From assembly GCA_902803315.1 (NCBI GenBank), contig CADCPM010000085.1:35-64034 (forward strand): a DNA stretch of 64,000 nucleotides, read 5' to 3'. Source of the stretch: an uncultured Coriobacteriaceae bacterium (GTDB taxonomy: Bacteria; Actinomycetota; Coriobacteriia; Coriobacteriales; Atopobiaceae). Each line of letters starts with the position of its first letter. The stretch's first letter is position 1. This document shows, piece by piece, positions 1 through 64,000 of this stretch. Both the position numbers and the translations under genes were made by a program. The notes under the pieces are model-generated. The model did not search any database and was not told the origin of the DNA. It saw nothing but the letters and a program-made list of their open reading frames with translations.

Positions 1-756
1 GCCGACTGCTACCTCATGGTGGACGGCGACGACACCTACCCGGCCGAGGCGGCGCCGGAGCTCGTGCGCCCCGTGCTGGCGGGCCGCGCCGACCACGTGG
101 TGGGCGACCGGCTCTCCAACGGTACCTACGGGGATCAGAACAAGCGGCAGTTCCACGGCTTCGGCAACGGGCTCGTGCGCTGGCTGATCCGCGCCCTCTA
201 CGGCTTCGACTACGCCGACGTGATGACGGGCTACCGTGCCATGAGCCGCCCGTTCTGCCGCACCTACCCCGTGCTCTCCCCGGGCTTCGCGCTGGAGACC
301 GAGCTCTCCATCCACGCGGTGGACAAGCGGTGGAGGATCGAGCAGGTGCCCATCGAGTACCGCGACCGGCCCGAGGGCTCGGAGTCCAAGCTCAATACGA
401 TATCGGACGGCCTCAAGGTGCTGCGCATGATCGCGAGCCTGTTCAAGGACTACCGCCCGCTGCCGTTCTTCCTGCTCTTCGCCGTCCTGTTCCTGGTGGT
501 CTGCCTGGCCCTGGGCCTGCCCGTGGTGGCCGAGTTCGGCAAGACCGGCCTGGTGGAGCGCTTCCCGACGGCCTTCCTCGCCATGGGCTTCGGCATCCTC
601 TCGGCCCTGTTCGTGGCCGTGGGGCTCGTACTCGACACCGAGGTGAAGGCGAGCCGGCGCGCCTGGGAGCTGGAGTGCGCCCGCGCCTTCGAGCAGGATC
701 GGGTGCTGAGGGCGCGGAGCCGCCGCGCCGACGTGCGGGCGGACGTGGAAGAATAG
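1..756 (+). CDS. Family 2 glycosyltransferase, 5'-truncated by the window edge. It is of the polyprenyl-phosphate sugar synthase (GtrB/DPM1-like) type with C-terminal TM helices.
   Basis: The frame is open from nt 1. Motifs seen: DxD region 'YLMVDGDDTY', 'DVMTGYRAMSRPF' and 'IEYRDRPEGSESKLNTISDGLKVL'. Two hydrophobic helices follow (PFFLLFAVLFLVVCLALGL and AFLAMGFGILSALFVAVGLVL). Stop at 754-756. Confidence 0.8.
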   Translation, partial: ADCYLMVDGDDTYPAEAAPELVRPVLAGRADHVVGDRLSNGTYGDQNKRQFHGFGNGLVRWLIRALYGFDYADVMTGYRAMSRPFCRTYPVLSPGFALETELSIHAVDKRWRIEQVPIEYRDRPEGSESKLNTISDGLKVLRMIASLFKDYRPLPFFLLFAVLFLVVCLALGLPVVAEFGKTGLVERFPTAFLAMGFGILSALFVAVGLVLDTEVKASRRAWELECARAFEQDRVLRARSRRADVRADVEE

Positions 757-764
757 GGTTTGCC

Positions 765-865
765 GTTCACATCCCCTCGCGCCCAGGATGCGGCCTGTAA
801 GCGGCGGCTCGCGAAACGGGCGCGGGGCCGCATGCGGTCCGGCGTTGGCGTGGGCATGGGGGTCG
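765..865 (+). repeat. Family-1 hairpin element, degenerate copy.
   Basis: The centre GCGGCGGCTCGCGAAACGGGCGCGG resembles the conserved core GCGGCGACTCACGAAGTGAGCGAGCG. It is flanked by GATGCGGCC / GGCCGCATGC and weaker outer complementarity. Confidence 0.4.
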
Positions 866-912
866 AGCGGCAACGAACGGAATAGCCAGTGCGAGAGAGT
901 GGTAGAGAAGGC

Positions 913-2586
913 ATGTCTTTTCTAACTATTGTCCAGTCAACCTTAAAACATAGCTGGGCTCGCGTCGTTGCGTGGCTTGTTACGACGTCGGCGTTGTGTG
1001 CCATACCGCTGGCCGCGGCCCTACTTTCTTCCGATGAAGCCCTCGCTCGTTTGGCGGGGGTGCATGCGGCCCTTGTGTTTGTGGGGGCATTCGTGGCGTG
1101 CCTGATTTTGTGTATTGTTGCCTTTGTCTGTTTGCGGTGCGTGGGTATCGTGCGGATTGCGTGGGCGAAGAAGCTGTTTGTGCCCACGTGGCTGGGCATT
1201 GGCATTCCCGCGTTGGTTATGCTTGTGTGCTGGCTGCCGTATTTGGTGGCGTTTGCCCCAGGTACCATGGGATGGGATACGGGGTTTCAGATCTCTCAAT
1301 GCTACCCAAACCACGGTCCGATTCTGAGTGTTCCTTGGAGTGCGACCAAAAGCTACGTGGACTGTATGTTCAGCGACCATCACCCTGTTTTTACCACGAT
1401 GGTATTTGGTCTCTTTGCGCTTGGGAGTGAGAAGCTCACCGGCTCTTGGAATATGGGTCTTACGATATATATTGCGCTGCAAGCCATCGCAATGAGCTTG
1501 TCGTTCTCGCTGCTGTGCATGTATATGCGCAGGATTGGGTGCCCCGCCTTGCTGTGCCTGGTTGCGCTTTGCTTCTTCTGTCTGTTGCCGCCCTTTGCCA
1601 TAAACGCGGCGACGGTCATAAAGGACACGCTCTTTTCGTGGGTCTTCGTGCTGTACTTCATTCTTATATGCGAGGTGGCGCGAACGCATGGGTTGGCGTT
1701 GGAGTCGAATCGCTTCCTCATCGCGCTCGTCGTTGCCACCGCTCTGATGTGCCTCACAAAGAAAACCGGATTGTATATAGTGTTGCCCACGGCGGTGATC
1801 TTTTGCATAGCGCTTCGTTCAAATGTGCTACGGATGCTCGCCCCCGCGATTGCGGCAGCCGTGCTTATGGTAATCGTTCTTCCAAGAGTGATATTTCCCC
1901 TCATAAACGCTATTCCAGGGGGGAAGCAAGAGATGTTGGGGACTCCCTTGCAACAAACGGCGCTCGTCGTCTTGCGTCATGGTGAGGAGTTGCCTGCCGA
2001 GGAGCGGGCGGCAATAGATGCCGTTGTGGACTACGGCAAGATTGGCGAGGCATATGACCCCACCTCCGTAGACCCGGTTAAGTTCTTGTATCGCTGGGAC
2101 AGTGCAACGAATGAGGATGTGCTGAGGTATGTGGGCACATGGGTGTCAGAGGGCACACGTTACCCCGGAGCCTATGTGAGAGCGGCTTGGGATCTGCTGC
2201 AACCGTTCTTCGACCCGTCGGCGCGCATGACGCTATACACGAGCGCTGGGGGGACCAAGGACAATGGTGACAAAACTTACTTTTTTGAGGCAACTCAGAG
2301 CCTGCGCGAGGCATTGTTGAAGTGCTACAGCGTTCTTTTGGAGCTGCCGGGAATCGGCTTCTTGTACAGCAATGCTCTCTACGCATGGGTCATTCCCGTA
2401 GCGGCTTTTATGAGCGTGTTGTTTTTCGATCGGAAGGCGGAGCTGATGCTCCCCTTTGTTCCCGTGGCGCTGGTAGTGCTCTCCGTCTTGTTGTCACCTG
2501 CGGCCTTGAGCAGGTATCTCTTCCCGCTTTTGTATACGGCGCCGCTGTTGGTGGGAGTTTCCCAGCGGGCAATCGCAAAGGAGTGA
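913..2586 (+). CDS. Large polytopic membrane protein, putative GT-C-like extracytoplasmic glycosyltransferase or polymerase (DUF6020-like; family assigned from memory).
   Basis: ORF 889..2586; the ATG at 913 is preceded by GAGAAGG. It has many TM segments. The loop motif 'LQQTALVVLRHGEELPAEERAAIDAVVDYGKIGEAYDPTSVDPVKF' is shared with the next gene. Confidence 0.65.
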   Translation: MSFLTIVQSTLKHSWARVVAWLVTTSALCAIPLAAALLSSDEALARLAGVHAALVFVGAFVACLILCIVAFVCLRCVGIVRIAWAKKLFVPTWLGIGIPALVMLVCWLPYLVAFAPGTMGWDTGFQISQCYPNHGPILSVPWSATKSYVDCMFSDHHPVFTTMVFGLFALGSEKLTGSWNMGLTIYIALQAIAMSLSFSLLCMYMRRIGCPALLCLVALCFFCLLPPFAINAATVIKDTLFSWVFVLYFILICEVARTHGLALESNRFLIALVVATALMCLTKKTGLYIVLPTAVIFCIALRSNVLRMLAPAIAAAVLMVIVLPRVIFPLINAIPGGKQEMLGTPLQQTALVVLRHGEELPAEERAAIDAVVDYGKIGEAYDPTSVDPVKFLYRWDSATNEDVLRYVGTWVSEGTRYPGAYVRAAWDLLQPFFDPSARMTLYTSAGGTKDNGDKTYFFEATQSLREALLKCYSVLLELPGIGFLYSNALYAWVIPVAAFMSVLFFDRKAELMLPFVPVALVVLSVLLSPAALSRYLFPLLYTAPLLVGVSQRAIAKE

Positions 2587-4475
2587 CTTTGTCGGCTTTG
2601 TCATATTATCGATTGAGCAGGGCGTGTCGTGCGGTAGTTTGCGTCCTGTGTGGAATTTTGGCCGTTGGTTCATTCCTTCTGTGCACGGTGGCACACGACT
2701 TCCCGTGGATTGACGAGGCGTATACCTTGCTAGACGGCTATGGGGTCGAACCCGCAGCACTTGCATTTGCGTTTGCATACGCGCTTTATCGGCTGATGTC
2801 GAAGCCTCGCGTGGAGCTCGCCAACACGCGCACGAGAGCATTGCTCGCCATAGCTTCCCTTGTCTTCGGCGTTTTGAACGTATGCGGCTGTAACATGGCA
2901 TATCTGGATTCCCTCATGATTTTTCACGGGACGTTTTGGACGCTCGTATTTTTGACGTGCATTGTTGGGTATGCGCTGCTGTTTCTTGTCGGCGCATCGT
3001 GGGGGCTTGTGTTGATGGCACGCTTTGGCTCGAGGGATGCCAAACCACAACCTGTGACGCCGAAGGTCTACCTGCTATGCGCGGCGGCGATTCTGCTCTG
3101 CTGGCTGCCGTGGCTCATCAGCTATTACCCCGCAACGGCCGACTTCGATTCCATGCGGCAAATCTGCACTGCCCTGGGAATCTTTCCCTTGAGCAATCAT
3201 GATCCGATTCTCTCGTCTTTGGCGATTGGCTCGGTTTTCAAATTGGGCAGCTCGATCGCGGGCGATAACTTCGGGCTGTTTCTCTTCGTGTTCCTGCGTG
3301 CAATAGCCATGGCGCTTATATACGCATATTGCATTGCGACGTTACACAGGCTGGGAGTGGGCAAGACGGCCGGCCTGCTCGTAATGCTGTTCTATGCGCT
3401 TACGCCGGTATGGGGTGCGTATGCGAAGCAGCCTTTCAAGGACACCTTTTCTGCCGCTCTGTTCTGCCTGTTCGCGGTACGTACAGTTCTTCTCGTGGCA
3501 GACATGAGAAAGGGCGAGGCACAGTTTCGGTCGTACGCGCTCTTTGCTGCCTCGGGGCTGCTCGTGTCGCTGTTTAGGCACAACTACTTCTATGTGTTTG
3601 TCTTTGCGGCCATTGTGGCTTCGGTTTCGCTCATACGTTACAAGGCGCCCGTGCCGGGCATTCCTGTACTTACGACCTGTGTGGTTATCTACGTGCTGTT
3701 CAATGCGTTTGTGGTAAACGTTTTGGGGGCCGAGTCTGGGCGTCCTGCCGAGGCGTTGGCGATTCCTTTGCAACAGACGGCGCGTACGGTGCGTGACCAT
3801 GGCACAAGCATGTCGGAAGAGGAGAGGGACGGCATACAAAGGCTGTTGGATTTCGACGCGCTCGGCAAAGTGTATGACCCCGTAATATCCGATCCTGTGA
3901 AGAACACGATTCCCAATACGGTTACCACGCAGGACTATCTCGCGTATCTTTGCTCTTGGTTTGCGCAGGGTCCGCGCTACCTGAAATCGTACGCGGAGGC
4001 GTTCTTTGCCGGAACGTACGGGTACTACGCCTTTACCGACGATGGATATCCCTCGGGCGGTAAGGGGAACTGCGGCATGGTTATTATTTCGGGCATCAAT
4101 ACGACTAACGAGACTTTTAACGAGACCTTTGACTTTAGCTACGTCGAAGGCCTGCATGGTCCGCGAGTGCTTTTGAAAACCTACTCTAACTGGTGGCACC
4201 GCACGCCTATCCTCAGCCTTACCGACACCATTGCTGCCTATACGTGGCTCATCGTAATCGTATGGCTCTACGTTGGGATGAGACGAAAGGGCCTTTGGGG
4301 TGCCGTGCCTGCTATGCTGCTCGTTGCGGTGCTTACCTGCGTTGCGTCGCCGGTGAATGGCAGCTTTAGGTATTTTGTGCCCATTGCCGCCGCTTCGCCA
4401 ACCTTGCTAGCGGTTGTTGTGCAAGCGACCGGCTGTAGTTCTGATGGCCCGCGTGAGGAAGGTAATGCCGCATGA
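2583..4475 (+). CDS. Paralogous large polytopic membrane protein (GT-C-like, DUF6020-like).
   Basis: ORF 2322..4475 overlaps the upstream gene. GTG 2583 overlaps that gene's TGA (GTGA), and an alternative TTG at 2589 lies 5 nt after AAGGAG. The paralogous motif is 'LQQTARTVRDHGTSMSEEERDGIQRLLDFDALGKVYDPVISDPVKN'. It has more than 10 TM segments. Confidence 0.65.
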   Translation: MTLSALSYYRLSRACRAVVCVLCGILAVGSFLLCTVAHDFPWIDEAYTLLDGYGVEPAALAFAFAYALYRLMSKPRVELANTRTRALLAIASLVFGVLNVCGCNMAYLDSLMIFHGTFWTLVFLTCIVGYALLFLVGASWGLVLMARFGSRDAKPQPVTPKVYLLCAAAILLCWLPWLISYYPATADFDSMRQICTALGIFPLSNHDPILSSLAIGSVFKLGSSIAGDNFGLFLFVFLRAIAMALIYAYCIATLHRLGVGKTAGLLVMLFYALTPVWGAYAKQPFKDTFSAALFCLFAVRTVLLVADMRKGEAQFRSYALFAASGLLVSLFRHNYFYVFVFAAIVASVSLIRYKAPVPGIPVLTTCVVIYVLFNAFVVNVLGAESGRPAEALAIPLQQTARTVRDHGTSMSEEERDGIQRLLDFDALGKVYDPVISDPVKNTIPNTVTTQDYLAYLCSWFAQGPRYLKSYAEAFFAGTYGYYAFTDDGYPSGGKGNCGMVIISGINTTNETFNETFDFSYVEGLHGPRVLLKTYSNWWHRTPILSLTDTIAAYTWLIVIVWLYVGMRRKGLWGAVPAMLLVAVLTCVASPVNGSFRYFVPIAAASPTLLAVVVQATGCSSDGPREEGNAA

Positions 4476-5673
4476 CGATTCAAGACATTTGGTCTCGGCT
4501 GCCCATTAGATCCCTTGCGAGAAATGCGCTGTTGCTGGTATGTGGGGTTCTCGTTGGCGTCCTGCTCTTGGTTTGTTCGTATGCGTTGCCCACAGGTCCC
4601 ATGCGCGAACACGTACTTCTTGAGGTTGACGACATCTGCTCTTCGAAGGAGGCGTTGCCCGGGCGTGCCAATGCGGGAAACGATGCAACCGACATGCAGA
4701 TGTTGGCCATTGCCGCCTCTGAGCTGCCAGAGGGCGAAGGGCTCCTAAAATGCGCAATGATGGCCCCTATCTCGTTCCTGCAGACCCTAACGTAACAATG
4801 ACGCAGGAGCAGATCCTGCGCGCCACCGTAGATCCCGAGGTGGAAGGGCGCTACGAGACCTATCCGCGCTATTGGCACGGCTACCTTGCGCTCCTTAAGC
4901 CGCAGCTGCTCGTGATGGACTACTACTCAATTCTAATGCTCAACGGCATGGCGTTGCTGTGCCTGCTCATTGCGTTCGTGGTGCTGCTCTTTCGTCACGA
5001 CCTGGGCCGGTTTTCGCCCGCATTCGTCCTTGCCTTTTTGTTGGGGTCGCCCGTTACCGTATCGCTCAACATGCAATACTACTCATGCGCGTACATAACG
5101 CTTCTGGCGCTCATTGCCTTGTTGGTGCTTTACGAGCGTGTGAAGTCAATGGACAAGGGCATGTTTGGCAGCATTTTCCTGCTTGTTGGCATGGTTACAA
5201 ATTACGTTGATTTTCTTACGTATCCCATTATGACGTTGGGGATGCCGCTTGCGCTCCTAGCGGTTCTTCAAAGAGACTCAAACCGATCGCTCGGGTCGTA
5301 TGTGGCAAATGCCTTGTGGTGGCTTGTCGGATACGGTGGCATGTGGGCCGCAAAGTGGGGCCTGAGCGCGCTCGTGCTTGGTCCCCAAACGTTGCAGGAG
5401 GTCGTCAACCAGGTAATTGTTCGAAGCTCGTCACAGGCGGCAACGGGCATTGGGGATATGAAGACGGAGCAGGCCGGAAGTCTGTCGTATTATGACGCTC
5501 TCTATGGATGTTGGGCCAGAATCGTTGGGGCAACGGCCCTACGCGTTCTGATTGGTCTGTTTGCCTTGGTAAACGTCGTGTATGTTCGGGCATACAAAGA
5601 CGGGAGAATGAATAAGGTTCCGGTTGGGCCGGTGCTTGCGCTTGTTTTTGCGGCCTTGTTGCCGTTTTTGTGA
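4472..5673 (+). pseudogene. Polytopic membrane protein gene split by a 1-nt frameshift. It is a paralogue of 7268..8584.
   Basis: ORFs 4472..4795 (frame 2) and 4750..5673 (frame 1) together align colinearly with the intact 438-aa paralogue. The alignment pairs '..KCAMMAP|YLVPAD..YPRYWHGYLALL' with '..GAVMCPYYRMPE..YFRYWHGYLSVL'. The frame switch maps to the C4 run at 4764-4767. The ATG at 4472 overlaps the upstream TGA (ATGA). Confidence 0.7.
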
Positions 5674-5800
5674 GTGTTCGTCTTGAAGAACCACACGTAC
5701 ATGTACTCCTACTTTGTCTACAGGATTTTTTTGGTAACAATTGCCGCGTTCGGTTGCATACCGCCCCTGCTGGTAAAAGATAGGAGCGCCACCGTCCGTG

Positions 5801-5883
5801 CCCCCGCGCCCGCCCCTCAAGCGGCGACTCACGAAGTGAGCGAGCGAAGCGAGCGCGGAGCCGTATGAGGGTTTGCGTGGGTA
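5801..5883 (+). repeat. Family-1 hairpin element (conserved core, imperfect arms).
   Basis: Core GCGGCGACTCACGAAGTGAGCGAGCGAAGCGAGCGCGGAGCCG at 5821-5863. Left arm CCCGCGCCCGCCCCTCAAGCGG and right arm CCGTATGAGGGTTTGCGTGGG are partly complementary. Confidence 0.75.
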
Positions 5884-5923
5884 TGGATGGCAACCTATGG
5901 ATGGCAACCTATGGATGGCAACT
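5882..5923 (+). repeat. Three tandem copies of the 14-bp unit TATGGATGGCAACC.
   Basis: Units at 5882-5895 and 5896-5909 are identical. The unit at 5910-5923 ends ..AACT. The array abuts the family-1 element at 5801-5883 and lies about 120 nt upstream of tyrS. Confidence 0.9.
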
Positions 5924-6043
5924 CGCAATTAACTCTATGCAGTCCAAAATGATGGAAATTGCGCGGACGCATCTGCTACCATGTAGCGTGCGCAATGGCC
6001 TAGGGCTAGTCGCGGAGGCATCGAAATACAGGAGGGCAGAGCG

Positions 6044-7261
6044 TTGCTGCCAGTTGACGAACAGTTGAAGGTCATTACTTCCGGCACCATGCAGATCGTG
6101 CCGTTGGACGAGTTGAAGAAAAAGCTCGAGAAGGGTACGCCGCTCAACATAAAGCTGGGCGTGGATCCCACCAGCCCGGATTTGCACTTGGGCCACGCAG
6201 TGCCGCTGCGCAAGATGCGCCAGTTCCAAGACTTGGGGCATCGGGTTACCCTCATTATTGGAAATGGCACGGCGCTCATTGGCGACCCGTCGGGACGCGA
6301 CAGCACCCGTCCGCCTCTTACCGAGGAGCAGGTGGAGGCCAATGCGAAGACCTACGTGGAGCAAGCTATAAAGGTGCTTGATCCAGAGAAGACCACCATC
6401 GTGTACAACGGCGAATGGCTCAAGCCGCTCGATTTGCAGAAGATGCTGCACCTTATGTCGCAGTTCAATGTGGCGCGCATTCTGGAGCGCGAGGACTTCC
6501 ATAATCGTTATAGCAATCAGCAATCCATTGCCCTGCACGAGTTTATCTATCCCGTGTTGCAGGCCTATGACTCCGTGGTTATTAATGCCGACCTAGAGAT
6601 GGGTGGAAACGACCAGATCTTCAATTTGCTGGCTGGGCGTGACCTCATGCGCGCAGAGGGCATGGAGCCGCAGGTTGCGCTTACCGTTCCGCTGCTCGTG
6701 GGCCTGGACGGCCACAAGAAGATGAGCAAGAGCTATGGCAACTACGTGGGCTTGACCGATGAGCCTAACGATATGTTTGGCAAGCTCATGAGCATCGCGG
6801 ACGAAATCGTGCCCCTGTACTTCCGTCTGTGCTCCACGCTTACCATCGACGAGATCGATGCCATTGAGGCTGAGTTTAAGGCGGGCACGGCAGATCCGTA
6901 TGCTCGCAAGCGCCAACTCGCGCGCAACATCGTTGATCTTTATCACGGTGAGGGTGCCGGGCAGGCGGCGCAGGATGCCTTTGACGCGCAGTTCAAGCGT
7001 GCGGAGATCCCCGACAATATTCCCGAGTATCCCGTGGACAGCCTTACCGTTAACGATCAGGGCAAGATCTACCTCGCCAAGCTTATGGCAGATGCCAAGC
7101 TTGCAGGTTCGGTGGGCGAGGCCCGCCGCTTCATCGATGGCGGAGGCGTGAAGATCAACGGAGAGGCTGTGGCCGCAAAGGCATACAACGTAGAACCCAA
7201 GCTTCTTGTTCCAGGTACGGTGATTCAGCACGGCAAACGCAAGTTCGTACGTCTGGTGTAG
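6044..7261 (+). CDS. tyrS: Tyrosyl-tRNA synthetase.
   Basis: Class I HIGH motif 'PDLHLGHAVPL', KMSKS motif 'KKMSKSYGN', and a C-terminal S4-like domain 'GEARRFIDGGGVKINGE'. TTG start at 6044, 8 nt after AGGAGG. Confidence 0.95.
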   Translation: MLPVDEQLKVITSGTMQIVPLDELKKKLEKGTPLNIKLGVDPTSPDLHLGHAVPLRKMRQFQDLGHRVTLIIGNGTALIGDPSGRDSTRPPLTEEQVEANAKTYVEQAIKVLDPEKTTIVYNGEWLKPLDLQKMLHLMSQFNVARILEREDFHNRYSNQQSIALHEFIYPVLQAYDSVVINADLEMGGNDQIFNLLAGRDLMRAEGMEPQVALTVPLLVGLDGHKKMSKSYGNYVGLTDEPNDMFGKLMSIADEIVPLYFRLCSTLTIDEIDAIEAEFKAGTADPYARKRQLARNIVDLYHGEGAGQAAQDAFDAQFKRAEIPDNIPEYPVDSLTVNDQGKIYLAKLMADAKLAGSVGEARRFIDGGGVKINGEAVAAKAYNVEPKLLVPGTVIQHGKRKFVRLV

Positions 7262-7267
7262 AACATC

Positions 7268-8584
7268 GTGCAAAGGGAAGCGCTGCTACGTAGTTTGGGC
7301 AAATACGCGAAAGCATACGTTTTGTGCGTGGGCATCTTTAGCCTGCTCATGGTGCTTGTGTCGCTTGTCCCCAAAAACGCCATTCGTCCACAGGTGGAGG
7401 AGTCGATTCCAGTCCTTACCGAGGAGGGAGACCGTCCCGCCGCTTGGCCCACTATGCACGAGACGCCAGATGCCTTGGACTCCTTTACCACGAGTCTCTC
7501 CCTCAATATAGCCATGCATGTGGCGGGCAACCCGCTGCGGGGGGCCGTTATGTGCCCGTACTACCGCATGCCCGAGCAGTCGATGGCGGACGCGTTAAGC
7601 GAGGGCTTGGACAAAGAGGCGCAGATTCCCTATTTCCGCTACTGGCATGGGTATCTTTCCGTCCTGGTTCCGCTTCTTACGCTGTTTAACATTGCGCAGA
7701 TTCGTAAGGTATTCCTCCTTGCCGCAATGCTGTTGTCTGTGGCGGTTGCCGCGCTGCTTGGACGCAAAACGCACCTTGGTGCAGCTTTAGCATGGGGTGC
7801 TGCCTTGCTTTTTTCCAACATCTGGATCGTGACGGAATCCACGGCGCAGTTCTTCTGCTATCTCGCCGCCCTTGTGGCCACGATTTATGTGGCTGTTAAG
7901 AGTACGGAGGATAAGCCGTTGGGCGAAGATGTTACGGGGGTATTCTTCTTTGCGGTGGGGGCGTCCACGGTTTTTCTGGACTTTCTTGACACGCCCGCCG
8001 TTTCGCTCGGTTTGCCCCTTGCCACCTATGTGGTGCTAAGAAAGCGCAGCGTTTTGGAAGATCCCTTTGCCCAGACGTTGGGGCGCCTTTTGATCTTGGC
8101 GCTTTCGTGGGCTGCAGGATACACTCTGCTGTGGGCAACCAAATGGCTTATTGGAATCGTGGTGCTTGGTGGTGTTGCGGCAGAAGACCTGCGGTTCGTA
8201 TTCGGCCTACGCACTTCGAGTCAAACGACGGACGGGGAGTCGGTAGGCCGAATTGAAGTGATTCGTCGTAACGTTGCACAGATGTTCTCTGGCTGGATGG
8301 TCGCATGCGCAAAAGTGCTTGGCGTTGCCTGGGTTGCGATTACGTGCTTCTTCCATAAGCGTGCCTGGTACAAGCTTTGCATAGTCCTTGTTGCCATAGC
8401 TGCAATTCCTGTCCTGTGGTATCTTGCGATGCCCAACCATGCTGCCGACCACACGTTCTTTACCTATCGCAATCTGTGCATAAGCATATACGCTCTTGGG
8501 CTTATGGCATGCTTCGTTACCGATTGGGGAGCGTTGCGATCGCGCATTGCACAGTTGCTGCCGGCGCGCACGCGAAGGGACTAA
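7268..8584 (+). CDS. Polytopic membrane protein of an uncharacterised family, the intact paralogue of 4472..5673. Possibly a glycopolymer polymerase, ligase or GT-C.
   Basis: 438-aa ORF with a GTG start 7 nt after the tyrS stop. It has an N-terminal TM, then an extracytoplasmic loop ending in 'YFRYWHGYLSVL', then about 9 TM segments. Confidence 0.65.
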   Translation: MQREALLRSLGKYAKAYVLCVGIFSLLMVLVSLVPKNAIRPQVEESIPVLTEEGDRPAAWPTMHETPDALDSFTTSLSLNIAMHVAGNPLRGAVMCPYYRMPEQSMADALSEGLDKEAQIPYFRYWHGYLSVLVPLLTLFNIAQIRKVFLLAAMLLSVAVAALLGRKTHLGAALAWGAALLFSNIWIVTESTAQFFCYLAALVATIYVAVKSTEDKPLGEDVTGVFFFAVGASTVFLDFLDTPAVSLGLPLATYVVLRKRSVLEDPFAQTLGRLLILALSWAAGYTLLWATKWLIGIVVLGGVAAEDLRFVFGLRTSSQTTDGESVGRIEVIRRNVAQMFSGWMVACAKVLGVAWVAITCFFHKRAWYKLCIVLVAIAAIPVLWYLAMPNHAADHTFFTYRNLCISIYALGLMACFVTDWGALRSRIAQLLPARTRRD

Positions 8585-8586
8585 GT

Positions 8587-11064
8587 ATGAAGCAATCCTT
8601 GCCTGAGCTGTTGGCGCCTGCCGGTGGTCCCGAAGAGTTCAATGCAGCGCTTTTTGCGGGAGCCGACGCAATTTACTGTGGCTTTGGCAAGACCTTCAAC
8701 GCGCGCAGGGGTGCGCAGAGCTTCACGTCAAAGAACTTTGGCGAGGCCTGCCGTCGCGCACATGTTGCAGGAGCACGCGTGTATGTGACGGTAAACGTGG
8801 TGATTCGCGACGACGAGATGCCTTCGGTCTTGGCGCTTGTGCGCCGTGCGTGGCTGCTGGGCGCCGATGCCTTTATTATTCAAGACTGGGGCTTGCTTTA
8901 TGAGATCCACAAGCGATGGCCAAACATAGAGTGTCACATCTCCACGCAGGCAAACGTGCATGACGCACGTGCGAGCAGGTGGTGCGCATCGGTTGGCGCA
9001 TCGCGCGTTACGCTCTCGCGCGAGCTTTCCCTAAAAGAGATCGAGCGTATTGCGCAAACGGGCGTCGAGTTGGAATGCTTTTGTCACGGTGCCATATGCA
9101 TTTGCTATTCAGGCGTATGTCAGATGAGCTCATGCGCAGGCGATCGCTCGGCGAACAGAGGTTCTTGCGCACAGCCGTGTCGCCTCCCATACGAGTTGGT
9201 AGACGAGTGGGGAGAAGTGCTCTCGACGCCAGACAGGGGACGACCTCTTTGTCCAAGGGATTTCTATTCCTTCGAGCGATTGGATCAGATGATTGACGCA
9301 GGCGTCCGGTCGCTTAAGGTCGAGGGCCGACTCAAGGGCTCCGATTACCTCGTTTCGGTAGTCGGGACGTATAGGAAGCAGCTTGATGACCTTGCGAAAG
9401 GAGTGGGGCCCGACGAAAAGGAACTTGCGAATCGCAAGATGAGCCTCAAGCGTGCTTTCAACCGAGACTTCACCGACGCATATTTGCTGGGGACCTCTGG
9501 CGACGAGCTCATGAGCTACGAGCGCTCCAACAATCGTGGTGAGCTGGTGGGCGTAGTCGTTGACTCGCAGCTGTTGGGTAGGACCAAGGTGCGCAGAGGT
9601 GGCCATGGCGGCGGAAGGGAACGTCTCCGTACGGTAGCGATCGCCCAAACGGACGTTGAGCTGTCCAAGCCAATCGGGCAGGGCGACCTCTTGGAGATAA
9701 GGCCTAAGGGCGACCCCGACCAGTTTCTTACCACCTATGCGCCTAGCGATGCCGCCGCGAACACGATAGTTACCTGCACGACTAAGCGCGTAATGGCTCA
9801 AGGGTCTTTCGTGCGCGTAATACGCAGTAAAAAGGCAATGGAACGAGGATCGCGAGCGGCGAGTCTGGAAATTGCTCGCAAGCGCAGGATACACGCGACG
9901 GTACGAGCACGTCTCGGAGAGCCGTTCGAAGTCAAGCTTGCGACGCTTGATGGAGAAGCTGAGGCTTATGCACGAGGTTTTGCGGTGGAAGCCGCCCGTA
10001 CGCGTGCGGTTACAGAAGAGGACTTGGCGGAACACGTGGGCCGTATGGGAAGTACGCCCTTCGAGCCGGTGTCGTTTGACATAAAGCTGGACGAAGGATG
10101 CGGTATGTCTTTCTCGGAGGTACACAAGGTGCGCTCACAAGCGTGCGAGGCCTTGGAGCAAGCCCTGGTGAACCCGTACTCCTCGCGCGAGCTCACCAAT
10201 GCGCCCTCACGCGAGGCCATCCGCGCAGAACTGGGGCTTGCCCACGCGGATGTGCTGCCGGAGGACGCCGTGGAAATCTGCGCCGTAGTTACATCGGCTG
10301 ACATGGCACGCAAGGTTTTAGAGGCTGGTGCGACGAGACTCTATGCAACGGCGGACGCATTGTTGGCTGGTAAAGGCTGGCCGCAAGGTGTGGTGCCTTT
10401 GCTGGATGAGGTGTGTCGCGAAGCCGACCATGCGAGGTTGGATCCATGGGTGCGAAGGGGCGAGCCCGTTGCCGTAGGAAACGTGTCGGAGCTCGTGCTT
10501 GCGCATGAGCGTGGTGCGTTGCCCGAATTGCGTGGCTGCATTCCCGTGCACAATTCCTCCTGCATCAAGACGCTGATGGATGCTGGCGCTAAAGGGCTGT
10601 GGCTCTCTGCGGAGCTCTCGCTTGCCGAAATCGAGGCGTTTGTCTCACTCGTTCGTATTCCTGTGGGCGTGGTGGTGTATGGTCGAACACGCGCGATGAC
10701 CTGTGAGCATTGCGTGCTGCAGGTTGCGGGCACGTGTTGCGAGGACTGTGCCAAGTGTTCGCTTAGAACGCGGAAAACGTACTTGCGCGGAGGGAAACGG
10801 GAGCGTTATCCCGTGCAAACGGACTTACAGGGCAGGTCGCGAGTATATGCGGCCAAGCTGCTGGACACCACGCATCAGGTTCCGCAGCTCGTTGAGGCGG
10901 GAGTTCGTCGGTTTGCGGTGGACTGTACGCTGCTCTCTGTCGAGGAGTCGGTCGTGGCCGTTCGTCAGGCAGCGCATTCCGTACGGGCGTGGCGTGATGG
11001 TTGTATGCCCCAGCAGTGCGCGTCTAACCGCACCTCGGGCCACTTGTTTGCACCCATTGCATAA
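8587..11064 (+). CDS. Peptidase U32 family protein, long (~825 aa) form.
   Basis: 'MKQSLPELLAPAGGPEEFNAALFAGADAIYCGFGKTFNARR' is a typical U32 N-terminus. The conserved Cys cluster is 'CHGAICICYSGVCQMSSCAGDRSANRGSCAQPCRLPY'. The ATG at 8587 follows the upstream stop; the ORF-track start at 8377 overlaps the preceding gene. Confidence 0.85.
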   Translation: MKQSLPELLAPAGGPEEFNAALFAGADAIYCGFGKTFNARRGAQSFTSKNFGEACRRAHVAGARVYVTVNVVIRDDEMPSVLALVRRAWLLGADAFIIQDWGLLYEIHKRWPNIECHISTQANVHDARASRWCASVGASRVTLSRELSLKEIERIAQTGVELECFCHGAICICYSGVCQMSSCAGDRSANRGSCAQPCRLPYELVDEWGEVLSTPDRGRPLCPRDFYSFERLDQMIDAGVRSLKVEGRLKGSDYLVSVVGTYRKQLDDLAKGVGPDEKELANRKMSLKRAFNRDFTDAYLLGTSGDELMSYERSNNRGELVGVVVDSQLLGRTKVRRGGHGGGRERLRTVAIAQTDVELSKPIGQGDLLEIRPKGDPDQFLTTYAPSDAAANTIVTCTTKRVMAQGSFVRVIRSKKAMERGSRAASLEIARKRRIHATVRARLGEPFEVKLATLDGEAEAYARGFAVEAARTRAVTEEDLAEHVGRMGSTPFEPVSFDIKLDEGCGMSFSEVHKVRSQACEALEQALVNPYSSRELTNAPSREAIRAELGLAHADVLPEDAVEICAVVTSADMARKVLEAGATRLYATADALLAGKGWPQGVVPLLDEVCREADHARLDPWVRRGEPVAVGNVSELVLAHERGALPELRGCIPVHNSSCIKTLMDAGAKGLWLSAELSLAEIEAFVSLVRIPVGVVVYGRTRAMTCEHCVLQVAGTCCEDCAKCSLRTRKTYLRGGKRERYPVQTDLQGRSRVYAAKLLDTTHQVPQLVEAGVRRFAVDCTLLSVEESVVAVRQAAHSVRAWRDGCMPQQCASNRTSGHLFAPIA

Positions 11065-11191
11065 GTCGTGCATGTGGGATGGTTTTCAGATGGATAGCCT
11101 CTGTTGTGGTCGTGCAGTTTTGCATTGTCCTTATACACGGCGGCCATTTTGGGTAGCATCCTTAGGCATCGAATGTTTTTAGGAGGGCTTT

Positions 11192-11452
11192 ATGGCAGAC
11201 GAAGAGAAGGACCAAACCATCAATCGCGAGCTGTTGGAAGCGACGCTCAATGTAATACGTCAGAGCCTGCAAGCCGATGGTGGCGACGTTGTGTTGGTTG
11301 ACGTGGAGGACGAGACGGGTACGGTAACGCTGGAGATGCAGGGTGCCTGTGCCGGTTGTCCGCTGTCTTCCTACGACATGAGCGAGGGCATTGAGCGTAT
11401 CCTACGTGAGCATGTGCCCGGCGTAAAGCGTGTGGCACCTGCGGTGTTTTAA
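11192..11452 (+). CDS. NifU-like Fe-S cluster scaffold/carrier domain protein (Nfu type).
   Basis: 86 aa with 'LQADGGDVVLVDVEDETGTVTLEMQGACAGCPLSS', i.e. the CxxC motif of the NifU C-terminal domain. Confidence 0.8.
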   Translation: MADEEKDQTINRELLEATLNVIRQSLQADGGDVVLVDVEDETGTVTLEMQGACAGCPLSSYDMSEGIERILREHVPGVKRVAPAVF

Positions 11453-11460
11453 CCGAGAGA

Positions 11461-11491
11461 CCCTAACTTGGGGACTGTCCCCAAGTTAGGG
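11461..11491. repeat. Family-2 perfect palindrome (putative terminator hairpin).
   Basis: CCCTAACTTGGGGAC-T-GTCCCCAAGTTAGGG lies 9 nt after the NifU-like stop and 40 nt before the next start. There is no U-tract. Confidence 0.85.
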
Positions 11492-11531
11492 TGCGGGGTT
11501 GCAATGTCCAGAGCGGCTATGGAGGTTGAAA

Positions 11532-13985
11532 ATGGAACTCAAATGTACCGAGCTCACGCGAGGGTCGGGAAAGATTTACCTTCGAGTCGAATGGGAGGGC
11601 GCCCAGAGCTCCGACCATTACGAGGCGCGCGCCTTGTCCGTTACAAAAAAGGGCGCACCGCTTCCTGCTACCGTGCTGCCGGTCTTGCACGAGCGTGCGT
11701 TTGTGGTGGTAGTGGCGGTTCTTCGGGTTTCTCAGTACGTGAGCTTGGAGCTCATAGACGAGCGTGGCATTCCTATGGGAGCCGTGGAGAAGCGCGTTCC
11801 GCCGCTTACCGCAAAACTCACTTCGCAGATCAACACGCTGAGAAAGAATGCCGACGCCGAAGCGATTCGCAATTTTGACGAGGGATCGCAACGCGATGGC
11901 ATATACGTGGACTTTGGCGTGTTCATTTTCCACGACATGGGCGACATGGATGTGGTATACGGCACCGTTGACGTCCTAACGACGTCGCCTGAGGAGCTGG
12001 ATGCAGACGTTACGTTGCGGTTCTATGGCGCGAGCGGCTCGCTTTTGGATAATGGCGCCTGGACCAACATGGGCGAAACGCGCTCAAAGAGCAAGGAGCA
12101 CCCGGGGGCCTTTGTGCATCGGGTGGGTTTCTCGGTGCGCGTGCCAAGGTCTTTGTCGTACATCGCTTGCTGGGTGCTTGTGGGGAATGAGGCGGATTCG
12201 CAAAGGACTGCCATCGCATGCATGAGGCCATTCGAGATACGTGGTCGCCGAGATTACTGGAATGACTTTTCGGAATGTGCCCAATACACACCGAAGTACG
12301 ACGAGTGGTTTAGGACCAAGCACCGTACCACGGTCTTTGACCTCGGCCTTCAACGCGCTCGACGCTTTGCCATAGAGCCGTTTTTCTCGGTGGTCGTACC
12401 TGTGTACAAGACACCCCACGACTTCTTCTGCCAGATGGCGGATTCGGTCCTCTCGCAAACCTACGGCAAGCTCGAGCTCATATTGGTGGATGCCTCTCCC
12501 GAGGATGCGGGGCTGTGCTCGCTTATTGAGGAATATGCCCAAAGGGACAAGCGCGTGCGCGTGGTGCGTATGAGCGAGAACCTTGGCATCGTTGGCAACA
12601 CCTATGCGGGAGTGGCACATGCCACGGGCGACTTTATCTCGTTCTTCGATCACGATGACGTGTTGGAGCCTGACCTTCTGTATCACTATGTGGAAGGAAT
12701 CAACGCGTATCCCACCACAGACCTTCTTTATTGCGACGAAGACAAGTTGCAGGACGGCATCTACGTAAGTCCCTATTTCAAGCCCGACTGGAATCCCGAT
12801 TTGCTGTGCAGCAACAACTATGTGTGTCACCTGCTCACCGTGCGCAAGAGCATCGTAGACGAGTTGGACAAGGACGGGCTGGAGCGCTATGAGGGGTCGC
12901 AGGACCATCACCTGACGCTCTTTGCGGGCGAGCGAGCGCGCAACGTGTATCATGCGCGCAAGGTTTTGTATCACTGGCGCATCCACGAGCAGTCCACCGC
13001 GGGCGAAGCGCAAAGCAAGTCGTATACCGAGGATGCCGGCGTGCGTGCCGTTCAGGCGCACTTGGATCGCTGCGGCATTCGGGCTCAGGCGCGCCCCTCG
13101 GGCGTTGCCCCGAATACGTATCACGTGGACTATGAGCTTGAGTCGGAGCCGCTTGTTTCCATTATTATCCCCAACAAGGACATGGTTCCCCTTCTCGATC
13201 GCTGCCTCTCGTCCATACGGAGCAAGTCCACGTATAGCAACTACGAGCTGCTCATTATTGAGAACAACAGCGTGGAGCAGACGACCTTTGAGTACTACGA
13301 GCAGGCAAAGAAGGAAGATTCGCGTGTGCGCGTGGTCGTGCAGCCAAGTGACGGTAGCTTCAACTTCTCGAAGACCATCAACTTCGGTGTTCGTCATGCA
13401 AAGGGAGACTACCTACTTTTCCTTAACAACGATACCGAGGTCATGGCGCCGAACTGGATTGAGCGGTTGCTCGGTCCGCTGCAGCAGCGCGATGACATTG
13501 GTGCGGTGGGCGCAAAGCTGGTGTACCCCAACGGACTTATTCAGCACGCGGGCGTTATGATTCACGGCATGAAGGGCCCGTTCCATGTGGCGCAGTTCAT
13601 GCCTTCGGGCACGCTTCACCAATACTGCGTCGTGCAACTCGCCTCGGACTACTCGGCGGTTACGGGAGCGTGTCTGCTTACTCGACGCTCCTTGTTCGAT
13701 CAGATCGGCGGCTTGGATGAGAGCCTGGCCGTTGACTATAACGACATCGATTTCTGCCTGAAGATCCGCAAGAAGGGCTTGTTGGTATTCTACGAGCCGG
13801 AAGCGCTTCTTATGCACTACGAATCCATCTCGCGCGGAGAGCATCGCAGCGATGAGCAGATGATTGGATGGAGCAGGGATACGGGCATTATGATGGGTCG
13901 TTGGATGCGGTATTACGGCGCAGGTGATCCGTACTGCAACCCGAATCTGGAGGTAAGCGCCTATCATCAGCTGAAGATGCGGTAG
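11532..13985 (+). CDS. Double-domain family 2 glycosyltransferase: an N-terminal ~270-aa unknown domain followed by two GT-A/GT2 modules. Likely a polymerising enzyme.
   Basis: The ATG at 11532 follows GGAGG. First GT2 module: 'FSVVVPVYKTPHDFFCQMADSVLSQTYGKLELILVDASPED', 'FFDHDDVL'. Second GT2 module: 'VSIIIPNKDMVPLLDRCLSSIRSKSTYSNYELLIIENNS', 'FLNNDTEV'. Paralogue of 41141..43573. Confidence 0.85.
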   Translation: MELKCTELTRGSGKIYLRVEWEGAQSSDHYEARALSVTKKGAPLPATVLPVLHERAFVVVVAVLRVSQYVSLELIDERGIPMGAVEKRVPPLTAKLTSQINTLRKNADAEAIRNFDEGSQRDGIYVDFGVFIFHDMGDMDVVYGTVDVLTTSPEELDADVTLRFYGASGSLLDNGAWTNMGETRSKSKEHPGAFVHRVGFSVRVPRSLSYIACWVLVGNEADSQRTAIACMRPFEIRGRRDYWNDFSECAQYTPKYDEWFRTKHRTTVFDLGLQRARRFAIEPFFSVVVPVYKTPHDFFCQMADSVLSQTYGKLELILVDASPEDAGLCSLIEEYAQRDKRVRVVRMSENLGIVGNTYAGVAHATGDFISFFDHDDVLEPDLLYHYVEGINAYPTTDLLYCDEDKLQDGIYVSPYFKPDWNPDLLCSNNYVCHLLTVRKSIVDELDKDGLERYEGSQDHHLTLFAGERARNVYHARKVLYHWRIHEQSTAGEAQSKSYTEDAGVRAVQAHLDRCGIRAQARPSGVAPNTYHVDYELESEPLVSIIIPNKDMVPLLDRCLSSIRSKSTYSNYELLIIENNSVEQTTFEYYEQAKKEDSRVRVVVQPSDGSFNFSKTINFGVRHAKGDYLLFLNNDTEVMAPNWIERLLGPLQQRDDIGAVGAKLVYPNGLIQHAGVMIHGMKGPFHVAQFMPSGTLHQYCVVQLASDYSAVTGACLLTRRSLFDQIGGLDESLAVDYNDIDFCLKIRKKGLLVFYEPEALLMHYESISRGEHRSDEQMIGWSRDTGIMMGRWMRYYGAGDPYCNPNLEVSAYHQLKMR

Positions 13986-14064
13986 GTACGCTGTCTAAGG
14001 TATGTGCTACCCTTAAAGCTGTTGTTTGTTAAACGTTCCATAAACACCTGAAGGGCAAGACACT

Positions 14065-14970
14065 ATGAAGGGAATCATACTTGCGGGCGGTAGCGGAACG
14101 CGACTGTATCCGCTCACTACCGTAACGAGCAAGCAATTGTTGCCAATATACGACAAGCCAATGGTCTATTATCCGCTTTCCACGCTTATGCTGGCGGGCA
14201 TACGTGACATCCTGCTCATCTCGACGCCACGCGATTTGCCGGGGTTCAGGAATCTTTTGGGGGATGGCAGCGACTTTGGCATAAGCCTCTCGTATGCCGA
14301 GCAGCCCAGTCCAGACGGTCTTGCACAGGCGTTCGTGATCGGCGCCGATTTTATTGGCGGCGAGGCGTGCGCGTTGGTGTTAGGCGACAACATCTTCTAT
14401 GGCAACGGCCTTTCCAATCGTCTGAGGTCCGCCGTTGCCGCAGCAGAGCAGGGCAAGGCTACCGTGTTTGGCTATCACGTGGACGATCCCGAGCGCTTTG
14501 GTGTGGTGGAGTTCGATAAGGACTACAACGCAATCTCCATAGAGGAGAAGCCCGCCCATCCCAAGAGCAACTACGCCGTTACGGGCCTTTACTTCTATCC
14601 GTCCTCGGTTACGTCTGAGGCAGCCGAGGTAAAGCCCTCAGCTCGTGGAGAGTACGAAATCACGGATCTTAACAAGCGCTACTTGGATCGTGGCGAGCTC
14701 GACGTGATTACGCTCGGTCGCGGTTTTGCGTGGTTGGATACGGGCACCATGGAGAGCCTCTATGAGGCGTCGGCGTTCGTGCGTACGGTAGAGAAGGCGC
14801 AGGATTTGCCTGTGAGCGTACCCGAAGAGATTGCGTATGTGCGCGGTTGGATCGACAGCGAGCGCCTCTTGCAATGTGCCGAGCGATACGGCAAGAGCGA
14901 CTACGGCGCGCACCTGCGCAAGGTTGCCGAGGGCAGGCTCGTGCCCGACAAGAACTACATGCAAAAATAG
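14065..14970 (+). CDS. rfbA: Glucose-1-phosphate thymidylyltransferase.
   Basis: '[55 protein letters not shown]', '[10 protein letters not shown]', '[10 protein letters not shown]'. Confidence 0.95.
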
Positions 14971-14978
14971 ACATGCTG

Positions 14979-15003
14979 GGCCCCAAAGTATTCCTTTGGG
15001 GCC
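14979..15003 (+). terminator. GC-rich stem-loop between rfbA and rfbD (possible attenuator or terminator; no U-tract).
   Basis: GGCCCCAAAG-TATTC-CTTTGGGGCC forms a 10-bp perfect stem 9 nt after the rfbA stop. Confidence 0.35.
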
Positions 15004-15054
15004 ATAAGGTCCATGGCCGCTTATGTTGGCGGAAGATTGCGGAAGGAATGCAAC

Positions 15055-15933
15055 ATGCGTCTATTGGTAACGGGAGCAAACGGGCAGCTCGGCAGGGCCT
15101 TGAAGGAGGCGCTTGCCAACGAGAATGCGCCACAGGCATATTTGGGCTGCAGCGCCGATTGGATTGATCTGCCCGACCTCGATATTGCGGATGCAAACTC
15201 CGTTGACGCATGGTTTGGGACGCATGAACACTACGATGTGGTGTTCAACTGCGCTGCCTTTACCAACGTCGATGGCTGCGAAACGAACTTTGCAGGCGCC
15301 TTTGCCGCAAACGCGCTTGGGCCCATGAATCTTGCTCGAGCCTGTGCGGCGAGTGACGCGACGTTGGTGCATGTGTCAACCGACTACGTATTCCCAGGTA
15401 ATGAGCCTGGCGAGCGTACGGAAGAGGACGTGCCGTCTCCCATTTCGGGCTATGGTCGATCCAAACTTGCGGGGGAGGGCCTTGCGTGCGCGATGAACCC
15501 CCGGACTCACGTGGTGCGCACAGCATGGCTCTATGGAGACGGAAAGAACTTCGTTCGCACGATGCTTGGCTTGGCCAAGACACACGACGAGGTAACGGTC
15601 GTGGACGACCAGTTTGGCAACCCCACCTCTGCCCGCGATTTGGCGCGGGAGCTTTTGCGCATTGCGCTCTGCGATTCGTTTGGCGTGTGGCATTGCACAA
15701 ACGAGGGAACGTGCTCGTGGGCGGACCTCACCCAGGCGGCATATGACATTGCGGGCTTTGATTGCAAGGTCAATCGCTGCACGTCTGCCGACTGGAAGCG
15801 GATGAATCCCCAGAGCGCCGACCGCCCCGCATATTCGTCGTTAAAGAACGCACATCTAGAGGCAACCATAGGCAATCATATGCGTCCTTGGCGGGAGGCA
15901 TTGGAGGAGTACCTACAACTGAGCGAGGCATAG
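15055..15933 (+). CDS. rfbD: dTDP-4-dehydrorhamnose reductase.
   Basis: 'MRLLVTGANGQLG', 'VFNCAAFTNVDGCE', 'LVHVSTDYVF', 'YGRSKLAGE' (YxxxK), 'VRTAWLYG'. The start was taken at the internal ATG 15055 of ORF 15013..15933. Confidence 0.9.
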   Translation: MRLLVTGANGQLGRALKEALANENAPQAYLGCSADWIDLPDLDIADANSVDAWFGTHEHYDVVFNCAAFTNVDGCETNFAGAFAANALGPMNLARACAASDATLVHVSTDYVFPGNEPGERTEEDVPSPISGYGRSKLAGEGLACAMNPRTHVVRTAWLYGDGKNFVRTMLGLAKTHDEVTVVDDQFGNPTSARDLARELLRIALCDSFGVWHCTNEGTCSWADLTQAAYDIAGFDCKVNRCTSADWKRMNPQSADRPAYSSLKNAHLEATIGNHMRPWREALEEYLQLSEA

Positions 15934-15991
15934 AGACTGCAAGCATCCAATGGAGTTGGCGATTTCTGAGACATGACTCTTGGGAGATAAG

Positions 15992-17605
15992 ATGATGCGA
16001 TTAACGGATGTCTTGCGAGGCAAACGCTTCATATGGTTGCTGCCTGCCTTGGGTGAGGGAGGCTCAGGCGGCCTACAGACCATCTTTCGCCATATCGATT
16101 ATTTGCAGTCGTGCGGTGCGCAATGTGACGTGTGCCCCACGGACGACATCGGCAGGTCGCTTGCACAGCTCAAACAGCAGATTGGCAGGTACTATGGCCT
16201 CACGGATGCGCATTTGGTCGACTTGACGCGCCTGGGGGAGTCTGGCCCATACGATCTGGCAATCGCGACCATGCACACGACGGTTTCCTATGCGATTGCC
16301 GTACCCAGTCGTACCAAAGCCTACTTCATCCAGGATTTCGAGCCGTGGTTTTATCCCATGGGAAACGAGTACCTAAGCGCGCTCTCTACCTACAGCGAGC
16401 AACTGACCCCCATTGTAATCGGGCGTTGGCTTGCCGCGCGCATGCATGATGACTTTGGCCACCAGGCATACGTCACCGATTTCTGCGCGGACCAGAACAT
16501 ATATCGACAGCTTTCGGACGCATGCGTAGAGCGTGCGGTCTGTGCCATTTGGCAGCCGGAAAAGCCGCGTCGTTGTGCCGCTTTGGTGGAGGAGACCTTT
16601 GCGCTTTTGCACGAGCTGCGTCCAGACCTACGCCTTTATCTGTATGGTTCCAAACAGAGATGCGCAAAGCTGCAGGGCGTCGCGCAAAACTTGGGCCTGC
16701 TGAGCAAGGAGGAGTGCAACGAGCTCTACAATAGGTGCCTGGCAGGCTTGTGCATAAGCTCTTCCAACCCGTCGCGCATTCCCTTTGAGATGATGGCTGC
16801 CGGTCTGCCGGTGGTAGACATCCACGCCCAGAACAATCTCTTTGACTTTTGCGACGAATCGGCATTGCTCGCGAGGCCTGTGCCCGATGCGCTCGCAGAG
16901 GCAATCATACGCTTTGTGGACGACGAGCGCCGTAGCATAGCGTCAAAGCGCGGCATTGCCTACATGCGAGAGCGTCCTGCCCGCATGGAGCAGGAGCAAT
17001 TCGCCCGCGCGGTGTGTCAGATACTCGACGGCTCTTCTGCGGCAGAGCGGGAAGCGCCTGTGCCTCTTTATACCAAAGACGCCGTTGTTGGGTCGTCGAA
17101 CGTTCGCGACGCATACCTAGCTCGTATGGCCAGGCAGCGCGAGGAGCGAGCGAGAACGATTGATTCCAGATGGGCACAGGTCGTGCTCGACGTGCAGGAC
17201 GAGACGACGACGTGCGATAACTGGCGTGCCTATGTATGGCATGATGCCAAGCAGCGCGATATGCAATGCTATGAGTTCACGCGCGATGCGGACGGTTTGC
17301 TCAGGGCGACCATAGATATTCAAAACCACGAAAGTCAGGACGGGGAATACCTCATCCATGTATATGCCGACCTTTTGGGGCAGAGCCATCTGCTTGCGGC
17401 CCTTTCATGCGTTTTTGTTGGCGAACAGAGCGACGTCTCTGAGGTTTCGTACGAGACGCCTGCATCCGACGGGCCAGCGTTGCCGTTTGTGAAGGCTCAT
17501 GTGGAACCGGCAAGCGAGCCCGCAAAGAGCGAAGCCGCGCCAAACCAGGAGCCTCGCCCTCAAGGCGTTCGTTCCTCTTTGCGTCGCCTTTTGCATAGGA
17601 GATAA
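15992..17605 (+). CDS. GT-B fold glycosyltransferase, WsaF-like (putative rhamnosyltransferase), with a C-terminal extension resembling a GBS Bsp-like repeat.
   Basis: N-terminus 'KRFIWLLPALGEGGSGGLQTIFRHIDYL' and GT-B C-terminal motif 'SSSNPSRIPFEMMAAGLPVVD'. The extension reads 'WRAYVWHDAKQRDMQCYEFTRDADGLLRATIDIQNHESQDGEYLIHVYA'. The start could be ATG 15992 or ATG 15995. Confidence 0.55.
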   Translation: MMRLTDVLRGKRFIWLLPALGEGGSGGLQTIFRHIDYLQSCGAQCDVCPTDDIGRSLAQLKQQIGRYYGLTDAHLVDLTRLGESGPYDLAIATMHTTVSYAIAVPSRTKAYFIQDFEPWFYPMGNEYLSALSTYSEQLTPIVIGRWLAARMHDDFGHQAYVTDFCADQNIYRQLSDACVERAVCAIWQPEKPRRCAALVEETFALLHELRPDLRLYLYGSKQRCAKLQGVAQNLGLLSKEECNELYNRCLAGLCISSSNPSRIPFEMMAAGLPVVDIHAQNNLFDFCDESALLARPVPDALAEAIIRFVDDERRSIASKRGIAYMRERPARMEQEQFARAVCQILDGSSAAEREAPVPLYTKDAVVGSSNVRDAYLARMARQREERARTIDSRWAQVVLDVQDETTTCDNWRAYVWHDAKQRDMQCYEFTRDADGLLRATIDIQNHESQDGEYLIHVYADLLGQSHLLAALSCVFVGEQSDVSEVSYETPASDGPALPFVKAHVEPASEPAKSEAAPNQEPRPQGVRSSLRRLLHRR

Positions 17606-17681
17606 GACCATGCAGCTTACGAGGCGTGTGCCATTGGGGCTCCACGGAAGAACTCATCAGAAGTGAAAGGTGGTTTTTAAC

Positions 17682-19367
17682 ATGGACGAGAAGACGGCGC
17701 ACGCCATGGAAGAACCTGGCGACCAAGAGCCGAGCGGGCCAAAGCATCGGGCTGGGTTCAAACGATCCATTCTTGGCCATCCACTTCCCTATGCAATCGT
17801 TGTACTCTGTCTTATTCTTGTCGAAGGGGTCTATCTCATTGTCTCTCGACCCGCCATGCGAATTATCGTATTGGTGGCTCTTGCTTGTCTGTTTGTGGTT
17901 TCCATTGTCGTGTGGACAAGGTTGCGTGGCAACGAGGACAACGCGGTCGAGGTGTTTGCTCATCGCGTCTTTCCGGTGGCGCTCTTGATTTTGGGCGTTG
18001 CCTTTATGTTGTTCTTCCCGCCACGAGCCGTGCCCGACGAGGACTACCACTTTGGCTATTCTTACAGCTATGCCAATCTGTTGGATCCTACTTATGGCGA
18101 GATGGACATACGCAAGGAAGACGACTTACTCATACGTGATACCGCGTTGTTTTCACGCGAAATGAAGGCGGATTACTGGCTTCGTCTACAAGAAGGGGTT
18201 CCTATCTTTGCCCAAAATGGTGAGAAGATACCCTATGAGTTTGACAATACCGTTCAAGATCGTCCTATAGTGCGCCCCATTCTTTCTGGGGGCTACATGA
18301 ACAATCCCCCTCAACTTAAGCTCGCGTCGGGCGTGGGGATTCTGCTGGGAAGGGCTCTCAACCTGAGCGGAATCGTCGTGTACTTCTTGGGAAGGCTCTT
18401 CAACTTCCTGTTTGCCTTCGCTCTTATTGTGCTGGCGGTTCGTCTTATCCCTGTGGGCAAAAACATTATGATGGCGGTTGCGCTTTTGCCTATGACGCTA
18501 CACTTGCTCGGCTCGTACTCCTACGATGCTGGCATCATAGGCCTATCGTTTCTTCTTATTGCGCTGCTGGTAAGAATAATCGCCCATGAGGAAAAGGCTT
18601 CGCGTAAGTACTTGGTGGCGACATGTGCAACAGCGGTGCTGCTGGCCCCCTGTAAAGTGGTCTATGTTCCTATCTGTATTCTTGCGCTGTGCGTGCCTAC
18701 CACGAGGTTTTCTTCAAGTCGGGAGATGCTCGTTTGGAAAGCATCAATGCTCCTGCTCCCACTTTTCTGTATTGGATTGCTGCGTATGACCAGCATCGTG
18801 CATGTGTCCGGCGCTGACGGGTCGTCTGGCCAAACAGTCACGCGCTTTGGCAACGAACAGGGAACGTATTACAAGATGACAGACGTGGTTCAACGGCCTC
18901 TTCACACGGCTTACGTGTTTCTGCGCACACTTTACGAGAACATCGACGCTTATTTCCTTACAACAGTTGGGGGAGCCTTGGCTTCTATGCAGGGCAATAT
19001 ATTTGCTAAAAACGTGCAAGTATTTGCCTATGCGCTGATGCTTTGCTTTGCGACCATCCCATCTGCAGACGACGACGGCACGTTCAAGTGGAGAGAGCGA
19101 CTTGTCTCTTTGGCTATCTTTATTATGGTGGCCGTTGCAACGATGTTGGCGCTCATGGTCTCGTGGACGTTTGTGACGGAAGACGTTATCGAAGGGGTTC
19201 AGGGACGCTATTTCTTGCCCGTGCTACCACTGCTGCTCCTTGCGCTACGTGGTAACAGCATTGTCTCGAAGGTAAAGAGCGCTCCCCTTATCGTCATGAC
19301 GCTCGGCGGCTTGAACCTCCTCTATCTCGCACAGATCTACTATTCGGTCTTAGGTGGTCCGATGTAA
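17682..19367 (+). CDS. Polytopic membrane protein, DUF2142/GT-C-like.
   Basis: ORF 17670..19367, with the ATG at 17682 following GAAAGGTGG. The first extracytoplasmic loop starts 'PPRAVPDEDYHFGYSY', an acidic motif typical of GT-C enzymes. It has about 12 TM segments. Confidence 0.6.
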   Translation: MDEKTAHAMEEPGDQEPSGPKHRAGFKRSILGHPLPYAIVVLCLILVEGVYLIVSRPAMRIIVLVALACLFVVSIVVWTRLRGNEDNAVEVFAHRVFPVALLILGVAFMLFFPPRAVPDEDYHFGYSYSYANLLDPTYGEMDIRKEDDLLIRDTALFSREMKADYWLRLQEGVPIFAQNGEKIPYEFDNTVQDRPIVRPILSGGYMNNPPQLKLASGVGILLGRALNLSGIVVYFLGRLFNFLFAFALIVLAVRLIPVGKNIMMAVALLPMTLHLLGSYSYDAGIIGLSFLLIALLVRIIAHEEKASRKYLVATCATAVLLAPCKVVYVPICILALCVPTTRFSSSREMLVWKASMLLLPLFCIGLLRMTSIVHVSGADGSSGQTVTRFGNEQGTYYKMTDVVQRPLHTAYVFLRTLYENIDAYFLTTVGGALASMQGNIFAKNVQVFAYALMLCFATIPSADDDGTFKWRERLVSLAIFIMVAVATMLALMVSWTFVTEDVIEGVQGRYFLPVLPLLLLALRGNSIVSKVKSAPLIVMTLGGLNLLYLAQIYYSVLGGPM

Positions 19368-19473
19368 TGCGTCTTGTTATTGCGTGTGGGGGCAATGCGG
19401 AAGGTTAGGTTGGGACGCATTCGATTGGCGACTTGCGCGACATTCGAATGTGTGGGGGATAGAGCGGAAAACC

Positions 19474-20559
19474 ATGAAGATGCAGGAAAATGTAGCGAAA
19501 AATACGAAAAGCATTCGTCCTAGGAAGCACTACTTCGACTTGATGCGCGTGATTGCGGCGATTTGCGTAATACTGCTCCACGTGTCGGCTGGGGGACTTC
19601 AGGCGGACGTCCGATCGTCCGAATGGGCCGTATCCAACTTTTTCTGCGGCTCTGTGCGATGGGTGGTTCCTGTCTTCATAATGATCAGCGGCAGCCTCTT
19701 TTTGTCGAGTGAAAAGCCGTTCGAGAGGATAGTCCGCGAAAACGTTAAGCATATGGCGCTTGTTTACCTCTTCTGGTCTACGGCATACGCCGTCATAGGT
19801 AGTGTTCAGTCACTTATGCACGGACAGTCGTTTAGCGCGCTGGGCTTTATCAAGGAGATCGTGGTTGGACACTTCCACCTGTGGTTCTTCTATTTGATTA
19901 TCGGCATGTACCTGCTCATACCCTTCATGCGCATGATTGTGCGTAAAAAGTCCCTGTTCAAGTACTATCTGTGTTTGGCGTTCGTGTTCCACATCTGCCT
20001 CCCGCAGGCAATATCGCTCATCGGCCTTGCAAATGAGGGATATGGGGAGACGCTCGGTTCCCTTGTGGAACGCATGAACATGTTCATGGTTACGGGATAC
20101 CCCTTCTATTTTATGCTGGGATACTATCTTGACACCACCAACCGAATCTCGTTGCCCTTGTCGCTGGCGCTTTTGCTCGTTGGCCTTGGAGCAACCTGTG
20201 GGGGTACCGCTGCCATTTCCGCATGGAAGGGCGAGACGCTGCAAACGATATATACCAGCGCGAATCTGAATGTGCTTCTTGAGTCGGTGGGCGTATTCTG
20301 CTGCGTGAAATACCTTGGAAACCGGCTGATAAGAACAGAGGCATCGGTAAAGTTATTGCGCATGTTGTCCAGTCTGAGTTTGGGAGTCTATGTGGTGCAC
20401 CCCATTGCCCTGCGAGCATGCGGTAGGTTTGGCCTAGACGCCTTAGCCTTCAACCCCGCCCTCGCCATACCGCTCACAACACTCCTGAGCGTCGTTCTTT
20501 CGTTTGGCGCCGCCTATGTCCTGCGGCTGATACCGCCAGTCAGACGTCACTTCCTATAG
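19474..20559 (+). CDS. Acyltransferase family 3 membrane protein (putative glycan O-acyltransferase).
   Basis: 'HYFDLMRVIAAICVILLHVSA' is the typical AT3 N-terminal R/H motif. It has about 10 TM segments. The start was taken at ATG 19474 (MKMQEN..) within ORF 19354..20559. Confidence 0.8.
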   Translation: MKMQENVAKNTKSIRPRKHYFDLMRVIAAICVILLHVSAGGLQADVRSSEWAVSNFFCGSVRWVVPVFIMISGSLFLSSEKPFERIVRENVKHMALVYLFWSTAYAVIGSVQSLMHGQSFSALGFIKEIVVGHFHLWFFYLIIGMYLLIPFMRMIVRKKSLFKYYLCLAFVFHICLPQAISLIGLANEGYGETLGSLVERMNMFMVTGYPFYFMLGYYLDTTNRISLPLSLALLLVGLGATCGGTAAISAWKGETLQTIYTSANLNVLLESVGVFCCVKYLGNRLIRTEASVKLLRMLSSLSLGVYVVHPIALRACGRFGLDALAFNPALAIPLTTLLSVVLSFGAAYVLRLIPPVRRHFL

Positions 20560-20596
20560 TGTAAGGTGTCTCTGCCTTTTGCACGTCAAATCCCTG

Positions 20597-20736
20597 GTTA
20601 CGGTTCACGCCCCCCACGCCTACGACAGCACGCGTGCGGCGACTCACGAAGTGAGCGAGCGAAGCGAGCGTGGAGTCGCATGCGTGCTGACGTAGGCGTG
20701 GGGGGGCGCGAAGTGCGTGGGGATATGAACTGTAAC
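20597..20736 (+). repeat. Family-1 hairpin element with outer GTTACGGTTCAC / TGAACTGTAAC termini.
   Basis: Core GGCGACTCACGAAGTGAGCGAGCGAAGCGAGCGTGGAGTCGC. Arms are CGCCCCCCACGCCTACGACAGCACGC and GCGTGCTGACGTAGGCGTGGGGGGCG. The outer inverted termini are shared with the copy at 23906. Confidence 0.9.
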
Positions 20737-20848
20737 AATCCCTGTGGTGGCGTGCTGGAATCGCCGTAGTGCAATGGGTCTCGCAAGACGAGGGTGATAT
20801 AGTGACTCGGTAGGTTTTGCGTTGCCGACCGTGTGGAAGGCCTTGTCT

Positions 20849-21985
20849 ATGATTGATTTTAATATTGCGCCGTTCGTGGGGACGGAAACCGACTACATTC
20901 GCGAGGCCGTTGCCAACAAGATGATTTGCGGCGACGGTCCATTTACCAAGCGGTGTCACGCGTGGATGAGGGAACGCTTTGGGACGCCAAAGGCCCTCCT
21001 TACCACAAGTGGTACCTCTGCGTTGGAGATGGCTGCGCTTCTGTGTGACCTAGAGCCGGGTGATGAGGTTATCCTTCCCAGCTTTACGTTCTCTTCCACT
21101 GCGAACGCCTTCGTTTTGGCTGGTGCCAAGCTGGTGTTTACGGACATTCGTCCCGACACCATGAACATCGACGAGAAGAAGATCGAGGCCGCAGTTACAG
21201 ATCGAACGAGGGCGATATGCGTCGTTCATTACGCTGGCGTAGCGTGTGAGATGGACGCCATTATGGAAATAGCCCAGAAGTACGGGCTCAAAGTGGTGGA
21301 AGACGCAGCACAAGGTGTGATGAGCTCCTACAAGGGTCGTGCGCTGGGAACCATTGGCGATTTTGGCTGCTTTTCGTTCCACGAAACGAAGAACTACTCC
21401 ATGGGTGAGGGAGGGGCATTCCTTACCAAGGAGGTGTCGTATGCCGAGCGTGCGGAGATTCTGCGCGAGAAGGGTACCGATAGGTCCAAATTCCTGCGCG
21501 GACAGGTTGACAAGTACACGTGGCAGGACTACGGCTCGAGCTACCTTCCGTCCGATATAAACGCCGCCTATCTGTGGGCGCAACTTGAGAAGGCTGACGA
21601 GATAAATGAGAACAGGCTCGCGTCGTGGAATGCCTACGACGCCGCGCTGCGACCGCTTGCGGAACGCGGATTGGTGGAGCTTCCCACCATCCCCGCGGAG
21701 TGTGTGCACAACGCCCATATGTATTGGCTCAAGGCAGCCGATCTGGACGAACGTACACGGCTCATAGCGCATCTCAAAGCGTGTGGAGTGCAGGCGACGT
21801 TCCACTACATCCCGCTTCACTCGGCGCCTGCCGGGCTGAAGTTCGGGCGCTTTGCTGGAGAAGACGAGTTCACGACGCGGGAGAGCAATCGTCTCCTGCG
21901 CTTACCCATGTACTACAACCTCGCAAAAGGCGACCTTTTGCATGTGATTGACGCGATCTACGAGTTCTACGGAGTCTTACGATGA
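20849..21985 (+). CDS. wecE: dTDP-4-amino-4,6-dideoxygalactose (Fuc4N) transaminase, DegT/DnrJ/EryC1 family.
   Basis: The match to my recollection of E. coli WecE is colinear and high-identity. Segments seen: 'MIDFNIAPFVGTETDYI', 'CGDGPFTKRCHAWMRERFG', 'VVHYAGVACEMDAIM', 'FSFHETKNYSMGEGGA' (PLP Lys), 'REKGTDRSKFLRGQVDKYTWQDYGSSYLPSD'. Confidence 0.85.
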   Translation: MIDFNIAPFVGTETDYIREAVANKMICGDGPFTKRCHAWMRERFGTPKALLTTSGTSALEMAALLCDLEPGDEVILPSFTFSSTANAFVLAGAKLVFTDIRPDTMNIDEKKIEAAVTDRTRAICVVHYAGVACEMDAIMEIAQKYGLKVVEDAAQGVMSSYKGRALGTIGDFGCFSFHETKNYSMGEGGAFLTKEVSYAERAEILREKGTDRSKFLRGQVDKYTWQDYGSSYLPSDINAAYLWAQLEKADEINENRLASWNAYDAALRPLAERGLVELPTIPAECVHNAHMYWLKAADLDERTRLIAHLKACGVQATFHYIPLHSAPAGLKFGRFAGEDEFTTRESNRLLRLPMYYNLAKGDLLHVIDAIYEFYGVLR

Positions 21986-23184
21986 GTAGCTCGCGCAACA
22001 ATGGGGAAGGTAAAGCTCGGCATGACGGCAAAGTGCTGGCCGTAATTGGTGCGTCGGAGTTCCAGGTGCCGCTTATTCGCAAGGCCCAGTCCTTGGGATG
22101 TACGGTGCACGCGTTTGCCTGGGAGTGTGGCGACTTGGGCGAGAGCATTGCCGACGTATTCCATCCCGTAAGTACGGCTGAGCGCGATGAGGTCTTGCGC
22201 ATTTGCAAAGAGGTTGGCGTGGACGGCGTATGTACCATAGGGTCGGACTTCAACAACATCACAGCCACTTGGGTGGCCAATAGAATGGGGCTTTCGGCCA
22301 ACACAGACGAATGCGCGCGACTTTCGACTGACAAGCGCGCAATGAGAAAGGCGTTTGCGGCTGCTGGTGACCCCTCGCCTGTAAGCATTCCCGTGCGTGA
22401 AGGCGATTCCATGCCGACCGAACTTGACGGGCTGACCTATCCCGTAATCGTAAAGCCCTCTGATCGCTCGGGGAGTCGCGGCATTACCAGGCTCTCGAGT
22501 CCAGAAGGCCTTCTGGATGCCCTTACGACCGCATGGGACGAGTCTTTCTGCAAGATTGCACTTGTGGAGGAGTTCTTGGAGGGCGATGAGTTTAGCGTGG
22601 AGTGCATGTCGTGGGAAGGCATGCATCACGTACTCCAAATAACCCGCAAGTTCACTACGGGGAACCCTCACTTTATTGAGACCGCCCATCTGGAACCTTC
22701 GTTGCTCCCAGCTGAGGAGTGTGCTCGTGTGGAGCAGGTTGTGATGCATGCATTGGACACGCTTGGCGTGCAAAAAGGGGCTTCTCATGCTGAGCTTAAG
22801 GTCAATGGCCGTGGTGAGCCTTGGATCGTGGAGATTGGCAGTCGTATGGGCGGCGACTATATTGGGAGCGATCTCGTGCCTCTTTCCACGGGCGTCGACT
22901 TCGTAGGTGCGGTGGTGGACGTAGCCTTGGGTACAGAGCCCGATTTGCGAGGGCTTTCGTCTCCTCGTGCGTCTGCAGTGCGATTCGTGCTTTCGGAAGA
23001 GGACGTGGCTATACTTACGGACCTTCGGAGCAAGCGTCCCGATTTGGTGGTGAGTGAGTCGTGGAGTGTGCCGGTGGGCCACGAGGTCGTTGACAGCTCT
23101 ACGCGCTTTGGCCACTGCATCATGGCTGCCGATTCTGCGGAAGAGCTTCTTCCGTGGCTTGCCGGAGGCGTTGCGTGTGACTAA
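21982..23184 (+). CDS. ATP-grasp domain ligase of unknown substrate.
   Basis: ATGA overlap with the wecE stop. Motifs: 'YPVIVKPSDRSGSRGITRL', 'LVEEFLEGDEFSVECMS', 'GASHAELKVNGRGEPWIVEIGSRMGGDYIG'. Confidence 0.8.
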   Translation: MSSSRNNGEGKARHDGKVLAVIGASEFQVPLIRKAQSLGCTVHAFAWECGDLGESIADVFHPVSTAERDEVLRICKEVGVDGVCTIGSDFNNITATWVANRMGLSANTDECARLSTDKRAMRKAFAAAGDPSPVSIPVREGDSMPTELDGLTYPVIVKPSDRSGSRGITRLSSPEGLLDALTTAWDESFCKIALVEEFLEGDEFSVECMSWEGMHHVLQITRKFTTGNPHFIETAHLEPSLLPAEECARVEQVVMHALDTLGVQKGASHAELKVNGRGEPWIVEIGSRMGGDYIGSDLVPLSTGVDFVGAVVDVALGTEPDLRGLSSPRASAVRFVLSEEDVAILTDLRSKRPDLVVSESWSVPVGHEVVDSSTRFGHCIMAADSAEELLPWLAGGVACD

Positions 23185-23539
23185 GACGAGTCCCAAAACG
23201 CTGCTTTTCCTGCATTTGCTGCTCATGATGTATTCCTGCGAGGGCATTCTTAGTAAGCTTGCGGCCGGTCAGGAGTTCTTGTCCCCGGGTTTCATCCTAT
23301 GCTATGGGGGCGTTATTGCCATTCTCGGGCTGTACGCAATCGGCTGGCAGCAAGCCATAAAACGTATGCCGCTCACCTCAGCCTATGCCAACCGCGCCAT
23401 CACTGTGGTGTGGGGCGTAATATGGGGGATTGTGGTCTTCCATGAAGGCGTGTCGTTGCTGCAGCTTTTGGGATGCGCGCTCGTTGTTGCGGGAGTTGCC
23501 CTGTTTGCCACAGCAGACACTGGTGGTGAGGCTGCATGA
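23177..23539 (+). CDS. Small 4-TM EamA/SMR-like (DMT superfamily) membrane protein, ArnE/ArnF-like.
   Basis: GTG 23177 lies 7 nt after GGAGG and overlaps the upstream stop. About 120 aa: 'LLFLHLLLMMYSCEGILSKLAA...AYANRAITVVWGVIWGIVVFHEGVSLLQLLGCALVVAGVALF'. Confidence 0.65.
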   Translation: MTKTSPKTLLFLHLLLMMYSCEGILSKLAAGQEFLSPGFILCYGGVIAILGLYAIGWQQAIKRMPLTSAYANRAITVVWGVIWGIVVFHEGVSLLQLLGCALVVAGVALFATADTGGEAA

Positions 23540-23889
23540 ATGCGGATGTGGCGTTTCATGCGATGTTCCTGCTCTTGGGAACGTTCTTGGCTGCCGTGTC
23601 GCAGGTAATGCTCAAAAAAGCGGCTATGCGTAAGTACGATTTCGTGCTGGCGGAATACCTTAATCCGTTGGTGATTTTCGCCTACGTGATCTTTGTGGGG
23701 ACGACGCTTCTTGGCATTCTTGCGTATAGGGGCATTCCCCTTTCCATGGGTCCGGTGCTGGAGGCTACCAGCTACTTTTACGTGACTTTCTTCGGAGTAC
23801 GAATATTTGGCGAGAAGATGACGCGAAAGAAGTGGATTGCCCTTGGACTCATTCTTGCGGGCATATGTGTGTACGCCTTGGGAGTGTGA
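23536..23889 (+). CDS. Second small 4-TM EamA/SMR-like membrane protein; forms a pair with 23177..23539.
   Basis: ATGA overlap with the upstream gene. 117 aa: 'FLLLGTFLAAVSQVMLKKAA...ATSYFYVTFFGVRIFGEKMTRKKWIALGLILAGICVY'. Confidence 0.7.
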   Translation: MNADVAFHAMFLLLGTFLAAVSQVMLKKAAMRKYDFVLAEYLNPLVIFAYVIFVGTTLLGILAYRGIPLSMGPVLEATSYFYVTFFGVRIFGEKMTRKKWIALGLILAGICVYALGV

Positions 23890-23905
23890 GGGTTGACGTG
23901 AGGCC

Positions 23906-24025
23906 GTTACAGTTCACACCCCGCGCCTGTGTCCGGACCGCAAGCGGCGACTCACGAAGTGAGCGAGCGGAGCGAGCGCGGAGTCGCACGCGGGACCGGC
24001 GAAGGTGCGGGGTGTGAACTGTAGC
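23906..24025 (+). repeat. Family-1 hairpin element with outer GTTACAGTTCAC / GTGAACTGTAGC termini.
   Basis: Core GGCGACTCACGAAGTGAGCGAGCGGAGCGAGCGCGGAGTCGC. The outer 14 bp, AGTTCACACCCCGC / GCGGGGTGTGAACT, are perfectly complementary. The inner arms carry internal loops. Confidence 0.9.
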
Positions 24026-24063
24026 GTGGGGCCTTATAAGGGCAAGCGAGGAAGGACGTCACA

Positions 24064-24807
24064 ATGGACGAGCAGCGTGTGGAAGCGGTTATATTTGCCG
24101 GAGGTGTGGGCAGGCGCATGGGCAGCGGTCCACGTCCCAAGCAGTTTCTCGAGCTTAGCGGAAGACCGATTATCGACTATACAATCGCGCACTTTGCCGA
24201 GCATCCGCAGGTATCGGGCGTGGTTGTAGTGTGCCTTGAGTCCTGGATGGACTACCTGGCTGACGTGCTTGACAAACGGAGATACCAGACTCCCGTGGAC
24301 ATCGTTGCGGGCGGTGTGACGGGACAGGAATCCATCTTTAACGGCCTGCACCATCTGCACGAGAAGCATCCGGGCGACGATGAGGCAATTGTTCTTGTGC
24401 ACGACGGCGTGCGTCCCCTTATTGACGAGGCGACCATAACGGCTTGCGTGACATCGGTTGTGGAGCGCGGCTGCACAGCCACCGTGTCGCCTGCCATCGA
24501 GACGATTGTGGTCGGTGGCAGCGAGGGGGCCATAGAGCAGTTCATACCACGTTCGGAAGTGGGGCTGGCCCGAGCGCCCCAGGCGTTCTTTCTCGAGGAG
24601 CTCTATGCGGCTCACCTGCAAGCGCGTTCCGAGGGCAAAGGCAACTTCATAGACTCCGTAAGCATGATGGCGCACTATGGGCATCCCATCTATACCGTGG
24701 AAGGGCCTGTTGAGAACATTAAGGTCACAACCCCCATGGATTACTATGCCTTTAAGGGCTACATGGATGCACGCGACCAGCGCATGTTGTGGTCGGGCGA
24801 AGAGTAG
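24064..24807 (+). CDS. IspD/TarI-family cytidylyltransferase (putative ribitol-5-phosphate or related polyol-phosphate cytidylyltransferase).
   Basis: 'AVIFAGGVGRRMGSGPRPKQFLELSGRPII', 'VLVHDGVRPL', 'RAPQAF'. Confidence 0.8.
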   Translation: MDEQRVEAVIFAGGVGRRMGSGPRPKQFLELSGRPIIDYTIAHFAEHPQVSGVVVVCLESWMDYLADVLDKRRYQTPVDIVAGGVTGQESIFNGLHHLHEKHPGDDEAIVLVHDGVRPLIDEATITACVTSVVERGCTATVSPAIETIVVGGSEGAIEQFIPRSEVGLARAPQAFFLEELYAAHLQARSEGKGNFIDSVSMMAHYGHPIYTVEGPVENIKVTTPMDYYAFKGYMDARDQRMLWSGEE

Positions 24808-24818
24808 GGGGAGTGTCC

Positions 24819-25847
24819 ATGGGTAAGTTCTACGACGCCGACCTTACTTCGATTGCACAGGATAACTTGGTGCCTTGGTCGGTCTTCGAGGGTGCGACGG
24901 TAGCCGTTACGGGCGCGACGGGTCTCGTTGGCAGCATGGTTGTGCGAGCGTTGCTTCGGCGGTGCGAGGTGGCAGTAGGTCCCGCAAGGCTGGTGCTGCC
25001 CGTTCGCAATTTGGAGAAGGCGCGCACACAGTATGGTTCGTATTCCAGTGTTGAACTCGTAGAGTGGGATGCAGCCTTAGGGGAGGCGCCTCGCATTGAG
25101 GGCAATTGCGACTACGTGGTGCACTGCGCAAGTAACACCGACAGCAGACTCATGGTCGAAAGGCCGGTAGACACCATCGAAGCCACAGTGGAAGGCACTC
25201 GCGCAATGCTTGAGCTTGCGCGCTCTACCGGGACACGCATGTGCTTTGTGTCCTCTATGGAGGTATATGGATCTGGCTCTGCCGACCCGTTGGACGAGAC
25301 ACGCGGCGGCGAGTTGGATGCCATGAGCGTGCGGAGCAGCTATCCGCAGGCCAAGCAGCTGGCCGAGACGCTCTGCGCCTCCTATGCCTCGCAGTATGGG
25401 GTTCGCGTGTGCGTCGCTCGACTTGCCCAATCGTTTGGCCCAGGCATCGCAAACACCGACAAACGCGTATTTGCCGAGTTTGCCCGTTGCTGCGAGCGGG
25501 GCGAGGACATTGTCCTGCTAACCGATGGGTCAAAGAGCAACATGTACGTATACATAGCAGATGCCGTGAGGGCGCTCCTGCTGCTTGTTGCATGTGGTGA
25601 GTCCGGAGAGGCATACAACGTGGCAAACGAGCAGACGTTCTGCTCGATATGGGAGATGGCCAACATGGTGGCTGGCGCCTTTGGCCCGCATACCAAGGTC
25701 ACGAGGGTTAAGGATCTAAATGCGGCCAAGCGCTTTGCCGTGGCTGGGTGCCTGCGACTCAACACCTCCAAGATCCGTGCCTTGGGCTGGGAGCCCAAGG
25801 TAGGGCTCGAGGACATGTATCGTCGCATGATGGCGGACTGGAAGTAA
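24819..25847 (+). CDS. NAD(P)-dependent epimerase/dehydratase-family SDR (possible reductase partner of the cytidylyltransferase).
   Basis: Rossmann motif 'VAVTGATGLVGSMVVRAL', 'YPQAKQLAE' (YxxxK), 'VVHCASNTD'. The ATG at 24819 follows GGGGGA. Confidence 0.8.
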   Translation: MGKFYDADLTSIAQDNLVPWSVFEGATVAVTGATGLVGSMVVRALLRRCEVAVGPARLVLPVRNLEKARTQYGSYSSVELVEWDAALGEAPRIEGNCDYVVHCASNTDSRLMVERPVDTIEATVEGTRAMLELARSTGTRMCFVSSMEVYGSGSADPLDETRGGELDAMSVRSSYPQAKQLAETLCASYASQYGVRVCVARLAQSFGPGIANTDKRVFAEFARCCERGEDIVLLTDGSKSNMYVYIADAVRALLLLVACGESGEAYNVANEQTFCSIWEMANMVAGAFGPHTKVTRVKDLNAAKRFAVAGCLRLNTSKIRALGWEPKVGLEDMYRRMMADWK

Positions 25848-25887
25848 CGCGGCGAGTCGGTTTGGGGCTTCCCTAAGGTCGGATGTG

Positions 25888-25920
25888 ACCCACAGCGCAG
25901 TGCACCGCGCTGTGGGTTTT
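25888..25920 (+). terminator. Rho-independent terminator after the SDR gene.
   Basis: 11-bp stem ACCCACAGCGC / GCGCTGTGGGT with an 8-nt loop, followed by TTTTGTGT. It lies 41 nt after the stop at 25847. Confidence 0.75.
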
Positions 25921-25995
25921 GTGTCATGCGTATGGCATTTGTCAATTTCTTTTCTAGACTAGTTGCTGTTCAGAAGGCAATCGTGGGGAGAACAC

Positions 25996-27099
25996 ATGCA
26001 AACCTATCTTGTTACCGGTGGCGCTGGTTTTATTGGCTCCAACTTCGTTCTTTATATGCTGCGCAAGCATGAGGACGTGAAGATAGTCAACGTGGATGCG
26101 CTTACCTATGCCGGCAACTTGGAGAACCTAAAGTCCGTGGAAAACGATCCGCGCTACACATTCGTACATGCCGACATTCGCGATGCCGAAGCAATTTCCG
26201 CGGCTCTTTTGGAGCATGACCCCGACTACGTAATCAACTTTGCGGCCGAAAGCCATGTGGATCGCTCCATTGCGGACCCAGGCATTTTTGCAGATACCAA
26301 CGTAATGGGCACCGTAAACATGCTCAACTGCTGTCGTGCTGCGTGGGACGATGGCAAGGGCGGCTTTGGTGATCATCGTTACCTGCAGGTAGGAACAGAC
26401 GAGGTGTACGGCACTCTGGCAATTCCTGAGGCGCTCAACGAGAACGGCAGCCCTGCCGATCCCGAGCACACCGATTACTTCCGCGAGGACACGCCGCTTT
26501 CACCTCATTCGCCCTACAGCGCGTCCAAGACATCCGCCGACCTGTTTGTTAAGGCATACCACGATACGTATGGCTTCCCCTCGGTAATCACCCGTTGCTC
26601 CAACAACTATGGTCCGTACCAGTTCCCCGAGAAGCTCATTCCGCTCATGATCAACAACGCGCTGCACCACAAGGAGCTTCCCGTGTATGGCGATGGCCTC
26701 AACGTGCGTGACTGGCTGTATGTGGACGATCACTGCAAGGCCATCGACATGGTGGCGCGCGAGGGGCGTCTGGGCGAAGTGTACAACGTGGGCGGTCACA
26801 ACGAGCGTGCCAACATCTACATCGTGAAGACCATCATCGCCGAGGTGGCAAAGGCTACGGGCGATGAGGCCATAACCGAGGACCTTATCCACTACGTGCA
26901 GGATAGGGCGGGTCACGATCGCCGCTATGGCATGGCACCCGACAAGATAAAGGCCGAGCTGGGCTGGTATCCCGAGACTCCCTACGAAGAGGGCATCGTG
27001 AAGACCATCCGTTGGTATCTGGACAATCCCGAGTGGGTTGCCAACGTTACGAGTGGTGCCTATGCGGACTATTACGATCGCATGTATGCAGGAAAATAG
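25996..27099 (+). CDS. rfbB: dTDP-glucose 4,6-dehydratase.
   Basis: 'MQTYLVTGGAGFIGSNFV', 'NFAAESHVDRSI', 'SPYSASKTSADLFV', 'RCSNNYGPYQFPEKLIPL', 'YGDGLNVRDWLYVDDH'. Confidence 0.95.
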   Translation: MQTYLVTGGAGFIGSNFVLYMLRKHEDVKIVNVDALTYAGNLENLKSVENDPRYTFVHADIRDAEAISAALLEHDPDYVINFAAESHVDRSIADPGIFADTNVMGTVNMLNCCRAAWDDGKGGFGDHRYLQVGTDEVYGTLAIPEALNENGSPADPEHTDYFREDTPLSPHSPYSASKTSADLFVKAYHDTYGFPSVITRCSNNYGPYQFPEKLIPLMINNALHHKELPVYGDGLNVRDWLYVDDHCKAIDMVAREGRLGEVYNVGGHNERANIYIVKTIIAEVAKATGDEAITEDLIHYVQDRAGHDRRYGMAPDKIKAELGWYPETPYEEGIVKTIRWYLDNPEWVANVTSGAYADYYDRMYAGK

Positions 27100-27124
27100 C
27101 TGACGGTATGCATTCTGGCCTTCG

Positions 27125-28990
27125 TTGGAGATGGGTGTTGCTATGAGTTCGCAGAGTGCCGAGAAGTCGAATTCGGGCGTAGGTATTGTTGGTCGCATAC
27201 GCACGTCGGCGCCAGTGCAAATGGCACGCGAACATCCGGCGATCTCGCTCTGCGTTGTTCTGCTTACGGGCATTCGCGTGCTGCTCGCATGCAGGACGCC
27301 ACTTATCTCGAGCATGGGATCCTTGTACGACGATAGGCTTCTGCTGCAATACGCATACGACATCGCACAAGGCAATTGGCTTGGCGCCTACAGTAACCTT
27401 GCCCTCACCAAGAACCCCGGATACGGACTCTTCATCGCCGCCTGCTATTTGCTTCACATACCATATCAGCTTGCCTATATAGCCTTGTATGCGGTGGCCT
27501 GCGTTGTGTGCTGTCTGGCCATAAGAACGTTTATTCCATCGCGAACAATACGATCGGTTCTGTTTGTTGCCCTGCTGTATGCTCCCGCCTTCTTTACGCT
27601 TGACTACTTCCAGCGGATGTATCGCATGGGAATCGTGTTGCCTCTAACCATGCTCATCTTCGCTTCGTATATAGGTCTGTATTTGCGGAGCGACAAGCCG
27701 TTGCGATCGGTGCTTCCCTGGGCTCTATGTGCAGGACTTAGCCTGCTTGGTTTGTGGGTTTCCACCGAGAGCGCGATGTGGGTTGTGCCTTTTGTCGCCG
27801 TTTGTTCTCTTGTTGTGCTGGGCGAAAGGGTGGTAGTAAGACACAAGTCTCAGAGGACGTGGCTGTGGCTCTGCGGCTGGGCCGTAATGCTTGTGCTTCC
27901 TATTGCTCTGCTGGTAGCGGGTACCTCTGCCATAAGGGCAACGAACAATAGGACCTACGGGGTGTCGGTGCTCAACGATCGCTACCAAGGCGGGTTTTCT
28001 AGGGCTACAGCTGCAATGATGAGCATAGAGGCAGGAGAGAGGCCCGAGCTCGTGTGGCTGTCCAACGCCGCACTCGAAAAGGCCATTGAGATGAGCCCTA
28101 CGCTTCGGTCCCAGCAAGACCCCATAAAGAAGACCTGGGATGATCAACGCCTGAAGTTCGCCCTCAAGGAGATAACGGGTGACCTTTCGTACTGGAATCT
28201 GCGCCAAGGCTATGCCAATGCCGGGGGCTATGTAGATGCGCGCGAAACAGATGCATTCTGGAACGCCGTTGCAGACGAGTTGGAAGACGCATATTCCGAC
28301 GGTCGGCTTACGAAAAGGGTGGGGCTTTATATTTCCCCGGCCACCGATCCCATTCCTTGGAATCGCATTCCTGTCCAAATGTTTAGGACGGTGAAGCAGA
28401 TTGCGAAGCTCTGCGTGCATAAGCCAATGACCAGCCAGATCATCGCTTCGAGCAAAGACCCCGCTGCTGGAACTGGCACTTTGGAAGATCAGCAAATGGC
28501 AACTGAGCTTGCGGGTGGCAACGTGCTCATGGGTGAGACGCCGGAAGGTGGGACTTCGGAGGCAGAGCAAAAGAACACAGTGGTCAATCCAGAGACGCTA
28601 AGTGCGGATGCGCTTGCGTTGGACATGGACCACTATATTGGAGCCATTGGCTCTCGCATTGGTATATTGCTGGCGTGTGGGTTGGTGGTAGCCCTTCCAT
28701 ATGCTCTGTACCTTGTCTTTAGGAACCGAGAAGACGATCGGTGGAGGCTCGTGCTCGTTTTGGCCGCTTTATTGCTAAGCGGATTCTTGCTGGTGTTCTC
28801 GGTCGTCTGGGCTATGGGCTTTGCGTGGGCGGGTTCGCATCGCATGCACGATTGGGCCGTCTTCTCGTACTGCGCTCCCTTCTATGGATTGCTCATGATG
28901 ATCGAATGCATAGTCTACGGAAAGCTTGTGACCCTTTTTGCCCGCTCAAGACACAGAGGGGCCAGCGACAGCCCTACGAAAGGAGCGTAG
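27125..28990 (+). CDS. Large polytopic membrane protein with a ~270-aa extracytoplasmic domain (GT-C/PMT-like candidate).
   Basis: 621-aa ORF with an N-terminal block of about 8 TM segments ('NPGYGLFIAACYLL', 'LLYAPAFFTLDYFQRMY'), a soluble region at aa 270-520, and 3 C-terminal TM segments. The start is ambiguous (TTG 27125, ATG 27131 or ATG 27143). Confidence 0.6.
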   Translation: MEMGVAMSSQSAEKSNSGVGIVGRIRTSAPVQMAREHPAISLCVVLLTGIRVLLACRTPLISSMGSLYDDRLLLQYAYDIAQGNWLGAYSNLALTKNPGYGLFIAACYLLHIPYQLAYIALYAVACVVCCLAIRTFIPSRTIRSVLFVALLYAPAFFTLDYFQRMYRMGIVLPLTMLIFASYIGLYLRSDKPLRSVLPWALCAGLSLLGLWVSTESAMWVVPFVAVCSLVVLGERVVVRHKSQRTWLWLCGWAVMLVLPIALLVAGTSAIRATNNRTYGVSVLNDRYQGGFSRATAAMMSIEAGERPELVWLSNAALEKAIEMSPTLRSQQDPIKKTWDDQRLKFALKEITGDLSYWNLRQGYANAGGYVDARETDAFWNAVADELEDAYSDGRLTKRVGLYISPATDPIPWNRIPVQMFRTVKQIAKLCVHKPMTSQIIASSKDPAAGTGTLEDQQMATELAGGNVLMGETPEGGTSEAEQKNTVVNPETLSADALALDMDHYIGAIGSRIGILLACGLVVALPYALYLVFRNREDDRWRLVLVLAALLLSGFLLVFSVVWAMGFAWAGSHRMHDWAVFSYCAPFYGLLMMIECIVYGKLVTLFARSRHRGASDSPTKGA

Positions 28991-29954
28991 GGAGCGACAA
29001 AGAGAACGCGCGTGGGAACCGCGCAAAGAGATAGCCGCGCGTACGCATTTCTCTTGACGAAACATGCGGAGCGACGATGCGATAGAGCATACGATACGTT
29101 GCCTGCGCATCGCGAACGATTTCGTCATCTTTGCCCGTTTTCGCAGCACGCTGCGCGACGGCAATCGCGCCGATTGTCCTAAGCAACGCGCTGCTGGCCC
29201 ATTCGTACTGGTCATTGCCAATAAAGTACCGGCATTTGTAGAAGTTGCTCTCTGCTTGCTCGATAAGCCGCACGCCTTGGTCGGTTCCCATGATGCTTCC
29301 CGAGCGCTGCAAATAGAAGTACAGGACGTCCGAGATGGCTACGATGCGATTGCAGCGAGAGATAACATCACAAAGTATGTACTCGTCCTCATAGAGCCTT
29401 CCCTCCGCATAGCGTAGCGTTGAGAAGATACTGCTCTTATAAAGCTTGTTCCAAGCAACGACTGCGGCGCTTGCCCCTTTGGGCACTGAACTCGAGCCAC
29501 CAACGAAATAGCGCCCCCAAAAGTCCTCCGTAGACATGACTCCAGGATCGAGTGAGATGGTGTCAAGCCTTTGATGGCTCTCGTCCACAAGGTTAAACGC
29601 ACAGAGCGCCAAGTCGGCGTCTGAGTCCGTTATGGCGCTGTGCAAGGTCTCGATGTAGTGAGAATCTACGTAGTCGTCGCTGTCCACAAAAGCGATATAG
29701 ACGCCCCCCGCCACGTCTAAGCCAGCATTTCTCGCCGAGGACAAGCCTCCGTTTGGCTTGTGGATAGCCCGAACGCGTTCGTTGTTTTTTGCATAGCAAT
29801 CGCAGAGACCGGAGGAACGATCGGTTGACCCATCATCGACGAGGATGATTTCGAGATTGGTATACGTCTGCGTTAAAAGGCTGTCCACGCAAGTGGGGAG
29901 GTAACGTTCGACGTTGTATACCGGAACGACAATCGAGACGAGGTCCTGTGCCAT
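28974..29954 (-). CDS. Family 2 glycosyltransferase.
   Basis: 'LVSIVVPVYNVERYLPTCVDSLLTQTYTNLEIILVDDGSTDRS', 'FVDSDDYV'. The ORF extends to 29972; ATG 29954 (MAQDL..) is preferred. Its 3' end overlaps the convergent gene by 17 nt. Confidence 0.85.
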   Translation of the reverse strand: MAQDLVSIVVPVYNVERYLPTCVDSLLTQTYTNLEIILVDDGSTDRSSGLCDCYAKNNERVRAIHKPNGGLSSARNAGLDVAGGVYIAFVDSDDYVDSHYIETLHSAITDSDADLALCAFNLVDESHQRLDTISLDPGVMSTEDFWGRYFVGGSSSVPKGASAAVVAWNKLYKSSIFSTLRYAEGRLYEDEYILCDVISRCNRIVAISDVLYFYLQRSGSIMGTDQGVRLIEQAESNFYKCRYFIGNDQYEWASSALLRTIGAIAVAQRAAKTGKDDEIVRDAQATYRMLYRIVAPHVSSREMRTRGYLFARFPRAFSLSLPTLLS

Positions 29955-30087
29955 GTGTGCACTCCAAACCATGCGGGCGTTACTGGGCTCTGCATGCTAG
30001 TATAATCCACGACAAACCATGTGGTGCAGGCACGGGAGGATACGAACGGCAGCGAATGCAAGAAGCCATAGAGGGGAAGGGGCGCGA

Positions 30088-31290
30088 TTGCTGGCCAACA
30101 CCATAGTGTCTTTGGCTCTGAAGACCGTAAAATACGTTTCCCTGAGCATGATGCGCCGTCTTCCAGTTGCAGACAAGACGGTGGTGTTCAACAACTTCAA
30201 TGGACGTGGGTTTGGGGACAACCCGAAGTACATTGCGGCCGAACTTGCGGACTCCGACCTCAAGCTCGTGTGGCTGTCGTCAGAGGAAACGATGAGGAGC
30301 GAGTTCCCCTCCTATGTGGTGCCGGTGCGTATGGATAGGCCGCGAGGCTGGTATCACCTGTGCACGGCTCGGGTTTTGGTAAGCAATGTGCGCAACTTGC
30401 CCGACTATCGCAAGCGAAAGGGCCAGTTCTACCTGCAGACTTGGCATGGTGTCATGTGGTTCAAGCGCGTGGAAAAAGACGCCGAACCGCTCCTTGGCAG
30501 GGAATACGTTGAGCGCGCAAAGCTCGACGGAAAGATGTGCGATCTGTTTATTGCTAACAACGCCTCCGACGAGGAGCTCTTCCATACGTCGTTTTGGTAT
30601 GACGGTCCCGTTATGAGGTGCGGCACACCGCGTTTGGCGCCGGTGGTACGACGCGACCCTGCGCAAAGGGAGCGTGTGCTCAAGGCATTGGGCGTTCCCA
30701 CACACTGCAAAACGGTGCTCTTTGCCCCAACGTTTAGGGATCAAAACACGTCGTACGTGCCGCCGCTGGATACGACGCGTCTTATTGACGCGCTGCAGGA
30801 TGCCTTCTGCGGCGAATTCGTGTGCCTGTTGCGCCTTCATCCCAACGTTCCTGCGGGAAGCTTTCCCCTTGCGGAGCGGGTGGTCGATGCGAGCTCCATA
30901 GGCGACATCCAAGAGGTCCTTGCGGTTGCGGACGTGCTCGTTACGGATTACTCGAGCATATGCTTTGACTACGTTATGGGCGTTCCCCGGCCGGTGTATA
31001 TGTTCATTCCAGATATGGACGACTACCTGTCGAGTGCCAGAAAGCCGTATCACGACCTGTCGGAGTGTCCCTTTAGTATCACACAGACCATGGACGAACT
31101 CTGCGAAGCCGTAAGGTCCACCAATCTTGAGGAATTGCAAAGGCGTTACCGTGGATTCCTTGCCGAATACGGTTTTGAGGACGATGGCAATGGCGCTCAG
31201 GACGTGGCCGCGTTGCTCGTGGACGTGTGTGAGGGACGAGAAGACATTGACCAGCTCAGCGTGAGTTACAAGGAAAAGAGAGAACGATAG
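30088..31290 (+). CDS. CDP-glycerol glycerophosphotransferase (TagB/TagF family).
   Basis: 'GDNPKYIAAEL', 'YLQTWHG', 'VLFAPTFRD', 'VLVTDYSSICFDY'. The start is uncertain: TTG 30088 after GGGGAAGGGG, or ATG 30148. Confidence 0.85.
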   Translation: MLANTIVSLALKTVKYVSLSMMRRLPVADKTVVFNNFNGRGFGDNPKYIAAELADSDLKLVWLSSEETMRSEFPSYVVPVRMDRPRGWYHLCTARVLVSNVRNLPDYRKRKGQFYLQTWHGVMWFKRVEKDAEPLLGREYVERAKLDGKMCDLFIANNASDEELFHTSFWYDGPVMRCGTPRLAPVVRRDPAQRERVLKALGVPTHCKTVLFAPTFRDQNTSYVPPLDTTRLIDALQDAFCGEFVCLLRLHPNVPAGSFPLAERVVDASSIGDIQEVLAVADVLVTDYSSICFDYVMGVPRPVYMFIPDMDDYLSSARKPYHDLSECPFSITQTMDELCEAVRSTNLEELQRRYRGFLAEYGFEDDGNGAQDVAALLVDVCEGREDIDQLSVSYKEKRER

Positions 31291-31291
31291 A

Positions 31292-31720
31292 ATGAGTACT
31301 CAGTTCAAGCGAGTTATTACTTACGGAACGTTTGACCTTTTGCACTATGGGCACATAAATCTGCTGCGCCGTGCTCGAGAGCTCGGCGACTACCTTGTTG
31401 TTGCCCTTTCCACGGATGAGTTCAATCTGCAAAAGGGTAAGAAATGCTACTTCTCCTATGAGGAGCGCAAGCAGCTTGTTGAGGCTGTTCGCTATGTTGA
31501 CCTTGTTATACCCGAGCAAACATGGGAACAGAAGGCAACCGATGTTCATGAGCTGGGAATATCGACGTTTGTGATGGGTGACGACTGGAAGGGGGAGTTC
31601 GACTTCCTTCGGGAGGAGGGAGTTGAAGTCGTATACCTTCCCAGAACGCCCGAGATTAGCACCACGCAGATTAAGACTGACCTTGGGCTTGACCGCGACG
31701 CTCAGCAAGCTTCTGAGTGA
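31292..31720 (+). CDS. tagD: Glycerol-3-phosphate cytidylyltransferase.
   Basis: 'RVITYGTFDLLHYGHINLLRRARELGDYLVVALSTDEFN' (HxGH), 'RTPEISTTQIK'. Confidence 0.9.
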   Translation: MSTQFKRVITYGTFDLLHYGHINLLRRARELGDYLVVALSTDEFNLQKGKKCYFSYEERKQLVEAVRYVDLVIPEQTWEQKATDVHELGISTFVMGDDWKGEFDFLREEGVEVVYLPRTPEISTTQIKTDLGLDRDAQQASE

Positions 31721-33152
31721 CGGAGCGAACCAGATACTTGTATGACTCGATGCCTAAGAGCTTGGATAGTCCAACGTATATTGCAAAGCCAAGGGCCGCC
31801 TTTACTATGAGCCTAACCAAGACGATTGGGATGGGCAGTGGAATAAAGTATATAGCCGCGGCCATGGCGAGCGCGCATCCTATTGAGGGCAGGATGTCGA
31901 GCAGCTGCGTATGGATGTCGTAATCAAGGTGACGCTTGAGCTGGAACACGTTTACTATCGTGCCATACAAATCGTAGAGGGCCATGGTAATCGCGATGGC
32001 CATGGTGCCCCGATACACGCCAACAATAAGCAAGAGCACGTACACCGGCTTCTTGATAAACTCAAGGCGGAGCACAATGTCGCTGCGACCGATTGCCTTG
32101 AGTGCCTGGAGCGGAATGACGCCGAGTACGCCAATGGTTAGACCTGCAGAGAGGATCTGCAAATACGGCACGCATTCAAGCCACTTTTCGGTGAAGAGAA
32201 GCAATACGATATCTGATGCTGCTGCCGCCATACCCAAAAGAAGCGGTGCGGTTACATACGACATGACTTGCACGCAGCGACGGCAGATTTGCCTAACCGC
32301 CCCAACGTCATCCCCCTCGTTGGACATGATGGGGAAGAGCACGCCCATAACTGCCGACCCCAAGTTTTGGGTTATGAGTTGCGGAAGCTGCTGACCCTTG
32401 TTGTAGAACGCCAGGTCTGCGGGCGTGTAGAACTTGCCAACGATAAGGGACCTCAGCTGTCCAAAAAACGTTCCGCTCAGGTCGGCTGCGAGCACTTTCC
32501 ATCCGTAGCTCATAAGCGGTTTGGCGGCCGACCACGAAAAGAGCAGGCGTGGTCGCCAGGGAACGGTAATGAACAGGACTATGGCATCCATAATGGTGTC
32601 GGCAAAGTATTGCGCGATGAGTGCCCATACGCCAAAGCCTGCCATTGCCATCGCTATTCCAATAACGCCCGAGGCAAGTGTGCCGACCAAAGAGGACCAG
32701 AAGAATCGCTTGAAGAGCAAATGGCGTGAGACATACGCGTGCTGGATCGCCCCAAAGGCGCTCAGGGGAATCCTCAGCGCAAATACCCTGAGGATGAGGC
32801 AAAGGGATGGTTGGGCGTAGAAGTTGGCAATAAAGGGCGCGCAAATGAACAGGATTGCGTAGAGGATGCACGAACAGGCGAGGCTGCAATAGAACATGGT
32901 CGAGAAGTCCAGCTCATCCGCGTCCTTCTTCTGAATGAGCGCGGTGGCAAATCCGCTCGATACGAACGTATTTGCGAGCGTGATGAACACGAGCACCATG
33001 GCAATGATGCCGTAGTCGCTTGGCGACAGGAGGCGCGAGAGCACCACCGAGACAACAAACGAGACGATTTGCGTGGCCATCTTCTCGCTGAACATCCACG
33101 CAAAACCCGAAACGACAGCGGTTCTTCTATCTGTTTGGCTCGAATCGGCCAT
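31671..33152 (-). CDS. Wzx-type oligosaccharide flippase (MOP/polysaccharide biosynthesis protein family).
   Basis: About 14 TM segments. 'FAWMFSEKMATQIVSFVVSVVLSRLLSPSDYGIIAMVLVFITLANTFVSSGFATALIQKK' is a typical Wzx N-terminus. The ORF extends to 33164. Confidence 0.85.
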   Translation of the reverse strand: MADSSQTDRRTAVVSGFAWMFSEKMATQIVSFVVSVVLSRLLSPSDYGIIAMVLVFITLANTFVSSGFATALIQKKDADELDFSTMFYCSLACSCILYAILFICAPFIANFYAQPSLCLILRVFALRIPLSAFGAIQHAYVSRHLLFKRFFWSSLVGTLASGVIGIAMAMAGFGVWALIAQYFADTIMDAIVLFITVPWRPRLLFSWSAAKPLMSYGWKVLAADLSGTFFGQLRSLIVGKFYTPADLAFYNKGQQLPQLITQNLGSAVMGVLFPIMSNEGDDVGAVRQICRRCVQVMSYVTAPLLLGMAAAASDIVLLLFTEKWLECVPYLQILSAGLTIGVLGVIPLQALKAIGRSDIVLRLEFIKKPVYVLLLIVGVYRGTMAIAITMALYDLYGTIVNVFQLKRHLDYDIHTQLLDILPSIGCALAMAAAIYFIPLPIPIVLVRLIVKAALGFAIYVGLSKLLGIESYKYLVRSVTQKLAERRGQAQGQS

Positions 33153-33192
33153 GTGCAATCCCAACTATACGTCTGAAAGGAAAAGGTTGTTG

Positions 33193-34104
33193 CTAATCGC
33201 GCCAGTACGCGTCCATGTTCTCCTGGGTTTTCTCAACCTGACGCTTGTACACGTCGTAGTCCTTCGCAACGTGCCCTATATCCCATGCCATAAGCCCGTA
33301 ATCGGCAAGGTCGGCTGCCATGGCCGTTGCCGTCATTCCAAGCACAAGGCATATGAGCGAGTCCTTTGAGGACTGCGCACGTACCTGCTCCACGAGGGTG
33401 TCGTATGCCTCGAACGCGTTCCGCTTGGGGCCATGTATTATGCGCTTGGATGCGGCGCGTTCGAAGACGTCTGCTTCCAGCTGCTCCAGTACGCCCTCTC
33501 CCGCAACCAGAACCAGGTCCTTCCCCTCGAAGAGACGAAGGATTCTTTCGTAGTGGCCCTCGTAGTCAAACTCATCGCCGAACCTAAAGTATGCGCCAAA
33601 GCAGCTCGCGTCCAAGTAACGAGCGTCAGGGTCGCACTCTCTGATGAAGAAGCGCCGTAGCTTTGTGCCGTGAATCCGATAGTACTTATGGTTTCGCTCT
33701 GCGTAGCCAAAGGGAGATTGGAAGTACGAGCGATTGAGCCCGACGTATAGGTCGTCACGCCGCTCGTTCAGGATGGCCTTCATCTTTTGGGCGAGTCGGG
33801 GGTCATAGGTTTGGAAAACCCCATTCTTTCCTTGGATTATAGCAATCTCGCCGTCGCCAAAGCGCGCAAAGCTCTTGGGCTCGTTCTGAAGTGTGTCGAT
33901 GGTTTCCCTTGCGTCTGCAATGCTGAGTCTGGGAAGAATCGCCTGGTCTTCTTCGAATTCGTACATCGCGTCCTCAATGGTCTCGTCTTTGATCTGATAG
34001 AGAACGTCGGGGATTTCGTGATCCATGAGGAAGCAGACGTTCCGGGCAAAACGAGCGGGATGCCAGTGGGCTTTTACAGCGCGGAAAAATTGCAGTGGAG
34101 TCAT
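33193..34104 (-). CDS. DUF1792 / GT-D fold glycosyltransferase (SP_1767 family-like).
   Basis: 'SFARFGDGEIAIIQGKNGVFQTYDPRLAQKMKAIL' is the hallmark RFGDGE motif. The ORF extends to 34197, but ATG 34104 leaves a realistic divergent promoter region. Confidence 0.6.
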   Translation of the reverse strand: MTPLQFFRAVKAHWHPARFARNVCFLMDHEIPDVLYQIKDETIEDAMYEFEEDQAILPRLSIADARETIDTLQNEPKSFARFGDGEIAIIQGKNGVFQTYDPRLAQKMKAILNERRDDLYVGLNRSYFQSPFGYAERNHKYYRIHGTKLRRFFIRECDPDARYLDASCFGAYFRFGDEFDYEGHYERILRLFEGKDLVLVAGEGVLEQLEADVFERAASKRIIHGPKRNAFEAYDTLVEQVRAQSSKDSLICLVLGMTATAMAADLADYGLMAWDIGHVAKDYDVYKRQVEKTQENMDAYWRD

Positions 34105-34218
34105 GGTGCGGCTCACTTCCGATAGGAAACAATCATACAGAATATATCCTAAGCCCTTCTGGTGTAAGATGGGGCTGCGCCGAGCGTGGTCGCTCAATTT
34201 ACAAAAAAGGAGTGCGCA

Positions 34219-35190
34219 ATGAGGATGTCTGGGTTGAAGTCATTTATAACGTTCTACAGCGCATCCAGAAGGCGGATGCCCCTCACGCTGTGGCTGCACG
34301 AAAAGAGAAAAGACGGATCGGATGGCATAGTCTATCGAACCATCGCGATCGTTCCCGCACTTGTCTATGGAGTTGCGCGAAACGTCTTTGGCAGAAAGGC
34401 ACCTCGCAAGGTAGAGCACGATATTGCGATGGTCACCATCATTAAAAACGAGGGCCGCTACATTAAGGAATGGGTTGACTACCATCGCCTTTTGGGAATC
34501 AATCGCTTTTACTTGTACGACAACGAGAGTACCGACGACACGCGAGAAATACTCGCCCCCTATGTTCACGACGGAACGGTGGTATTAAGGGATATAGCAG
34601 GCTCTGCGCGGCAGCTAGACGCCTATAACGACGCATTGAGCCGATATGGAAAGTCTTGCAAGTACATGGCGTTCGTTGACGCAGACGAGTTCTTCGTCGT
34701 GGATGACGTGCCGTTGGTTGATTTTTTGGATGCCAAGCTAAAGGGCTCAGCTGGGGGCCTCGCCTTCAATTGGATGATCTTCGGCTCCTCTGGAAGAACT
34801 AGGAGGGAAGAGGGATTGGTAATAGAGCGCTTTACCAGGCGCGCAGACTATACGGATTCCAAGAACAAACACGTGAAGCAAGTCGTTCGGCCACATACCG
34901 CCCTCGCCATGTGCAACCCGCATTTTTGCCGCTACCTGTGGGGCTACCATGCAATTGACATATGGGGCCGCCCCATTCAGGAGTCCTTTACAGACGAGCT
35001 TCCGGGCATTCCTCTTCCACGGCTCAACCACTACTTCACCAAGTCCTTTGAGGAGTTTAAGGAAAAGCGAGCTCGCGGCTGCGCGGACGAGCATGAGGAC
35101 AGGTCTCTTGACGAGTTCTACGACCACGATTGTAACGATGTGGTGGATACGGGCCTTCTAAAATACGCAGAGAAGATTGCCGCAATGTGA
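34219..35190 (+). CDS. Glycosyltransferase family 92-like (DUF23 / Glyco_tranf_2_4-like).
   Basis: The ATG at 34219 follows AAGGAG. Motifs: 'IAMVTIIKNEGRYIKEWVDYHRLLGINRFYLYDNESTDDT', 'MAFVDADEF'. Confidence 0.65.
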   Translation: MRMSGLKSFITFYSASRRRMPLTLWLHEKRKDGSDGIVYRTIAIVPALVYGVARNVFGRKAPRKVEHDIAMVTIIKNEGRYIKEWVDYHRLLGINRFYLYDNESTDDTREILAPYVHDGTVVLRDIAGSARQLDAYNDALSRYGKSCKYMAFVDADEFFVVDDVPLVDFLDAKLKGSAGGLAFNWMIFGSSGRTRREEGLVIERFTRRADYTDSKNKHVKQVVRPHTALAMCNPHFCRYLWGYHAIDIWGRPIQESFTDELPGIPLPRLNHYFTKSFEEFKEKRARGCADEHEDRSLDEFYDHDCNDVVDTGLLKYAEKIAAM

Positions 35191-35251
35191 GAGCCCGCCC
35201 AACGGAGTGCGAGTGGACAGGCGAGCATCGCGTGACGCGGTGAGCGTTGGC

Positions 35252-36265
35252 CTACATCACTTCCGCAAGACGATCGTCCATTCTCATAACGAAGAGAACG
35301 ACGGCTTCGCCGACTTTGCGGATGGCGCCCCTCTTCCACGAATGGCCCTTAATCATACGGGGAATGCGCAGGATTCGCGGCACGTCGTGTACGGAAAGAA
35401 GCGCGTCGATGCGCCTCTTGTCGCGCGCGCACAGCTGGTCGTAGTAGACATCCGCAAAGGACTCGGCGTGTTTGATTGCGCGGATTATGCTGCCTGCCGC
35501 GGCATCGATGTTGAACGTTTGGAATGTCCGGAGATTCGTGTAGTCCTCCGACCCAATGACGTTCGACTCGTGCTGTCGGTAGAGGCTGGTTGGCTCATCC
35601 ACGTGCCCGATGTGGCCAAAGGCCGCCGCAACCATGCTGATCCACCAGTCATGCACGCGAATGGGTTGGTCCTTTGGGGTCTCCAAGGTCTTCTCGCGCA
35701 GCGGCGCGTTGATCATCATGGTGCATCCCGCCGCAACCGGTGCCGATATGAGCTGTGTGAGCTCGGTTCTGTGTGGGTCTATGTAACTCTGCTCCTCGAA
35801 TGAATTGCGCAGGATTTCCAAATCGCCGTCCACGACCACCATGTCTGTGAAGACCATCAGCGGTGTGTTTTCCGTGTACTCCTCTTCCAATTCGCGCATC
35901 TTCTGTAGCGTCAGTTCGATCTTGTTTGGCAACCAAACGTCATCCTGGTCGCAGAACATGCTGTATTGCGCCGTAGAATGCCCAAGCAGGTGCATGAAGT
36001 TCTGACATGCGCCACCAAGGCGACTCGTATGCGGAAGTAGATGTATGCGCTCGTCGTATTGCATATACTGCCGGACGATGCTCAGCGTTGCGTCGGTGGA
36101 ATCGTCGTCGGATACGTATAGATTCCAATCGGCAACCGTCTGCACCATAATGGATTCGATTTGCTCGCGAAGGTATTCTTCGCCTTGGTACGTGGCTAAG
36201 AGTATGTCAATCAACAGTTGCCGCCTCCGATTGCCGAATGTATGTGGTGGCTGGCATTCTAACAT
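35252..36265 (-). CDS. Family 2 glycosyltransferase (rhamnosyltransferase-like).
   Basis: 'IDILLATYQGEEYLREQIESIMVQTVADWNLYVSDDDSTDATLSIV', 'MFCDQDDVW'. Confidence 0.85.
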   Translation of the reverse strand: MLECQPPHTFGNRRRQLLIDILLATYQGEEYLREQIESIMVQTVADWNLYVSDDDSTDATLSIVRQYMQYDERIHLLPHTSRLGGACQNFMHLLGHSTAQYSMFCDQDDVWLPNKIELTLQKMRELEEEYTENTPLMVFTDMVVVDGDLEILRNSFEEQSYIDPHRTELTQLISAPVAAGCTMMINAPLREKTLETPKDQPIRVHDWWISMVAAAFGHIGHVDEPTSLYRQHESNVIGSEDYTNLRTFQTFNIDAAAGSIIRAIKHAESFADVYYDQLCARDKRRIDALLSVHDVPRILRIPRMIKGHSWKRGAIRKVGEAVVLFVMRMDDRLAEVM

Positions 36266-36320
36266 ATAATGAATTGTCTCCCGGTAGGGCTCATGGCGCT
36301 ATCTCGAGGCGATGGGCTGC

Positions 36321-36438
36321 GCGCTTGCTCACGCCACGGGCCCGCTTCGGCCAGCATGCAGCTCCGCGCTCGCTCCGCTCGCTCACTTCGTGAGTCGCTG
36401 CATGCGGGCCGAAGCATGCCCGTGGCGTGAGCAAGCGC
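36321..36438 (-). repeat. Family-1 hairpin element (core on the minus strand).
   Basis: The plus strand reads GCTCCGCGCTCGCTCCGCTCGCTCACTTCGTGAGTCGC. The arms GCGCTTGCTCACGCCACGGGC...GCATGCAGC and GCTGCATGC...GCCCGTGGCGTGAGCAAGCGC include a perfect 21-bp outer stem. Confidence 0.9.
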
Positions 36439-36508
36439 CCCGTGCCGCCTCGCAGGCTCGGGGGTGTGAGCGGCAACGGTGTGCGAGCGTTGGAGGTGCA
36501 AGGCAGTT

Positions 36509-37354
36509 ATGGACAACGAGTACCAGCCAGAAGTTCTGGAGCGCGTGCAGCGCATAGAGACGGATATGCTTGCCGAAATCGATAGGATATGTCGCAAGCA
36601 TGGGCTTACCTATTGGATTGACGGCGGTACCTGTTTGGGCGCGGTGCGCCATAAGGGGTTTATCCCGTGGGACGATGACATAGACGTGGGTATGCCCATT
36701 GACGACTTCAAAGAGTTCATGAGGCTCGCCGAAGACGAGTTGCCACAAGGCGTGTCGTTGCATCAAATGGCGTCGGACCCCACGCAATACGTTTTGTGGG
36801 GAAAGCTCTACCGTGACGACACCGTGTTCATCGAAAGCGACGCTCGCGAGGCGGGTTGCGACGAATGCGTGTTCATTGACGTTTTCCCCTACATTCGACT
36901 GGATGAGAAAAATGGCGACCACGGAGTGCGCCATCTCCGGCGCACTCAGTTTTGGACGAAGCTCATCTACATCTATCGCATAAAGAGCCCAAACGTCCTC
37001 AAAGGCCTTTCATGGGAGCCGGTGGCTCGCGTTGGCTGGAAGGCAATTCATCACGTTCTTCGAGTGGTTACCAATCAAGACCGCCTGCGCAAGCGCTTTG
37101 AACGTGCGTGCGTTGCAAAGCGTCCCAGCGAGTGGTGGGGAAACCCCTCGGCGGCACGTCCCTATCCCTTCCATCACGATACCCTTATGGAGCCGGTTGA
37201 GTTGCCCTTTGGGAGCCTGATCGTGTACGCGCCGCGCGATTGGGACAAATTCTGTTCGGATTTGTACGGCGACTACATGGAGCTTCCGCCTGAGGAAAAG
37301 CGGAAGACGCATTCGCCGTTGATCTTGGACTTGGGAGAGGCGGTGTATGGCTAA
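36509..37354 (+). CDS. LicD-family phosphotransferase (phosphocholine or polyol-phosphate transferase).
   Basis: 'LERVQRIETDMLAEIDRICRKHGLTYWIDGGTCLGAVRHKGFIPWDDDIDVGMP'. The ATG at 36509 lies within ORF 36479..37354. Confidence 0.85.
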   Translation: MDNEYQPEVLERVQRIETDMLAEIDRICRKHGLTYWIDGGTCLGAVRHKGFIPWDDDIDVGMPIDDFKEFMRLAEDELPQGVSLHQMASDPTQYVLWGKLYRDDTVFIESDAREAGCDECVFIDVFPYIRLDEKNGDHGVRHLRRTQFWTKLIYIYRIKSPNVLKGLSWEPVARVGWKAIHHVLRVVTNQDRLRKRFERACVAKRPSEWWGNPSAARPYPFHHDTLMEPVELPFGSLIVYAPRDWDKFCSDLYGDYMELPPEEKRKTHSPLILDLGEAVYG

Positions 37355-38376
37355 CCGCGCTTGGTGTGGTCTACGTAGAGTCGCGCGGCATCCATTGCGG
37401 TGTGTACGAGCCTAAAATTCCTGTTTAGCACCAGCTCGCAGAACGCGCGTCGTGGCAAGCTCGTAACGCGAGGAATGTAGTGTGCATAGGGCTCGAAGAA
37501 GTCTGCCACCCACTCATAGATGGGAAGTGCCTCGCGGTAGGGGAGCTTACCCAAAAGAAGCATCGTCTCGAGGGGGTTCATTAGGTAGCGTGCCATGCGA
37601 TTTGCGCAGAACGAGGGCAGCTGGCTGTTAACGCCCCATTCTTGCATCGTCTGCTCCTCGAGCCTTGTTGCCGACTCATAGCCAAGCTTAAAATCATCGG
37701 TAAGGGCGAACGACGAGCTGTGTCCCAGACGCCTGATCCACAGATAGTACGTTTTTGGATTCAGCGCAATGCCTCTGGCATTTCTGAGGAAGTTGAGCGT
37801 GAAGAGCGTATCTTCATGCCCATGGCGAAGCCGCTCGTCAAAGCGTATGTGTGCCTCTTCCAACACGTCGCGACGGTAGACGCACGCCCATACCGCATCG
37901 CTCCCGCTGCGGGCAACATCGTAGTGCCGTTTGATCTCCTCTTCGCGAAGGACGATCTTCTCGCGTGGACATATCTCGCTCATACGTGGCTTGCCGCTGG
38001 AATTATAAAAAAGCGCGAGTCGCCTTCCGTAGTACACGCAGTCGGCGCCGCTTTCTTGCAGGATGTCAATATTGTCGGACAGAAGGCCGGGGAAGTAGCG
38101 GTCGTCGTTGTCGCAAAAGGCAACATAGGTGGAGTCAATTCGATCGAGGGCGTAGTTGCGTGCCTCGCACATGCCGCCGTTTGGCTTATGCAGTACACGT
38201 ACCTGAGGGTTGTTTAGGGCATATTCGTCACAAATCCTGCCAGAGCCATCCGTTGATCCGTCGTCGACCAGAACGAGCTCGAAGTCGCGGTAGTCCTGAT
38301 TCAAAATGCTCTGAATGGCGTAGGGGAGGTAGTCTTGGGAGTTGTATACCGCCATTATTACGCTGACTGTTGCCAT
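37351..38376 (-). CDS. Family 2 glycosyltransferase.
   Basis: 'VSVIMAVYNSQDYLPYAIQSILNQDYRDFELVLVDDGSTDGS', 'FCDNDDRY'. Confidence 0.85.
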   Translation of the reverse strand: MATVSVIMAVYNSQDYLPYAIQSILNQDYRDFELVLVDDGSTDGSGRICDEYALNNPQVRVLHKPNGGMCEARNYALDRIDSTYVAFCDNDDRYFPGLLSDNIDILQESGADCVYYGRRLALFYNSSGKPRMSEICPREKIVLREEEIKRHYDVARSGSDAVWACVYRRDVLEEAHIRFDERLRHGHEDTLFTLNFLRNARGIALNPKTYYLWIRRLGHSSSFALTDDFKLGYESATRLEEQTMQEWGVNSQLPSFCANRMARYLMNPLETMLLLGKLPYREALPIYEWVADFFEPYAHYIPRVTSLPRRAFCELVLNRNFRLVHTAMDAARLYVDHTKRG

Positions 38377-38386
38377 TGCTCGCTAC

Positions 38387-39451
38387 CTACCACTTTACGT
38401 CAAAATGCGCCGTTGTGGTTACGAAGCGGTACGCCGCCAAGAAGGGAGCCAGCAGCCCCGCCTCGTACATGCGCTTAGAGACGAGCAGGCGCTTGAACGA
38501 GGTGCCGTTGAGCCTGGCGTAGCTGCTAGTAATGTAGGGCGAATTGCGCCAGGTGGGAAAGTTCTTGTCCAAATAGCTCGTGCAGCGTGCAACTGCCTGC
38601 TTGAGGTCGCAGTCCTTGTTGTAGGACAGTCGGTAGTTGAGCGAGATGCCCAAGTGCAAAAAGGCGGTTGCGTCGAGCGCCATCATGAGGTTGCGAGGCG
38701 CCTTGTCGCGCTCGTACCACTGCCTGACTTCCAAAAAGGCGCGATAGATTGCCTCCACCTGCTCCTCGCTGATGGAGTTGATTATGGAGCCGTCACGCAC
38801 CATGTAGTTTACGAGCGACGCAGGGACGAAAGCCACGCGGCCACGCCCTTCCAAGTATGCCAGCAGTTGGAACATGAGGTCGTCGAGTACGGGGGGAGGC
38901 TCGGTGAGGTCGTGCATGCTCTTGAGGATGGAGGCGCGGAACACCTTATTCCATGGTGCCCCGTTGAGCTCCACAATCCTTCCTGGGTCGTCTGCGATGC
39001 AAAACGGTTGACGCGGATCGCAGAGTTCGCGTGAGAGAACCTTGCCGGTGTCGAGGTCTATGCGGCTAAAGCCGCATACGGCAATATCTGCGTCCGCTTC
39101 CTTTGCGGCGGTATAAAGCCTCTCGGCAAAGTCTGGCTCCGCGTAGTCATCGCTGTCCAAAAAGCCAATGTATTCGCCGCGAGCCTTGCCAATCCCGTCC
39201 CATCTGCCGCGCCAGACTCCCTCGTTTTGCTTGTCGATGACAACGATCTTGTTTGGATAGATCTCCTGCCACTCACGGAGAATGTCGATGCAATGGTCGG
39301 GAGAGCCGTCGTTTATGCAAACGACCTCGATGTCCTGCAGCGTTTGGCCAACGAGCGACGCAAGGCATTTGGGAAGGTACTTCTCGACCTTGTAACAGGG
39401 AACGATGACGCTTAGCTTGGGGCTCTGCTCCTCGAGCGCTGCCTTACTCAT
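38387..39451 (-). CDS. Family 2 glycosyltransferase.
   Basis: 'LSVIVPCYKVEKYLPKCLASLVGQTLQDIEVVCINDGSPD', 'FLDSDDYA'. Confidence 0.85.
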   Translation of the reverse strand: MSKAALEEQSPKLSVIVPCYKVEKYLPKCLASLVGQTLQDIEVVCINDGSPDHCIDILREWQEIYPNKIVVIDKQNEGVWRGRWDGIGKARGEYIGFLDSDDYAEPDFAERLYTAAKEADADIAVCGFSRIDLDTGKVLSRELCDPRQPFCIADDPGRIVELNGAPWNKVFRASILKSMHDLTEPPPVLDDLMFQLLAYLEGRGRVAFVPASLVNYMVRDGSIINSISEEQVEAIYRAFLEVRQWYERDKAPRNLMMALDATAFLHLGISLNYRLSYNKDCDLKQAVARCTSYLDKNFPTWRNSPYITSSYARLNGTSFKRLLVSKRMYEAGLLAPFLAAYRFVTTTAHFDVKW

Positions 39452-39785
39452 GTGGTTCCTCCTTTGCCTGCAATGCCTGCTCCTCTATAAGCTCATTGAG
39501 CCGTGCGTTGAGCTTGGATATCTTGAGCGTGTTTGTGAACTCGCGCAAGACCAGGATGGTTATGACGGCGAGGAACACGAAGTTGCTCGTTGCTTGGAAG
39601 CCAAAAAGATGCGCGAGGAAGGTGGGGATGTTGGGGAAGATCGCAACCACCAGCAGCGAGAGCGAAAACACGATCCACACGATGACGTCGTCGATGCGCG
39701 CGCTTGCCTTCTTTATGCGTCGCACGATGATCCAAAAGGTGAGCGCAGCGCCGATTACACACAGCACACGTAGGGTCAAAGACAT
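39444..39785 (-). CDS. Small DUF2304-like membrane protein, the usual partner of the upstream GT2.
   Basis: 113 aa with 3-4 TM segments and a C-terminal amphipathic helix 'KISKLNARLNELIEEQALQ'. It sits directly after a ~226-aa GT2, the pairing I recall for DUF2304. Confidence 0.55.
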   Translation of the reverse strand: MSLTLRVLCVIGAALTFWIIVRRIKKASARIDDVIVWIVFSLSLLVVAIFPNIPTFLAHLFGFQATSNFVFLAVITILVLREFTNTLKISKLNARLNELIEEQALQAKEEPHE

Positions 39786-39793
39786 GTTGGCTC

Positions 39794-40474
39794 CTATCTA
39801 AACCACTGGAAAAAGAGGATGGAGAAGCAGATTCTGCTCATATATGCGGCAACATGCGCGAAATCAAAGTAACTTTGGCCACCCTGACGCTCCTGCATGT
39901 GCGCGGGAATCTCGTATACTTTGGCTCCCTTTCGTGCCAAAAGGGCAACGGTGTCGGGCTCGGGCGTAAGGTCGTGACCGCGAGCGAACTGCTTGATAAC
40001 CGTGCGGTCGTACATGCGCATGCCCGACGTGGGATCGGTAATGCGCATGCCCGACGTCAGGCGAATGAGGGCCGATATGAGCTTTGAGCCAGCGCCGCGT
40101 GCGCCAGTCGGTCCTTCGTTCGCAAGTGCTCGAGAGGCGATTACGATGGAGGCGTCCTCGCGTTCCATGGCCTCAGCCATTTGCGGGATGTATTGCGGCA
40201 GGTGCTGGCCGTCTGCGTCAAACTGCACGGCCGCATCGTATCCGTGCCGATCCGCATATTTCATACCTGTTTGGAACCCGACGGCGAGGCCGGAGTTAAC
40301 GGGAAGGTTTACATGCGAGAATTTGTTTTGCTCGCAAATGGTGCGCGTGGCATCGGTCGAGCCGTCGTTAACAACGAGATAGTCAACCTCGGGGCACGCC
40401 CGCTTAAGGTCGAGGACGGTGTCCTGAATGCAGTCCTCTTCGTTGTATGCAGGTATGATAGCAAGAATTCTCAT
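39794..40474 (-). CDS. Family 2 glycosyltransferase, short soluble form (polyprenyl-phosphate glycosyltransferase-like).
   Basis: 'MRILAIIPAYNEEDCIQDTVLDLKRACPEVDYLVVNDGSTDAT', 'QFDADGQH'. Confidence 0.85.
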   Translation of the reverse strand: MRILAIIPAYNEEDCIQDTVLDLKRACPEVDYLVVNDGSTDATRTICEQNKFSHVNLPVNSGLAVGFQTGMKYADRHGYDAAVQFDADGQHLPQYIPQMAEAMEREDASIVIASRALANEGPTGARGAGSKLISALIRLTSGMRITDPTSGMRMYDRTVIKQFARGHDLTPEPDTVALLARKGAKVYEIPAHMQERQGGQSYFDFAHVAAYMSRICFSILFFQWFR

Positions 40475-40508
40475 GCAGGTTCCTCGCTCCGTTGCTTACG
40501 CACTCAAC

Positions 40509-40514
40509 TATAAT
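40509..40514 (+). promoter_or_regulatory. Candidate -10 element for rfbC in the divergent intergenic region.
   Basis: A perfect TATAAT lies 40 nt upstream of the rfbC ATG. No convincing -35 is found at 17-nt spacing. Confidence 0.3.
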
Positions 40515-40553
40515 CGAAATGACGAAGAAGGACATGATGAGGAAGGCTTTTGC

Positions 40554-41144
40554 ATGTCATCCATAACCTCTGGCAACTTTACCTTTACTACGACGTCAAT
40601 CGAAGGCGTAATTGTGGTGGACACTAAAACGTTTGGTGACAAGCGCGGCTACTTTATGGAAACGTATAAAAAGACGGATTTTGTTGCTGGTGGCATTACA
40701 TGCGATTTTGTGCAGGACAACCAATCGTCGTCCACCAGAGGCGTGTTGCGCGGCATGCATTTTCAAAAGGAGCACCCACAGGCAAAGCTCGTGCGCGTGG
40801 TGCGTGGGGCGGTGTTTGACGTGTGCGTGGACCTGCGCGAGGGTAGCCCTACGCGCGGACGGTGGGAGGGTGTGGTGCTGAGCGAGCACAATCGCCGGCA
40901 GTTCTTCATCCCACGCGGTTTCGCACATGGTTTCTTGGTCCTCTCGGACGAGGCGGAGTTCATTTACAAGTGCGACGACATCTATCACCCAAACGACGAG
41001 GGTGGCATTATGTGGAACGATCCAACCATTGGCATCAAATGGCCGCCTTTGGAGGGCGACAGCATCTTTGATCAGGCGAAACTTGTGCTTTCGGAAAAGG
41101 ACAAGGTGCACCCGTTGCTTAAGACGCTGGGGTGGAAGAAGTGA
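40554..41144 (+). CDS. rfbC: dTDP-4-dehydrorhamnose 3,5-epimerase.
   Basis: 'IEGVIVVDTKTFGDKRGYFMETY', 'VQDNQSSSTRGVLRGMHFQ', 'QAKLVRVVRGAVFDVCVDLR', 'FIPRGFAHGF'. The ATG at 40554 follows GAGGAAGG. Confidence 0.95.
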   Translation: MSSITSGNFTFTTTSIEGVIVVDTKTFGDKRGYFMETYKKTDFVAGGITCDFVQDNQSSSTRGVLRGMHFQKEHPQAKLVRVVRGAVFDVCVDLREGSPTRGRWEGVVLSEHNRRQFFIPRGFAHGFLVLSDEAEFIYKCDDIYHPNDEGGIMWNDPTIGIKWPPLEGDSIFDQAKLVLSEKDKVHPLLKTLGWKK

Positions 41145-43573
41145 GTGCAAAACGGCGTGAGCCATTTGCGAGGGCTTGCGCCCTGTGCAGGGGAGAAGGC
41201 CTTGGTTACGTGGCGCTTCGAGGGTCGCGCGAGGCGTCTGAGGTAAAGGCAACTGCGACTACCAAAGCGGGAGCAAGCATACCCTGCACGCTGTATGGCG
41301 TTATGGCGGAGTGGCAGCGCGATGTTCTTGCGCCAGGAGCGAGTTTCGTGTGGGTTGTGGTTGTGCCTCTGCTCACCTGCGATTGCGTTGTGCTCGTGGA
41401 GGCCGCGGGCGAGACTCCCTGCGAGGTGACGTTTCCCGCGTTGCGCTCGAAGCTTATGTCCAGGCTTCTTGCTACTACCAAGCCCGAGGCCGCTGCCATA
41501 CTGCGTGGCTTTGAACGCCGTGAGGGCTATGGCCGGACTAAGGTGCGCATCCTTGAGGCGTGGCCTGGCAATGACGATACGGCGGTGTGGCGAATTCGTG
41601 CGATCTTGCCTTGGCAGGGTGTGGATGCGGCTGTGGGAATGCGCGTATACGATGGTGCGGGAAATCCCATACGCGCATCGATTGTGGCAATGGAAGACCA
41701 AGTCGTCCCAAGCAAGCGTGATGGGAGTTGGCATGAGCGGTTGGTGAGCTTCTCGTGCACAATTCCAAAAAGTGCGCAGTCGTTTTTCGCTGTTGTGCAT
41801 AGCGAGGCCGATGGAAGCTGCGGGTTCGATGCCATCAATGCGCCGCGGGCCGCAGCGATGCTGGACGGAACGAGCTCGTTGGTTAGTGGTAGCGCGAACG
41901 ATCGGGTGTACGAGTGCTGGTTCGCCTCACATAGGGTCACTGCCTCCGAGTTGACGCGTCAACGGCAGGCGTTTCACGATGCCGAGGAGCCTGGGCCGCT
42001 TTTAAGTCTTGTCGTGTGTGTGGGGTTGACCAACGCGAGTGCCCTAGCACTAACGGTGGCGTCGGTTTGTGCGCAGTCGTATGGTGCGTGGGAGCTCGTG
42101 GTTGTGTACAAGACGAGCATGAAGAGGCAACTGCAGGAGGCAATCGCTTCCTTTGCGGAGGAACGTGTGCGTCTTGTGGCCGCAGACGACGAGGGCAACA
42201 TGGCGCACGCTGGGGTCGAGGCCGCCACTGGGTCGTATGTGGGGCTCGTGAGAAGTGGCGATACGCTTGAACCCGACGCGCTTTGGCAGTTTGCGCAGAC
42301 GATTGCGGAGCATCCACAGGCCGACCTTCTGTATTGTGATGAGGACAAACTCGCTGGAACACGTGTGACGAGCCCGTCGTTCAAGACCTTTCCCAACTAT
42401 GGCAAGCTCTATGAGTACAACTATCTTGGACACCTCATGCTGGTGAGCGCCCATGCGTTGTGTGCCGTGGCACCCGCGATCGTGGGGGCGGGTATGGCCT
42501 ATGACTACGACCTGGCCTTGCGTGTTTTTGAGGTTGCACGCGAGGTGGTTCAGGTGCCGCACGTGCTGTATCACCAGGCAACGAGTCGTTGTTGGAGCGC
42601 GGAAGAGCACGAGGAGGGAAGGCGCGCCCTTGCTGCTCACCTTAAGCGACGTGGTATTGCTGTGCAGGTTGCGGATGGTGCGCAATTGGGCTGCTATAGG
42701 GTGTGTTACGAATTGCCTGAGCCCACGCCCAAGGTAAGCGTCGTTATACCTACACGCGACCATGCGGACTTGCTTGCCACATGCGTGCGTTCCGTACTGG
42801 AAAAGACGACGTACACGAACTACGAAGTGATCCTGGTTGAGAACAACAGCGTGGAGAGCCAGACGTTTGCGCTCTACGAGAGGTTGCAGAACGAAGATGG
42901 ACGTGTGCGCGTGGTGACATGGGAACCACCAGAACCTGGGACCTTTAATTATTCTGCCATCGTGAACTATGGCGTGGCGCACTCAACCGGCGAGATTGTG
43001 GTGCTGCTCAACAACGACACCGAGGTCATCGAGTCGCGCTGGCTGGACGAGATGCTTGGTTGCCTTATGAGGCCTGAGGTGGGAGTAGTGGGTGCCAAGC
43101 TCCTGTTTGGCGATGGGCTTATCCAGCACGTGGGCATGGCGGGCAATCCCGATGGCGGATTTTGTCATGTGTGCCAAAACCTCACGAGCGCGGAGGCGGG
43201 ACCGTCTGGCGCAGCGACGATGCCGGGTGACTATAGCATGGTTACCGGCGCGTGCCAGATGATGCGTAAGTCGATGTTTGAGAAGTTGGGTGGCTACGAC
43301 GAAGAGTTGGCCGTAGGATTTAACGATGGCGATTTTTGTCTGAGGGCCCGTGAGGCTGGCTTTGCAGTAACGGTGTGTGCACACGCCCTGCTGCACCACC
43401 GCGAGTTTTCCTCGCGTGGCCGCGAGAGCACGGATGTTAGGCTGCAAGAGCGCTTTGTGAGGGAGCGTGCGCGCGTAATGCTGCGCCATGCGGCCTTTTT
43501 CGCACAAGGCGATCCGGCGCGCAACCCCAACCTCGATCCCTTTGGTGGCTACTTTACGTTGCGCCCAGAATAG
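41141..43573 (+). CDS. Double-domain family 2 glycosyltransferase, paralogue of 11532..13985.
   Basis: GTG 41141 overlaps the rfbC TGA (an alternative GTG is at 41132). First GT2 module: 'LLSLVVCVGLTNASALALTVASVCAQSYGAWELVVV', 'LLYCDEDKL'. Second GT2 module: 'VSVVIPTRDHADLLATCVRSVLEKTTYTNYEVILVENNS', 'LLNNDTEV'. Confidence 0.85.
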   Translation: MSAKRREPFARACALCRGEGLGYVALRGSREASEVKATATTKAGASIPCTLYGVMAEWQRDVLAPGASFVWVVVVPLLTCDCVVLVEAAGETPCEVTFPALRSKLMSRLLATTKPEAAAILRGFERREGYGRTKVRILEAWPGNDDTAVWRIRAILPWQGVDAAVGMRVYDGAGNPIRASIVAMEDQVVPSKRDGSWHERLVSFSCTIPKSAQSFFAVVHSEADGSCGFDAINAPRAAAMLDGTSSLVSGSANDRVYECWFASHRVTASELTRQRQAFHDAEEPGPLLSLVVCVGLTNASALALTVASVCAQSYGAWELVVVYKTSMKRQLQEAIASFAEERVRLVAADDEGNMAHAGVEAATGSYVGLVRSGDTLEPDALWQFAQTIAEHPQADLLYCDEDKLAGTRVTSPSFKTFPNYGKLYEYNYLGHLMLVSAHALCAVAPAIVGAGMAYDYDLALRVFEVAREVVQVPHVLYHQATSRCWSAEEHEEGRRALAAHLKRRGIAVQVADGAQLGCYRVCYELPEPTPKVSVVIPTRDHADLLATCVRSVLEKTTYTNYEVILVENNSVESQTFALYERLQNEDGRVRVVTWEPPEPGTFNYSAIVNYGVAHSTGEIVVLLNNDTEVIESRWLDEMLGCLMRPEVGVVGAKLLFGDGLIQHVGMAGNPDGGFCHVCQNLTSAEAGPSGAATMPGDYSMVTGACQMMRKSMFEKLGGYDEELAVGFNDGDFCLRAREAGFAVTVCAHALLHHREFSSRGRESTDVRLQERFVRERARVMLRHAAFFAQGDPARNPNLDPFGGYFTLRPE

Positions 43574-43577
43574 GGAA

Positions 43578-43608
43578 CCCTAACTTGGGGACAGTCCCCA
43601 AGTTAGGG
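43578..43608. repeat. Family-2 perfect palindrome (putative bidirectional terminator).
   Basis: CCCTAACTTGGGGAC-A-GTCCCCAAGTTAGGG lies 5 nt after the stop of 41141..43573. It sits between convergent genes; the minus-strand gene ends at 43623. Confidence 0.85.
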
Positions 43609-43622
43609 CGAATGCGGGCGTT

Positions 43623-44780
43623 TTACTCGGTGGTACGGGGATGGACTTTTCGATAGAGCGTGCGAACCTTGCATTTTGCGTCTTCGTTGTTTCCGGTGGC
43701 GCGCTCCACAATGGGGGTGAGGAGCTTTTGGTACACGAACTCCTTGACCATCAGCCCTAGTGGACGATGCTCGTATCGCTGCAGCTCGGCATCAACAGAC
43801 ACCAAAAACTCTTGTGTGGCTTTGAGGTCGCGGTCTATGCGTTCAAGCTCGGCATTGAGGGATGTGTGCAGCATGCGGTGTACGATGACTTCGTAGAAGT
43901 CGGATTCGCGTGCGTATTGCCAGAAGAACAGGGCGAAGTCGCAGTCTGGATCCATCCATGGCTTGGTGGGGCCAGCATAGTGAACGACAAAGGGGTCCTT
44001 GCGGGCGTTCATGTAGTCTTTACGCAGCTCGGGCGTGGATTTGGAGATGATGTGGCTTATGCGGATGCCATCGAAGTCGAACATTACGTTCCAAGCCATG
44101 TCTAAAAAGAGGACGCGCCCTTGGCAGAAGTAGTTAAGAACATCTTGGTCGAGCAGCTGCCATTCGCGTGATTGCGCAAACTGGAACACCTCATTCACGT
44201 CTATGGACGCTCTCCACGCATCAAGATTGAAGAGTAGGGTGCCAGCCTGGAAATACTCATAGGGATTCTTGATTCCAAGCTCCTCGTCCATATAGTGCTT
44301 CTTGTTGGGTTGGGCAAGATCCAAGTCGACGCCGTTATAGATACCGGCGGTGTCCGCGTCTTTGCAGGCGCCTATTAGGCAGTCGCCGAGGTCAGTATCA
44401 AAAAGCGCGGCGACATCATGTAGACATACCATATCGGCATCCAGATACAGCACTTTGTGATGGTGAGGAAGAAGCTGCGGCAATAGAAGGCGGAAGTACG
44501 TTTCGATCTTAAAATGACCGTGCACTTTGAGCTGTGCGCGGAAGGGTTCCATGGCCTCGGCGACATCGAGCACACGTAGCGATATGTTTTCGCGCTCTAC
44601 CTGTGAACGCAGGATGTCTTCGTGCCGGCTTGTTATGTCTTCAGAGAGAACTATGAGTTCATACGTTCGATGCGGATCGCTGTTGTTTACGAGCGAAATG
44701 AGGAGCGTTGAAAGATAGGGAACGTAATAGTCATTTGCGGCAAATACAACCGTTACGGGAGAGAGCTGCGTGGCGGACAT
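43623..44780 (-). CDS. Family 8 glycosyltransferase.
   Basis: 'VTVVFAANDYYVPYLSTLLISLVNNS', 'VLYLDADMVCLHDVAALF', 'YFQAGTLLFNLDAWR'. The ATG at 44780 follows AAGGAG. The longer ORF to 45041 runs through a repeat element. Confidence 0.8.
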   Translation of the reverse strand: MSATQLSPVTVVFAANDYYVPYLSTLLISLVNNSDPHRTYELIVLSEDITSRHEDILRSQVERENISLRVLDVAEAMEPFRAQLKVHGHFKIETYFRLLLPQLLPHHHKVLYLDADMVCLHDVAALFDTDLGDCLIGACKDADTAGIYNGVDLDLAQPNKKHYMDEELGIKNPYEYFQAGTLLFNLDAWRASIDVNEVFQFAQSREWQLLDQDVLNYFCQGRVLFLDMAWNVMFDFDGIRISHIISKSTPELRKDYMNARKDPFVVHYAGPTKPWMDPDCDFALFFWQYARESDFYEVIVHRMLHTSLNAELERIDRDLKATQEFLVSVDAELQRYEHRPLGLMVKEFVYQKLLTPIVERATGNNEDAKCKVRTLYRKVHPRTTE

Positions 44781-44878
44781 GATTCTCCTTCTGAAAACAT
44801 TCAGCTTTGTAGCGTTCCATAGTTTATCGCAATTTGAATTGTTTGGCCAAACTTGGAATGAGTCTTTGAGTTTGGTCG

Positions 44879-44981
44879 CCCATGCCTCGCGTCCGTGCCG
44901 CCCCGCATGCGGCGACTCACGAAGTGAGCGAGCGAGGCGAGCGCGGAGCCGCATGCGGGCTGGGCGGACGCGGGGCATGGG
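44879..44981 (+). repeat. Family-1 hairpin element.
   Basis: Core GGCGACTCACGAAGTGAGCGAGCGAGGCGAGCGCGGAGCCGC. The arms are CCCATGCCTCGCGTCCGTGCCGCCCCGCATGC and GCATGCGGGCTGGGCGGACGCGGGGCATGGG. Confidence 0.9.
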
Positions 44982-45185
44982 CGAGCAAGGTGAGCGCAGG
45001 GTCGCATGCGGGGTGACGTGGACACGAGCGCGGAACTGCATACGAAGCGACGTGCCTGTACAAACAGGCCTCCGTAATAGTGGGGATATGGACAGATGCG
45101 AATCTTTGAAATGGGAGCGCTAAAGAATATCCAAGATGCGTTAGCATACACTTGTGGCTAATGCGACCAGAAACGGAGATCAGTC

Positions 45186-47072
45186 ATGACTGTTGAATAT
45201 CGCCTTTGTAATGTGGTTCTCTCGGACGGGGTTCGCTCAGAAGCCTATCCCGAAATGTACGTGCGAAAGAGTACGCCCGCTTATACACGCGAAGACGGTG
45301 TCTCGGTGCTTTCTGACCCCACGTATGCCAAGTATGACTTCCTCACCTATTTCAACGCTTTTTCTAACGCTAAGTGGCGTCGGTATACCCGTATTAGCAA
45401 CGTAAGCCTTTGCTTGGTCGCTAAGGGTGAGTTCGACGTGAATCTTGTTTCGTGCGAGCAAACCATGGCACGGCCCAAGGTAACCATACTCACGAAGAGC
45501 CATCAAGAACTCAGTGACTATACAGAGATCAAGCTAGATTATCCCGAAACGGATGCGTTGCTGTTGTCATTTGAGATTGTGACTCACGGCGAGGTGGAGA
45601 TTCGTGAGGCCTACTACTTCACGAAGGTGGACGAGTCGCTTTTGCGGCCTGTGGAACTTGCGGTTGCAACGACGACCTTCCAGAAGGAAGACTACGTTAT
45701 TCCCAACATCAAGCTCTTCGAACGCGATGTAATCGGAAGTGACGAACCCATCGCGAGCCACTTCACGTTGCATGTAATAGACAATGGGCGAACGTTGGAT
45801 CCCGCGGAGCTTGAATCGGAGCACGTCCACATACACCCCAACCCAAACGTCGGGGGAGCCGGCGGGTTCGCCCGTGGCATGATAGAGGCCATGGAACAAA
45901 GTCCGCGAGCGACGCATGTGCTGCTTATGGATGACGACGTGCAGATATCTCCCGAAAGCCTTAAGCGGACCTACAATCTGCTTGCGCTGGTAAACGACGA
46001 ATATCGGGATGCTTTTATCAGCGGCGCCATGATCTCGTTCGAGCGCCAGGATGAGTTCTATGAGGATGTGGGATACGTGCGCCAGGGTGGACTCTACGGT
46101 CCGGTAAAGGAGACCCGTTCGCTGTATCCAGGCGTTTCCGAGCACTTTGTTATTTCGGACCTGGAAGACGTCGTAAAGCTCGATTCAATAGAGATTCGTC
46201 GGAATAACCGCTACGCGGGCTGGTGGTATTGCTGCATACCCGTCAGCTCGATTGAGCGTAACGGCCTTCCGCTGCCTGTCTTTATTCGTGGCGATGATGC
46301 GGAGTACGGCAACCGATGCGCCGAGCACTTCATTACGATGAACGGCATCTGCATTTGGCATCTTACCCTCGGTTTTAAGTTCCGCGCATCCCTTGAGCGC
46401 TATCAGGTCCCACGCAATTCGCTCATAGCGCAGGCCACGACCGGCGTTTACAACGACGTGAACTTCCTTGAGGACGTACACGTGAAGTTCTATTTGGACC
46501 TGAAGACGTTCAACTATGAAGGCGCAGAGCTTAGCATCGAGGCGCTGGAAGACTATATGAAGGGGCCAGAGTTTCTTAAGCACGTTAATGCGGCAGAGCT
46601 CAATAGCCGTTTGGCTGCCATGAACGACCGGCTCGTGCCCATAGACCAAATTGATGACCCCTTGCTTGAGGGCGTGGAGTTCAATCCGTCTCTTCTCTAT
46701 GAGGAGATAAAGAGGAATCTTGTTGAGAGGGCCTATGACCTCCTTACGGTAAACGGACAACGCGGCCCGCAGAACCTTGGCGGTGGCGGACTTGGTATTA
46801 TCCCCTACGACGGATGGCTGTACTCGCCTAACCAAATACGCGGTAAGGACGCATTGCTTGCGGTGTCGGCTGACGGTACGCAGGGCGTGCTTCATAAGAA
46901 GGACCGTGCTCAGTTCAAAAAGCTGCTCAAGCGTTACAAGGCAACGCTCAAGGATTTTTACGCGCGCCGTGAGGAAATCTCCGCCCAGTGGGCGGCCGCG
47001 AGGGACGAGCTAACATCCGTTGAGTTTTGGAAGTGGTACCTCGAAGACCAGGCCAAAGACCTAGACGAGTAG
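45186..47072 (+). CDS. GlfT2-like polymerising galactofuranosyltransferase homologue (GT2).
   Basis: It is colinear with my recollection of M. tuberculosis GlfT2 (Rv3808c). 'YFNAFSNAKWRRYT' matches 'YFNAFPASYWRRWT'. 'NPNVGGAGGFARGMIEA..VLLMDDDVQISPESL' matches 'QPNLGGSGGYSRVMYEA..ILFMDDDIRLEPDSI'. 'YAGWWYCCIP..LPLPVFIRGDDAEYG' matches 'YNGWWTCMIP..QPLPLFIKWDDADYG'. The sizes are similar (628 vs ~637 aa). Confidence 0.8.
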   Translation: MTVEYRLCNVVLSDGVRSEAYPEMYVRKSTPAYTREDGVSVLSDPTYAKYDFLTYFNAFSNAKWRRYTRISNVSLCLVAKGEFDVNLVSCEQTMARPKVTILTKSHQELSDYTEIKLDYPETDALLLSFEIVTHGEVEIREAYYFTKVDESLLRPVELAVATTTFQKEDYVIPNIKLFERDVIGSDEPIASHFTLHVIDNGRTLDPAELESEHVHIHPNPNVGGAGGFARGMIEAMEQSPRATHVLLMDDDVQISPESLKRTYNLLALVNDEYRDAFISGAMISFERQDEFYEDVGYVRQGGLYGPVKETRSLYPGVSEHFVISDLEDVVKLDSIEIRRNNRYAGWWYCCIPVSSIERNGLPLPVFIRGDDAEYGNRCAEHFITMNGICIWHLTLGFKFRASLERYQVPRNSLIAQATTGVYNDVNFLEDVHVKFYLDLKTFNYEGAELSIEALEDYMKGPEFLKHVNAAELNSRLAAMNDRLVPIDQIDDPLLEGVEFNPSLLYEEIKRNLVERAYDLLTVNGQRGPQNLGGGGLGIIPYDGWLYSPNQIRGKDALLAVSADGTQGVLHKKDRAQFKKLLKRYKATLKDFYARREEISAQWAAARDELTSVEFWKWYLEDQAKDLDE

Positions 47073-47085
47073 GTGAGGCACAGGC

Positions 47086-47919
47086 ATGTTTCTCAATGAC
47101 TTGTATCACGCGCTTAACCCAGTCGCATTTGCGATTGGGCCCTTTGTGGTGCGGTGGTATGGCATAGCGTATCTCGCTGGCTTTATCTTGGGCGGCATTC
47201 TGCTGTATAGGGTCGCTCGCAGGTGGAAGCTCGACCTTACGAGTGACGACGTGCTTAGCATTATGACGGGTATTTGCCTGGGAATCGTGTTGGGCGGACG
47301 TTTGGGATACGTGCTGTTTTACGGCGCTGGCTACTACCTTGCCAATCCGTTGCAAATCTTTGCCATCAACGAGGGCGGCATGAGCTTCCATGGCGGCCTC
47401 ATAGGTGCTGTGGTGGGCGGCTCGATTGTGTGCAAGCAATGCGGAATATCCATTCCCACCATATGTGACCTCGGCGCCATCGTCACGCCAGTGGGACTGT
47501 TTTTTGGAAGATGCGCCAACTTCATTAACGGTGAGCTGTGGGGGAAGGAGACAGATCTCCCCTGGGGCGTCATGTTCCCAACGGGCGGTAACGTGTACCG
47601 CCATCCGTCGCAGCTCTACGAGGCCGTGCTGGAAGGGCTGATTATGTTTGCCATCCTGTGGGCGCTGTCTCGTAAACTGCCGCCGCGACCGCAAGGGACG
47701 TTTATGGGCGTCTTTCTTGCCTGGTATGGCATCGCGCGCATTCTGGTTGAGTTCGTGCGGGTGCCAGACTCTCAGCTTGGTTACCTGTTTGGCGGCGTCG
47801 TAACCATGGGACAGATACTGTCGCTTCCGCTGGTGATCGGTGGCGTGGCGCTGCTCGTGTGGGCACACAAGATGCAAAGACCGCAAGTCGGGCATCTGGA
47901 AGAAAAGACACAAGATTAG
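47086..47919 (+). CDS. lgt: Prolipoprotein diacylglyceryl transferase.
   Basis: 'FAIGPFVVRWYGIAYLAGFILG', 'GGMSFHGGLIG', 'GRCANFINGELWGKETDLPWGVMFP', 'RHPSQLYEAVLEG'. Confidence 0.95.
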   Translation: MFLNDLYHALNPVAFAIGPFVVRWYGIAYLAGFILGGILLYRVARRWKLDLTSDDVLSIMTGICLGIVLGGRLGYVLFYGAGYYLANPLQIFAINEGGMSFHGGLIGAVVGGSIVCKQCGISIPTICDLGAIVTPVGLFFGRCANFINGELWGKETDLPWGVMFPTGGNVYRHPSQLYEAVLEGLIMFAILWALSRKLPPRPQGTFMGVFLAWYGIARILVEFVRVPDSQLGYLFGGVVTMGQILSLPLVIGGVALLVWAHKMQRPQVGHLEEKTQD

Positions 47920-47928
47920 GAACAGGTC

Positions 47929-47998
47929 CCAACTAAGGGACAGTCCCCAAGTTATGGCTTGCGTTTAAACCATAACTTGGGGACTGTCCCTTAGTTGG
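47929..47998. repeat. Family-2 palindrome, extended nested form (putative bidirectional terminator).
   Basis: CCAACTAAGGGACAGTCCCCAAGTTATGG-CTTGCGTTTAAA-CCATAACTTGGGGACTGTCCCTTAGTTGG has 29-bp arms, each containing the GGGACWGTCCC mini-palindrome. It lies between the convergent genes lgt and deoC. Confidence 0.85.
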
Positions 47999-48007
47999 CG
48001 TTGAGCG

Positions 48008-48718
48008 TTAGTTCTGGCGAGAGAGCTGCTCGAAGATGCTTACGCTGGCAGAGCAACCAATGCGGTCTACCCCTGCGTCCACGAAGGCGAGGAACTCCTC
48101 GGGCGTGCGGATACCGCCGGCGGCCTTGACCTTTACGGCGGGGTCGGTGTTATTGCGCATTAGCCTTATGTCGTCGAGCGTGGCACCGCCTGTGCCAAAG
48201 CCCGTGGAGGTCTTTATGAAGTCGGGGCGAACCTCGCTGGCCAAATGACAGAGCGCGATCTTCTCTTCGTCGGTAAGGTAGCAGTTCTCGAAAATGACCT
48301 TGCACGTTATGGGATCGCTTGCCCCGCGCATTCCGCCGCCGCGACCCTCGTGGCAGAGCGACACGATGCTTTCCATCTCCTCGCGCACGTAGTCCCAGTC
48401 GCCGTTCTTTACCTCGGTGAGGTTAACGACGTAGTCGATCTCGTCGGCGCCGCACTCAATGGCGTCTCGCGTCTCCTGCACCTTGGCATAGATGCTGGTT
48501 TGTCCCAGCGGAAACGATATGGCCGCGCCTACGTGCACGTCGGTGTCCTTGAGCAACTCATGACAAAACCGTGCCTGGACTTGGTTGACGGCCACCATGG
48601 CAAAGCCCCACGCCTGTGCTTCGTTGCACAGCAGCTGCATGTCTTGGTTGCTGGCGTCGGCGTGGAGGTTGGTGTGGTCCACGAGTTTGGCAAGTTGGGT
48701 AAGATCACGTGTTGGCAT
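48008..48718 (-). CDS. deoC: Deoxyribose-phosphate aldolase.
   Basis: 'LAKLVDHTNLHADAS', 'FIKTSTGFGTGGATLDDIRLM' (Schiff-base Lys), 'VKAAGGIRT'. ATG 48718 after AGGAAGG is preferred over GTG 48748. Confidence 0.9.
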   Translation of the reverse strand: MPTRDLTQLAKLVDHTNLHADASNQDMQLLCNEAQAWGFAMVAVNQVQARFCHELLKDTDVHVGAAISFPLGQTSIYAKVQETRDAIECGADEIDYVVNLTEVKNGDWDYVREEMESIVSLCHEGRGGGMRGASDPITCKVIFENCYLTDEEKIALCHLASEVRPDFIKTSTGFGTGGATLDDIRLMRNNTDPAVKVKAAGGIRTPEEFLAFVDAGVDRIGCSASVSIFEQLSRQN

Positions 48719-48769
48719 GCTTGTTCCTTCCTGTGTGGCCTGTGCCACTCCATGTTTGTGGATTGGGGG

Positions 48770-51670
48770 CTACGACATGAGCTCCACAACGCTGTCGAAC
48801 TTGACTGAGGAAGTTGCCACTGCCTCGCGAGAGCCAAAGACGACCACAGTGTTCTTGTTGGTGGCGTCCTGCAAGGAAGGTGCGAGGCTCTTAAGGTCGG
48901 AGGCGCTGGTAGCGAGCTCTTGTGCGCGTACGGCGTCGCGCCACCCTTCGGGCTTTCCCGAAAGGTAGAGCACGTCCTGTCGACGCGCGAGTGCCCGTGG
49001 CTTTTGTGGCGTGTCGTGCGTCGCAACGGTGGAGACAATATAGCCCGCAAGCTCGTCGTCGGTGGGCTGCCAATCCTTAAGCCAAGTGGCGGCCTCGTCG
49101 TAGCGAGCAAGCGTCGCGTCGATGCCTGGGTCCCTGTAGGACCAGAACTGGATGAGGCCGTTTTGCGTGTGACGGAAGCCCGTGCCGTACGCGCCGCCCT
49201 TTACGCGCACCTCGTTCCAAAGGTAATCGTAGGAAAGGACGCGATTTGCGATGCACCAATTGCCGTAGGAGGCGGTGTCCTGTGCGGATGGTGCGGATCC
49301 CCTGGCCACATAGTTAACGTTGGAGGGGATTATGAACGCTTCGTTTTGCGGAACAAGCGTCGGCACCTCAAGATGCCCGTTTGTGGATTGCGCGGGAGCC
49401 AGGCCAAGCCGTCCCGCTGCCTCCCAATAGCGCTCCCTATCGTCGGCGGCGCCGGTAAAGCTCACGAGTACGTTGTCCGCAGTAAAGACGCGCTGGCTGA
49501 TTTCGCGGATGCGCGTAACAAGATCGCCCTTTCGCTCGTCCCAGTTGCCGAGCAGTTCCTTAAGGAAGAGGTAGTACTCCACCCCGCCCATCGCTGCCGC
49601 GACCTTGGCGCTGGCGGCGTATTGGGTGGACAGTCGCGACATGGCTGACGCGTGTCCCGCGTTGGTGAAGTGCTGTTCCAAGGCAATGCGCCTTTGTTGC
49701 AGGATGGCCAGCATGCGATCCGTGTCCTCGAAGAGGGTGTGACCCCACACCTCTTGGGGAATGGTCGCCAGCTTGTCCACGTTTTCCGAAAGGGCGCTTG
49801 CGCCCACAACCAAGTAGGGGAGCGCGGTGCCCAGGTCGCCGTTCTTGGAATGGGTCTCTGCGAAGAAGTCCAAGGTGCCGAGGTTGAGTTCCACCAACGT
49901 GTCGAGCTCAGAAGCGCTGTACGTTGTGGTTGGCAGCTTGCCCAACAGGCTGTTGAGGATCGCTACGTAGGGAAGCTCCTCAAATGCAAGGTGACTCAGG
50001 CTGAAGTAGTGGTACACGTAGTCGATGTGACGCGTTTCCATCTCGTGGGCAATGCAGGGCAGGGGTGCATCCACGTGCAGCAGCGGAGGCTCGGCTTCGG
50101 CATCTTCGATATCGGACACCTTGAGCTGGGGAAGCGTCGCAAGGTCCTGTGGGTCGTCGGGGGTCTCTTGCTCCAGGCGAAGTGCGGCGACTTCCGCGTG
50201 TACGGCGGCAATCTCGTTTTCGTCCATGGCGCCAAGCTTCTGTGCGAGCTCTTGGGCCTCCTCGGCGTTAGCGGCGTCTTCCGTGGGCACGAGTTCGACT
50301 TCGGCGTTGTGGTTGCTCGTGCATACCACCTCGCGCAGGAGGTCCTCAAAATAGCCTTGGTCCACGCCCTGTTTCATGTTTTGGATGGCGTCCTCATAGC
50401 GGAGGTAGTCTATGGGGTGGTTGTCGTCGTAGAGCCAGCTGGACATAACCTGCACCGAGAGCGCGACTCCGGTGGGATAGGGCCCAAAGTCCTGCTCGCG
50501 AAGGTTAAACTCGGCCTGTGCGAGCGATGCGCGCAGCTGGTCGCGTCCGATGCCGCTCTCTACGAGTTCCGCGCAGGTGCTCTCGACAAGTTCGCGGAAC
50601 TTCTCGGCAACGTTTGGCTTTGCCCCCTTAAGCATGAAGAGGATGCGAGGCTGCAGCTCGCCGTCCACCAAGAACGCGTTAAAGTCGTCGGCAAGCCCTG
50701 CCTCGAGCACCTTTCGCTTGAGCGGTGCCTCGTTGGAACCTGCGAGTGCGTCGGTGAGCACGTCGCACGCCAGCACACGTTCCCTGTTTTCGAATGAACC
50801 AACCACATACGCCAACGCGACCGCGGCGTTCTCGGGGGCGGTTGCCATGCGTACGGTGCTGAGTCCAGCGCAAATGGGCTCTTGGACAGGCAGGGGATTG
50901 GGGCTGCCGGCATCTTGCTGCGCCGCACCGCACAGGCGCTCGTCGATGAAGGCGAGCTCGCGCTGGATGTCCATGTTGCCATACAGGACGATGTAGCTGT
51001 TGGACAGGGCGTAGTGGCGCTGGTGGTTGTTCAGGAACTCCTCGTAGGTAAGACTCGGTATGGCACGTGGGTCGCCGCCGGACTCAAACCTATAGGGTGA
51101 GTCGGGAAACAGCGCGCGGTCGACGCCGAGGAAGAGAACGTCGTCGGGGTCGGACGTGGCACCCTTCATCTCGTTGAACACGACGCCGTTGTAGACGAGC
51201 TTGCCCTCGTCGTCTATCTCGTAATGCCATCCTTCCTGCTCGAAGATGCGGGGGCGCTGGTAGATGGCTGGGTGCAACACCGCATCCAGGTAGACGTCCA
51301 CCAGATTTTCCAGATCGGCCGTGTTGGTGGAGGCGACGGGATACATGGTCTTGTCGGCAAAGGTGAGGGCGTTAAGGAACGTCTGCATGGACGTCTTGAG
51401 CAAATTGACGAATGGCTCCTTTACGGGGAACCGGTCGCTACCGCAAAGGACGGAGTGCTCAAGGATGTGAAAGACGCCCGTGTCGTTGGCCGGGGGCGTC
51501 TTAAAGGCGATGGCAAAGGACTTGTTGTTGTCGTCGCAACTGAGCCAAAGGGTTCGCGCGCCACTTTGCGTGTGGCGCATTACGAACGCGGTGCCCGAGA
51601 TCTCGGGCACCGCAATGGCATCTACGACCAAAAATCCCTCGTATTCTTTTCCAAGTTCCAGCGAATCCAT
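48770..51670 (-). CDS. M16-family zinc metallopeptidase, PreP/insulinase-like (966 aa).
   Basis: Inverted zinc motif 'VFHILEHSVLCGS' (HxxEH), 'PFVNLLKTSMQTFLNALTFADKTMYP', and a four-domain length. The ATG at 51670 follows AAAGGAGG. Confidence 0.9.
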   Translation of the reverse strand: MDSLELGKEYEGFLVVDAIAVPEISGTAFVMRHTQSGARTLWLSCDDNNKSFAIAFKTPPANDTGVFHILEHSVLCGSDRFPVKEPFVNLLKTSMQTFLNALTFADKTMYPVASTNTADLENLVDVYLDAVLHPAIYQRPRIFEQEGWHYEIDDEGKLVYNGVVFNEMKGATSDPDDVLFLGVDRALFPDSPYRFESGGDPRAIPSLTYEEFLNNHQRHYALSNSYIVLYGNMDIQRELAFIDERLCGAAQQDAGSPNPLPVQEPICAGLSTVRMATAPENAAVALAYVVGSFENRERVLACDVLTDALAGSNEAPLKRKVLEAGLADDFNAFLVDGELQPRILFMLKGAKPNVAEKFRELVESTCAELVESGIGRDQLRASLAQAEFNLREQDFGPYPTGVALSVQVMSSWLYDDNHPIDYLRYEDAIQNMKQGVDQGYFEDLLREVVCTSNHNAEVELVPTEDAANAEEAQELAQKLGAMDENEIAAVHAEVAALRLEQETPDDPQDLATLPQLKVSDIEDAEAEPPLLHVDAPLPCIAHEMETRHIDYVYHYFSLSHLAFEELPYVAILNSLLGKLPTTTYSASELDTLVELNLGTLDFFAETHSKNGDLGTALPYLVVGASALSENVDKLATIPQEVWGHTLFEDTDRMLAILQQRRIALEQHFTNAGHASAMSRLSTQYAASAKVAAAMGGVEYYLFLKELLGNWDERKGDLVTRIREISQRVFTADNVLVSFTGAADDRERYWEAAGRLGLAPAQSTNGHLEVPTLVPQNEAFIIPSNVNYVARGSAPSAQDTASYGNWCIANRVLSYDYLWNEVRVKGGAYGTGFRHTQNGLIQFWSYRDPGIDATLARYDEAATWLKDWQPTDDELAGYIVSTVATHDTPQKPRALARRQDVLYLSGKPEGWRDAVRAQELATSASDLKSLAPSLQDATNKNTVVVFGSREAVATSSVKFDSVVELMS

Positions 51671-51687
51671 GCGATCCTCCTTTGGTC

Positions 51688-51722
51688 GTAGGGCCGCAGG
51701 AAGATAATTGATGCGGCCCTAC
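51688..51722 (-). terminator. Stem-loop between the hydrolase-like gene and the M16 peptidase gene.
   Basis: 11-bp stem GTAGGGCCGCA / TGCGGCCCTAC with a 13-nt loop. On the minus strand it follows the stop of 51734..52849 by about 12 nt and precedes the M16 RBS. There is no U-tract. Confidence 0.35.
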
Positions 51723-51733
51723 AACATGGTTAT

Positions 51734-52849
51734 TTAGATTCCGTCCATTTCGGACGCCACGCTTGAGTACCACTCTTGGTAGTTGGGCGGACAATAGCGT
51801 TCTGCACCCTCCAGCGTAAGCGTGCCGTCGTAGCCTGTTGCCAGACCCTCTACCTGTTCGTAGATGGCCGACTCCCAGCTGTCCCAATTCGAGCTGCCCC
51901 ATCCCCAGGCGTTGTGATCCTTAAAGCATACGCTTCCCTTGCCGCTCTCGATGGTAGCGATGGCAGGAGAGAGGCGCGGGTCCACGCCGTATTGCGCTGC
52001 CGCCGCGGCAAAGGTCTCGCCGTAGCCCGCAAGGGGAGAGCCCTCCAAATACGCGTTTATGCGCGAGGCCCAGTCGCCGGTTTCGTCGGATGTGACGTTT
52101 GACACCAGCGGGTCGGTGCTTACGTTGGTGGTCTCGGGAATCTCGATCGTGGCCGTATTTCCCGAGCTGGTAACAAAGGTGGCCTGGCCACCCTCCTTCT
52201 TCGCGGCCTCGTCCAGGGCGTGCTGCACTACCTGCAGGGCTGCCTCGCGGTTGTCCTTTTCCTGCGTGGCAATGGTTATGGCATGGGTTTGGAGCTCGGT
52301 GCGCGCGGCACGAGCTTCCTCCAGGGCGGCGCGAGCCTCTTCCCTTCGCTGCGTCGCCGCATCGTGCTGAACCGTGAGCATGGCCTTGGTTTGGGCAAGC
52401 TCGTCGGTCATCCCGGAAAGGGCCGTTATCTCCTTGGTGTTGTGCTCGTGAATGGTGTCGAGGTAGCGTAGCGTGGTGAGAAAGTCATCGAAGCTCTCGG
52501 CAGTCAGTATGATTTCCAGAAGGTTGCTGGAGGTCTGTTGAAACACATACATATTGCGCACGGATGCCGCCGTTCGCTCCCGTTGGGCGGGAAGCTGTGC
52601 CTCGAGCTCTGCGGCACGAGCCTCGTTTTGGGAGATCTGCTCCTCCAGATCTATGACCGTTGCCTCAGCCTCTTGGTAGGCGGTAGTGGTCGCCTCGATC
52701 TTTGCCACAAGGGCATCGGCCTCGCCTTGCAGCTTGCCGATTTCGGAGGGCTCCTCGTTGGCAAAGACATGCGAAGGCACAAGGGCACATACGAGGAAAA
52801 GGGAGCACGTAAGGATGCCTATCCGGTAAAACGCTGTGTTGTGTTTCAT
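51734..52849 (-). CDS. Secreted coiled-coil protein with a C-terminal lysozyme-like (SLT/glucosaminidase-like) domain. Putative cell-wall hydrolase of PcsB/CwlO/RipA-like architecture.
   Basis: Signal peptide 'MKHNTAFYRIGILTCSLFLVCALVPSHVFA', then about 200 aa of heptad-rich sequence. The C-terminus reads 'AAAQYGVDPRLSPAIATIESGKGSVCFKDHNAWGWG'. The domain assignment is tentative. Confidence 0.55.
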   Translation of the reverse strand: MKHNTAFYRIGILTCSLFLVCALVPSHVFANEEPSEIGKLQGEADALVAKIEATTTAYQEAEATVIDLEEQISQNEARAAELEAQLPAQRERTAASVRNMYVFQQTSSNLLEIILTAESFDDFLTTLRYLDTIHEHNTKEITALSGMTDELAQTKAMLTVQHDAATQRREEARAALEEARAARTELQTHAITIATQEKDNREAALQVVQHALDEAAKKEGGQATFVTSSGNTATIEIPETTNVSTDPLVSNVTSDETGDWASRINAYLEGSPLAGYGETFAAAAAQYGVDPRLSPAIATIESGKGSVCFKDHNAWGWGSSNWDSWESAIYEQVEGLATGYDGTLTLEGAERYCPPNYQEWYSSVASEMDGI

Positions 52850-52952
52850 GGTGCATCTTTCTTTATTAGTTATGCTGCGTTTGTCCCGCATTCTAGCATA
52901 AGGCGGGGCGCTTTTCGTTTGAGGGCCTTCGCTGGAAGGAGCTGCTCATAGC

Positions 52953-53038
52953 TCTCCGCCTGCGACGCGGCCCGCAAGCGGCTCCGCGCTCGCTCACTTC
53001 GTGAGTCGCCGCTTGCGGGCCGCGTCGCAGGCGGGAGA
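52953..53038 (-). repeat. Family-1 hairpin element, short-core variant (core on the minus strand).
   Basis: The plus strand reads GCTCCGCGCTCGCTCACTTCGTGAGTCGCC, with only one GCGAGCG unit. The arms TCTCCGCCTGCGACGCGGCCCGCAAGCGGC / GCCGCTTGCGGGCCGCGTCGCAGGCGGGAGA form 30 bp with one bulge. Confidence 0.85.
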
Positions 53039-53103
53039 GATGCGGAGGTAGGCGGGAGGGCATGAGCAGCAGCGATGAGGTCCGAAATACTCCATAAGCT
53101 GGG

Positions 53104-54336
53104 TTAGATAGAGTTCATCTCGGACAGGACGCTGGAGTACCATTCCTGATAGGTGGGCGGGCAGTAACGCATGGCGCCTTCCAGGGTAAGCGTGCCATCG
53201 TAGCCAGAAGCAAGGCCGGCCACGTGGTCGTAGATGGCCGATTCCCAATCGGGCCAACTGGAGCTGCCCCAGCCCCAAGCGTTGTGGGGAAGGAAGCATA
53301 TCGCGCCCTTGCTGCTCTCTATGCACGAGATGGCAGGCGAGAATCGTGGGTCCACGCCGTATTGCGCCGCGGCCTTGGCAAAGGTGGAGCCATAGCCAGC
53401 GAGCGGGGATCCGGCCAGATAGGCATCGATGCGTGCCGCCCAGCTGCTCGTCTCTTCGCTGGTGGTGTTGCTGGTCATGGGCTCGGTGCTTACGCTTGTG
53501 GTTTCGGTGGGCACCTCGATGGGGGCAGTGTTGCCGGAAGAGGTGGTAAACGTGGCCTCGGAGGACTCCTGCGGTTCCTCGTGCTGCTCTTCCTGCTGCT
53601 GCTCCTGTTCCTGCTGCTCCTTTTGCTTTGCCTCTTCGGCAGCCTTGTTGGCCTTCTCGCGCTCTGCTGCCTCCCTGGCCTCTTTTTCCTTGGCCTCCTT
53701 TGCGGCCTGAGCGGCTGCGATTGCCTCTTCGCGGGCCTTGGCCTCCGCCTGTGCGATGGCCTCCGCACGCTGCTGGAGCGCACGTTTGGCGGCGCGTGCC
53801 TCCTCGAGGGCCGAGAGCGCCTCGCTTTGTTTCTGCTCGGCCACCTCGTATTCCTTCGACAGCTCCGCCTGGGTCTGCTTCAGCTCGTTGTCCATGCTGG
53901 CTAGCTGTGCGACTTCGTCGTTGTTGCGCTGCTGGATGGTGTCAATGTATTGGAGGGTCGTTATGAAGTCGTTAAAGCTATTGGACGATAGAATGAGGTC
54001 GATGAGGCCTGCCGAGGACTGCTGGAGAAGGTAGAGGTTCTTGATCGAAATGGCCGTACGCGCGCGCTGTTCGGGAAGCTTTTCCTCGATTTCGGCCGTT
54101 CGCGCCTCGTTTTCGGCAATCTGACCCTCTAGCTCGCTTACGGCAGCGGCAGCGGACTGATAAGTGGCGGTTGCTTCCTCTATCTTGCCCGTCATCTCTT
54201 CGGCCTGCTTGCGTAAATTGGTGACTTCGGATGATTCCTGGGCGCTGGCTGTAGCAGGGCCCATAAGCCCTGTGAGTCCCAGTGCGACTGAGCAGGCAAT
54301 GGCTACGTTTCTCTTTGCGAAACCTGCGGATGACAT
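53104..54336 (-). CDS. Tandem paralogue: secreted coiled-coil protein with the same C-terminal lysozyme-like domain plus an E/Q/K-rich linker.
   Basis: Signal peptide 'VAIACSVALGLTGLMGPATASA', a coiled coil, the linker 'KEAKEKEAREAAEREKANKAAEEAKQKEQQEQEQQQEEQHEEPQESSE', and the C-terminus 'AAAQYGVDPRFSPAISCIESSKGAICFLPHNAWGWG'. Confidence 0.55.
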   Translation of the reverse strand: MSSAGFAKRNVAIACSVALGLTGLMGPATASAQESSEVTNLRKQAEEMTGKIEEATATYQSAAAAVSELEGQIAENEARTAEIEEKLPEQRARTAISIKNLYLLQQSSAGLIDLILSSNSFNDFITTLQYIDTIQQRNNDEVAQLASMDNELKQTQAELSKEYEVAEQKQSEALSALEEARAAKRALQQRAEAIAQAEAKAREEAIAAAQAAKEAKEKEAREAAEREKANKAAEEAKQKEQQEQEQQQEEQHEEPQESSEATFTTSSGNTAPIEVPTETTSVSTEPMTSNTTSEETSSWAARIDAYLAGSPLAGYGSTFAKAAAQYGVDPRFSPAISCIESSKGAICFLPHNAWGWGSSSWPDWESAIYDHVAGLASGYDGTLTLEGAMRYCPPTYQEWYSSVLSEMNSI

Positions 54337-54615
54337 CCTCTACCTCCTTTGCTGGTAAAAGAAATATCATCTAATGGTAGGGCAAAAGCGAGCGACTCAT
54401 GGGATATCCACGACTTCGCGCGTTCAGGCGCCCAAAATCACGCTAATCGGCTTTGGCAAAGCGAAGAGGCGCAAATCGACACTTGCGGACTGAACTCTTA
54501 TGCCAGCCGATTAGTCGAACGAGGCCGCCAAGCATCAACTTGGGTCCAAAAATCCGCGAAACCACCTCAAAAAGAGCAGCTCGTGGTCCTATGTTGGAGA
54601 CGGCGCGATTGCGTC

Positions 54616-55077
54616 CTACTTCACTACCAGCGTGTCGCAGCCGGGAATGCGCGAGAGGAACGTGGATGTGGATCCCATGAGGGCATAGCGGAAGTTGGAG
54701 AGCCCCAACGCGCCGCAGATGATGAGGTCGGGCTTGATGACGTCTATCATCTCCTCGCGAATCGTCTCGCGTACGCGACCGATCTTTACCACGAGCTCCA
54801 CTTTACGGATTTGCGGCTCTTGCTCGGCCTCGGCAATCTGCGGTGCGATTCCCTCGCGGAAGCTCTTCTCGAGCGTGTCGAGCAACTCCAATGGATATGA
54901 TCCGACTGTGTCGAGAGACGTGGAGTCCACCACGTGGCCAATGTAGAGCTCGGCGTTGTTGTTTGCGGCAATGATGATGGCACGCTGAATCACAAGCTCC
55001 TGTTGTGGGGTGCCGTCAACGGCGACGAATATGCGGTCGTAGCCCAAGGACTGATAATTTGGCGCGGGAACGTTCAT
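54616..55077 (-). CDS. Universal stress protein (UspA family).
   Basis: 'YDRIFVAVDGTPQQELVIQRAIIIAANNNAELYIGHVVD', 'DLIICGALGLSNFRYALMGSTSTFLSRIPGCDTLVV'. The ATG at 55077 follows AAGGAGG. The longer ORF to 55257 is unsupported. Confidence 0.8.
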   Translation of the reverse strand: MNVPAPNYQSLGYDRIFVAVDGTPQQELVIQRAIIIAANNNAELYIGHVVDSTSLDTVGSYPLELLDTLEKSFREGIAPQIAEAEQEPQIRKVELVVKIGRVRETIREEMIDVIKPDLIICGALGLSNFRYALMGSTSTFLSRIPGCDTLVVK

Positions 55078-55153
55078 GCGTACCTCCTTTGTTGCTCTGC
55101 GGTAGTATTGTAACCCCGTATGCACGGGAGGCGGGGGCAATACGCCCAATGGC

Positions 55154-56068
55154 ATGGGTAAGAGGTTGGGAGTCGCGGTGGATTTTGTCGAACTGCTCAA
55201 GGCTGCGTTGTTTGGACTGGTTGAGGGTATTACGGAGTGGTTGCCCATTTCCAGCACCGGTCACATGCTACTGCTCAATGAGTTTGTGACCCTAAACGTG
55301 AGCAAAGACTTTTGGGATATGTTTTTGGTCGTGATCCAGCTGGGCGCAATTCTTGCCGTGTGCGTACTGTTTTTTCGCCAGCTCAATCCGTTTTCGCGCA
55401 AGAAGACGCCCGAGGAACGTCGTGGAACGTGGCGACTGTGGGCTCAGGTGGTGCTTGCCTGCGCTCCTGCCGCGATCATCGGCATACCTCTGGATGATTG
55501 GATGGAAGAGCACCTTGGCAGTCCGTTTGTTATTGCGGGCGCGCTCATTGTCTACGGCATCGCGTTTATTGTTATAGAGAACATGCGGTCGTCTGCGCCC
55601 ACGGGCGCGCACTTCGCGCGTAAAGGGAGCGTGGGGTCGCTTGGTCCCGACGAGAGCGCTCGAATACAACGGGTGCAGGACCTCGATTGGAAGACCGCCA
55701 TGGGCATCGGCGTCTTCCAGATTCTGTCCATCGTGCCAGGTACGTCTCGGTCGGGATCGACGATTATCGGTGGCCTGCTGCTGGGATGCTCTCGAGTAGT
55801 TGCTGCGGAGTTTACGTTTTATTTGGCTATACCCGTTATGGTGGGTGCGAGCGGCCTCCGTTTGGCGAAGTACTTTATTAAGGGGAACACCTTCACGACT
55901 GACCAGACGGCCGTGCTTGCCGTGGGCTGCATCGTGGCGTTTGTGGTGTCGTTGCTCGCGATTAGGTTCCTCATGAACTTTGTGAAGCGGCATGACTTCA
56001 AGCCGTTCGGATGGTATCGCATCGTATTGGGCATTGCCGTTATTGCCTACTTCCTGCTTGCGCGCTAA
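55154..56068 (+). CDS. uppP: Undecaprenyl-diphosphate phosphatase.
   Basis: '[20 protein letters not shown]', '[23 protein letters not shown]'. An alternative GTG start lies at 55178. Confidence 0.9.
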
Positions 56069-56121
56069 GTGATTGCTACGCTTGCATTTTGTGGGGCTCG
56101 GCTCGTTGGAGAGGGGAGACC

Positions 56122-57267
56122 GTGTCGTATTTCCTGTTTGCGTCGGATTCGTTTAAGGGCACGATCTCGTCTGCTCGCGCGGCGGAGCTGCTGGGCGATG
56201 CGGCTCGGGAGTTCTTTCCCGAGGCCAAGACGGTAGGACTTGAGGTGGCAGACGGCGGCGAGGGAACCGTGGACGCGATGGTTGCCTCCGCTGGCGGCTC
56301 CCTGTGCAGCGTGCGTGTGCACGACCCCCTTGGAAGGCAAATCAATGCGCGCTACGGCCTCCTTGGCGATGGGCGCGCCGTCATAGAGATGGCAGCGGCC
56401 TCCGGGTTGCCCTTGCTCGCTGCGGGCGAAAGGGATCCACGCGTTACGAGTACGTTTGGTACGGGCGAGCTCATACAAGATGCGCTCGACCGAGGCGTAC
56501 GTGACGTCTCGCTTGCCATTGGCGGCTCGGCTACCAACGACGGTGGAATGGGCTGCATGAGGGCGCTGGGCGCGCGCTTTTTGGATTGCGACGGAGACGA
56601 GTTGCGTGGCGTAGGGGAGGACCTCTTGCGTGTGGCTCGCATCGACCTTTCGTCCATGGACGCGCGGATCGCCCAGACGAGCTTTCACGTTATGTGCGAT
56701 GTGGACAATCCGCTTTTGGGCGAGCGGGGGTCGGCGTTTGTCTTTGCACCGCAGAAAGGCGCGAGCCCTGAGGTCGTTGAGGAGTTGGAGCGCGGAATGC
56801 AGTCCTACGCTCGAGTGCTCGAGCGCACGTTCGCTGGGTTTGACGCAATGGCGAGTGGCATGGGTGCGGCGGGCGGCTTGGGTGCCGCTGCATACGCCTT
56901 TTTGGGCGCCCGGCTACTGCCGGGCATCGAACAGGTACTTGATCTGCTGAACTTCGACGATCTGCTGAAGGGCTGCGACCTGTGCGTTACAGGCGAGGGG
57001 CATGCCGATGCGCAGTCTGCGCACGGCAAGGTGATCAGCGGCGTTGCGGCGCGCTGCCGTGCGGCAGGTGTTCCTTGCGTGGCTTTGGTGGGCGGCATGA
57101 ACGCCGATGCGTGCGAGCTCGAGGCGTGTGGGGTGGACGTGCTGATGCCTACCGTATTGGATGCCGGGCCACTAGAGCGGGTCCTCGAGCATGCGGAGCG
57201 CAACTATTCGCTTGCGGCGCGCCGACTTTTTGGGCTTATGCGGATTGGCACGAAGGTCGTCGAGTGA
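56122..57267 (+). CDS. Glycerate kinase.
   Basis: 'FLFASDSFKGTISSARAAELL', 'VADGGEGTVDAM', 'IGGSATNDGGMGCMRALG', 'VTGEGHADAQSAHGKV'. GTG 56122 follows GAGGGGAG. Confidence 0.85.
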   Translation: MSYFLFASDSFKGTISSARAAELLGDAAREFFPEAKTVGLEVADGGEGTVDAMVASAGGSLCSVRVHDPLGRQINARYGLLGDGRAVIEMAAASGLPLLAAGERDPRVTSTFGTGELIQDALDRGVRDVSLAIGGSATNDGGMGCMRALGARFLDCDGDELRGVGEDLLRVARIDLSSMDARIAQTSFHVMCDVDNPLLGERGSAFVFAPQKGASPEVVEELERGMQSYARVLERTFAGFDAMASGMGAAGGLGAAAYAFLGARLLPGIEQVLDLLNFDDLLKGCDLCVTGEGHADAQSAHGKVISGVAARCRAAGVPCVALVGGMNADACELEACGVDVLMPTVLDAGPLERVLEHAERNYSLAARRLFGLMRIGTKVVE

Positions 57268-57369
57268 GTTGGCGTTTTGCTATTCGTGCTCTTGGCTAAC
57301 AATACTGTCTTGCCAACGCGCTACAATCTATTCCCCAGCAAAACCGTTTCATACAGGGAGGACGCCCCT

Positions 57370-59760
57370 ATGACCATAGACCTGTCTGGCCTCAACCCCG
57401 CCCAACGTGAAGCCGTGCTCTGCACCGAAGGCCCCTTGCTTGTGCTTGCAGGCGCAGGGTCAGGCAAGACGCGCGTGCTTACGCAACGCATTGCGCATCT
57501 GGTGGGAGACTGTGGGGTCATGCCTTGGCAGGTGCTGGCCATAACCTTCACAAACAAGGCCGCCGCCGAGATGCGTGAGCGCATAGCGCAGGTGGTGCCA
57601 AGCACGCGTGGTATGTGGGTGTGCACCTTCCATGCCATGTGCGTGCGCATGCTGCGCGACGATGCGGATCGCCTGGGCTTTAAACCCAACTTCTCAATCT
57701 ACGACGACGACGATTCCAAGCGCCTGGTTCGCCAGATCATGGTGGACTTGGACATCAACCAAAAGAGCTGCCCGTTGCCGGCCATTCGCTCACGCATATC
57801 AACGGCGAAGAACGCCATGGTGGGGCCGGAGGAGATGCGTGAGCAGGCCACGGCTCCGGTCGAGCGGGCCGCTGCCCGCGTGTACGACGAGCTGCAGCGC
57901 AGGCTCGAACGTGCAAACGCCATGGACTTTGACGATCTGCTCGTAAAGGCATACGAGCTCTTGGACAAGAACCCCGACGTGCTGGACGCATATCAGGAAC
58001 GCTTTCGGCACATCAGCGTGGACGAGTATCAGGATACCAACCACGTTCAGTACGCCATCACCAACCTGTTGGCGTCCAAGTATAAGAACCTTATGGTAGT
58101 GGGCGACGACGACCAGTCCATCTATAGCTGGCGTGGCGCCGACATCCACAACATCCTCGCCTTCGAGAAGGACTATCCGCAGGCAACGGTGGTTAAGCTG
58201 GAGCAAAACTATCGTTCCACCGGCCATATACTCGCAGCGGCAAATGCCGTGGTGGCACACAATTCCAGGCGTACGTCAAAGCACCTCTTTACGAGTGCGG
58301 GCGATGGCGAGAAGGTCCGCGTGTTCCAGGCGTCGGACGAGCGCGACGAGGGCCGCTGGATCGGGGCTCAAATCGAGAGGCTCCACGACGGGGGAACGAG
58401 CTACGACGATATGGCGGTGTTCTACCGAACCAACGCCCAATCGCGCATTCTGGAAGACATGTTCCTGCGGGCGGGCGTGCCGTACAAGCTCGTAGGCGGG
58501 ACGCGCTTCTTCGACCGTGCGGAGATTCGCGACGTGATGGCGTACCTCAAGCTGGTGGTCAATCCAGACGACGACGTAAGCGCCCATCGCATAGTAAACA
58601 CGCCGCGCCGTGGTATTGGCGCCACAAGCATCGCCAAGATCGATTCGTTTGCCGCAACCAACGGAATCTCGTTCTTCTCGGCGGCGCAGGCGTGCGTGGC
58701 CGAGACGGGACTGCTCAGTGGTAAGGCGCGCAGTGCCCTTGCCGACTGGACGGGCGTCATTGAACATGCACGGCATTTTTCGGGCGACCTCACGGATGTG
58801 GTGCAGGCGATCGTGGATCGCACGGGTCTCATACAGGCGCTCGAGGCCCAAAACAGCGTGGAGGCACAGAGCCGTATCGAGAACATCCGCGAGTTCTTTG
58901 GCGTGGCCGCTGAATTCGACGAGACCCATGAGGATGTTGCCGCTACGTTGGAGAGCTTGCGCCAGCTTCGCGAGGCGGGCGAGGTCGAGTTCGAGGGAGA
59001 TGGGTTCCAGCCGCCCGAAGCGGAACGTGGGGTCGACGCCTATGGCATCCCGCCCGTGGCGGCAGAGAAGCTTCCTGCGTTTATGGAGTGGCTGGCCTTG
59101 CGGAGCGATCTGGATACCTTGGCGGGACAAACCCATGCCGTCACCATGATGACCATCCATTCGGCCAAGGGGTTGGAGTTTCCCGTGGTGTTCGTTGCCG
59201 GCATGGAGGAGGGCATATTTCCCCATATGAGCGGACGCGGCGAGCCGGGTCACATGGAGGAGGAACGTCGCCTGGCCTACGTTGCCATAACGCGTGCCGA
59301 GAAGTCTCTGTACCTCACGCATGCGGCAAACCGGCGCATGTATGGCTCCATGCAGGCGTATCCGCCAAGTCGCTTCTTGCGCGAGATTCCCGAGGAGCAT
59401 GTGCATACCACAGGCGTCGGCTCTGCCGGCTTTAGTGGCGTGGGTTGGGAGAAGCGCGGCGACCGGCGCGGCACCTTCGGGTCGGGCCGTGGATCGGACG
59501 TGTATGGCGGTCAGGTATTTGGGCAGCGGACTCGCTCGGCCGGAGGCGGGAAAAGGGACTCTGGCCAGAGTGCTGTTGCCGCAGCGCGCCCCAAGGCGCC
59601 AGCGACCTTTGCCGTGGGCGATCACGTGTCGCACAAGACCTTTGGTCCAGGCCTGGTGGTTTCGGTGGATGGCGACATGCTGGAGGTTCAGTTCAGTCGT
59701 ACGGGAGCAAGGAAGAAGCTCATGCGTGGTTTCGCGCCTCTTGTTAAGATAGAGGGATAG
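57370..59760 (+). CDS. pcrA: ATP-dependent DNA helicase PcrA/UvrD family (SF1).
   Basis: 'LNPAQREAVLCTEGPLLVLAGAGSGKTRVLTQRIAHL' (Walker A), 'ISVDEYQDTN', 'VVGDDDQSIYSWRGA', 'TIHSAKGLEFPVVFVAGMEEGIFPH', 'EEERRLAYVAITRAEKSLYLT'. The ATG at 57370 follows GGGAGG. Confidence 0.9.
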   Translation: MTIDLSGLNPAQREAVLCTEGPLLVLAGAGSGKTRVLTQRIAHLVGDCGVMPWQVLAITFTNKAAAEMRERIAQVVPSTRGMWVCTFHAMCVRMLRDDADRLGFKPNFSIYDDDDSKRLVRQIMVDLDINQKSCPLPAIRSRISTAKNAMVGPEEMREQATAPVERAAARVYDELQRRLERANAMDFDDLLVKAYELLDKNPDVLDAYQERFRHISVDEYQDTNHVQYAITNLLASKYKNLMVVGDDDQSIYSWRGADIHNILAFEKDYPQATVVKLEQNYRSTGHILAAANAVVAHNSRRTSKHLFTSAGDGEKVRVFQASDERDEGRWIGAQIERLHDGGTSYDDMAVFYRTNAQSRILEDMFLRAGVPYKLVGGTRFFDRAEIRDVMAYLKLVVNPDDDVSAHRIVNTPRRGIGATSIAKIDSFAATNGISFFSAAQACVAETGLLSGKARSALADWTGVIEHARHFSGDLTDVVQAIVDRTGLIQALEAQNSVEAQSRIENIREFFGVAAEFDETHEDVAATLESLRQLREAGEVEFEGDGFQPPEAERGVDAYGIPPVAAEKLPAFMEWLALRSDLDTLAGQTHAVTMMTIHSAKGLEFPVVFVAGMEEGIFPHMSGRGEPGHMEEERRLAYVAITRAEKSLYLTHAANRRMYGSMQAYPPSRFLREIPEEHVHTTGVGSAGFSGVGWEKRGDRRGTFGSGRGSDVYGGQVFGQRTRSAGGGKRDSGQSAVAAARPKAPATFAVGDHVSHKTFGPGLVVSVDGDMLEVQFSRTGARKKLMRGFAPLVKIEG

Positions 59761-59794
59761 AGGGGGAGCCAGTTCCGGCGCGCGGCACAAGTAC

Positions 59795-60589
59795 GTGGAG
59801 GAATCGATGAACTCAGCCAACATGCAAGAGGCGGTCCTTGACATCTTTGGATTTAGTGTTCCCGCGGCTGTTATTAAGCTCGGGTTTTTGGTTGCCGTGA
59901 TAATAGTGGCCTTTGTGGTGGACCGCTTGCTCACCAAGGCGCTGCGAAGCGTCTTGGATCACGCAAGCGTGCCGTCTGCCTCCATTTTTGTGAACATAGC
60001 GCGCGTCGTGGTGTGGGTGTTTGCCATGCTTGCGGTGTTGCAACCAGTTTTTGGAATCGAGCCAACGGGATTTGTGGCAGCCCTGGGCGTCACCTCAATC
60101 GCGCTCTCGCTTGGCATGCAGGACACCATAGCGAACGTCTTCGGCGGGCTGACCCTTATGGTGGGCAAGGTCATCGTGCCGGGAGACATCGTTACCATTG
60201 GGACACTTACCGGCGAGGTCACAGACATTAACTGGCGCTCAACCACGCTTAAGCTCTTCAGCGGGGACATCGAGATCATCCCCAACTCGGTGCTCTCAAA
60301 GAAGGAGCTCACCAAACTCGCGCCGTTTCAGGCGGGGGAGTACAGGCTACCCATTATGATTAAGGTCGATGCTGATTTTGATCAGGTCCGCAAAGAGATA
60401 GAAGAGATTGCTCGTAGAACCCTGAACGAGTTCTACGACGAGGAGTTCGGTGCGCCGCTGTTCGTCGAGCAAATAACCAACTTTGGCGTTATGGCGCACG
60501 TGTCGCTTCACGCAAAGCCAGGCATTACTCCCAGACGAGCCTGTACGGCCGTGGCCAAGGAGATACTTGGCAAGGACTGGCTGGCGTAA
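59795..60589 (+). CDS. Small-conductance mechanosensitive channel (MscS family).
   Basis: 3 TM segments, then 'LSLGMQDTIANVFGGLTLMVGKVIVPGDIVTIGTLTGEVTDINWRSTTLKLFSGDIEIIPNSVL'. Confidence 0.8.
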   Translation: MEESMNSANMQEAVLDIFGFSVPAAVIKLGFLVAVIIVAFVVDRLLTKALRSVLDHASVPSASIFVNIARVVVWVFAMLAVLQPVFGIEPTGFVAALGVTSIALSLGMQDTIANVFGGLTLMVGKVIVPGDIVTIGTLTGEVTDINWRSTTLKLFSGDIEIIPNSVLSKKELTKLAPFQAGEYRLPIMIKVDADFDQVRKEIEEIARRTLNEFYDEEFGAPLFVEQITNFGVMAHVSLHAKPGITPRRACTAVAKEILGKDWLA

Positions 60590-60603
60590 TCGCACAAAGG
60601 AAG

Positions 60604-61800
60604 ATGGCAAAACGCCGTGTGCCTTGCGCGTTTTGCCAAGACTACAGAAGGAAACTCATGGCAAAGAAGCCCCTCTCGCCAACGGCAGGTCAGGACGTCG
60701 CGCGCTATATTCGTGAGCACCTGGGCGAAACCATGCGCTACACGACGCTCGACGAGCTGTGTGGCACCACCAGCAGCAACCAGCAATACCTTATTGTGGG
60801 GCCACTGGTAAAGGACGGAGTTTTGCGGGTTTGTCAACGCAAGCTCATAAGGGGCAACGACGACGCGCCCATATACCGCTCGTACCACATCTGCAAGCAG
60901 CTGCCTCAGAATCTCACGCACTCCGCGGCATTTATGGTAGGCGGCGCAAACATGGGCGTGCTCGATCCGGAGGTTGCCGACCTCAACCCCTTGCTTACCG
61001 AGAACGGCTTCCTGTACAAAAACCTTGACGCCGCAAAGGCCTGGCACGACGAACTGCTGCTCTTTGGCGCGTGGCTGGATACCCAAGACGGCGACTTGTC
61101 TCCCGCGATCATAGAGGAACGCTCCTTCGAGGTGTTTCACAACGAAAAGCTGCTGGGCAACAAGGACGACCGTCGCGGTGGTAGGACATTAATGGAGCTC
61201 ATAAACAACCTGGGCCTTGCCCCGAGGCTGCGTTTGCAGGAGGACGTGCGGCAGGAATTGGTGTACTACGTTCCGCGTACGATGCGCAGGGTCCTATCCA
61301 TACTGGTGGTGGAGAATCACGCCCCCTTTGTCCATGTGCAGGAAGCACTTAAGCGAGGCGTTCGCTCCATCTTCGGGCGCCGTGTGGATGGCGTGGTATA
61401 TGGCCGAGGGTTCGGCATTCTTTCGGGGAATGCGCTGTGCGCAACCGAGGAACTGTTTTCCAACGGGTGTCATGTGCGCTATTGGTACTGGGGCGACATC
61501 GATCGCCCGGGAATCGAGGTGTATGAGCGCCTTGCGGAGGAATATGACATACATCCGCTGGTACCCGCGTACCAGGCAATGATTGAGCATGCGGGAGAAG
61601 ACCTGCCCGCCTCTACCGACGAGCGACTGCCGCCTCGCATGGGCGTAGACATTGCCGCGGAGCTGGACAAGGGCGAGCTTGAGGTGTTCATGCGCGTCAT
61701 TGCGGGTTGCTTGCGGATCCCGCAGGAAGCCGTTCCGCCGTCCCTGTATGATGGCTCGGGCGGTACCAAGCGCCTGGCGCTTACCCTGCGCAAACGCTGA
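60604..61800 (+). CDS. Orphan JetD-like protein (DUF2220 Toprim-like C-terminal domain). No JetABC partners are present in the window.
   Basis: 'LSILVVENHAPFVHV' carries the Toprim acidic E, and 'VRYWYWGDIDRPGIEVYERL' carries DxD. An upstream segment, 'IEERSFEVFHNEKLLG', resembles the JetD N-terminal arm. The ATG at 60604 follows AAAGGAAG. Confidence 0.55.
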   Translation: MAKRRVPCAFCQDYRRKLMAKKPLSPTAGQDVARYIREHLGETMRYTTLDELCGTTSSNQQYLIVGPLVKDGVLRVCQRKLIRGNDDAPIYRSYHICKQLPQNLTHSAAFMVGGANMGVLDPEVADLNPLLTENGFLYKNLDAAKAWHDELLLFGAWLDTQDGDLSPAIIEERSFEVFHNEKLLGNKDDRRGGRTLMELINNLGLAPRLRLQEDVRQELVYYVPRTMRRVLSILVVENHAPFVHVQEALKRGVRSIFGRRVDGVVYGRGFGILSGNALCATEELFSNGCHVRYWYWGDIDRPGIEVYERLAEEYDIHPLVPAYQAMIEHAGEDLPASTDERLPPRMGVDIAAELDKGELEVFMRVIAGCLRIPQEAVPPSLYDGSGGTKRLALTLRKR

Positions 61801-61890
61801 GTACCGGCAAAGATGCTGCTGTCACAACCCTTCTAAAAGCGAGCGAAGCGAGCACCAGCTTAGCCTACGACGGAGTCGACCAACAGACGC

Positions 61891-61993
61891 CAGCGCGCGT
61901 GACGCGGCCTTGTCTCCATACGGCGAGTCGCGAAGCGTGGTGAGCGAAGCGAACGCCGAGCCGTATGGAGACAAGGCCGCGTCACGCGCGCTG
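61891..61993 (+). repeat. Family-1 hairpin element, diverged core with perfect 34-bp arms.
   Basis: The arms CAGCGCGCGTGACGCGGCCTTGTCTCCATACGGC / GCCGTATGGAGACAAGGCCGCGTCACGCGCGCTG are perfectly complementary. The loop GAGTCGCGAAGCGTGGTGAGCGAAGCGAACGCCGA resembles the core. A core fragment, AAGCGAGCGAAGCGAGC, also lies at 61838-61854. Confidence 0.7.
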
Positions 61994-62043
61994 ATGTGTA
62001 TGTTGAACGTATGGAGGATGGCAACGCCCGGCACCGTGGCTTT

Positions 62044-62072
62044 TTGACAACTGCGGTCTGCCACGGTAATCT
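62044..62072 (+). promoter_or_regulatory. Candidate housekeeping-sigma promoter of the rpsL-rpsG-fusA operon.
   Basis: TTGACA (62044-62049), a 17-nt spacer, then TAATCT (62067-62072), about 80 nt upstream of the rpsL ATG. This is a sequence-only prediction. Confidence 0.5.
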
Positions 62073-62153
62073 TCCCTAGTTGCTGATTCAAGGTAGTGGT
62101 GCTGCGCTGCCTTTGTTGATACACGAAAACGATAGGTACGAAGGAGAAACGCA

Positions 62154-62528
62154 TTGCCTACCATTAACCAGCTGGTCCGTCAGGGCCGCAAATCCGTTGC
62201 GTCTAAGTCCAAGAACGCAGCTCTCCAGCACAATCCGCAAAAGCGTGGCGTATGCACGCGCGTGTTTACCACCACGCCCAAGAAGCCTAACTCCGCATTG
62301 CGCAAGGTTGCCCGTGTGCGCCTCGTAAACGGCATCGAAGTTACGGCATACATCCCCGGCGAGGGCCACAACCTCCAGGAGCACTCCATCGTGCTTATCC
62401 GTGGCGGTCGTGTGCGTGACCTCCCTGGTGTTCGCTACAAGATCATTCGTGGTGCGTACGACTGCGCAGCCGTGCAAAACCGCAAGCGTGCTCGCTCCCG
62501 TTATGGCGCCAAGCGCCCCAAGGAGTAG
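62154..62528 (+). CDS. rpsL: 30S ribosomal protein S12.
   Basis: '[13 protein letters not shown]', '[28 protein letters not shown]', '[27 protein letters not shown]'. Confidence 0.98.
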
Positions 62529-62579
62529 GCGCGGCTCTTTAGCAATCGTTACGTCCAAGAGTATTAGAGGAGAAACAGT

Positions 62580-63050
62580 ATGCCGCGTCGTGCAGCAGCA
62601 GTCCGTCGTGAGGTCATGCCGGACGCAAAGTATAACAACCGTCAGGTGACTCAGCTCATCAACAAGGTCCTTCTGGACGGCAAGAAGTCCGTCGCAGAGC
62701 GCATCGTGTACGATGCCTTCGACATCGTTGCCGAGCGTACGGGTGAGGATGCCCTTACCGTATACAAGAAGGCCCTGGACAACGTTCGTCCCAAGCTTGA
62801 GGTCAAGCCCAAGCGTGTTGGTGGCGCCACCTATCAGGTGCCCATGGAGGTCAACTCCCGCCGTGCCACCACCCTGGCGATTCGCTGGATCGTTAACTTC
62901 TCGCGTGCGCGCAAGGAGAAGTCCATGGCCCTGCGTCTTGCCAACGAGATCATTGACGCCTCCAACAAGGTAGGCGCCTCCGTAAAGCGTCGCGAGGACC
63001 TCTTCAAGATGGCCGAGGCCAACCGCGCCTTCTCGCACTATCGCTTCTAG
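62580..63050 (+). CDS. rpsG: 30S ribosomal protein S7.
   Basis: '[19 protein letters not shown]', '[14 protein letters not shown]', '[19 protein letters not shown]', '[10 protein letters not shown]'. Confidence 0.98.
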
Positions 63051-63073
63051 GCCGGATTTAGGAGTTTTGTTTT

Positions 63074-64000
63074 ATGGCTAAAGCTAAGTATAAGCTCGAA
63101 AACCTGCGCAACATTGGCATCATGGCCCACATCGATGCGGGCAAGACGACCACTACAGAGCGCATTCTTTACTACACGGGCAAAACCCACAAGATTGGTG
63201 AGGTGCACGACGGTGCTGCCACCATGGACTGGATGGCCCAGGAGCAGGAGCGCGGCGTAACCATTACCTCCGCCGCTACCACGTGCTTTTGGGGCGACTA
63301 CGTAATCCAGATCATCGACACCCCGGGCCACGTGGACTTTACCGCCGAGGTTGAGCGCTGCCTGCGCGTACTCGACGGTGCCGTGGCCGTGTTCGATGCA
63401 GTTGCCGGCGTTCAGCCCCAGTCCGAGACGGTGTGGCGTCAGGCCGGAACCTACGGCGTGCCCCGCATTGCCTTTATCAACAAGTACGACCGCGTGGGCG
63501 CCGACTTCTTCCACGCCATCGAGACCATGAAGGACCGCCTTGGTGCCAACGCCATCGCCGCCCAGATTCCTATGGGTGCCGAGTCCCAGTTCTGGGGTCT
63601 CATTGACCTCGTTACCATGGAGGCGTGGGACTTCCAGGAGGACGCCAAGGGAATGATCTATCCCCAAAAGATGGATGCCATCCCCGAGGAGTTCGCCGAC
63701 ATCGTTGCCGAGAAGCGCGAGGAGCTGCTGGACGTGGCCTCCAACTTCGACGACGAGCTCATGGAGCTCGCCCTCATGGAGGAGGACATCCCCGTTGAGA
63801 TGCTCAAGGCCGCGCTGCGCAAGGGCGTCCTTGCTGGCGAGGTAAACCCCGTGTTCGTGGGCTCCGCCTACAAGAACAAGGGCATCCAGGAGCTGCTGGA
63901 CGCCGTTGTTGACTACCTGCCCAGCCCGCTGGACGTAAAGTCCATCGACGGCGTTGACCTTAAGGGCAACGAGGCCGAGCGTCACGCCGACCCCAAGGAG
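63074..64000 (+). CDS. fusA: Elongation factor G, 3'-truncated by the window edge.
   Basis: My own translation from ATG 63074 (9 nt after AGGAG) gives '[64 protein letters not shown]'. The frame is open to nt 64000, which is why it is not listed in the ORF track. Confidence 0.95.

Follow-up and report, generated by a model that had tools for sequence, protein, structure and literature searches.

A probable new MITE family with a conserved centre and covarying arms in ruminant-gut Atopobiaceae

Correia (CREE) elements of Neisseria and ERIC elements of enterobacteria can fold as long hairpins when co-transcribed, and a role as RNA stabilisers or RNase targets has been proposed for REP, ERIC, and Correia elements. 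The attC sites of integrons are imperfect palindromes of 60-140 bp, in which structure is conserved more than sequence and which act as a folded single DNA strand. In REPINs, two terminal 16-mers are conserved and the spacer or centre is variable, and compensatory changes in the stem have been described (PMC3116915).

Here, we analysed eight hairpin loci, all intergenic, in an Atopobiaceae window (the whole 64-kb stretch of DNA under study). These loci probably constitute one new MITE family (~120-140 bp, non-coding) of a narrow ruminant-gut Atopobiaceae clade, with an atypical pattern of conservation. More than 90 copies are present in 498 kb drawn from three Atopobiaceae/Coriobacteriaceae MAGs together with the window, and the element is absent from 794 kb of metagenome loci around orthologs of window positions 20822-21985, from relatives of ~70% amino-acid identity. 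No copies were detected outside this narrow clade of uncultured bacteria. A scan of the whole window against Rfam gave 0 matches at gathering thresholds, and at a permissive E-value copy 20597 returned only sub-threshold microRNA-precursor matches, which are generic hairpins. A blastn search of plasmids with the consensus gave no match, the head was absent from the viral contigs scanned (the end motif had two chance matches in coding sequence), and the literature searched held nothing on this repeat family. The view of the sequence-only reading that the core is unlike described repeat or ncRNA families is thus borne out in Rfam, plasmids, and the searched literature.

Inventory of the copies in the window

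The sequence-only reading had listed eight interspersed hairpin loci with a common centre. All are real, with strands correctly assigned: a covariance model of 25 copies, run with filters off over all 64 kb, recovered exactly these loci, and the list is complete. The only extra matches were an unrelated palindrome at 47913-48013 and a solo head fragment (AGCGAGCGAAGCGAGC, 61839-61855) upstream of copy 61891-61993. The coordinates first given were exact for 20597-20736 and 23906-24025, while some others were too short, as the copies reach the terminal inverted repeats. The 24-nt core GGCGACTCACGAAGTGAGCGAGCG occurs without mismatch at 5823+, 20638+, 23946+, 44911+, and 52987- and with one mismatch at 36376-; these six occurrences at ≤1 mismatch in the 64-kb window compare with 0 in dinucleotide shuffles. 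The element is short (103-140 bp), non-coding, dispersed, and multi-copy.

The highest-scoring match (20585-20732, +, 117 bits) belongs to the copy at 20589..20744, a full element at 20597-20736 with ends GTTACGGTTCAC…ATGAACTGTAAC, flanked by an 8-bp direct repeat, AATCCCTG, at 20589-20596 and 20737-20744. The copy at 23898..24033 (+; match 23894-24038, 113 bits) is also a full element, at 23906-24025, with ends GTTACAGTTCAC…GTGAACTGTAGC and flanks GTGAGGCC / GTGGGGCC identical at 7/8 bases. Two copies carry additional arm sequence: at 36306..36490 (-; match 36306-36452, 116 bits), the element at 36321-36438 adjoins a solo arm at 36451-36490, and at 44858..45030 (+; match 44858-45003, 116 bits), the hairpin at ~44876-44984 is accompanied by a partial extra arm at 45003-45030. 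Divergent genes lie on either side of both, those around the former being glycosyltransferase and LicD genes.

The remaining copies are altered in various ways. The copy at 5776..5907 (+, match of the same extent, 89 bits) has an intact head at 5822-5862 and an intact left arm, followed by a truncated right arm and a 14-nt tandem repeat. At 61839..62014 (+; match 61871-62014, 85 bits), with rpsL downstream, the diverged copy 61891-61993 has an altered head. The copy at 52925..53063 (-, match of the same extent, 80 bits), with outer ends GCTGCTCATG…CTATGAGCAGC, is missing one 9-nt head unit and has two minus-strand genes on either side. The copy at 747..887 (+, match of the same extent, 36 bits) is old and degenerate, with a head shortened by a 13-nt deletion and arms that remain recognisable, both matched by an arms-only HMM; it sits between co-oriented genes. 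RNA fold z-scores range from -8 to -13 in six copies and are -3.7 for copy 5801 and -1.6 for copy 765. A small ORF in the right arm and a promoter at the element ends were considered and rejected.

The conserved head and the covarying arms

The element is a palindrome centred on an asymmetric 40-nt head, which contains a CTCAC-GAA-GTGAG mini-hairpin followed by GCGAGCG-NA-GCGAGCG and CGGAGCCGC. Mini-hairpins of the C-GNA-G type are especially stable in DNA. The optional 9-nt block previously placed in the centre is present, but it is one unit of a tandem repeat, AGCGAGCG[A/C]. Per-site differences between copies are 2-10% in the head and 29-49% in the arms, a conservation ~5-fold better that confirms the earlier impression of a constant centre, and the 17 head bases outside every search pattern differ at 4.5-16% per site. 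In rare diverged heads, the mini-hairpin is retained by compensatory change (CTCGC-GAA-GCGAG).

One reading of this constancy is that the host has exapted the structure, keeping the hairpin as RNA (an mRNA 3'/5' stabiliser or RNase target) or the head as a site for a DNA- or RNA-binding protein, so that host-level selection conserves the head copy by copy. This would add to a MITE origin rather than replace it, and we regard it as possible though doubtful. In its favor, the head consensus is identical across three MAGs, and 5/7 comparable window sites are common to RGIG5826 (86% identity to the window) despite a 4-fold synonymous divergence of 0.25, with 3/5 of these old shared copies ≤2/41 bases off the head consensus. 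Copies 765 and 5801 both have orthologs in RGIG5826 (the former at L159 4280-4425) and in L161. In copy 5801, although the right arm has been lost, the head shows 2/41 differences vs 7/34 in the left arm and 26/169 in the flanks, and copy 20597 differs from its RGIG5826 ortholog (L039) by 2 substitutions and 2 indels over 137 nt vs 34 substitutions in 261 nt of flank. Orientation also points this way: among copies between co-directional genes, 26 are co-oriented and 4 opposite, and the downstream gene is co-oriented in 45/54 copies.

However, closely related species show a high turnover of copies. Two of them, 23906 and 52953, are specific to one lineage, the latter being absent from the orthologous RGIG5826 region; copy 61891 is half-deleted in RGIG5826, where the right arm and the head's 3' half are left and the junction lies at a 16-nt direct repeat; and in the L149/L150 lineage, the 20597 site holds a 75-nt element with like ends and no head. 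At the site of copy 44858..45030, the RGIG5826 contig terminates inside the element. Heads have decayed at sites 765 and 61891. In addition, orthologous copies provide in-situ rates that are mixed and too few for a firm estimate, given that regional ancestry is a mosaic, and because of this mosaic a recombination tract could account for the 200 conserved nt at 20597. Nor are the hairpins of copies 20597 and 23906 intrinsic terminators, because no U-tract follows them (no T-run past the right end as read; loop region ~40 nt).

The self-complementarity of the arms first described is confirmed in three copies: the stem of 61891-61993 pairs 34/34, that of 52953 is ~30 bp with a single bulge, and 36321 has a perfect 21-bp outer stem. 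The stem covaries as claimed; in the 25 seed copies, which were selected as well-paired examples, 92.9% of cells are paired (80% in shuffles, 26-46% in slid controls), and double changes occur at 34/48 stem pairs (162 cells), a level reached by 0/500 shuffles. Between nearest-neighbour copies, 180 compensated double changes compare with 162 one-sided ones. The statement that the arms are mostly unrelated was overstated, since they are homologous across copies and recognised by the arms-only HMM in 7/8 window copies (E = 2.5e-6 to 0.8), and the termini, described as not conserved, share an arm consensus, GTTACAGTTCAC…GTGAACTGTAAC. Sharing of arm sequences genome-wide, which the sequence-only reading counted against its own interpretation, was found in part: arms are similar in MAG RUG11733 (29% difference per site between copies) and differ by 47-49% in the other genomes.

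Such complementarity could also arise with no structural selection, if template switching (quasi-palindrome correction) kept the arms complementary and gene conversion among identical heads kept the head uniform. We judge this rather unlikely as the whole explanation. It would account for copies that are far from the arm consensus and still pair perfectly without intermediates (the right arm of 61891 differs from its RGIG5826 ortholog at ~1/4 of sites by eye, yet pairs 34/34), for a C-run/G-run length change mirrored on both arms in orthologous copy 20597, and for very similar copies that differ chiefly by double changes (L047 vs L057, 3 double and 1 single), and slippage is frequent, as tandem or partial arrays and the deletions at short direct repeats show. 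However, correction does not slow the head and cannot explain its identical consensus across species, while conversion, which needs donors, has left the decayed heads of copies 765 and 61891 unrestored. Correction alone is also not expected to give an excess of G·T over A·C mismatches.

This excess on the head strand is 77:37 in sequence-only arm alignments and 141:88 in the model alignment, and the RNA fold z-score is more negative for the head strand in 8/8 window copies. In 49/59 copies (83%), the head strand coincides with the G-rich strand, on which genes usually lie as well. In lagging-oriented copies (n=10), the excess persists (24:12), although these mismatches were possibly inherited from source copies, and a GC-skew separation of transcription-linked from replication-linked orientation gave 5 informative cases split 3:2 and confounded. 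The excess could be attributed to C-to-T deamination on a strand that is more often single-stranded or non-transcribed. These asymmetries lend some support to the earlier suggestion of a single-stranded hairpin displaying a conserved head, which remains viable. A stronger version holds that the folded single strand is itself the working form, with the two C-GNA-G mini-hairpins of the 40-nt head as a protein's sequence-specific handle and the stem, termini included, recognised by shape only. This would imply either (i) structure-guided mobilisation that still leaves an 8-bp duplication or (ii) a host-domesticated head at many loci, and we consider it distinctly improbable. If true, either version would be a natural case of an unchanging ligand presented on a stem that drifts freely and corrects itself. 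One point counts against the MITE reading: with a transposase that reads duplex ends, the termini should vary less than the centre, and the opposite is seen.

Insertion of the whole element with an 8-bp target duplication

Terminal inverted repeats are present, with consensus GTTACAGTTCACACCCC…GGGGTGTGAACTGTAAC, and are variable in older copies. Where the ends are of the GTTACAGTTCAC type (14 copies), the flanking 8 bp are identical at 8/8 positions in 8, at 7/8 in 3, and at 6/8 in 2, while ~1% of mismatched left/right flank controls reach ≥6/8. In many RGIG5826-type copies, the outer ends are variable and a target duplication is undetectable; these copies are either old or arose by another route. 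The sequence-only reading had proposed comparing orthologous sites, and at 23906-24025 the empty site in RGIG5826 (L039) has neither hairpin nor arm; once the element and one duplication are subtracted, the filled site equals the empty one in length. Therefore, the whole palindromic element (~120-140 bp) inserts. Its arms belong to the mobile unit, insertion duplicates 8 bp of the target, and related genomes either have or lack the element as a block.

On the MITE reading, a DDE-type transposase encoded elsewhere would move the element via staggered 8-bp cuts. The strand carrying GGCGACTCAC… would act folded and single-stranded, as lagging-strand template DNA or read-through RNA, and some factor (transposase, host protein, or nuclease) would read the head by sequence, while the arms would need only to pair. 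Their pairing may be kept by selection for the hairpin or by correction of one arm on the template of the other as the DNA replicates. A search for an autonomous partner targeted arms or ends standing alone and inverted pairs of ends spaced 0.5-4 kb apart and flanked by duplications, and neither the window, the 161 loci, the ~1.4 Mb of fetched DNA, nor the viral contigs yielded an autonomous element with matching ends. The window genes examined have cell-wall polysaccharide, ribosomal, and housekeeping functions.

A REP/REPIN-type element moved as ssDNA by a RAYT (Y1, IS200/IS605-like) transposase is disfavored and very unlikely. The family is abundant, intergenic, and hairpin-forming, with tandem clusters, compensatory stem changes, an orientation biased toward one replication strand, and stable C-GNA-G mini-hairpins, all of which fit. 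However, it has target duplications, which Y1 transposases are not known to make; its constant centre and variable ends reverse the REPIN pattern; no GTAG-type REP head motif is evident on reading the element consensus; and the window genes examined include no RAYT-like gene. Least credible of all is that the 40-nt head lands in pre-existing hairpins or that insertion copies the local flank in inverted form, as arm diversity at first sight had suggested; both are refuted for testable copies, since different loci share homologous arms, the target duplications sit beyond the arms and flank whole elements, and the empty 23906-24025 site has no arm or hairpin, and the headless L149/L150 element, readable as a hairpin before head insertion, would more simply be a deletion derivative, the L149 sequence aligning to the outer right arm of window copy 20597.

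Meaning and relation to known systems

On the MITE reading, a gut lineage that has received little study gains a new repeat family. Several contigs of the examined MAGs have an edge within a copy, so fragmented assembly may be due in part to this family. The copies are located within or next to cell-wall polysaccharide loci that vary in gene content among relatives, and they may mark recombination joints. The conservation pattern points to some factor reading the head, and a constant centre with covarying arms and ends offers a compact natural test of what maintains hairpin complementarity in mobile DNA, selection or templated correction.

Among known systems, integron attC sites resemble the element as imperfect palindromes of similar length that favor structure over sequence, but an attC identity was rejected: the order of end motifs is reversed (5' RYYYAAC and 3' GTTRRRY in attC, 5' GTTAC and 3' GTAAC in the Atopobiaceae element), and attC sites lie in cassette arrays next to an integrase, whereas these copies are single, among housekeeping genes, and carry target duplications. 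REPIN-RAYT systems are likewise hairpin-forming miniature mobile DNA in tandem clusters, with a proposed single-strand form (ssDNA or mRNA), but REPINs have conserved termini and no target duplication, whereas the Atopobiaceae element has a conserved centre, an 8-bp duplication, and no RAYT among the window genes examined. Correia and ERIC elements differ in their unrelated sequence and host; Correia duplicates TA rather than 8 bp, and in contrast to both, the Atopobiaceae element is best conserved in its asymmetric 40-nt centre rather than its termini, its arms covary, ends included, and no partner transposase was found. With Correia and ERIC, the family nevertheless shares a length of 100-160 bp, non-coding and intergenic copies in the tens to hundreds, inverted-repeat ends, target duplication, and whole-element presence or absence between strains.

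Copies in the window and their distribution among genomes

The element under study is a palindromic hairpin of ~120-140 bp, in which paired arms flank a conserved, asymmetric centre of ~40 nt (the head). A 24-nt core of the head was found six times in the window at no more than one mismatch and zero times in shuffled sequence. A covariance model built from an alignment of 25 copies and applied unfiltered to all 64 kb retrieved at 117 to 36 bits the same eight loci that the sequence-only reading had listed (copies 765, 5801, 20597, 23906, 36321, 44879, 52953, and 61891, named by their starts), and, besides these, only an unrelated palindrome (47913-48013) and a 17-nt solo head fragment (61839-61855). 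The stems are also as first described: copy 61891 pairs over 34 of 34 bp, copy 52953 over ~30 bp with one bulge, and copy 36321 has a perfect 21-bp outer stem. RNA fold z-scores were -8 to -13 in six window copies. Neither Rfam at gathering thresholds (no match) nor a tRNA search (none) returned anything in the whole window.

Most of the window is taken up by cell-wall polysaccharide/teichoic-acid-type genes, and it also holds rpsL-rpsG-fusA. The truncated right arm of copy 5801 runs straight into 2.9 tandem units of the 14-mer TATGGATGGCAACC (5882-5922), where a GGCAAC looks like a variant of the element end. In L161 and in the related ruminant-gut MAG RGIG5826 (GCA_017545665.1), the gene that precedes tyrS (8001-9437 in fetched locus L159 and 4971-6371 in L161, orthologs of window ~4472-5673) is called ~70 codons longer and reads through the element at site 5801; the window ORF ends at 5673, and its frame appears to shift near 4750-4795. 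Between convergent ORFs at 47086-47919 (+) and 48008-48748 (-) lies an inverted repeat (47929-47998; 48% GC) whose two perfectly matched 29-bp arms are separated by 12 nt and which is unrelated to the element family. Its fold pairs 3 of these 12 to leave a 4-nt loop. This palindrome may act as a terminator in both directions or represent a different small palindromic element.

In an exact head scan of one genome per species, which listed at least 62 loci, the head was confined, among the matches listed, to ruminant-gut Atopobiaceae/Coriobacteriaceae MAGs (RGIG5826, RUG11733, and RGIG9633). The window, scaffold_5 of ENA ERZ1049562, shares ~86% DNA identity with RGIG5826. Of these two, the window genome alone has a glycerate kinase gene (56068-57268), and RGIG5826 alone has an ~850-nt insert with a reverse-strand ORF (L039, 6037-6947), opposite window 25843-25903. 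Metagenome sequence from 80 loci surrounding orthologs with ~70% amino-acid identity (794 kb in all) contained no copy of the element. Tandem arrays with a left arm and head every 75-110 nt, as well as solo heads or arms, were seen among L001, L006, L013, L021, L033, L037, L048, L050, L056, L058, and L161, which indicates that slippage or unequal recombination has been common in this family. A number of MAG contigs terminate inside a copy.

Conserved head and covarying arms

The contrast between a constant centre and variable, self-complementary arms proved to be real. Across 60 full-length copies aligned to the covariance model, arm per-site difference was 29% in RUG11733, 47% in RGIG5826, and 49% in the window, versus 2-10% in the 40-column head across the same three genomes. 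Because the search itself partly builds in head invariance of the fetched loci, the 17 head bases outside every search pattern are of particular value, and these differed by 4.5-16% per site. The head holds CTCAC-GAA-GTGAG, which rare diverged heads retain as CTCGC-GAA-GCGAG. Its most variable position is the N of the second C-G-N-A-G motif, where the dinucleotide is AA in 62 copies, GA in 11, AG in 6, CA in 5, and AT in 1.

In the 25-copy alignment, 92.9% of cells pair, compared with 80% in shuffled and 26-46% in slid controls; this pairing is inflated since seed copies were picked for good pairing, whereas double changes are not, and both sides had changed in 34 of the 48 stem pairs. Pairing falls from 90-96% beside the head to ~80-87% in a mid-arm stretch of low sequence conservation and ~60-70% at the ends. 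Between nearest-neighbour copies, 180 compensated double changes were counted against 162 one-sided changes, a ratio that structure-guided alignment of GC-rich, indel-bearing arms may inflate.

Orthologous copies allow change to be followed in place. Five of the seven comparable window sites are common to RGIG5826 despite a 4-fold divergence of 0.25 in one adjacent gene, so many insertions are old. At site 20597, the window and RGIG5826 differ at 0/42 head positions, by 2 substitutions and 2 matched run-length indels over the 137-nt element, and at 34/261 flanking positions; at site 5801, where the right arm is lost, the figures are 2/41 for the head, 7/34 for the left arm, and 26/169 for the flanks. 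Site 765 was compared between L159 and L161 (head 0/39, arms 13/79, flanks 1/68), and the window copy has lost 13 nt of its head. At site 61891, the window stem is perfect despite a right arm that differs from its RGIG5826 ortholog at about one quarter of sites, which indicates paired change in place. With so few sites, and with mosaic ancestry across this stretch, these sequence comparisons give only a hint that heads evolve more slowly than neighbouring DNA and arms at least as fast.

Arm homology and insertion of the whole element

The arms had been described as mostly unrelated between copies, which was not borne out: a hidden Markov model built from arms alone detected them in seven of the eight window copies, and 92 aligned copies share the plan GTTACAGTTCACACCCC…GCGCC…GCCCGCAAGCG-[head]-ATGCGGGC…GGCGC…GGGGTGTGAACTGTAAC. 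Among 14 copies with the canonical ends GTTACAGTTCAC…GTGAACTGTAAC, eight have identical 8-bp sequences outside the two ends (8/8), three match at 7/8 positions, and two at 6/8; only ~1% of controls reach a match this good. Copy 20597-20736 is flanked by the 8-bp AATCCCTG and copy 23906-24025 by GTGAGGCC/GTGGGGCC. For the latter, RGIG5826 carries an empty site with neither arm nor hairpin; once the element and one 8-mer are taken out, the filled site is exactly as long as this empty one. Copy 52953 is also missing from RGIG5826, and at site 61891 only the 3' half of the head and the right arm remain there, with a 16-nt direct repeat marking the junction. Taken together, these results show insertion of the whole element with staggered 8-bp cuts, and they refute the suggestions that the head was inserted into pre-existing hairpins or that insertion created an inverted duplication of the local flank.

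At site 20597, a third lineage (L149/L150) carries a 75-nt element (L149 ~1610-1690) that retains perfect 16-bp ends, TACAGTTCACACCCCC…GGGGGTGTGAACTGTA, and shares the right flank AATCCCTG but has lost the head together with the inner arms; the genes upstream of it are not the same in all lineages, so this element sits at a recombination joint in a polysaccharide locus. No partner transposase was found in the window, the 161 fetched loci, or viral contigs. The element very probably represents a new MITE family.

Strand asymmetry and comparison with REPINs

On the head strand (the strand reading the head forward), arm mismatches of the G·T type outnumber those of the A·C type (77:37 when arms are aligned by sequence alone, 141:88 when they are aligned to the model), and the RNA fold z-score is more negative on this strand in all eight window copies. 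The G·T excess could alternatively be attributed to deamination of whichever strand is exposed. In 49 of 59 copies, the head lies on the G-rich, presumed leading, strand. By crude ORF calls, elements between co-directional genes run in the same direction in 26 cases and the opposite in 4, while 19 copies have divergent and 5 have convergent neighbours. Five window copies are flanked by co-oriented genes and run in the direction of those genes; the other three are flanked by divergent genes. All 4-kb bins of the window show positive GC skew, and most of its genes are on the plus strand. As gene strand equals replication strand in most cases, orientation does not separate RNA from lagging-template single-stranded DNA. 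We favour a single-stranded hairpin in which the head would be read by sequence and the stem by shape. Complementarity of the arms would be maintained through selection, through correction of one arm on the template of the other, or through the two together.

REPINs, also miniature mobile hairpins, are already known to show compensatory changes in the stem (PMC3116915). They nevertheless have invariable ends around a changing centre and make no target duplication, whereas the present family combines a constant centre and covarying arms with an 8-bp duplication.

Follow-up and report, generated by a model that had tools for sequence, protein, structure and literature searches.

The window considered here comprises 64,000 nucleotides of a contig (C85) from an uncultured gut Coriobacteriaceae bacterium (Atopobiaceae). 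Four consecutive genes in it encode a WecE aminotransferase, an ATP-grasp ligase and two small membrane proteins, Eam1 and Eam2 (Table 1). Stop and start codons overlap at each junction: ATGA between wecE and the ATP-grasp gene (21982–21985), GTGACTAA between the latter and Eam1 (23177–23184), and ATGA between Eam1 and Eam2 (23536–23539). A GGAGG/GAGG-like Shine-Dalgarno motif is read in the sequence 5' of every start. With these overlaps, the four genes form a single operon. The Eam1 reading frame as listed begins at 23054, but the aligned homologues favour GTG at 23177, yielding a protein of 120 aa, and the family consensus MxKxxxKxLLxLHxLL fits MTKTSPKTLLFLH of the window. An antisense reading frame (21967–23247), longer than the ATP-grasp gene, has no Pfam match. 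The operon is flanked on both sides by highly stable hairpin repeats of the same family and orientation, the copies being 80% identical. The hairpin core is found six times in the window, with zero copies expected.

Table 1. Genes and repeats of the operon and of the surrounding window.
Feature	Position	Strand	Description
GT2, 3' part	1-756	+	cut by contig end; C-terminal two-helix anchor, GtrB-like layout
DUF6020 multi-TM protein	2322-4475		DUF6020 4.4e-48; follows GT2 at 1-756
rmlA (glucose-1-phosphate thymidylyltransferase)	14065-14970	+	NTP_transferase E = 7.4e-76; supplies dTDP-glucose
DUF2142 multi-TM protein	17670-19367	+	DUF2142 2e-46; about 10 hydrophobic segments; candidate GT-C, two genes upstream
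Left hairpin repeat, REP-like	20597-20720		core GCGACTCACGAAGTGAGCGAGCG; predicted RNA fold -81.1 kcal/mol, z = -7.2
wecE	20849-21985	+	dTDP-4-keto-6-deoxy-D-glucose 4-aminotransferase
ATP-grasp ligase gene	21982-23184	+	cassette-specific family; proposed N-acylase of 4-amino sugar
Eam1	23177-23539	+	120 aa; ~4-TM EamA/SMR-like half-transporter; proposed ArnE/ArnF-like flippase subunit
Eam2	23536-23889	+	117 aa; ~4-TM EamA/SMR-like half-transporter; proposed second flippase subunit
Right hairpin repeat	23900-24025		predicted RNA fold -80.8 kcal/mol, z = -8.05
rmlB (dTDP-glucose 4,6-dehydratase)	25963-27099	+	TIGR01181 447.6 bits, cut-off 365.1; supplies WecE 4-keto substrate
Wzx-type flippase gene	31671-33164		
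Short soluble GT2	39794-40474	-	226 aa; PpgS 82.9 bits (cut-off 370), ArnC 52.1 bits

The WecE protein scores 619.5 bits with the NCBIfam equivalog NF008687 (cut-off 375) and 614.7 bits with TIGR02379 (cut-off 434.85). It matches the solved WecE structures 6blg (residues 1–374, 548.7 bits, E = 5.8e-164) and 4piw (541.9 bits, E = 6.6e-162), and its start, MIDFNIAPFVGTE, agrees with that of solved WecE, MIPFNAPPVVGTE. K181, aligned as the catalytic lysine, and D152 are present in the family alignment; we take K181 to be the PLP-binding lysine, and both residues to have the roles usual in DegT enzymes. Judged by these scores, the protein is a true equivalog of the transaminase of the enterobacterial common antigen (ECA). 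Since the NF008687 and 6blg scores are strong, dTDP-4-amino-4,6-dideoxygalactose (dTDP-Fuc4N) is expected as the product, the ground for expecting the galacto (Fuc4N) and not the gluco (Qui4N) configuration being the equivalog-level similarity. The earlier note had assigned this conversion to WecE and the supply of its substrate to RfbA and RfbB (RmlA and RmlB); the scores agree with the former, and both supply genes are present in the window with matches to their profiles.

The ECA pathway continues from dTDP-Fuc4N to dTDP-Fuc4NAc. It shares the WecE equivalog and the RmlA/RmlB substrate supply with the operon, but where ECA has the acetyl-CoA transferase WecD, the slot coupled to wecE holds an ATP-dependent ligase. 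As the earlier note had stated, the next gene encodes an ATP-grasp protein, and no WecD-type acetyltransferase is found in the operon. An ArnA-type formyltransferase is likewise absent from the scanned window ORFs.

The ATP-grasp protein matches Pfam ATP-grasp_4 (E = 3.9e-21), and structure and profile searches (Foldseek with an AF2 model, pLDDT 90.4, and HMMs) place it at low identity among the kin of L-amino-acid ligases. The closest structures are the uncharacterised protein 4dim, then the L-amino-acid ligases 3vot, YwfE/BacD and RizA, then PurK/PurT, with TM-scores of 0.65–0.79 (0.79 for 3vot, 0.75 for BacD) and identities of 14–23% (19% for 4dim, 22–23% for 3vot, 18–20% for BacD/YwfE, 14% for RizA). 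The family profile matches L-amino-acid ligases and Ddl at 7e-42 to 1e-12, the strongest match being 3vot. Invariant in the family alignment are K158, E271, E284, R288 and G290/G291, of which E271, E284, R288 and G291 align with their counterparts in BacD and BL00235. In RhiC, E258 and E271 bind Mg2+, and R275/G278 the carboxylate (PMC13579937); these residues correspond to E271/E284/R288/G291. An invariant Asp, D292, stands at the position of BacD Trp332, and the invariant motif D371-S372-S373-x-R375-x-G377 is family-specific and absent from 4dim. The modelled fold is thus L-amino-acid-ligase-like, with the catalytic Glu/Glu/Arg/Gly set kept. The L-amino-acid ligases (BL00235, BacD/YwfE, RizA/RhiM, RhiC) and 4dim share this fold and the conserved Mg2+- and carboxylate-binding residues; however, the ligases are found in the context of peptide antibiotics and the ATP-grasp of the window in that of glycan synthesis.

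Eam1 and Eam2 have about four hydrophobic segments each and are encoded by adjacent, overlapping genes, which is the size and layout of ArnE/ArnF. Eam1 matches EamA (6.5e-06), ArnE (3.9e-05, 23.8 bits), ArnF (2.6e-04) and SMR models; Eam2 matches EamA (2.3e-06) and ArnE (2.6e-06, 27.6 bits, residues 11–113 of 117). All the Arn and SMR scores are below cut-off: the ArnE cut-off is 92 bits and that of ArnF, which reaches 21.4 bits, is 99 bits, so the equivalog level is not attained. The two proteins are paralogues (hhalign 97.2%, E = 3.2e-11), and the Eam1 profile matches Gdx/EmrE at 0.0016–0.03. The likeness to ArnE/ArnF seen in the earlier note therefore stands as that of a paralogous adjacent pair with weak, sub-cut-off ArnE/ArnF/SMR similarity. 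No conserved Glu of the first transmembrane segment is found among the invariant columns of the Eam1 and Eam2 alignments at the position of EmrE E14, both this residue and the register to EmrE being as we assume them to be; E22 of Eam1 is not conserved among homologues.

Given that the closest characterised relatives of the ATP-grasp are dipeptide ligases and that the Eam proteins weakly resemble SMR and DMT families, the operon might encode a conventional L-amino-acid ligase making a cytoplasmic dipeptide or metabolite, and its SMR/DMT-type exporter. We regard this as very improbable. The identity to L-amino-acid ligases is just 19–23%, the LAL_C2 domain is not detected in the window ATP-grasp by a Pfam scan, the EmrE-type Glu is not conserved, and, as described below, the ATP-grasp gene lies near-constantly among WecE, GT2 and GT-C genes of glycan loci.

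Synteny was counted around the ATP-grasp gene in other species, where 62 loci were informative. A GtrB/ArnC-type GT2 is nearby in 56/62 (90%), the Eam pair in 49/62 (79%; directly 3' of the ATP-grasp in 47/62) and WecE in 45/62 (73%). All three are present in 39 loci, and one locus has none of them. The best model scores of the cassette GT2s are those of PgfS and ArnC. A GT-C enzyme (YfhO, PMT_2 or DUF2142) is often close: the order is RmlA-RmlB-DegT-GT2-SDR-ATPgrasp-Eam-Eam-YfhO in L003 and L004 and YfhO-WecE-ATPgrasp-Eam1-Eam2-GT2 in L008–L016, while DUF2142 adjoins the Eam genes in two loci (L018, L083) and is found close to the cassette in three (L005, L076, L082). Among 121 Coriobacteriales genomes, WecE occurs in 7/7 with the ATP-grasp, versus 14/114 without it. 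Where the ATP-grasp locus has no WecE, the genome encodes it elsewhere in 10/10 cases; thus none of the 17 tested genomes with the ATP-grasp lacks WecE. Similarly, genomes with no Eam pair nearby have Eam2 elsewhere in 4/5 cases, in three of them on the contig of WecE. Since the same set is found again in about 80 species, the gene arrangement is not due to chance, and the four genes belong to a widespread cassette. No description of it was found in the literature searched, in line with the earlier note, which knew of no characterised example of this gene combination.

The earlier note had also suggested ATP-dependent amide formation on the 4-amino group. The fold, the retained residues and the co-occurrence with WecE are consistent with this, and the surrounding genes favour the amine of a sugar as its other substrate; the chemistry itself we infer. 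However, the association of the ATP-grasp with GT2 (90%) is closer than that with WecE (73%), and hence it could act on the lipid-linked sugar or another nucleophile: a sugar carried by undecaprenyl phosphate in the inner leaflet, the hydroxyl group of a sugar (giving an ester, as with VanA-type ligases), or an aminoacyl chain to be extended. An ATP-grasp–GT2 pair with neither WecE nor the Eam pair nearby occurs in six species, and a clade of Gemmiger/Subdoligranulum loci has just these two genes together. A second or third LAL-type ATP-grasp is present in L001, L020, L086 and L087; unlike the window protein, second ATP-grasps outside this locus do show LAL_C2. Nevertheless, the translational coupling to wecE here and the constant presence of WecE in the tested genomes make action on another nucleophile decidedly unlikely, and acylation of the 4-amino group is preferred.

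In this genome, no GT2 of the cassette type adjoins the operon, as seen from the neighbourhood and by phmmer, and thus the assignment of partners is indirect. A second locus, on contig C12, encodes YfhO (PF09586, 2.1e-91), a DegT-like protein (DegT2), a GT2 with a C-terminal transmembrane hairpin (ArnC 150.6 bits, cut-off 529) and a deacetylase. Orthologues of this YfhO (1100–1370 bits) lie inside sister-clade cassettes, and those of the GT2 (250–450 bits) beside the ATP-grasp in 19 species; synteny ties the GT2 to the operon in G025, L077 and others. Of 121 genomes, G000 and G025 are the only ones found to have DegT2. G025 shows the contiguous arrangement YfhO | WecE-ATPgrasp-DegT2-GT2-Eam1-Eam2; since this relative has all parts in one piece, the system appears to be split over two loci here.

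The C12 deacetylase, adjoining the GT2, is of the Pfam family Polysacc_deac_1, to which ArnD also belongs. Together with the occurrence of PurT and PurK among the close folds, by which a very small acid (formate, bicarbonate) is a possible substrate, it brings in an analogue of Arn with a transient acyl group: formate or another small acid would be placed on dTDP-Fuc4N to make it acceptable to the GT2, and a deacylase would later leave free cationic Fuc4N on the wall polymer. Deacetylase orthologues follow the cassette GT2 in L009, L011, L012 and L014. However, these amount to only about 4/85 cassettes, the N-terminus of the C12 protein is signal- or lipobox-like (MTKRLLCTTLAVFLCLGVLCAC), the protein resembles PgdA-type peptidoglycan deacetylases, and no PurT or PurK entries appear in the family profile search down to 1e-05, in contrast to the L-amino-acid-ligase/Ddl matches. 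A transient acyl group is thus unlikely, albeit the least so of the alternatives.

The window itself is rich in soluble GT2s. The acylated dTDP-sugar might be used by an ordinary cytoplasmic Leloir glycosyltransferase in building a repeat unit, which Wzx would then export, with the Eam pair otherwise employed and no lipid-monophosphate route here: these GT2s and the Wzx-type gene are at hand, and neither a GtrB-type GT2 nor YfhO adjoins the operon. We consider this somewhat less likely still than a transient acyl group, as an anchored GT2 and the Eam pair accompany the ATP-grasp in most loci, G025 has all parts in one operon, and orthologues of cassette YfhO, GT2 and DegT2 are encoded on C12. 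The earlier note had drawn an Arn-type route with two window GT2s and nearby GT-C-like proteins. The route is retained, but its best-supported partners are on C12, the GT2s of the note and the neighbouring DUF2142 protein being possible ones. The GT2 at the contig end has no phmmer match to cassette GT2s at E ≤ 1 and is not their orthologue, and the short GT2 has no transmembrane segment; they are, respectively, a possible alternative lipid-carrier GT2 and a possible alternative polyprenyl-phosphate glycosyltransferase.

The favoured Arn-like route has several counterparts. The Gram-negative Arn (Pmr) system (ArnA, B, C, D, E, F, T), by which lipid A is modified with 4-amino-4-deoxy-L-arabinose, shares with the proposed route of the cassette a DegT-family 4-aminotransferase, N-acylation of an amino-sugar nucleotide, a GT2 acting on undecaprenyl phosphate, a pair of ~115-aa 4-TM flippase proteins and an outer GT-C. 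It differs in the sugar (UDP-Ara4N versus the dTDP-6-deoxyhexose made by WecE), the acylating enzyme (formyl-THF transferase versus ATP-grasp ligase), the GT-C (ArnT versus YfhO, PMT_2 or DUF2142) and the acceptor (lipid A versus a proposed Gram-positive wall polymer); moreover, all Arn model scores of the cassette are below cut-off, and its parts are split in this genome. In the Gram-positive multi-component transmembrane glycosylation systems CsbB/GtcA/YfhO, GtlA/GtlB, CsdAB and GacI-L, a membrane-anchored GT-A makes C55-P-sugar, which passes through a small flippase and a YfhO/PMT_2-type GT-C to LTA, WTA or rhamnan (PMC8035078). The cassette follows the same logic of GT-A, small flippase and YfhO/PMT_2-type GT-C, encoded together in L003, L015 and G025 and completed in this genome only by joining C85 with C12. 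However, its candidate flippase is an SMR/EamA-type heterodimer, in contrast to the GtrA- or Wzx-type flippases listed in the review, and the expected sugar, for which the cassette has a dedicated transaminase and an ATP-grasp, is a 4-amino-6-deoxyhexose and not Glc, Gal or GlcNAc. A dlt operon is also present in the genome, hence the module is not needed to replace D-alanylation. O antigens already provide examples of 4-amino-6-deoxyhexoses acylated with amino acids: the examined parts of PMC7685785 describe Qui4N(D-alanyl) in E. coli O123 and S. enterica O58 and N-acetylglycine in E. coli O121, and assign no enzyme to this aminoacylation. These set a chemical precedent for joining an amino acid, through an amide bond, to the 4-amino group of a 6-deoxyhexose, but, unlike the cassette, they are Gram-negative, built of Und-PP repeat units and of the gluco configuration.

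Following strong homology, RmlA and RmlB would make dTDP-4-keto-6-deoxyglucose, and WecE would aminate it to dTDP-Fuc4N. The ATP-grasp would then activate a carboxylate, most likely of an alpha-amino acid in view of its L-amino-acid-ligase/Ddl kinship, as an acyl phosphate and acylate the 4-amino group, standing in for WecD or ArnA and pulling the reversible transamination forward. The later steps are suggested by the way in which these genes associate across about 80 species, and by the one relative with the parts together: a GtrB/ArnC-type GT2, the best candidate being that of C12, would load the sugar on undecaprenyl phosphate, the Eam1/Eam2 heterodimer would flip it, and a GT-C (YfhO on C12 or DUF2142) would transfer it to a wall polymer, e.g. 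a teichoic-acid-like one or a rhamnan. We consider it rather probable that the cassette serves to place an acylated 4-amino-6-deoxy sugar on wall polymers via such an Arn-like lipid-carrier route.

The stretch 20849–23889 carries four genes, all on the forward strand, and their coordinates, family matches and overlapping junctions agree with the earlier note. The junctions read, in gene order, ATGA, GTGACTAA and ATGA, so that translation of all four is coupled within a single operon. The wecE product has an equivalog-level score (see the table) and matches the solved WecE structures over its full length (E = 5.8e-164 and 6.6e-162), which makes dTDP-4-amino-4,6-dideoxygalactose (dTDP-Fuc4N) its expected product; the RmlA and RmlB genes lie in the same window. 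The antisense ORF 21967–23247 (426 aa), longer than the ATP-grasp gene, was rejected as a gene, since it has no Pfam or family match. On each side of the operon lies one copy of a long hairpin repeat (the two copies folding at −81 kcal/mol, z from −7 to −8). This GC-rich element has six copies in the window (at 5824, 20639, 23947, 36376, 44912 and 52987) with an exact 23-nt core, GCGACTCACGAAGTGAGCGAGCG, the two copies bracketing the operon being in direct orientation. Probably, these are REP-like intergenic elements or terminators.

Features of the window, of contigs C12 and C75 of the same genome, and of the cassette loci (L)
Feature	Location	Strand	Remarks
GT2, 3' part, with C-terminal two-helix membrane anchor	1–756	+	gene cut at contig end
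DUF6020 multi-TM protein	2322–4475	+	about 11 distinct hydrophobic segments; follows GT2 1–756
wecE	20849–21985	+	NCBIfam equivalog dTDP-4-amino-4,6-dideoxygalactose transaminase, 619.5 bits (cut-off 375)
ATP-grasp protein, 400 aa	21982–23184	+	
Eam1	23177–23539	+	GTG start, backed by the Eam1 family alignment
Eam2	23536–23889	+	
IspD/TarI-like cytidylyltransferase and overlapping SDR gene	24064–25847	+	
Multi-TM protein, 621 aa	27125–28990	+	no Pfam or NCBIfam match
Soluble GT2	28974–29972	-	no TM segment; matches WcaA/TuaG-type enzymes
Short soluble GT2	39794–40474	-	resembles mycobacterial PpgS (82.9 bits, under cut-off)
rmlC	40428–41144	+	start overlapped divergently by GT2 39794–40474
C12 locus: YfhO (943 aa), DegT2 (365 aa), GT2 (331 aa), Polysacc_deac_1 (301 aa), consecutive	C12: 70387–76453 (= L097:6388–12454)	-	
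DegT2	L097:8282–9379	-	DegT family
DegT2 elsewhere	L056:8949–9992, L051:8956–10005, L077:11929–13020, L098:9997–11049		
dltB	C75: within 4431–7434		397.6 bits, above curated cut-off; adjoins dltA-like gene

The structure model of the ATP-grasp protein, built from 24 homologues, is confident (pLDDT 90.4). Among solved structures, the closest folds are those of 4dim, which is uncharacterised, and of the L-amino-acid ligases BL00235, YwfE/BacD and RizA, followed by PurK and PurT, and the sequence profile matches only L-amino-acid ligases, 4dim, Ddl, carbamoyl-phosphate synthetase and biotin carboxylase. Residue roles were assigned from the description of RhiC, where the L-amino-acid ligase residues binding Mg2+ and the substrate carboxylate are given (PMC13579937). 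The corresponding positions, E271, E284, R288 and G291, are invariant in the family. Trp332 of BacD is replaced here by an invariant Asp (D292), and an invariant C-terminal motif, D371-S-S-x-R375-x-G377, is peculiar to the family. E271, E284 and R288 are expected to be catalytic, whereas D292 and the D371-S-S-x-R375 part of the motif are candidates for substrate binding. The fold, the profile relatives and the invariant ligand-binding residues make it very likely, as judged from sequence and model, that the protein is an active carboxylate-amine ligase. The fold and profile search, suggested earlier as a check, finds its relatives among the L-amino-acid ligases, and the protein belongs to no characterised subfamily. 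A much less likely alternative is a dipeptide ligase partnered by an exporter.

At least 583 species genomes gave matches to the ATP-grasp family, and the best 80 are all gut Coriobacteriia or Clostridia; the cassette hosts include the common human gut genera Collinsella, Roseburia, Subdoligranulum, Adlercreutzia and Eggerthella, among them the cultivable Collinsella aerofaciens, Adlercreutzia equolifaciens and Roseburia amylophila. Judged by its nearest relatives, the organism of the window is itself Atopobiaceae-like, within the Coriobacteriia. ORFs were called in 85 loci and labelled by phmmer, and the 62 loci in which the sequence extends for 3 kb or more to either side of the ATP-grasp gene were considered informative. 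A membrane-anchored GT2 of the GtrB/ArnC/PgfS type lies within 6 kb of the ATP-grasp gene in 56 of them, the Eam pair is present in 49 (immediately downstream of the ATP-grasp gene in 47), a WecE ortholog in 45, an SDR in 32 and YfhO in 23, GT-C-type proteins of the PMT_2 or DUF2142 families replacing YfhO in other loci. WecE, the Eam pair and the GT2 occur together in 39 of the 62, and only one locus has none of the partners. The typical gene orders are RmlA-RmlB-WecE-GT2-SDR-ATPgrasp-Eam1-Eam2-YfhO and YfhO-WecE-ATPgrasp-Eam1-Eam2-GT2. Clustering of the recurrent unlabelled neighbours yielded wall hydrolases, PMT_2, DUF2142, RmlD and acyltransferase_3; no racemase or amino-acid-making enzyme was found among them, hence they give no clue to the acid substrate.

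Several details of the cassettes deserve mention. The SDR, similar to GalE and 4,6-dehydratases, lies between the GT2 and the ATP-grasp gene in about half of the cassettes (L003:7013–8023, L035:8970–9992 and 30 more loci) and falls into two subtypes, scoring about 550 and 200 bits against the L003 protein; the GT2–SDR pairing recalls PgfS and PgfE of Streptococcus mutans. The SDR of the window (24789–25847) was rejected as its counterpart (23 bits); it is the partner of the IspD-like gene instead, the pair recalling Bcs1-type CDP-ribitol synthesis. Four loci (L001 from Oscillospiraceae, L020, L086, L087) contain two to four different ATP-grasp genes per cassette, some with the LAL_C2 domain, which hints that a short peptide and not a single acyl group may be built on the sugar there. 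The cassette of L082, whose record is titled Thermoguttaceae bacterium LCP21S3_D1, is nearly identical to that of Roseburia amylophila (L076), in gene order too, the end branches of their ATP-grasp proteins being 0.007 and 0.018. Since the contig looks like Roseburia but is labelled Planctomycetota, the record may well be contaminated or carry the wrong name.

Of 121 sampled Coriobacteriales genomes, 7 have ATP-grasp and 21 have WecE; WecE was found in all 7 ATP-grasp-positive genomes versus 14 of the 114 negative ones. Close relatives differ in whether they have ATP-grasp, 6 of the 120 other Coriobacteriales genomes being positive, and such a patchy distribution is typical of surface-antigen variation. 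In ten further genomes with no WecE near ATP-grasp, a WecE ortholog (51–80% identity) is encoded elsewhere in every case, and four of five genomes lacking the Eam pair near ATP-grasp have an Eam2 ortholog elsewhere, in three on the same contig as WecE. As related genomes are not independent samples, all these genome counts are descriptive and not statistical tests.

Eam1 and Eam2 are paralogs (hhalign 97%) with about four hydrophobic helices each. Their matches to EamA, ArnE, ArnF and SMR are all weak, the ArnE and ArnF scores being far under the family cut-offs; therefore the likeness to ArnE/ArnF, supported by architecture and synteny, is an analogy and not a claim of family membership. The Arn-like reading of the earlier note is supported, but the likelier partner genes lie on contig C12 and are not those it named. 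No ortholog of the cassette GT2 or YfhO was found within the window (contig C85). The C12 GT2 has a C-terminal TM hairpin, and its orthologs adjoin ATP-grasp in 19 species; orthologs of the C12 YfhO sit within sister-clade cassettes (1100–1370 bits), and the polysaccharide deacetylase is predicted to be secreted or a lipoprotein. DegT2, a divergent DegT-like protein, is absent from all 121 sampled genomes except this one and that of a relative, G025, both ATP-grasp-positive. It lacks the first 40–50 residues of WecE, retains the residues aligned to the WecE lysine K181 and D152, usually adjoins ATP-grasp or the GT2, and is seen only in ATP-grasp-positive genomes. The order in G025 is YfhO, then divergent WecE-ATPgrasp-DegT2-GT2-Eam1-Eam2, and that in Allofournierella (L077) is WecE-ATPgrasp-Eam1-Eam2-DegT2-GT2. 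From these ortholog positions and gene orders, we take C85 and C12 each to carry half of a single system, C12 looking like the missing half.

Possible alternative partners in the window are the truncated GT2 1–756, the PpgS-like GT2 and a DUF2142 protein encoded two genes upstream of the operon; in L018 and L083, a DUF2142 protein is encoded right next to the Eam pair. The truncated GT2, over which simple longest-ORF calling prefers a spurious antisense ORF (1–873), may form a separate lipid-carrier glycosylation pair with the DUF6020 protein. GT2 28974–29972 was rejected as a lipid-carrier enzyme because of its WcaA/TuaG-type match and lack of a TM segment; it converges with the neighbouring multi-TM gene, their 3' ends overlapping by 17 nt, and the pair is kept only in the closest relative, L005. 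The true start of rmlC is probably later than listed, since the ORF has about 50 extra N-terminal residues.

Strong homology indicates that RmlA and RmlB make dTDP-4-keto-6-deoxyglucose and that WecE converts it to dTDP-Fuc4N. The ATP-grasp enzyme would then activate a carboxylate, most likely of an alpha-amino acid, as an acyl phosphate and acylate the 4-amino group, standing in for WecD or ArnA and rendering the reversible transamination productive; alternatively, its acceptor may be the lipid-linked sugar or a hydroxyl, or the acyl group may be small, put on transiently and taken off later. A precedent for the proposed chemistry comes from O antigens, some of which contain amino-acid-acylated 4-amino-6-deoxyhexoses (PMC7685785). 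A GtrB-type GT2 would put the sugar onto undecaprenyl phosphate, Eam1/Eam2 would flip it, and YfhO or DUF2142 would move it to a teichoic-acid-like polymer or a rhamnan, both of which the window locus appears to make; another possibility is that a cytoplasmic glycosyltransferase consumes the sugar.

Tentatively, at slightly under an even chance, we propose a pathway, common to many gut Coriobacteriia and Clostridia, that decorates teichoic acids or wall polysaccharides with an aminoacyl-sugar of cationic or zwitterionic character. The ATP-grasp enzyme would aminoacylate a 4-amino-6-deoxyhexose linked to a nucleotide or a lipid, the SMR-like heterodimer would flip the resulting molecule, and its transfer to the polymer would fall to a GT-C enzyme. 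A role of the module as a replacement for D-alanylation was rejected, since C75 carries dltA- and dltB-like genes; judging by them, the organism probably D-alanylates its teichoic acids as well. In literature searches that combined ATP-grasp enzymes with surface-glycan, lipid-carrier or nucleotide-sugar pathways, we found no description of such a system. To our knowledge, no ligase of this class has been described with a glycan precursor as its substrate, and the enzyme would be the first. Known Gram-positive extracellular glycosylation uses Glc, Gal and GlcNAc and flippases of the GtrA or Wzx type (PMC8035078), whereas the cassette would add an amino-deoxy sugar, an ATP-dependent acylation step and an ArnE/ArnF-style flippase. 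If so, it would be a Gram-positive counterpart to Ara4N modification, with possible effects on cationic-peptide resistance and host immune recognition. If the added group has a free amine, it would alter the wall charge, with potential consequences for antimicrobial-peptide tolerance, for phage receptors and for immune signalling by commensals.
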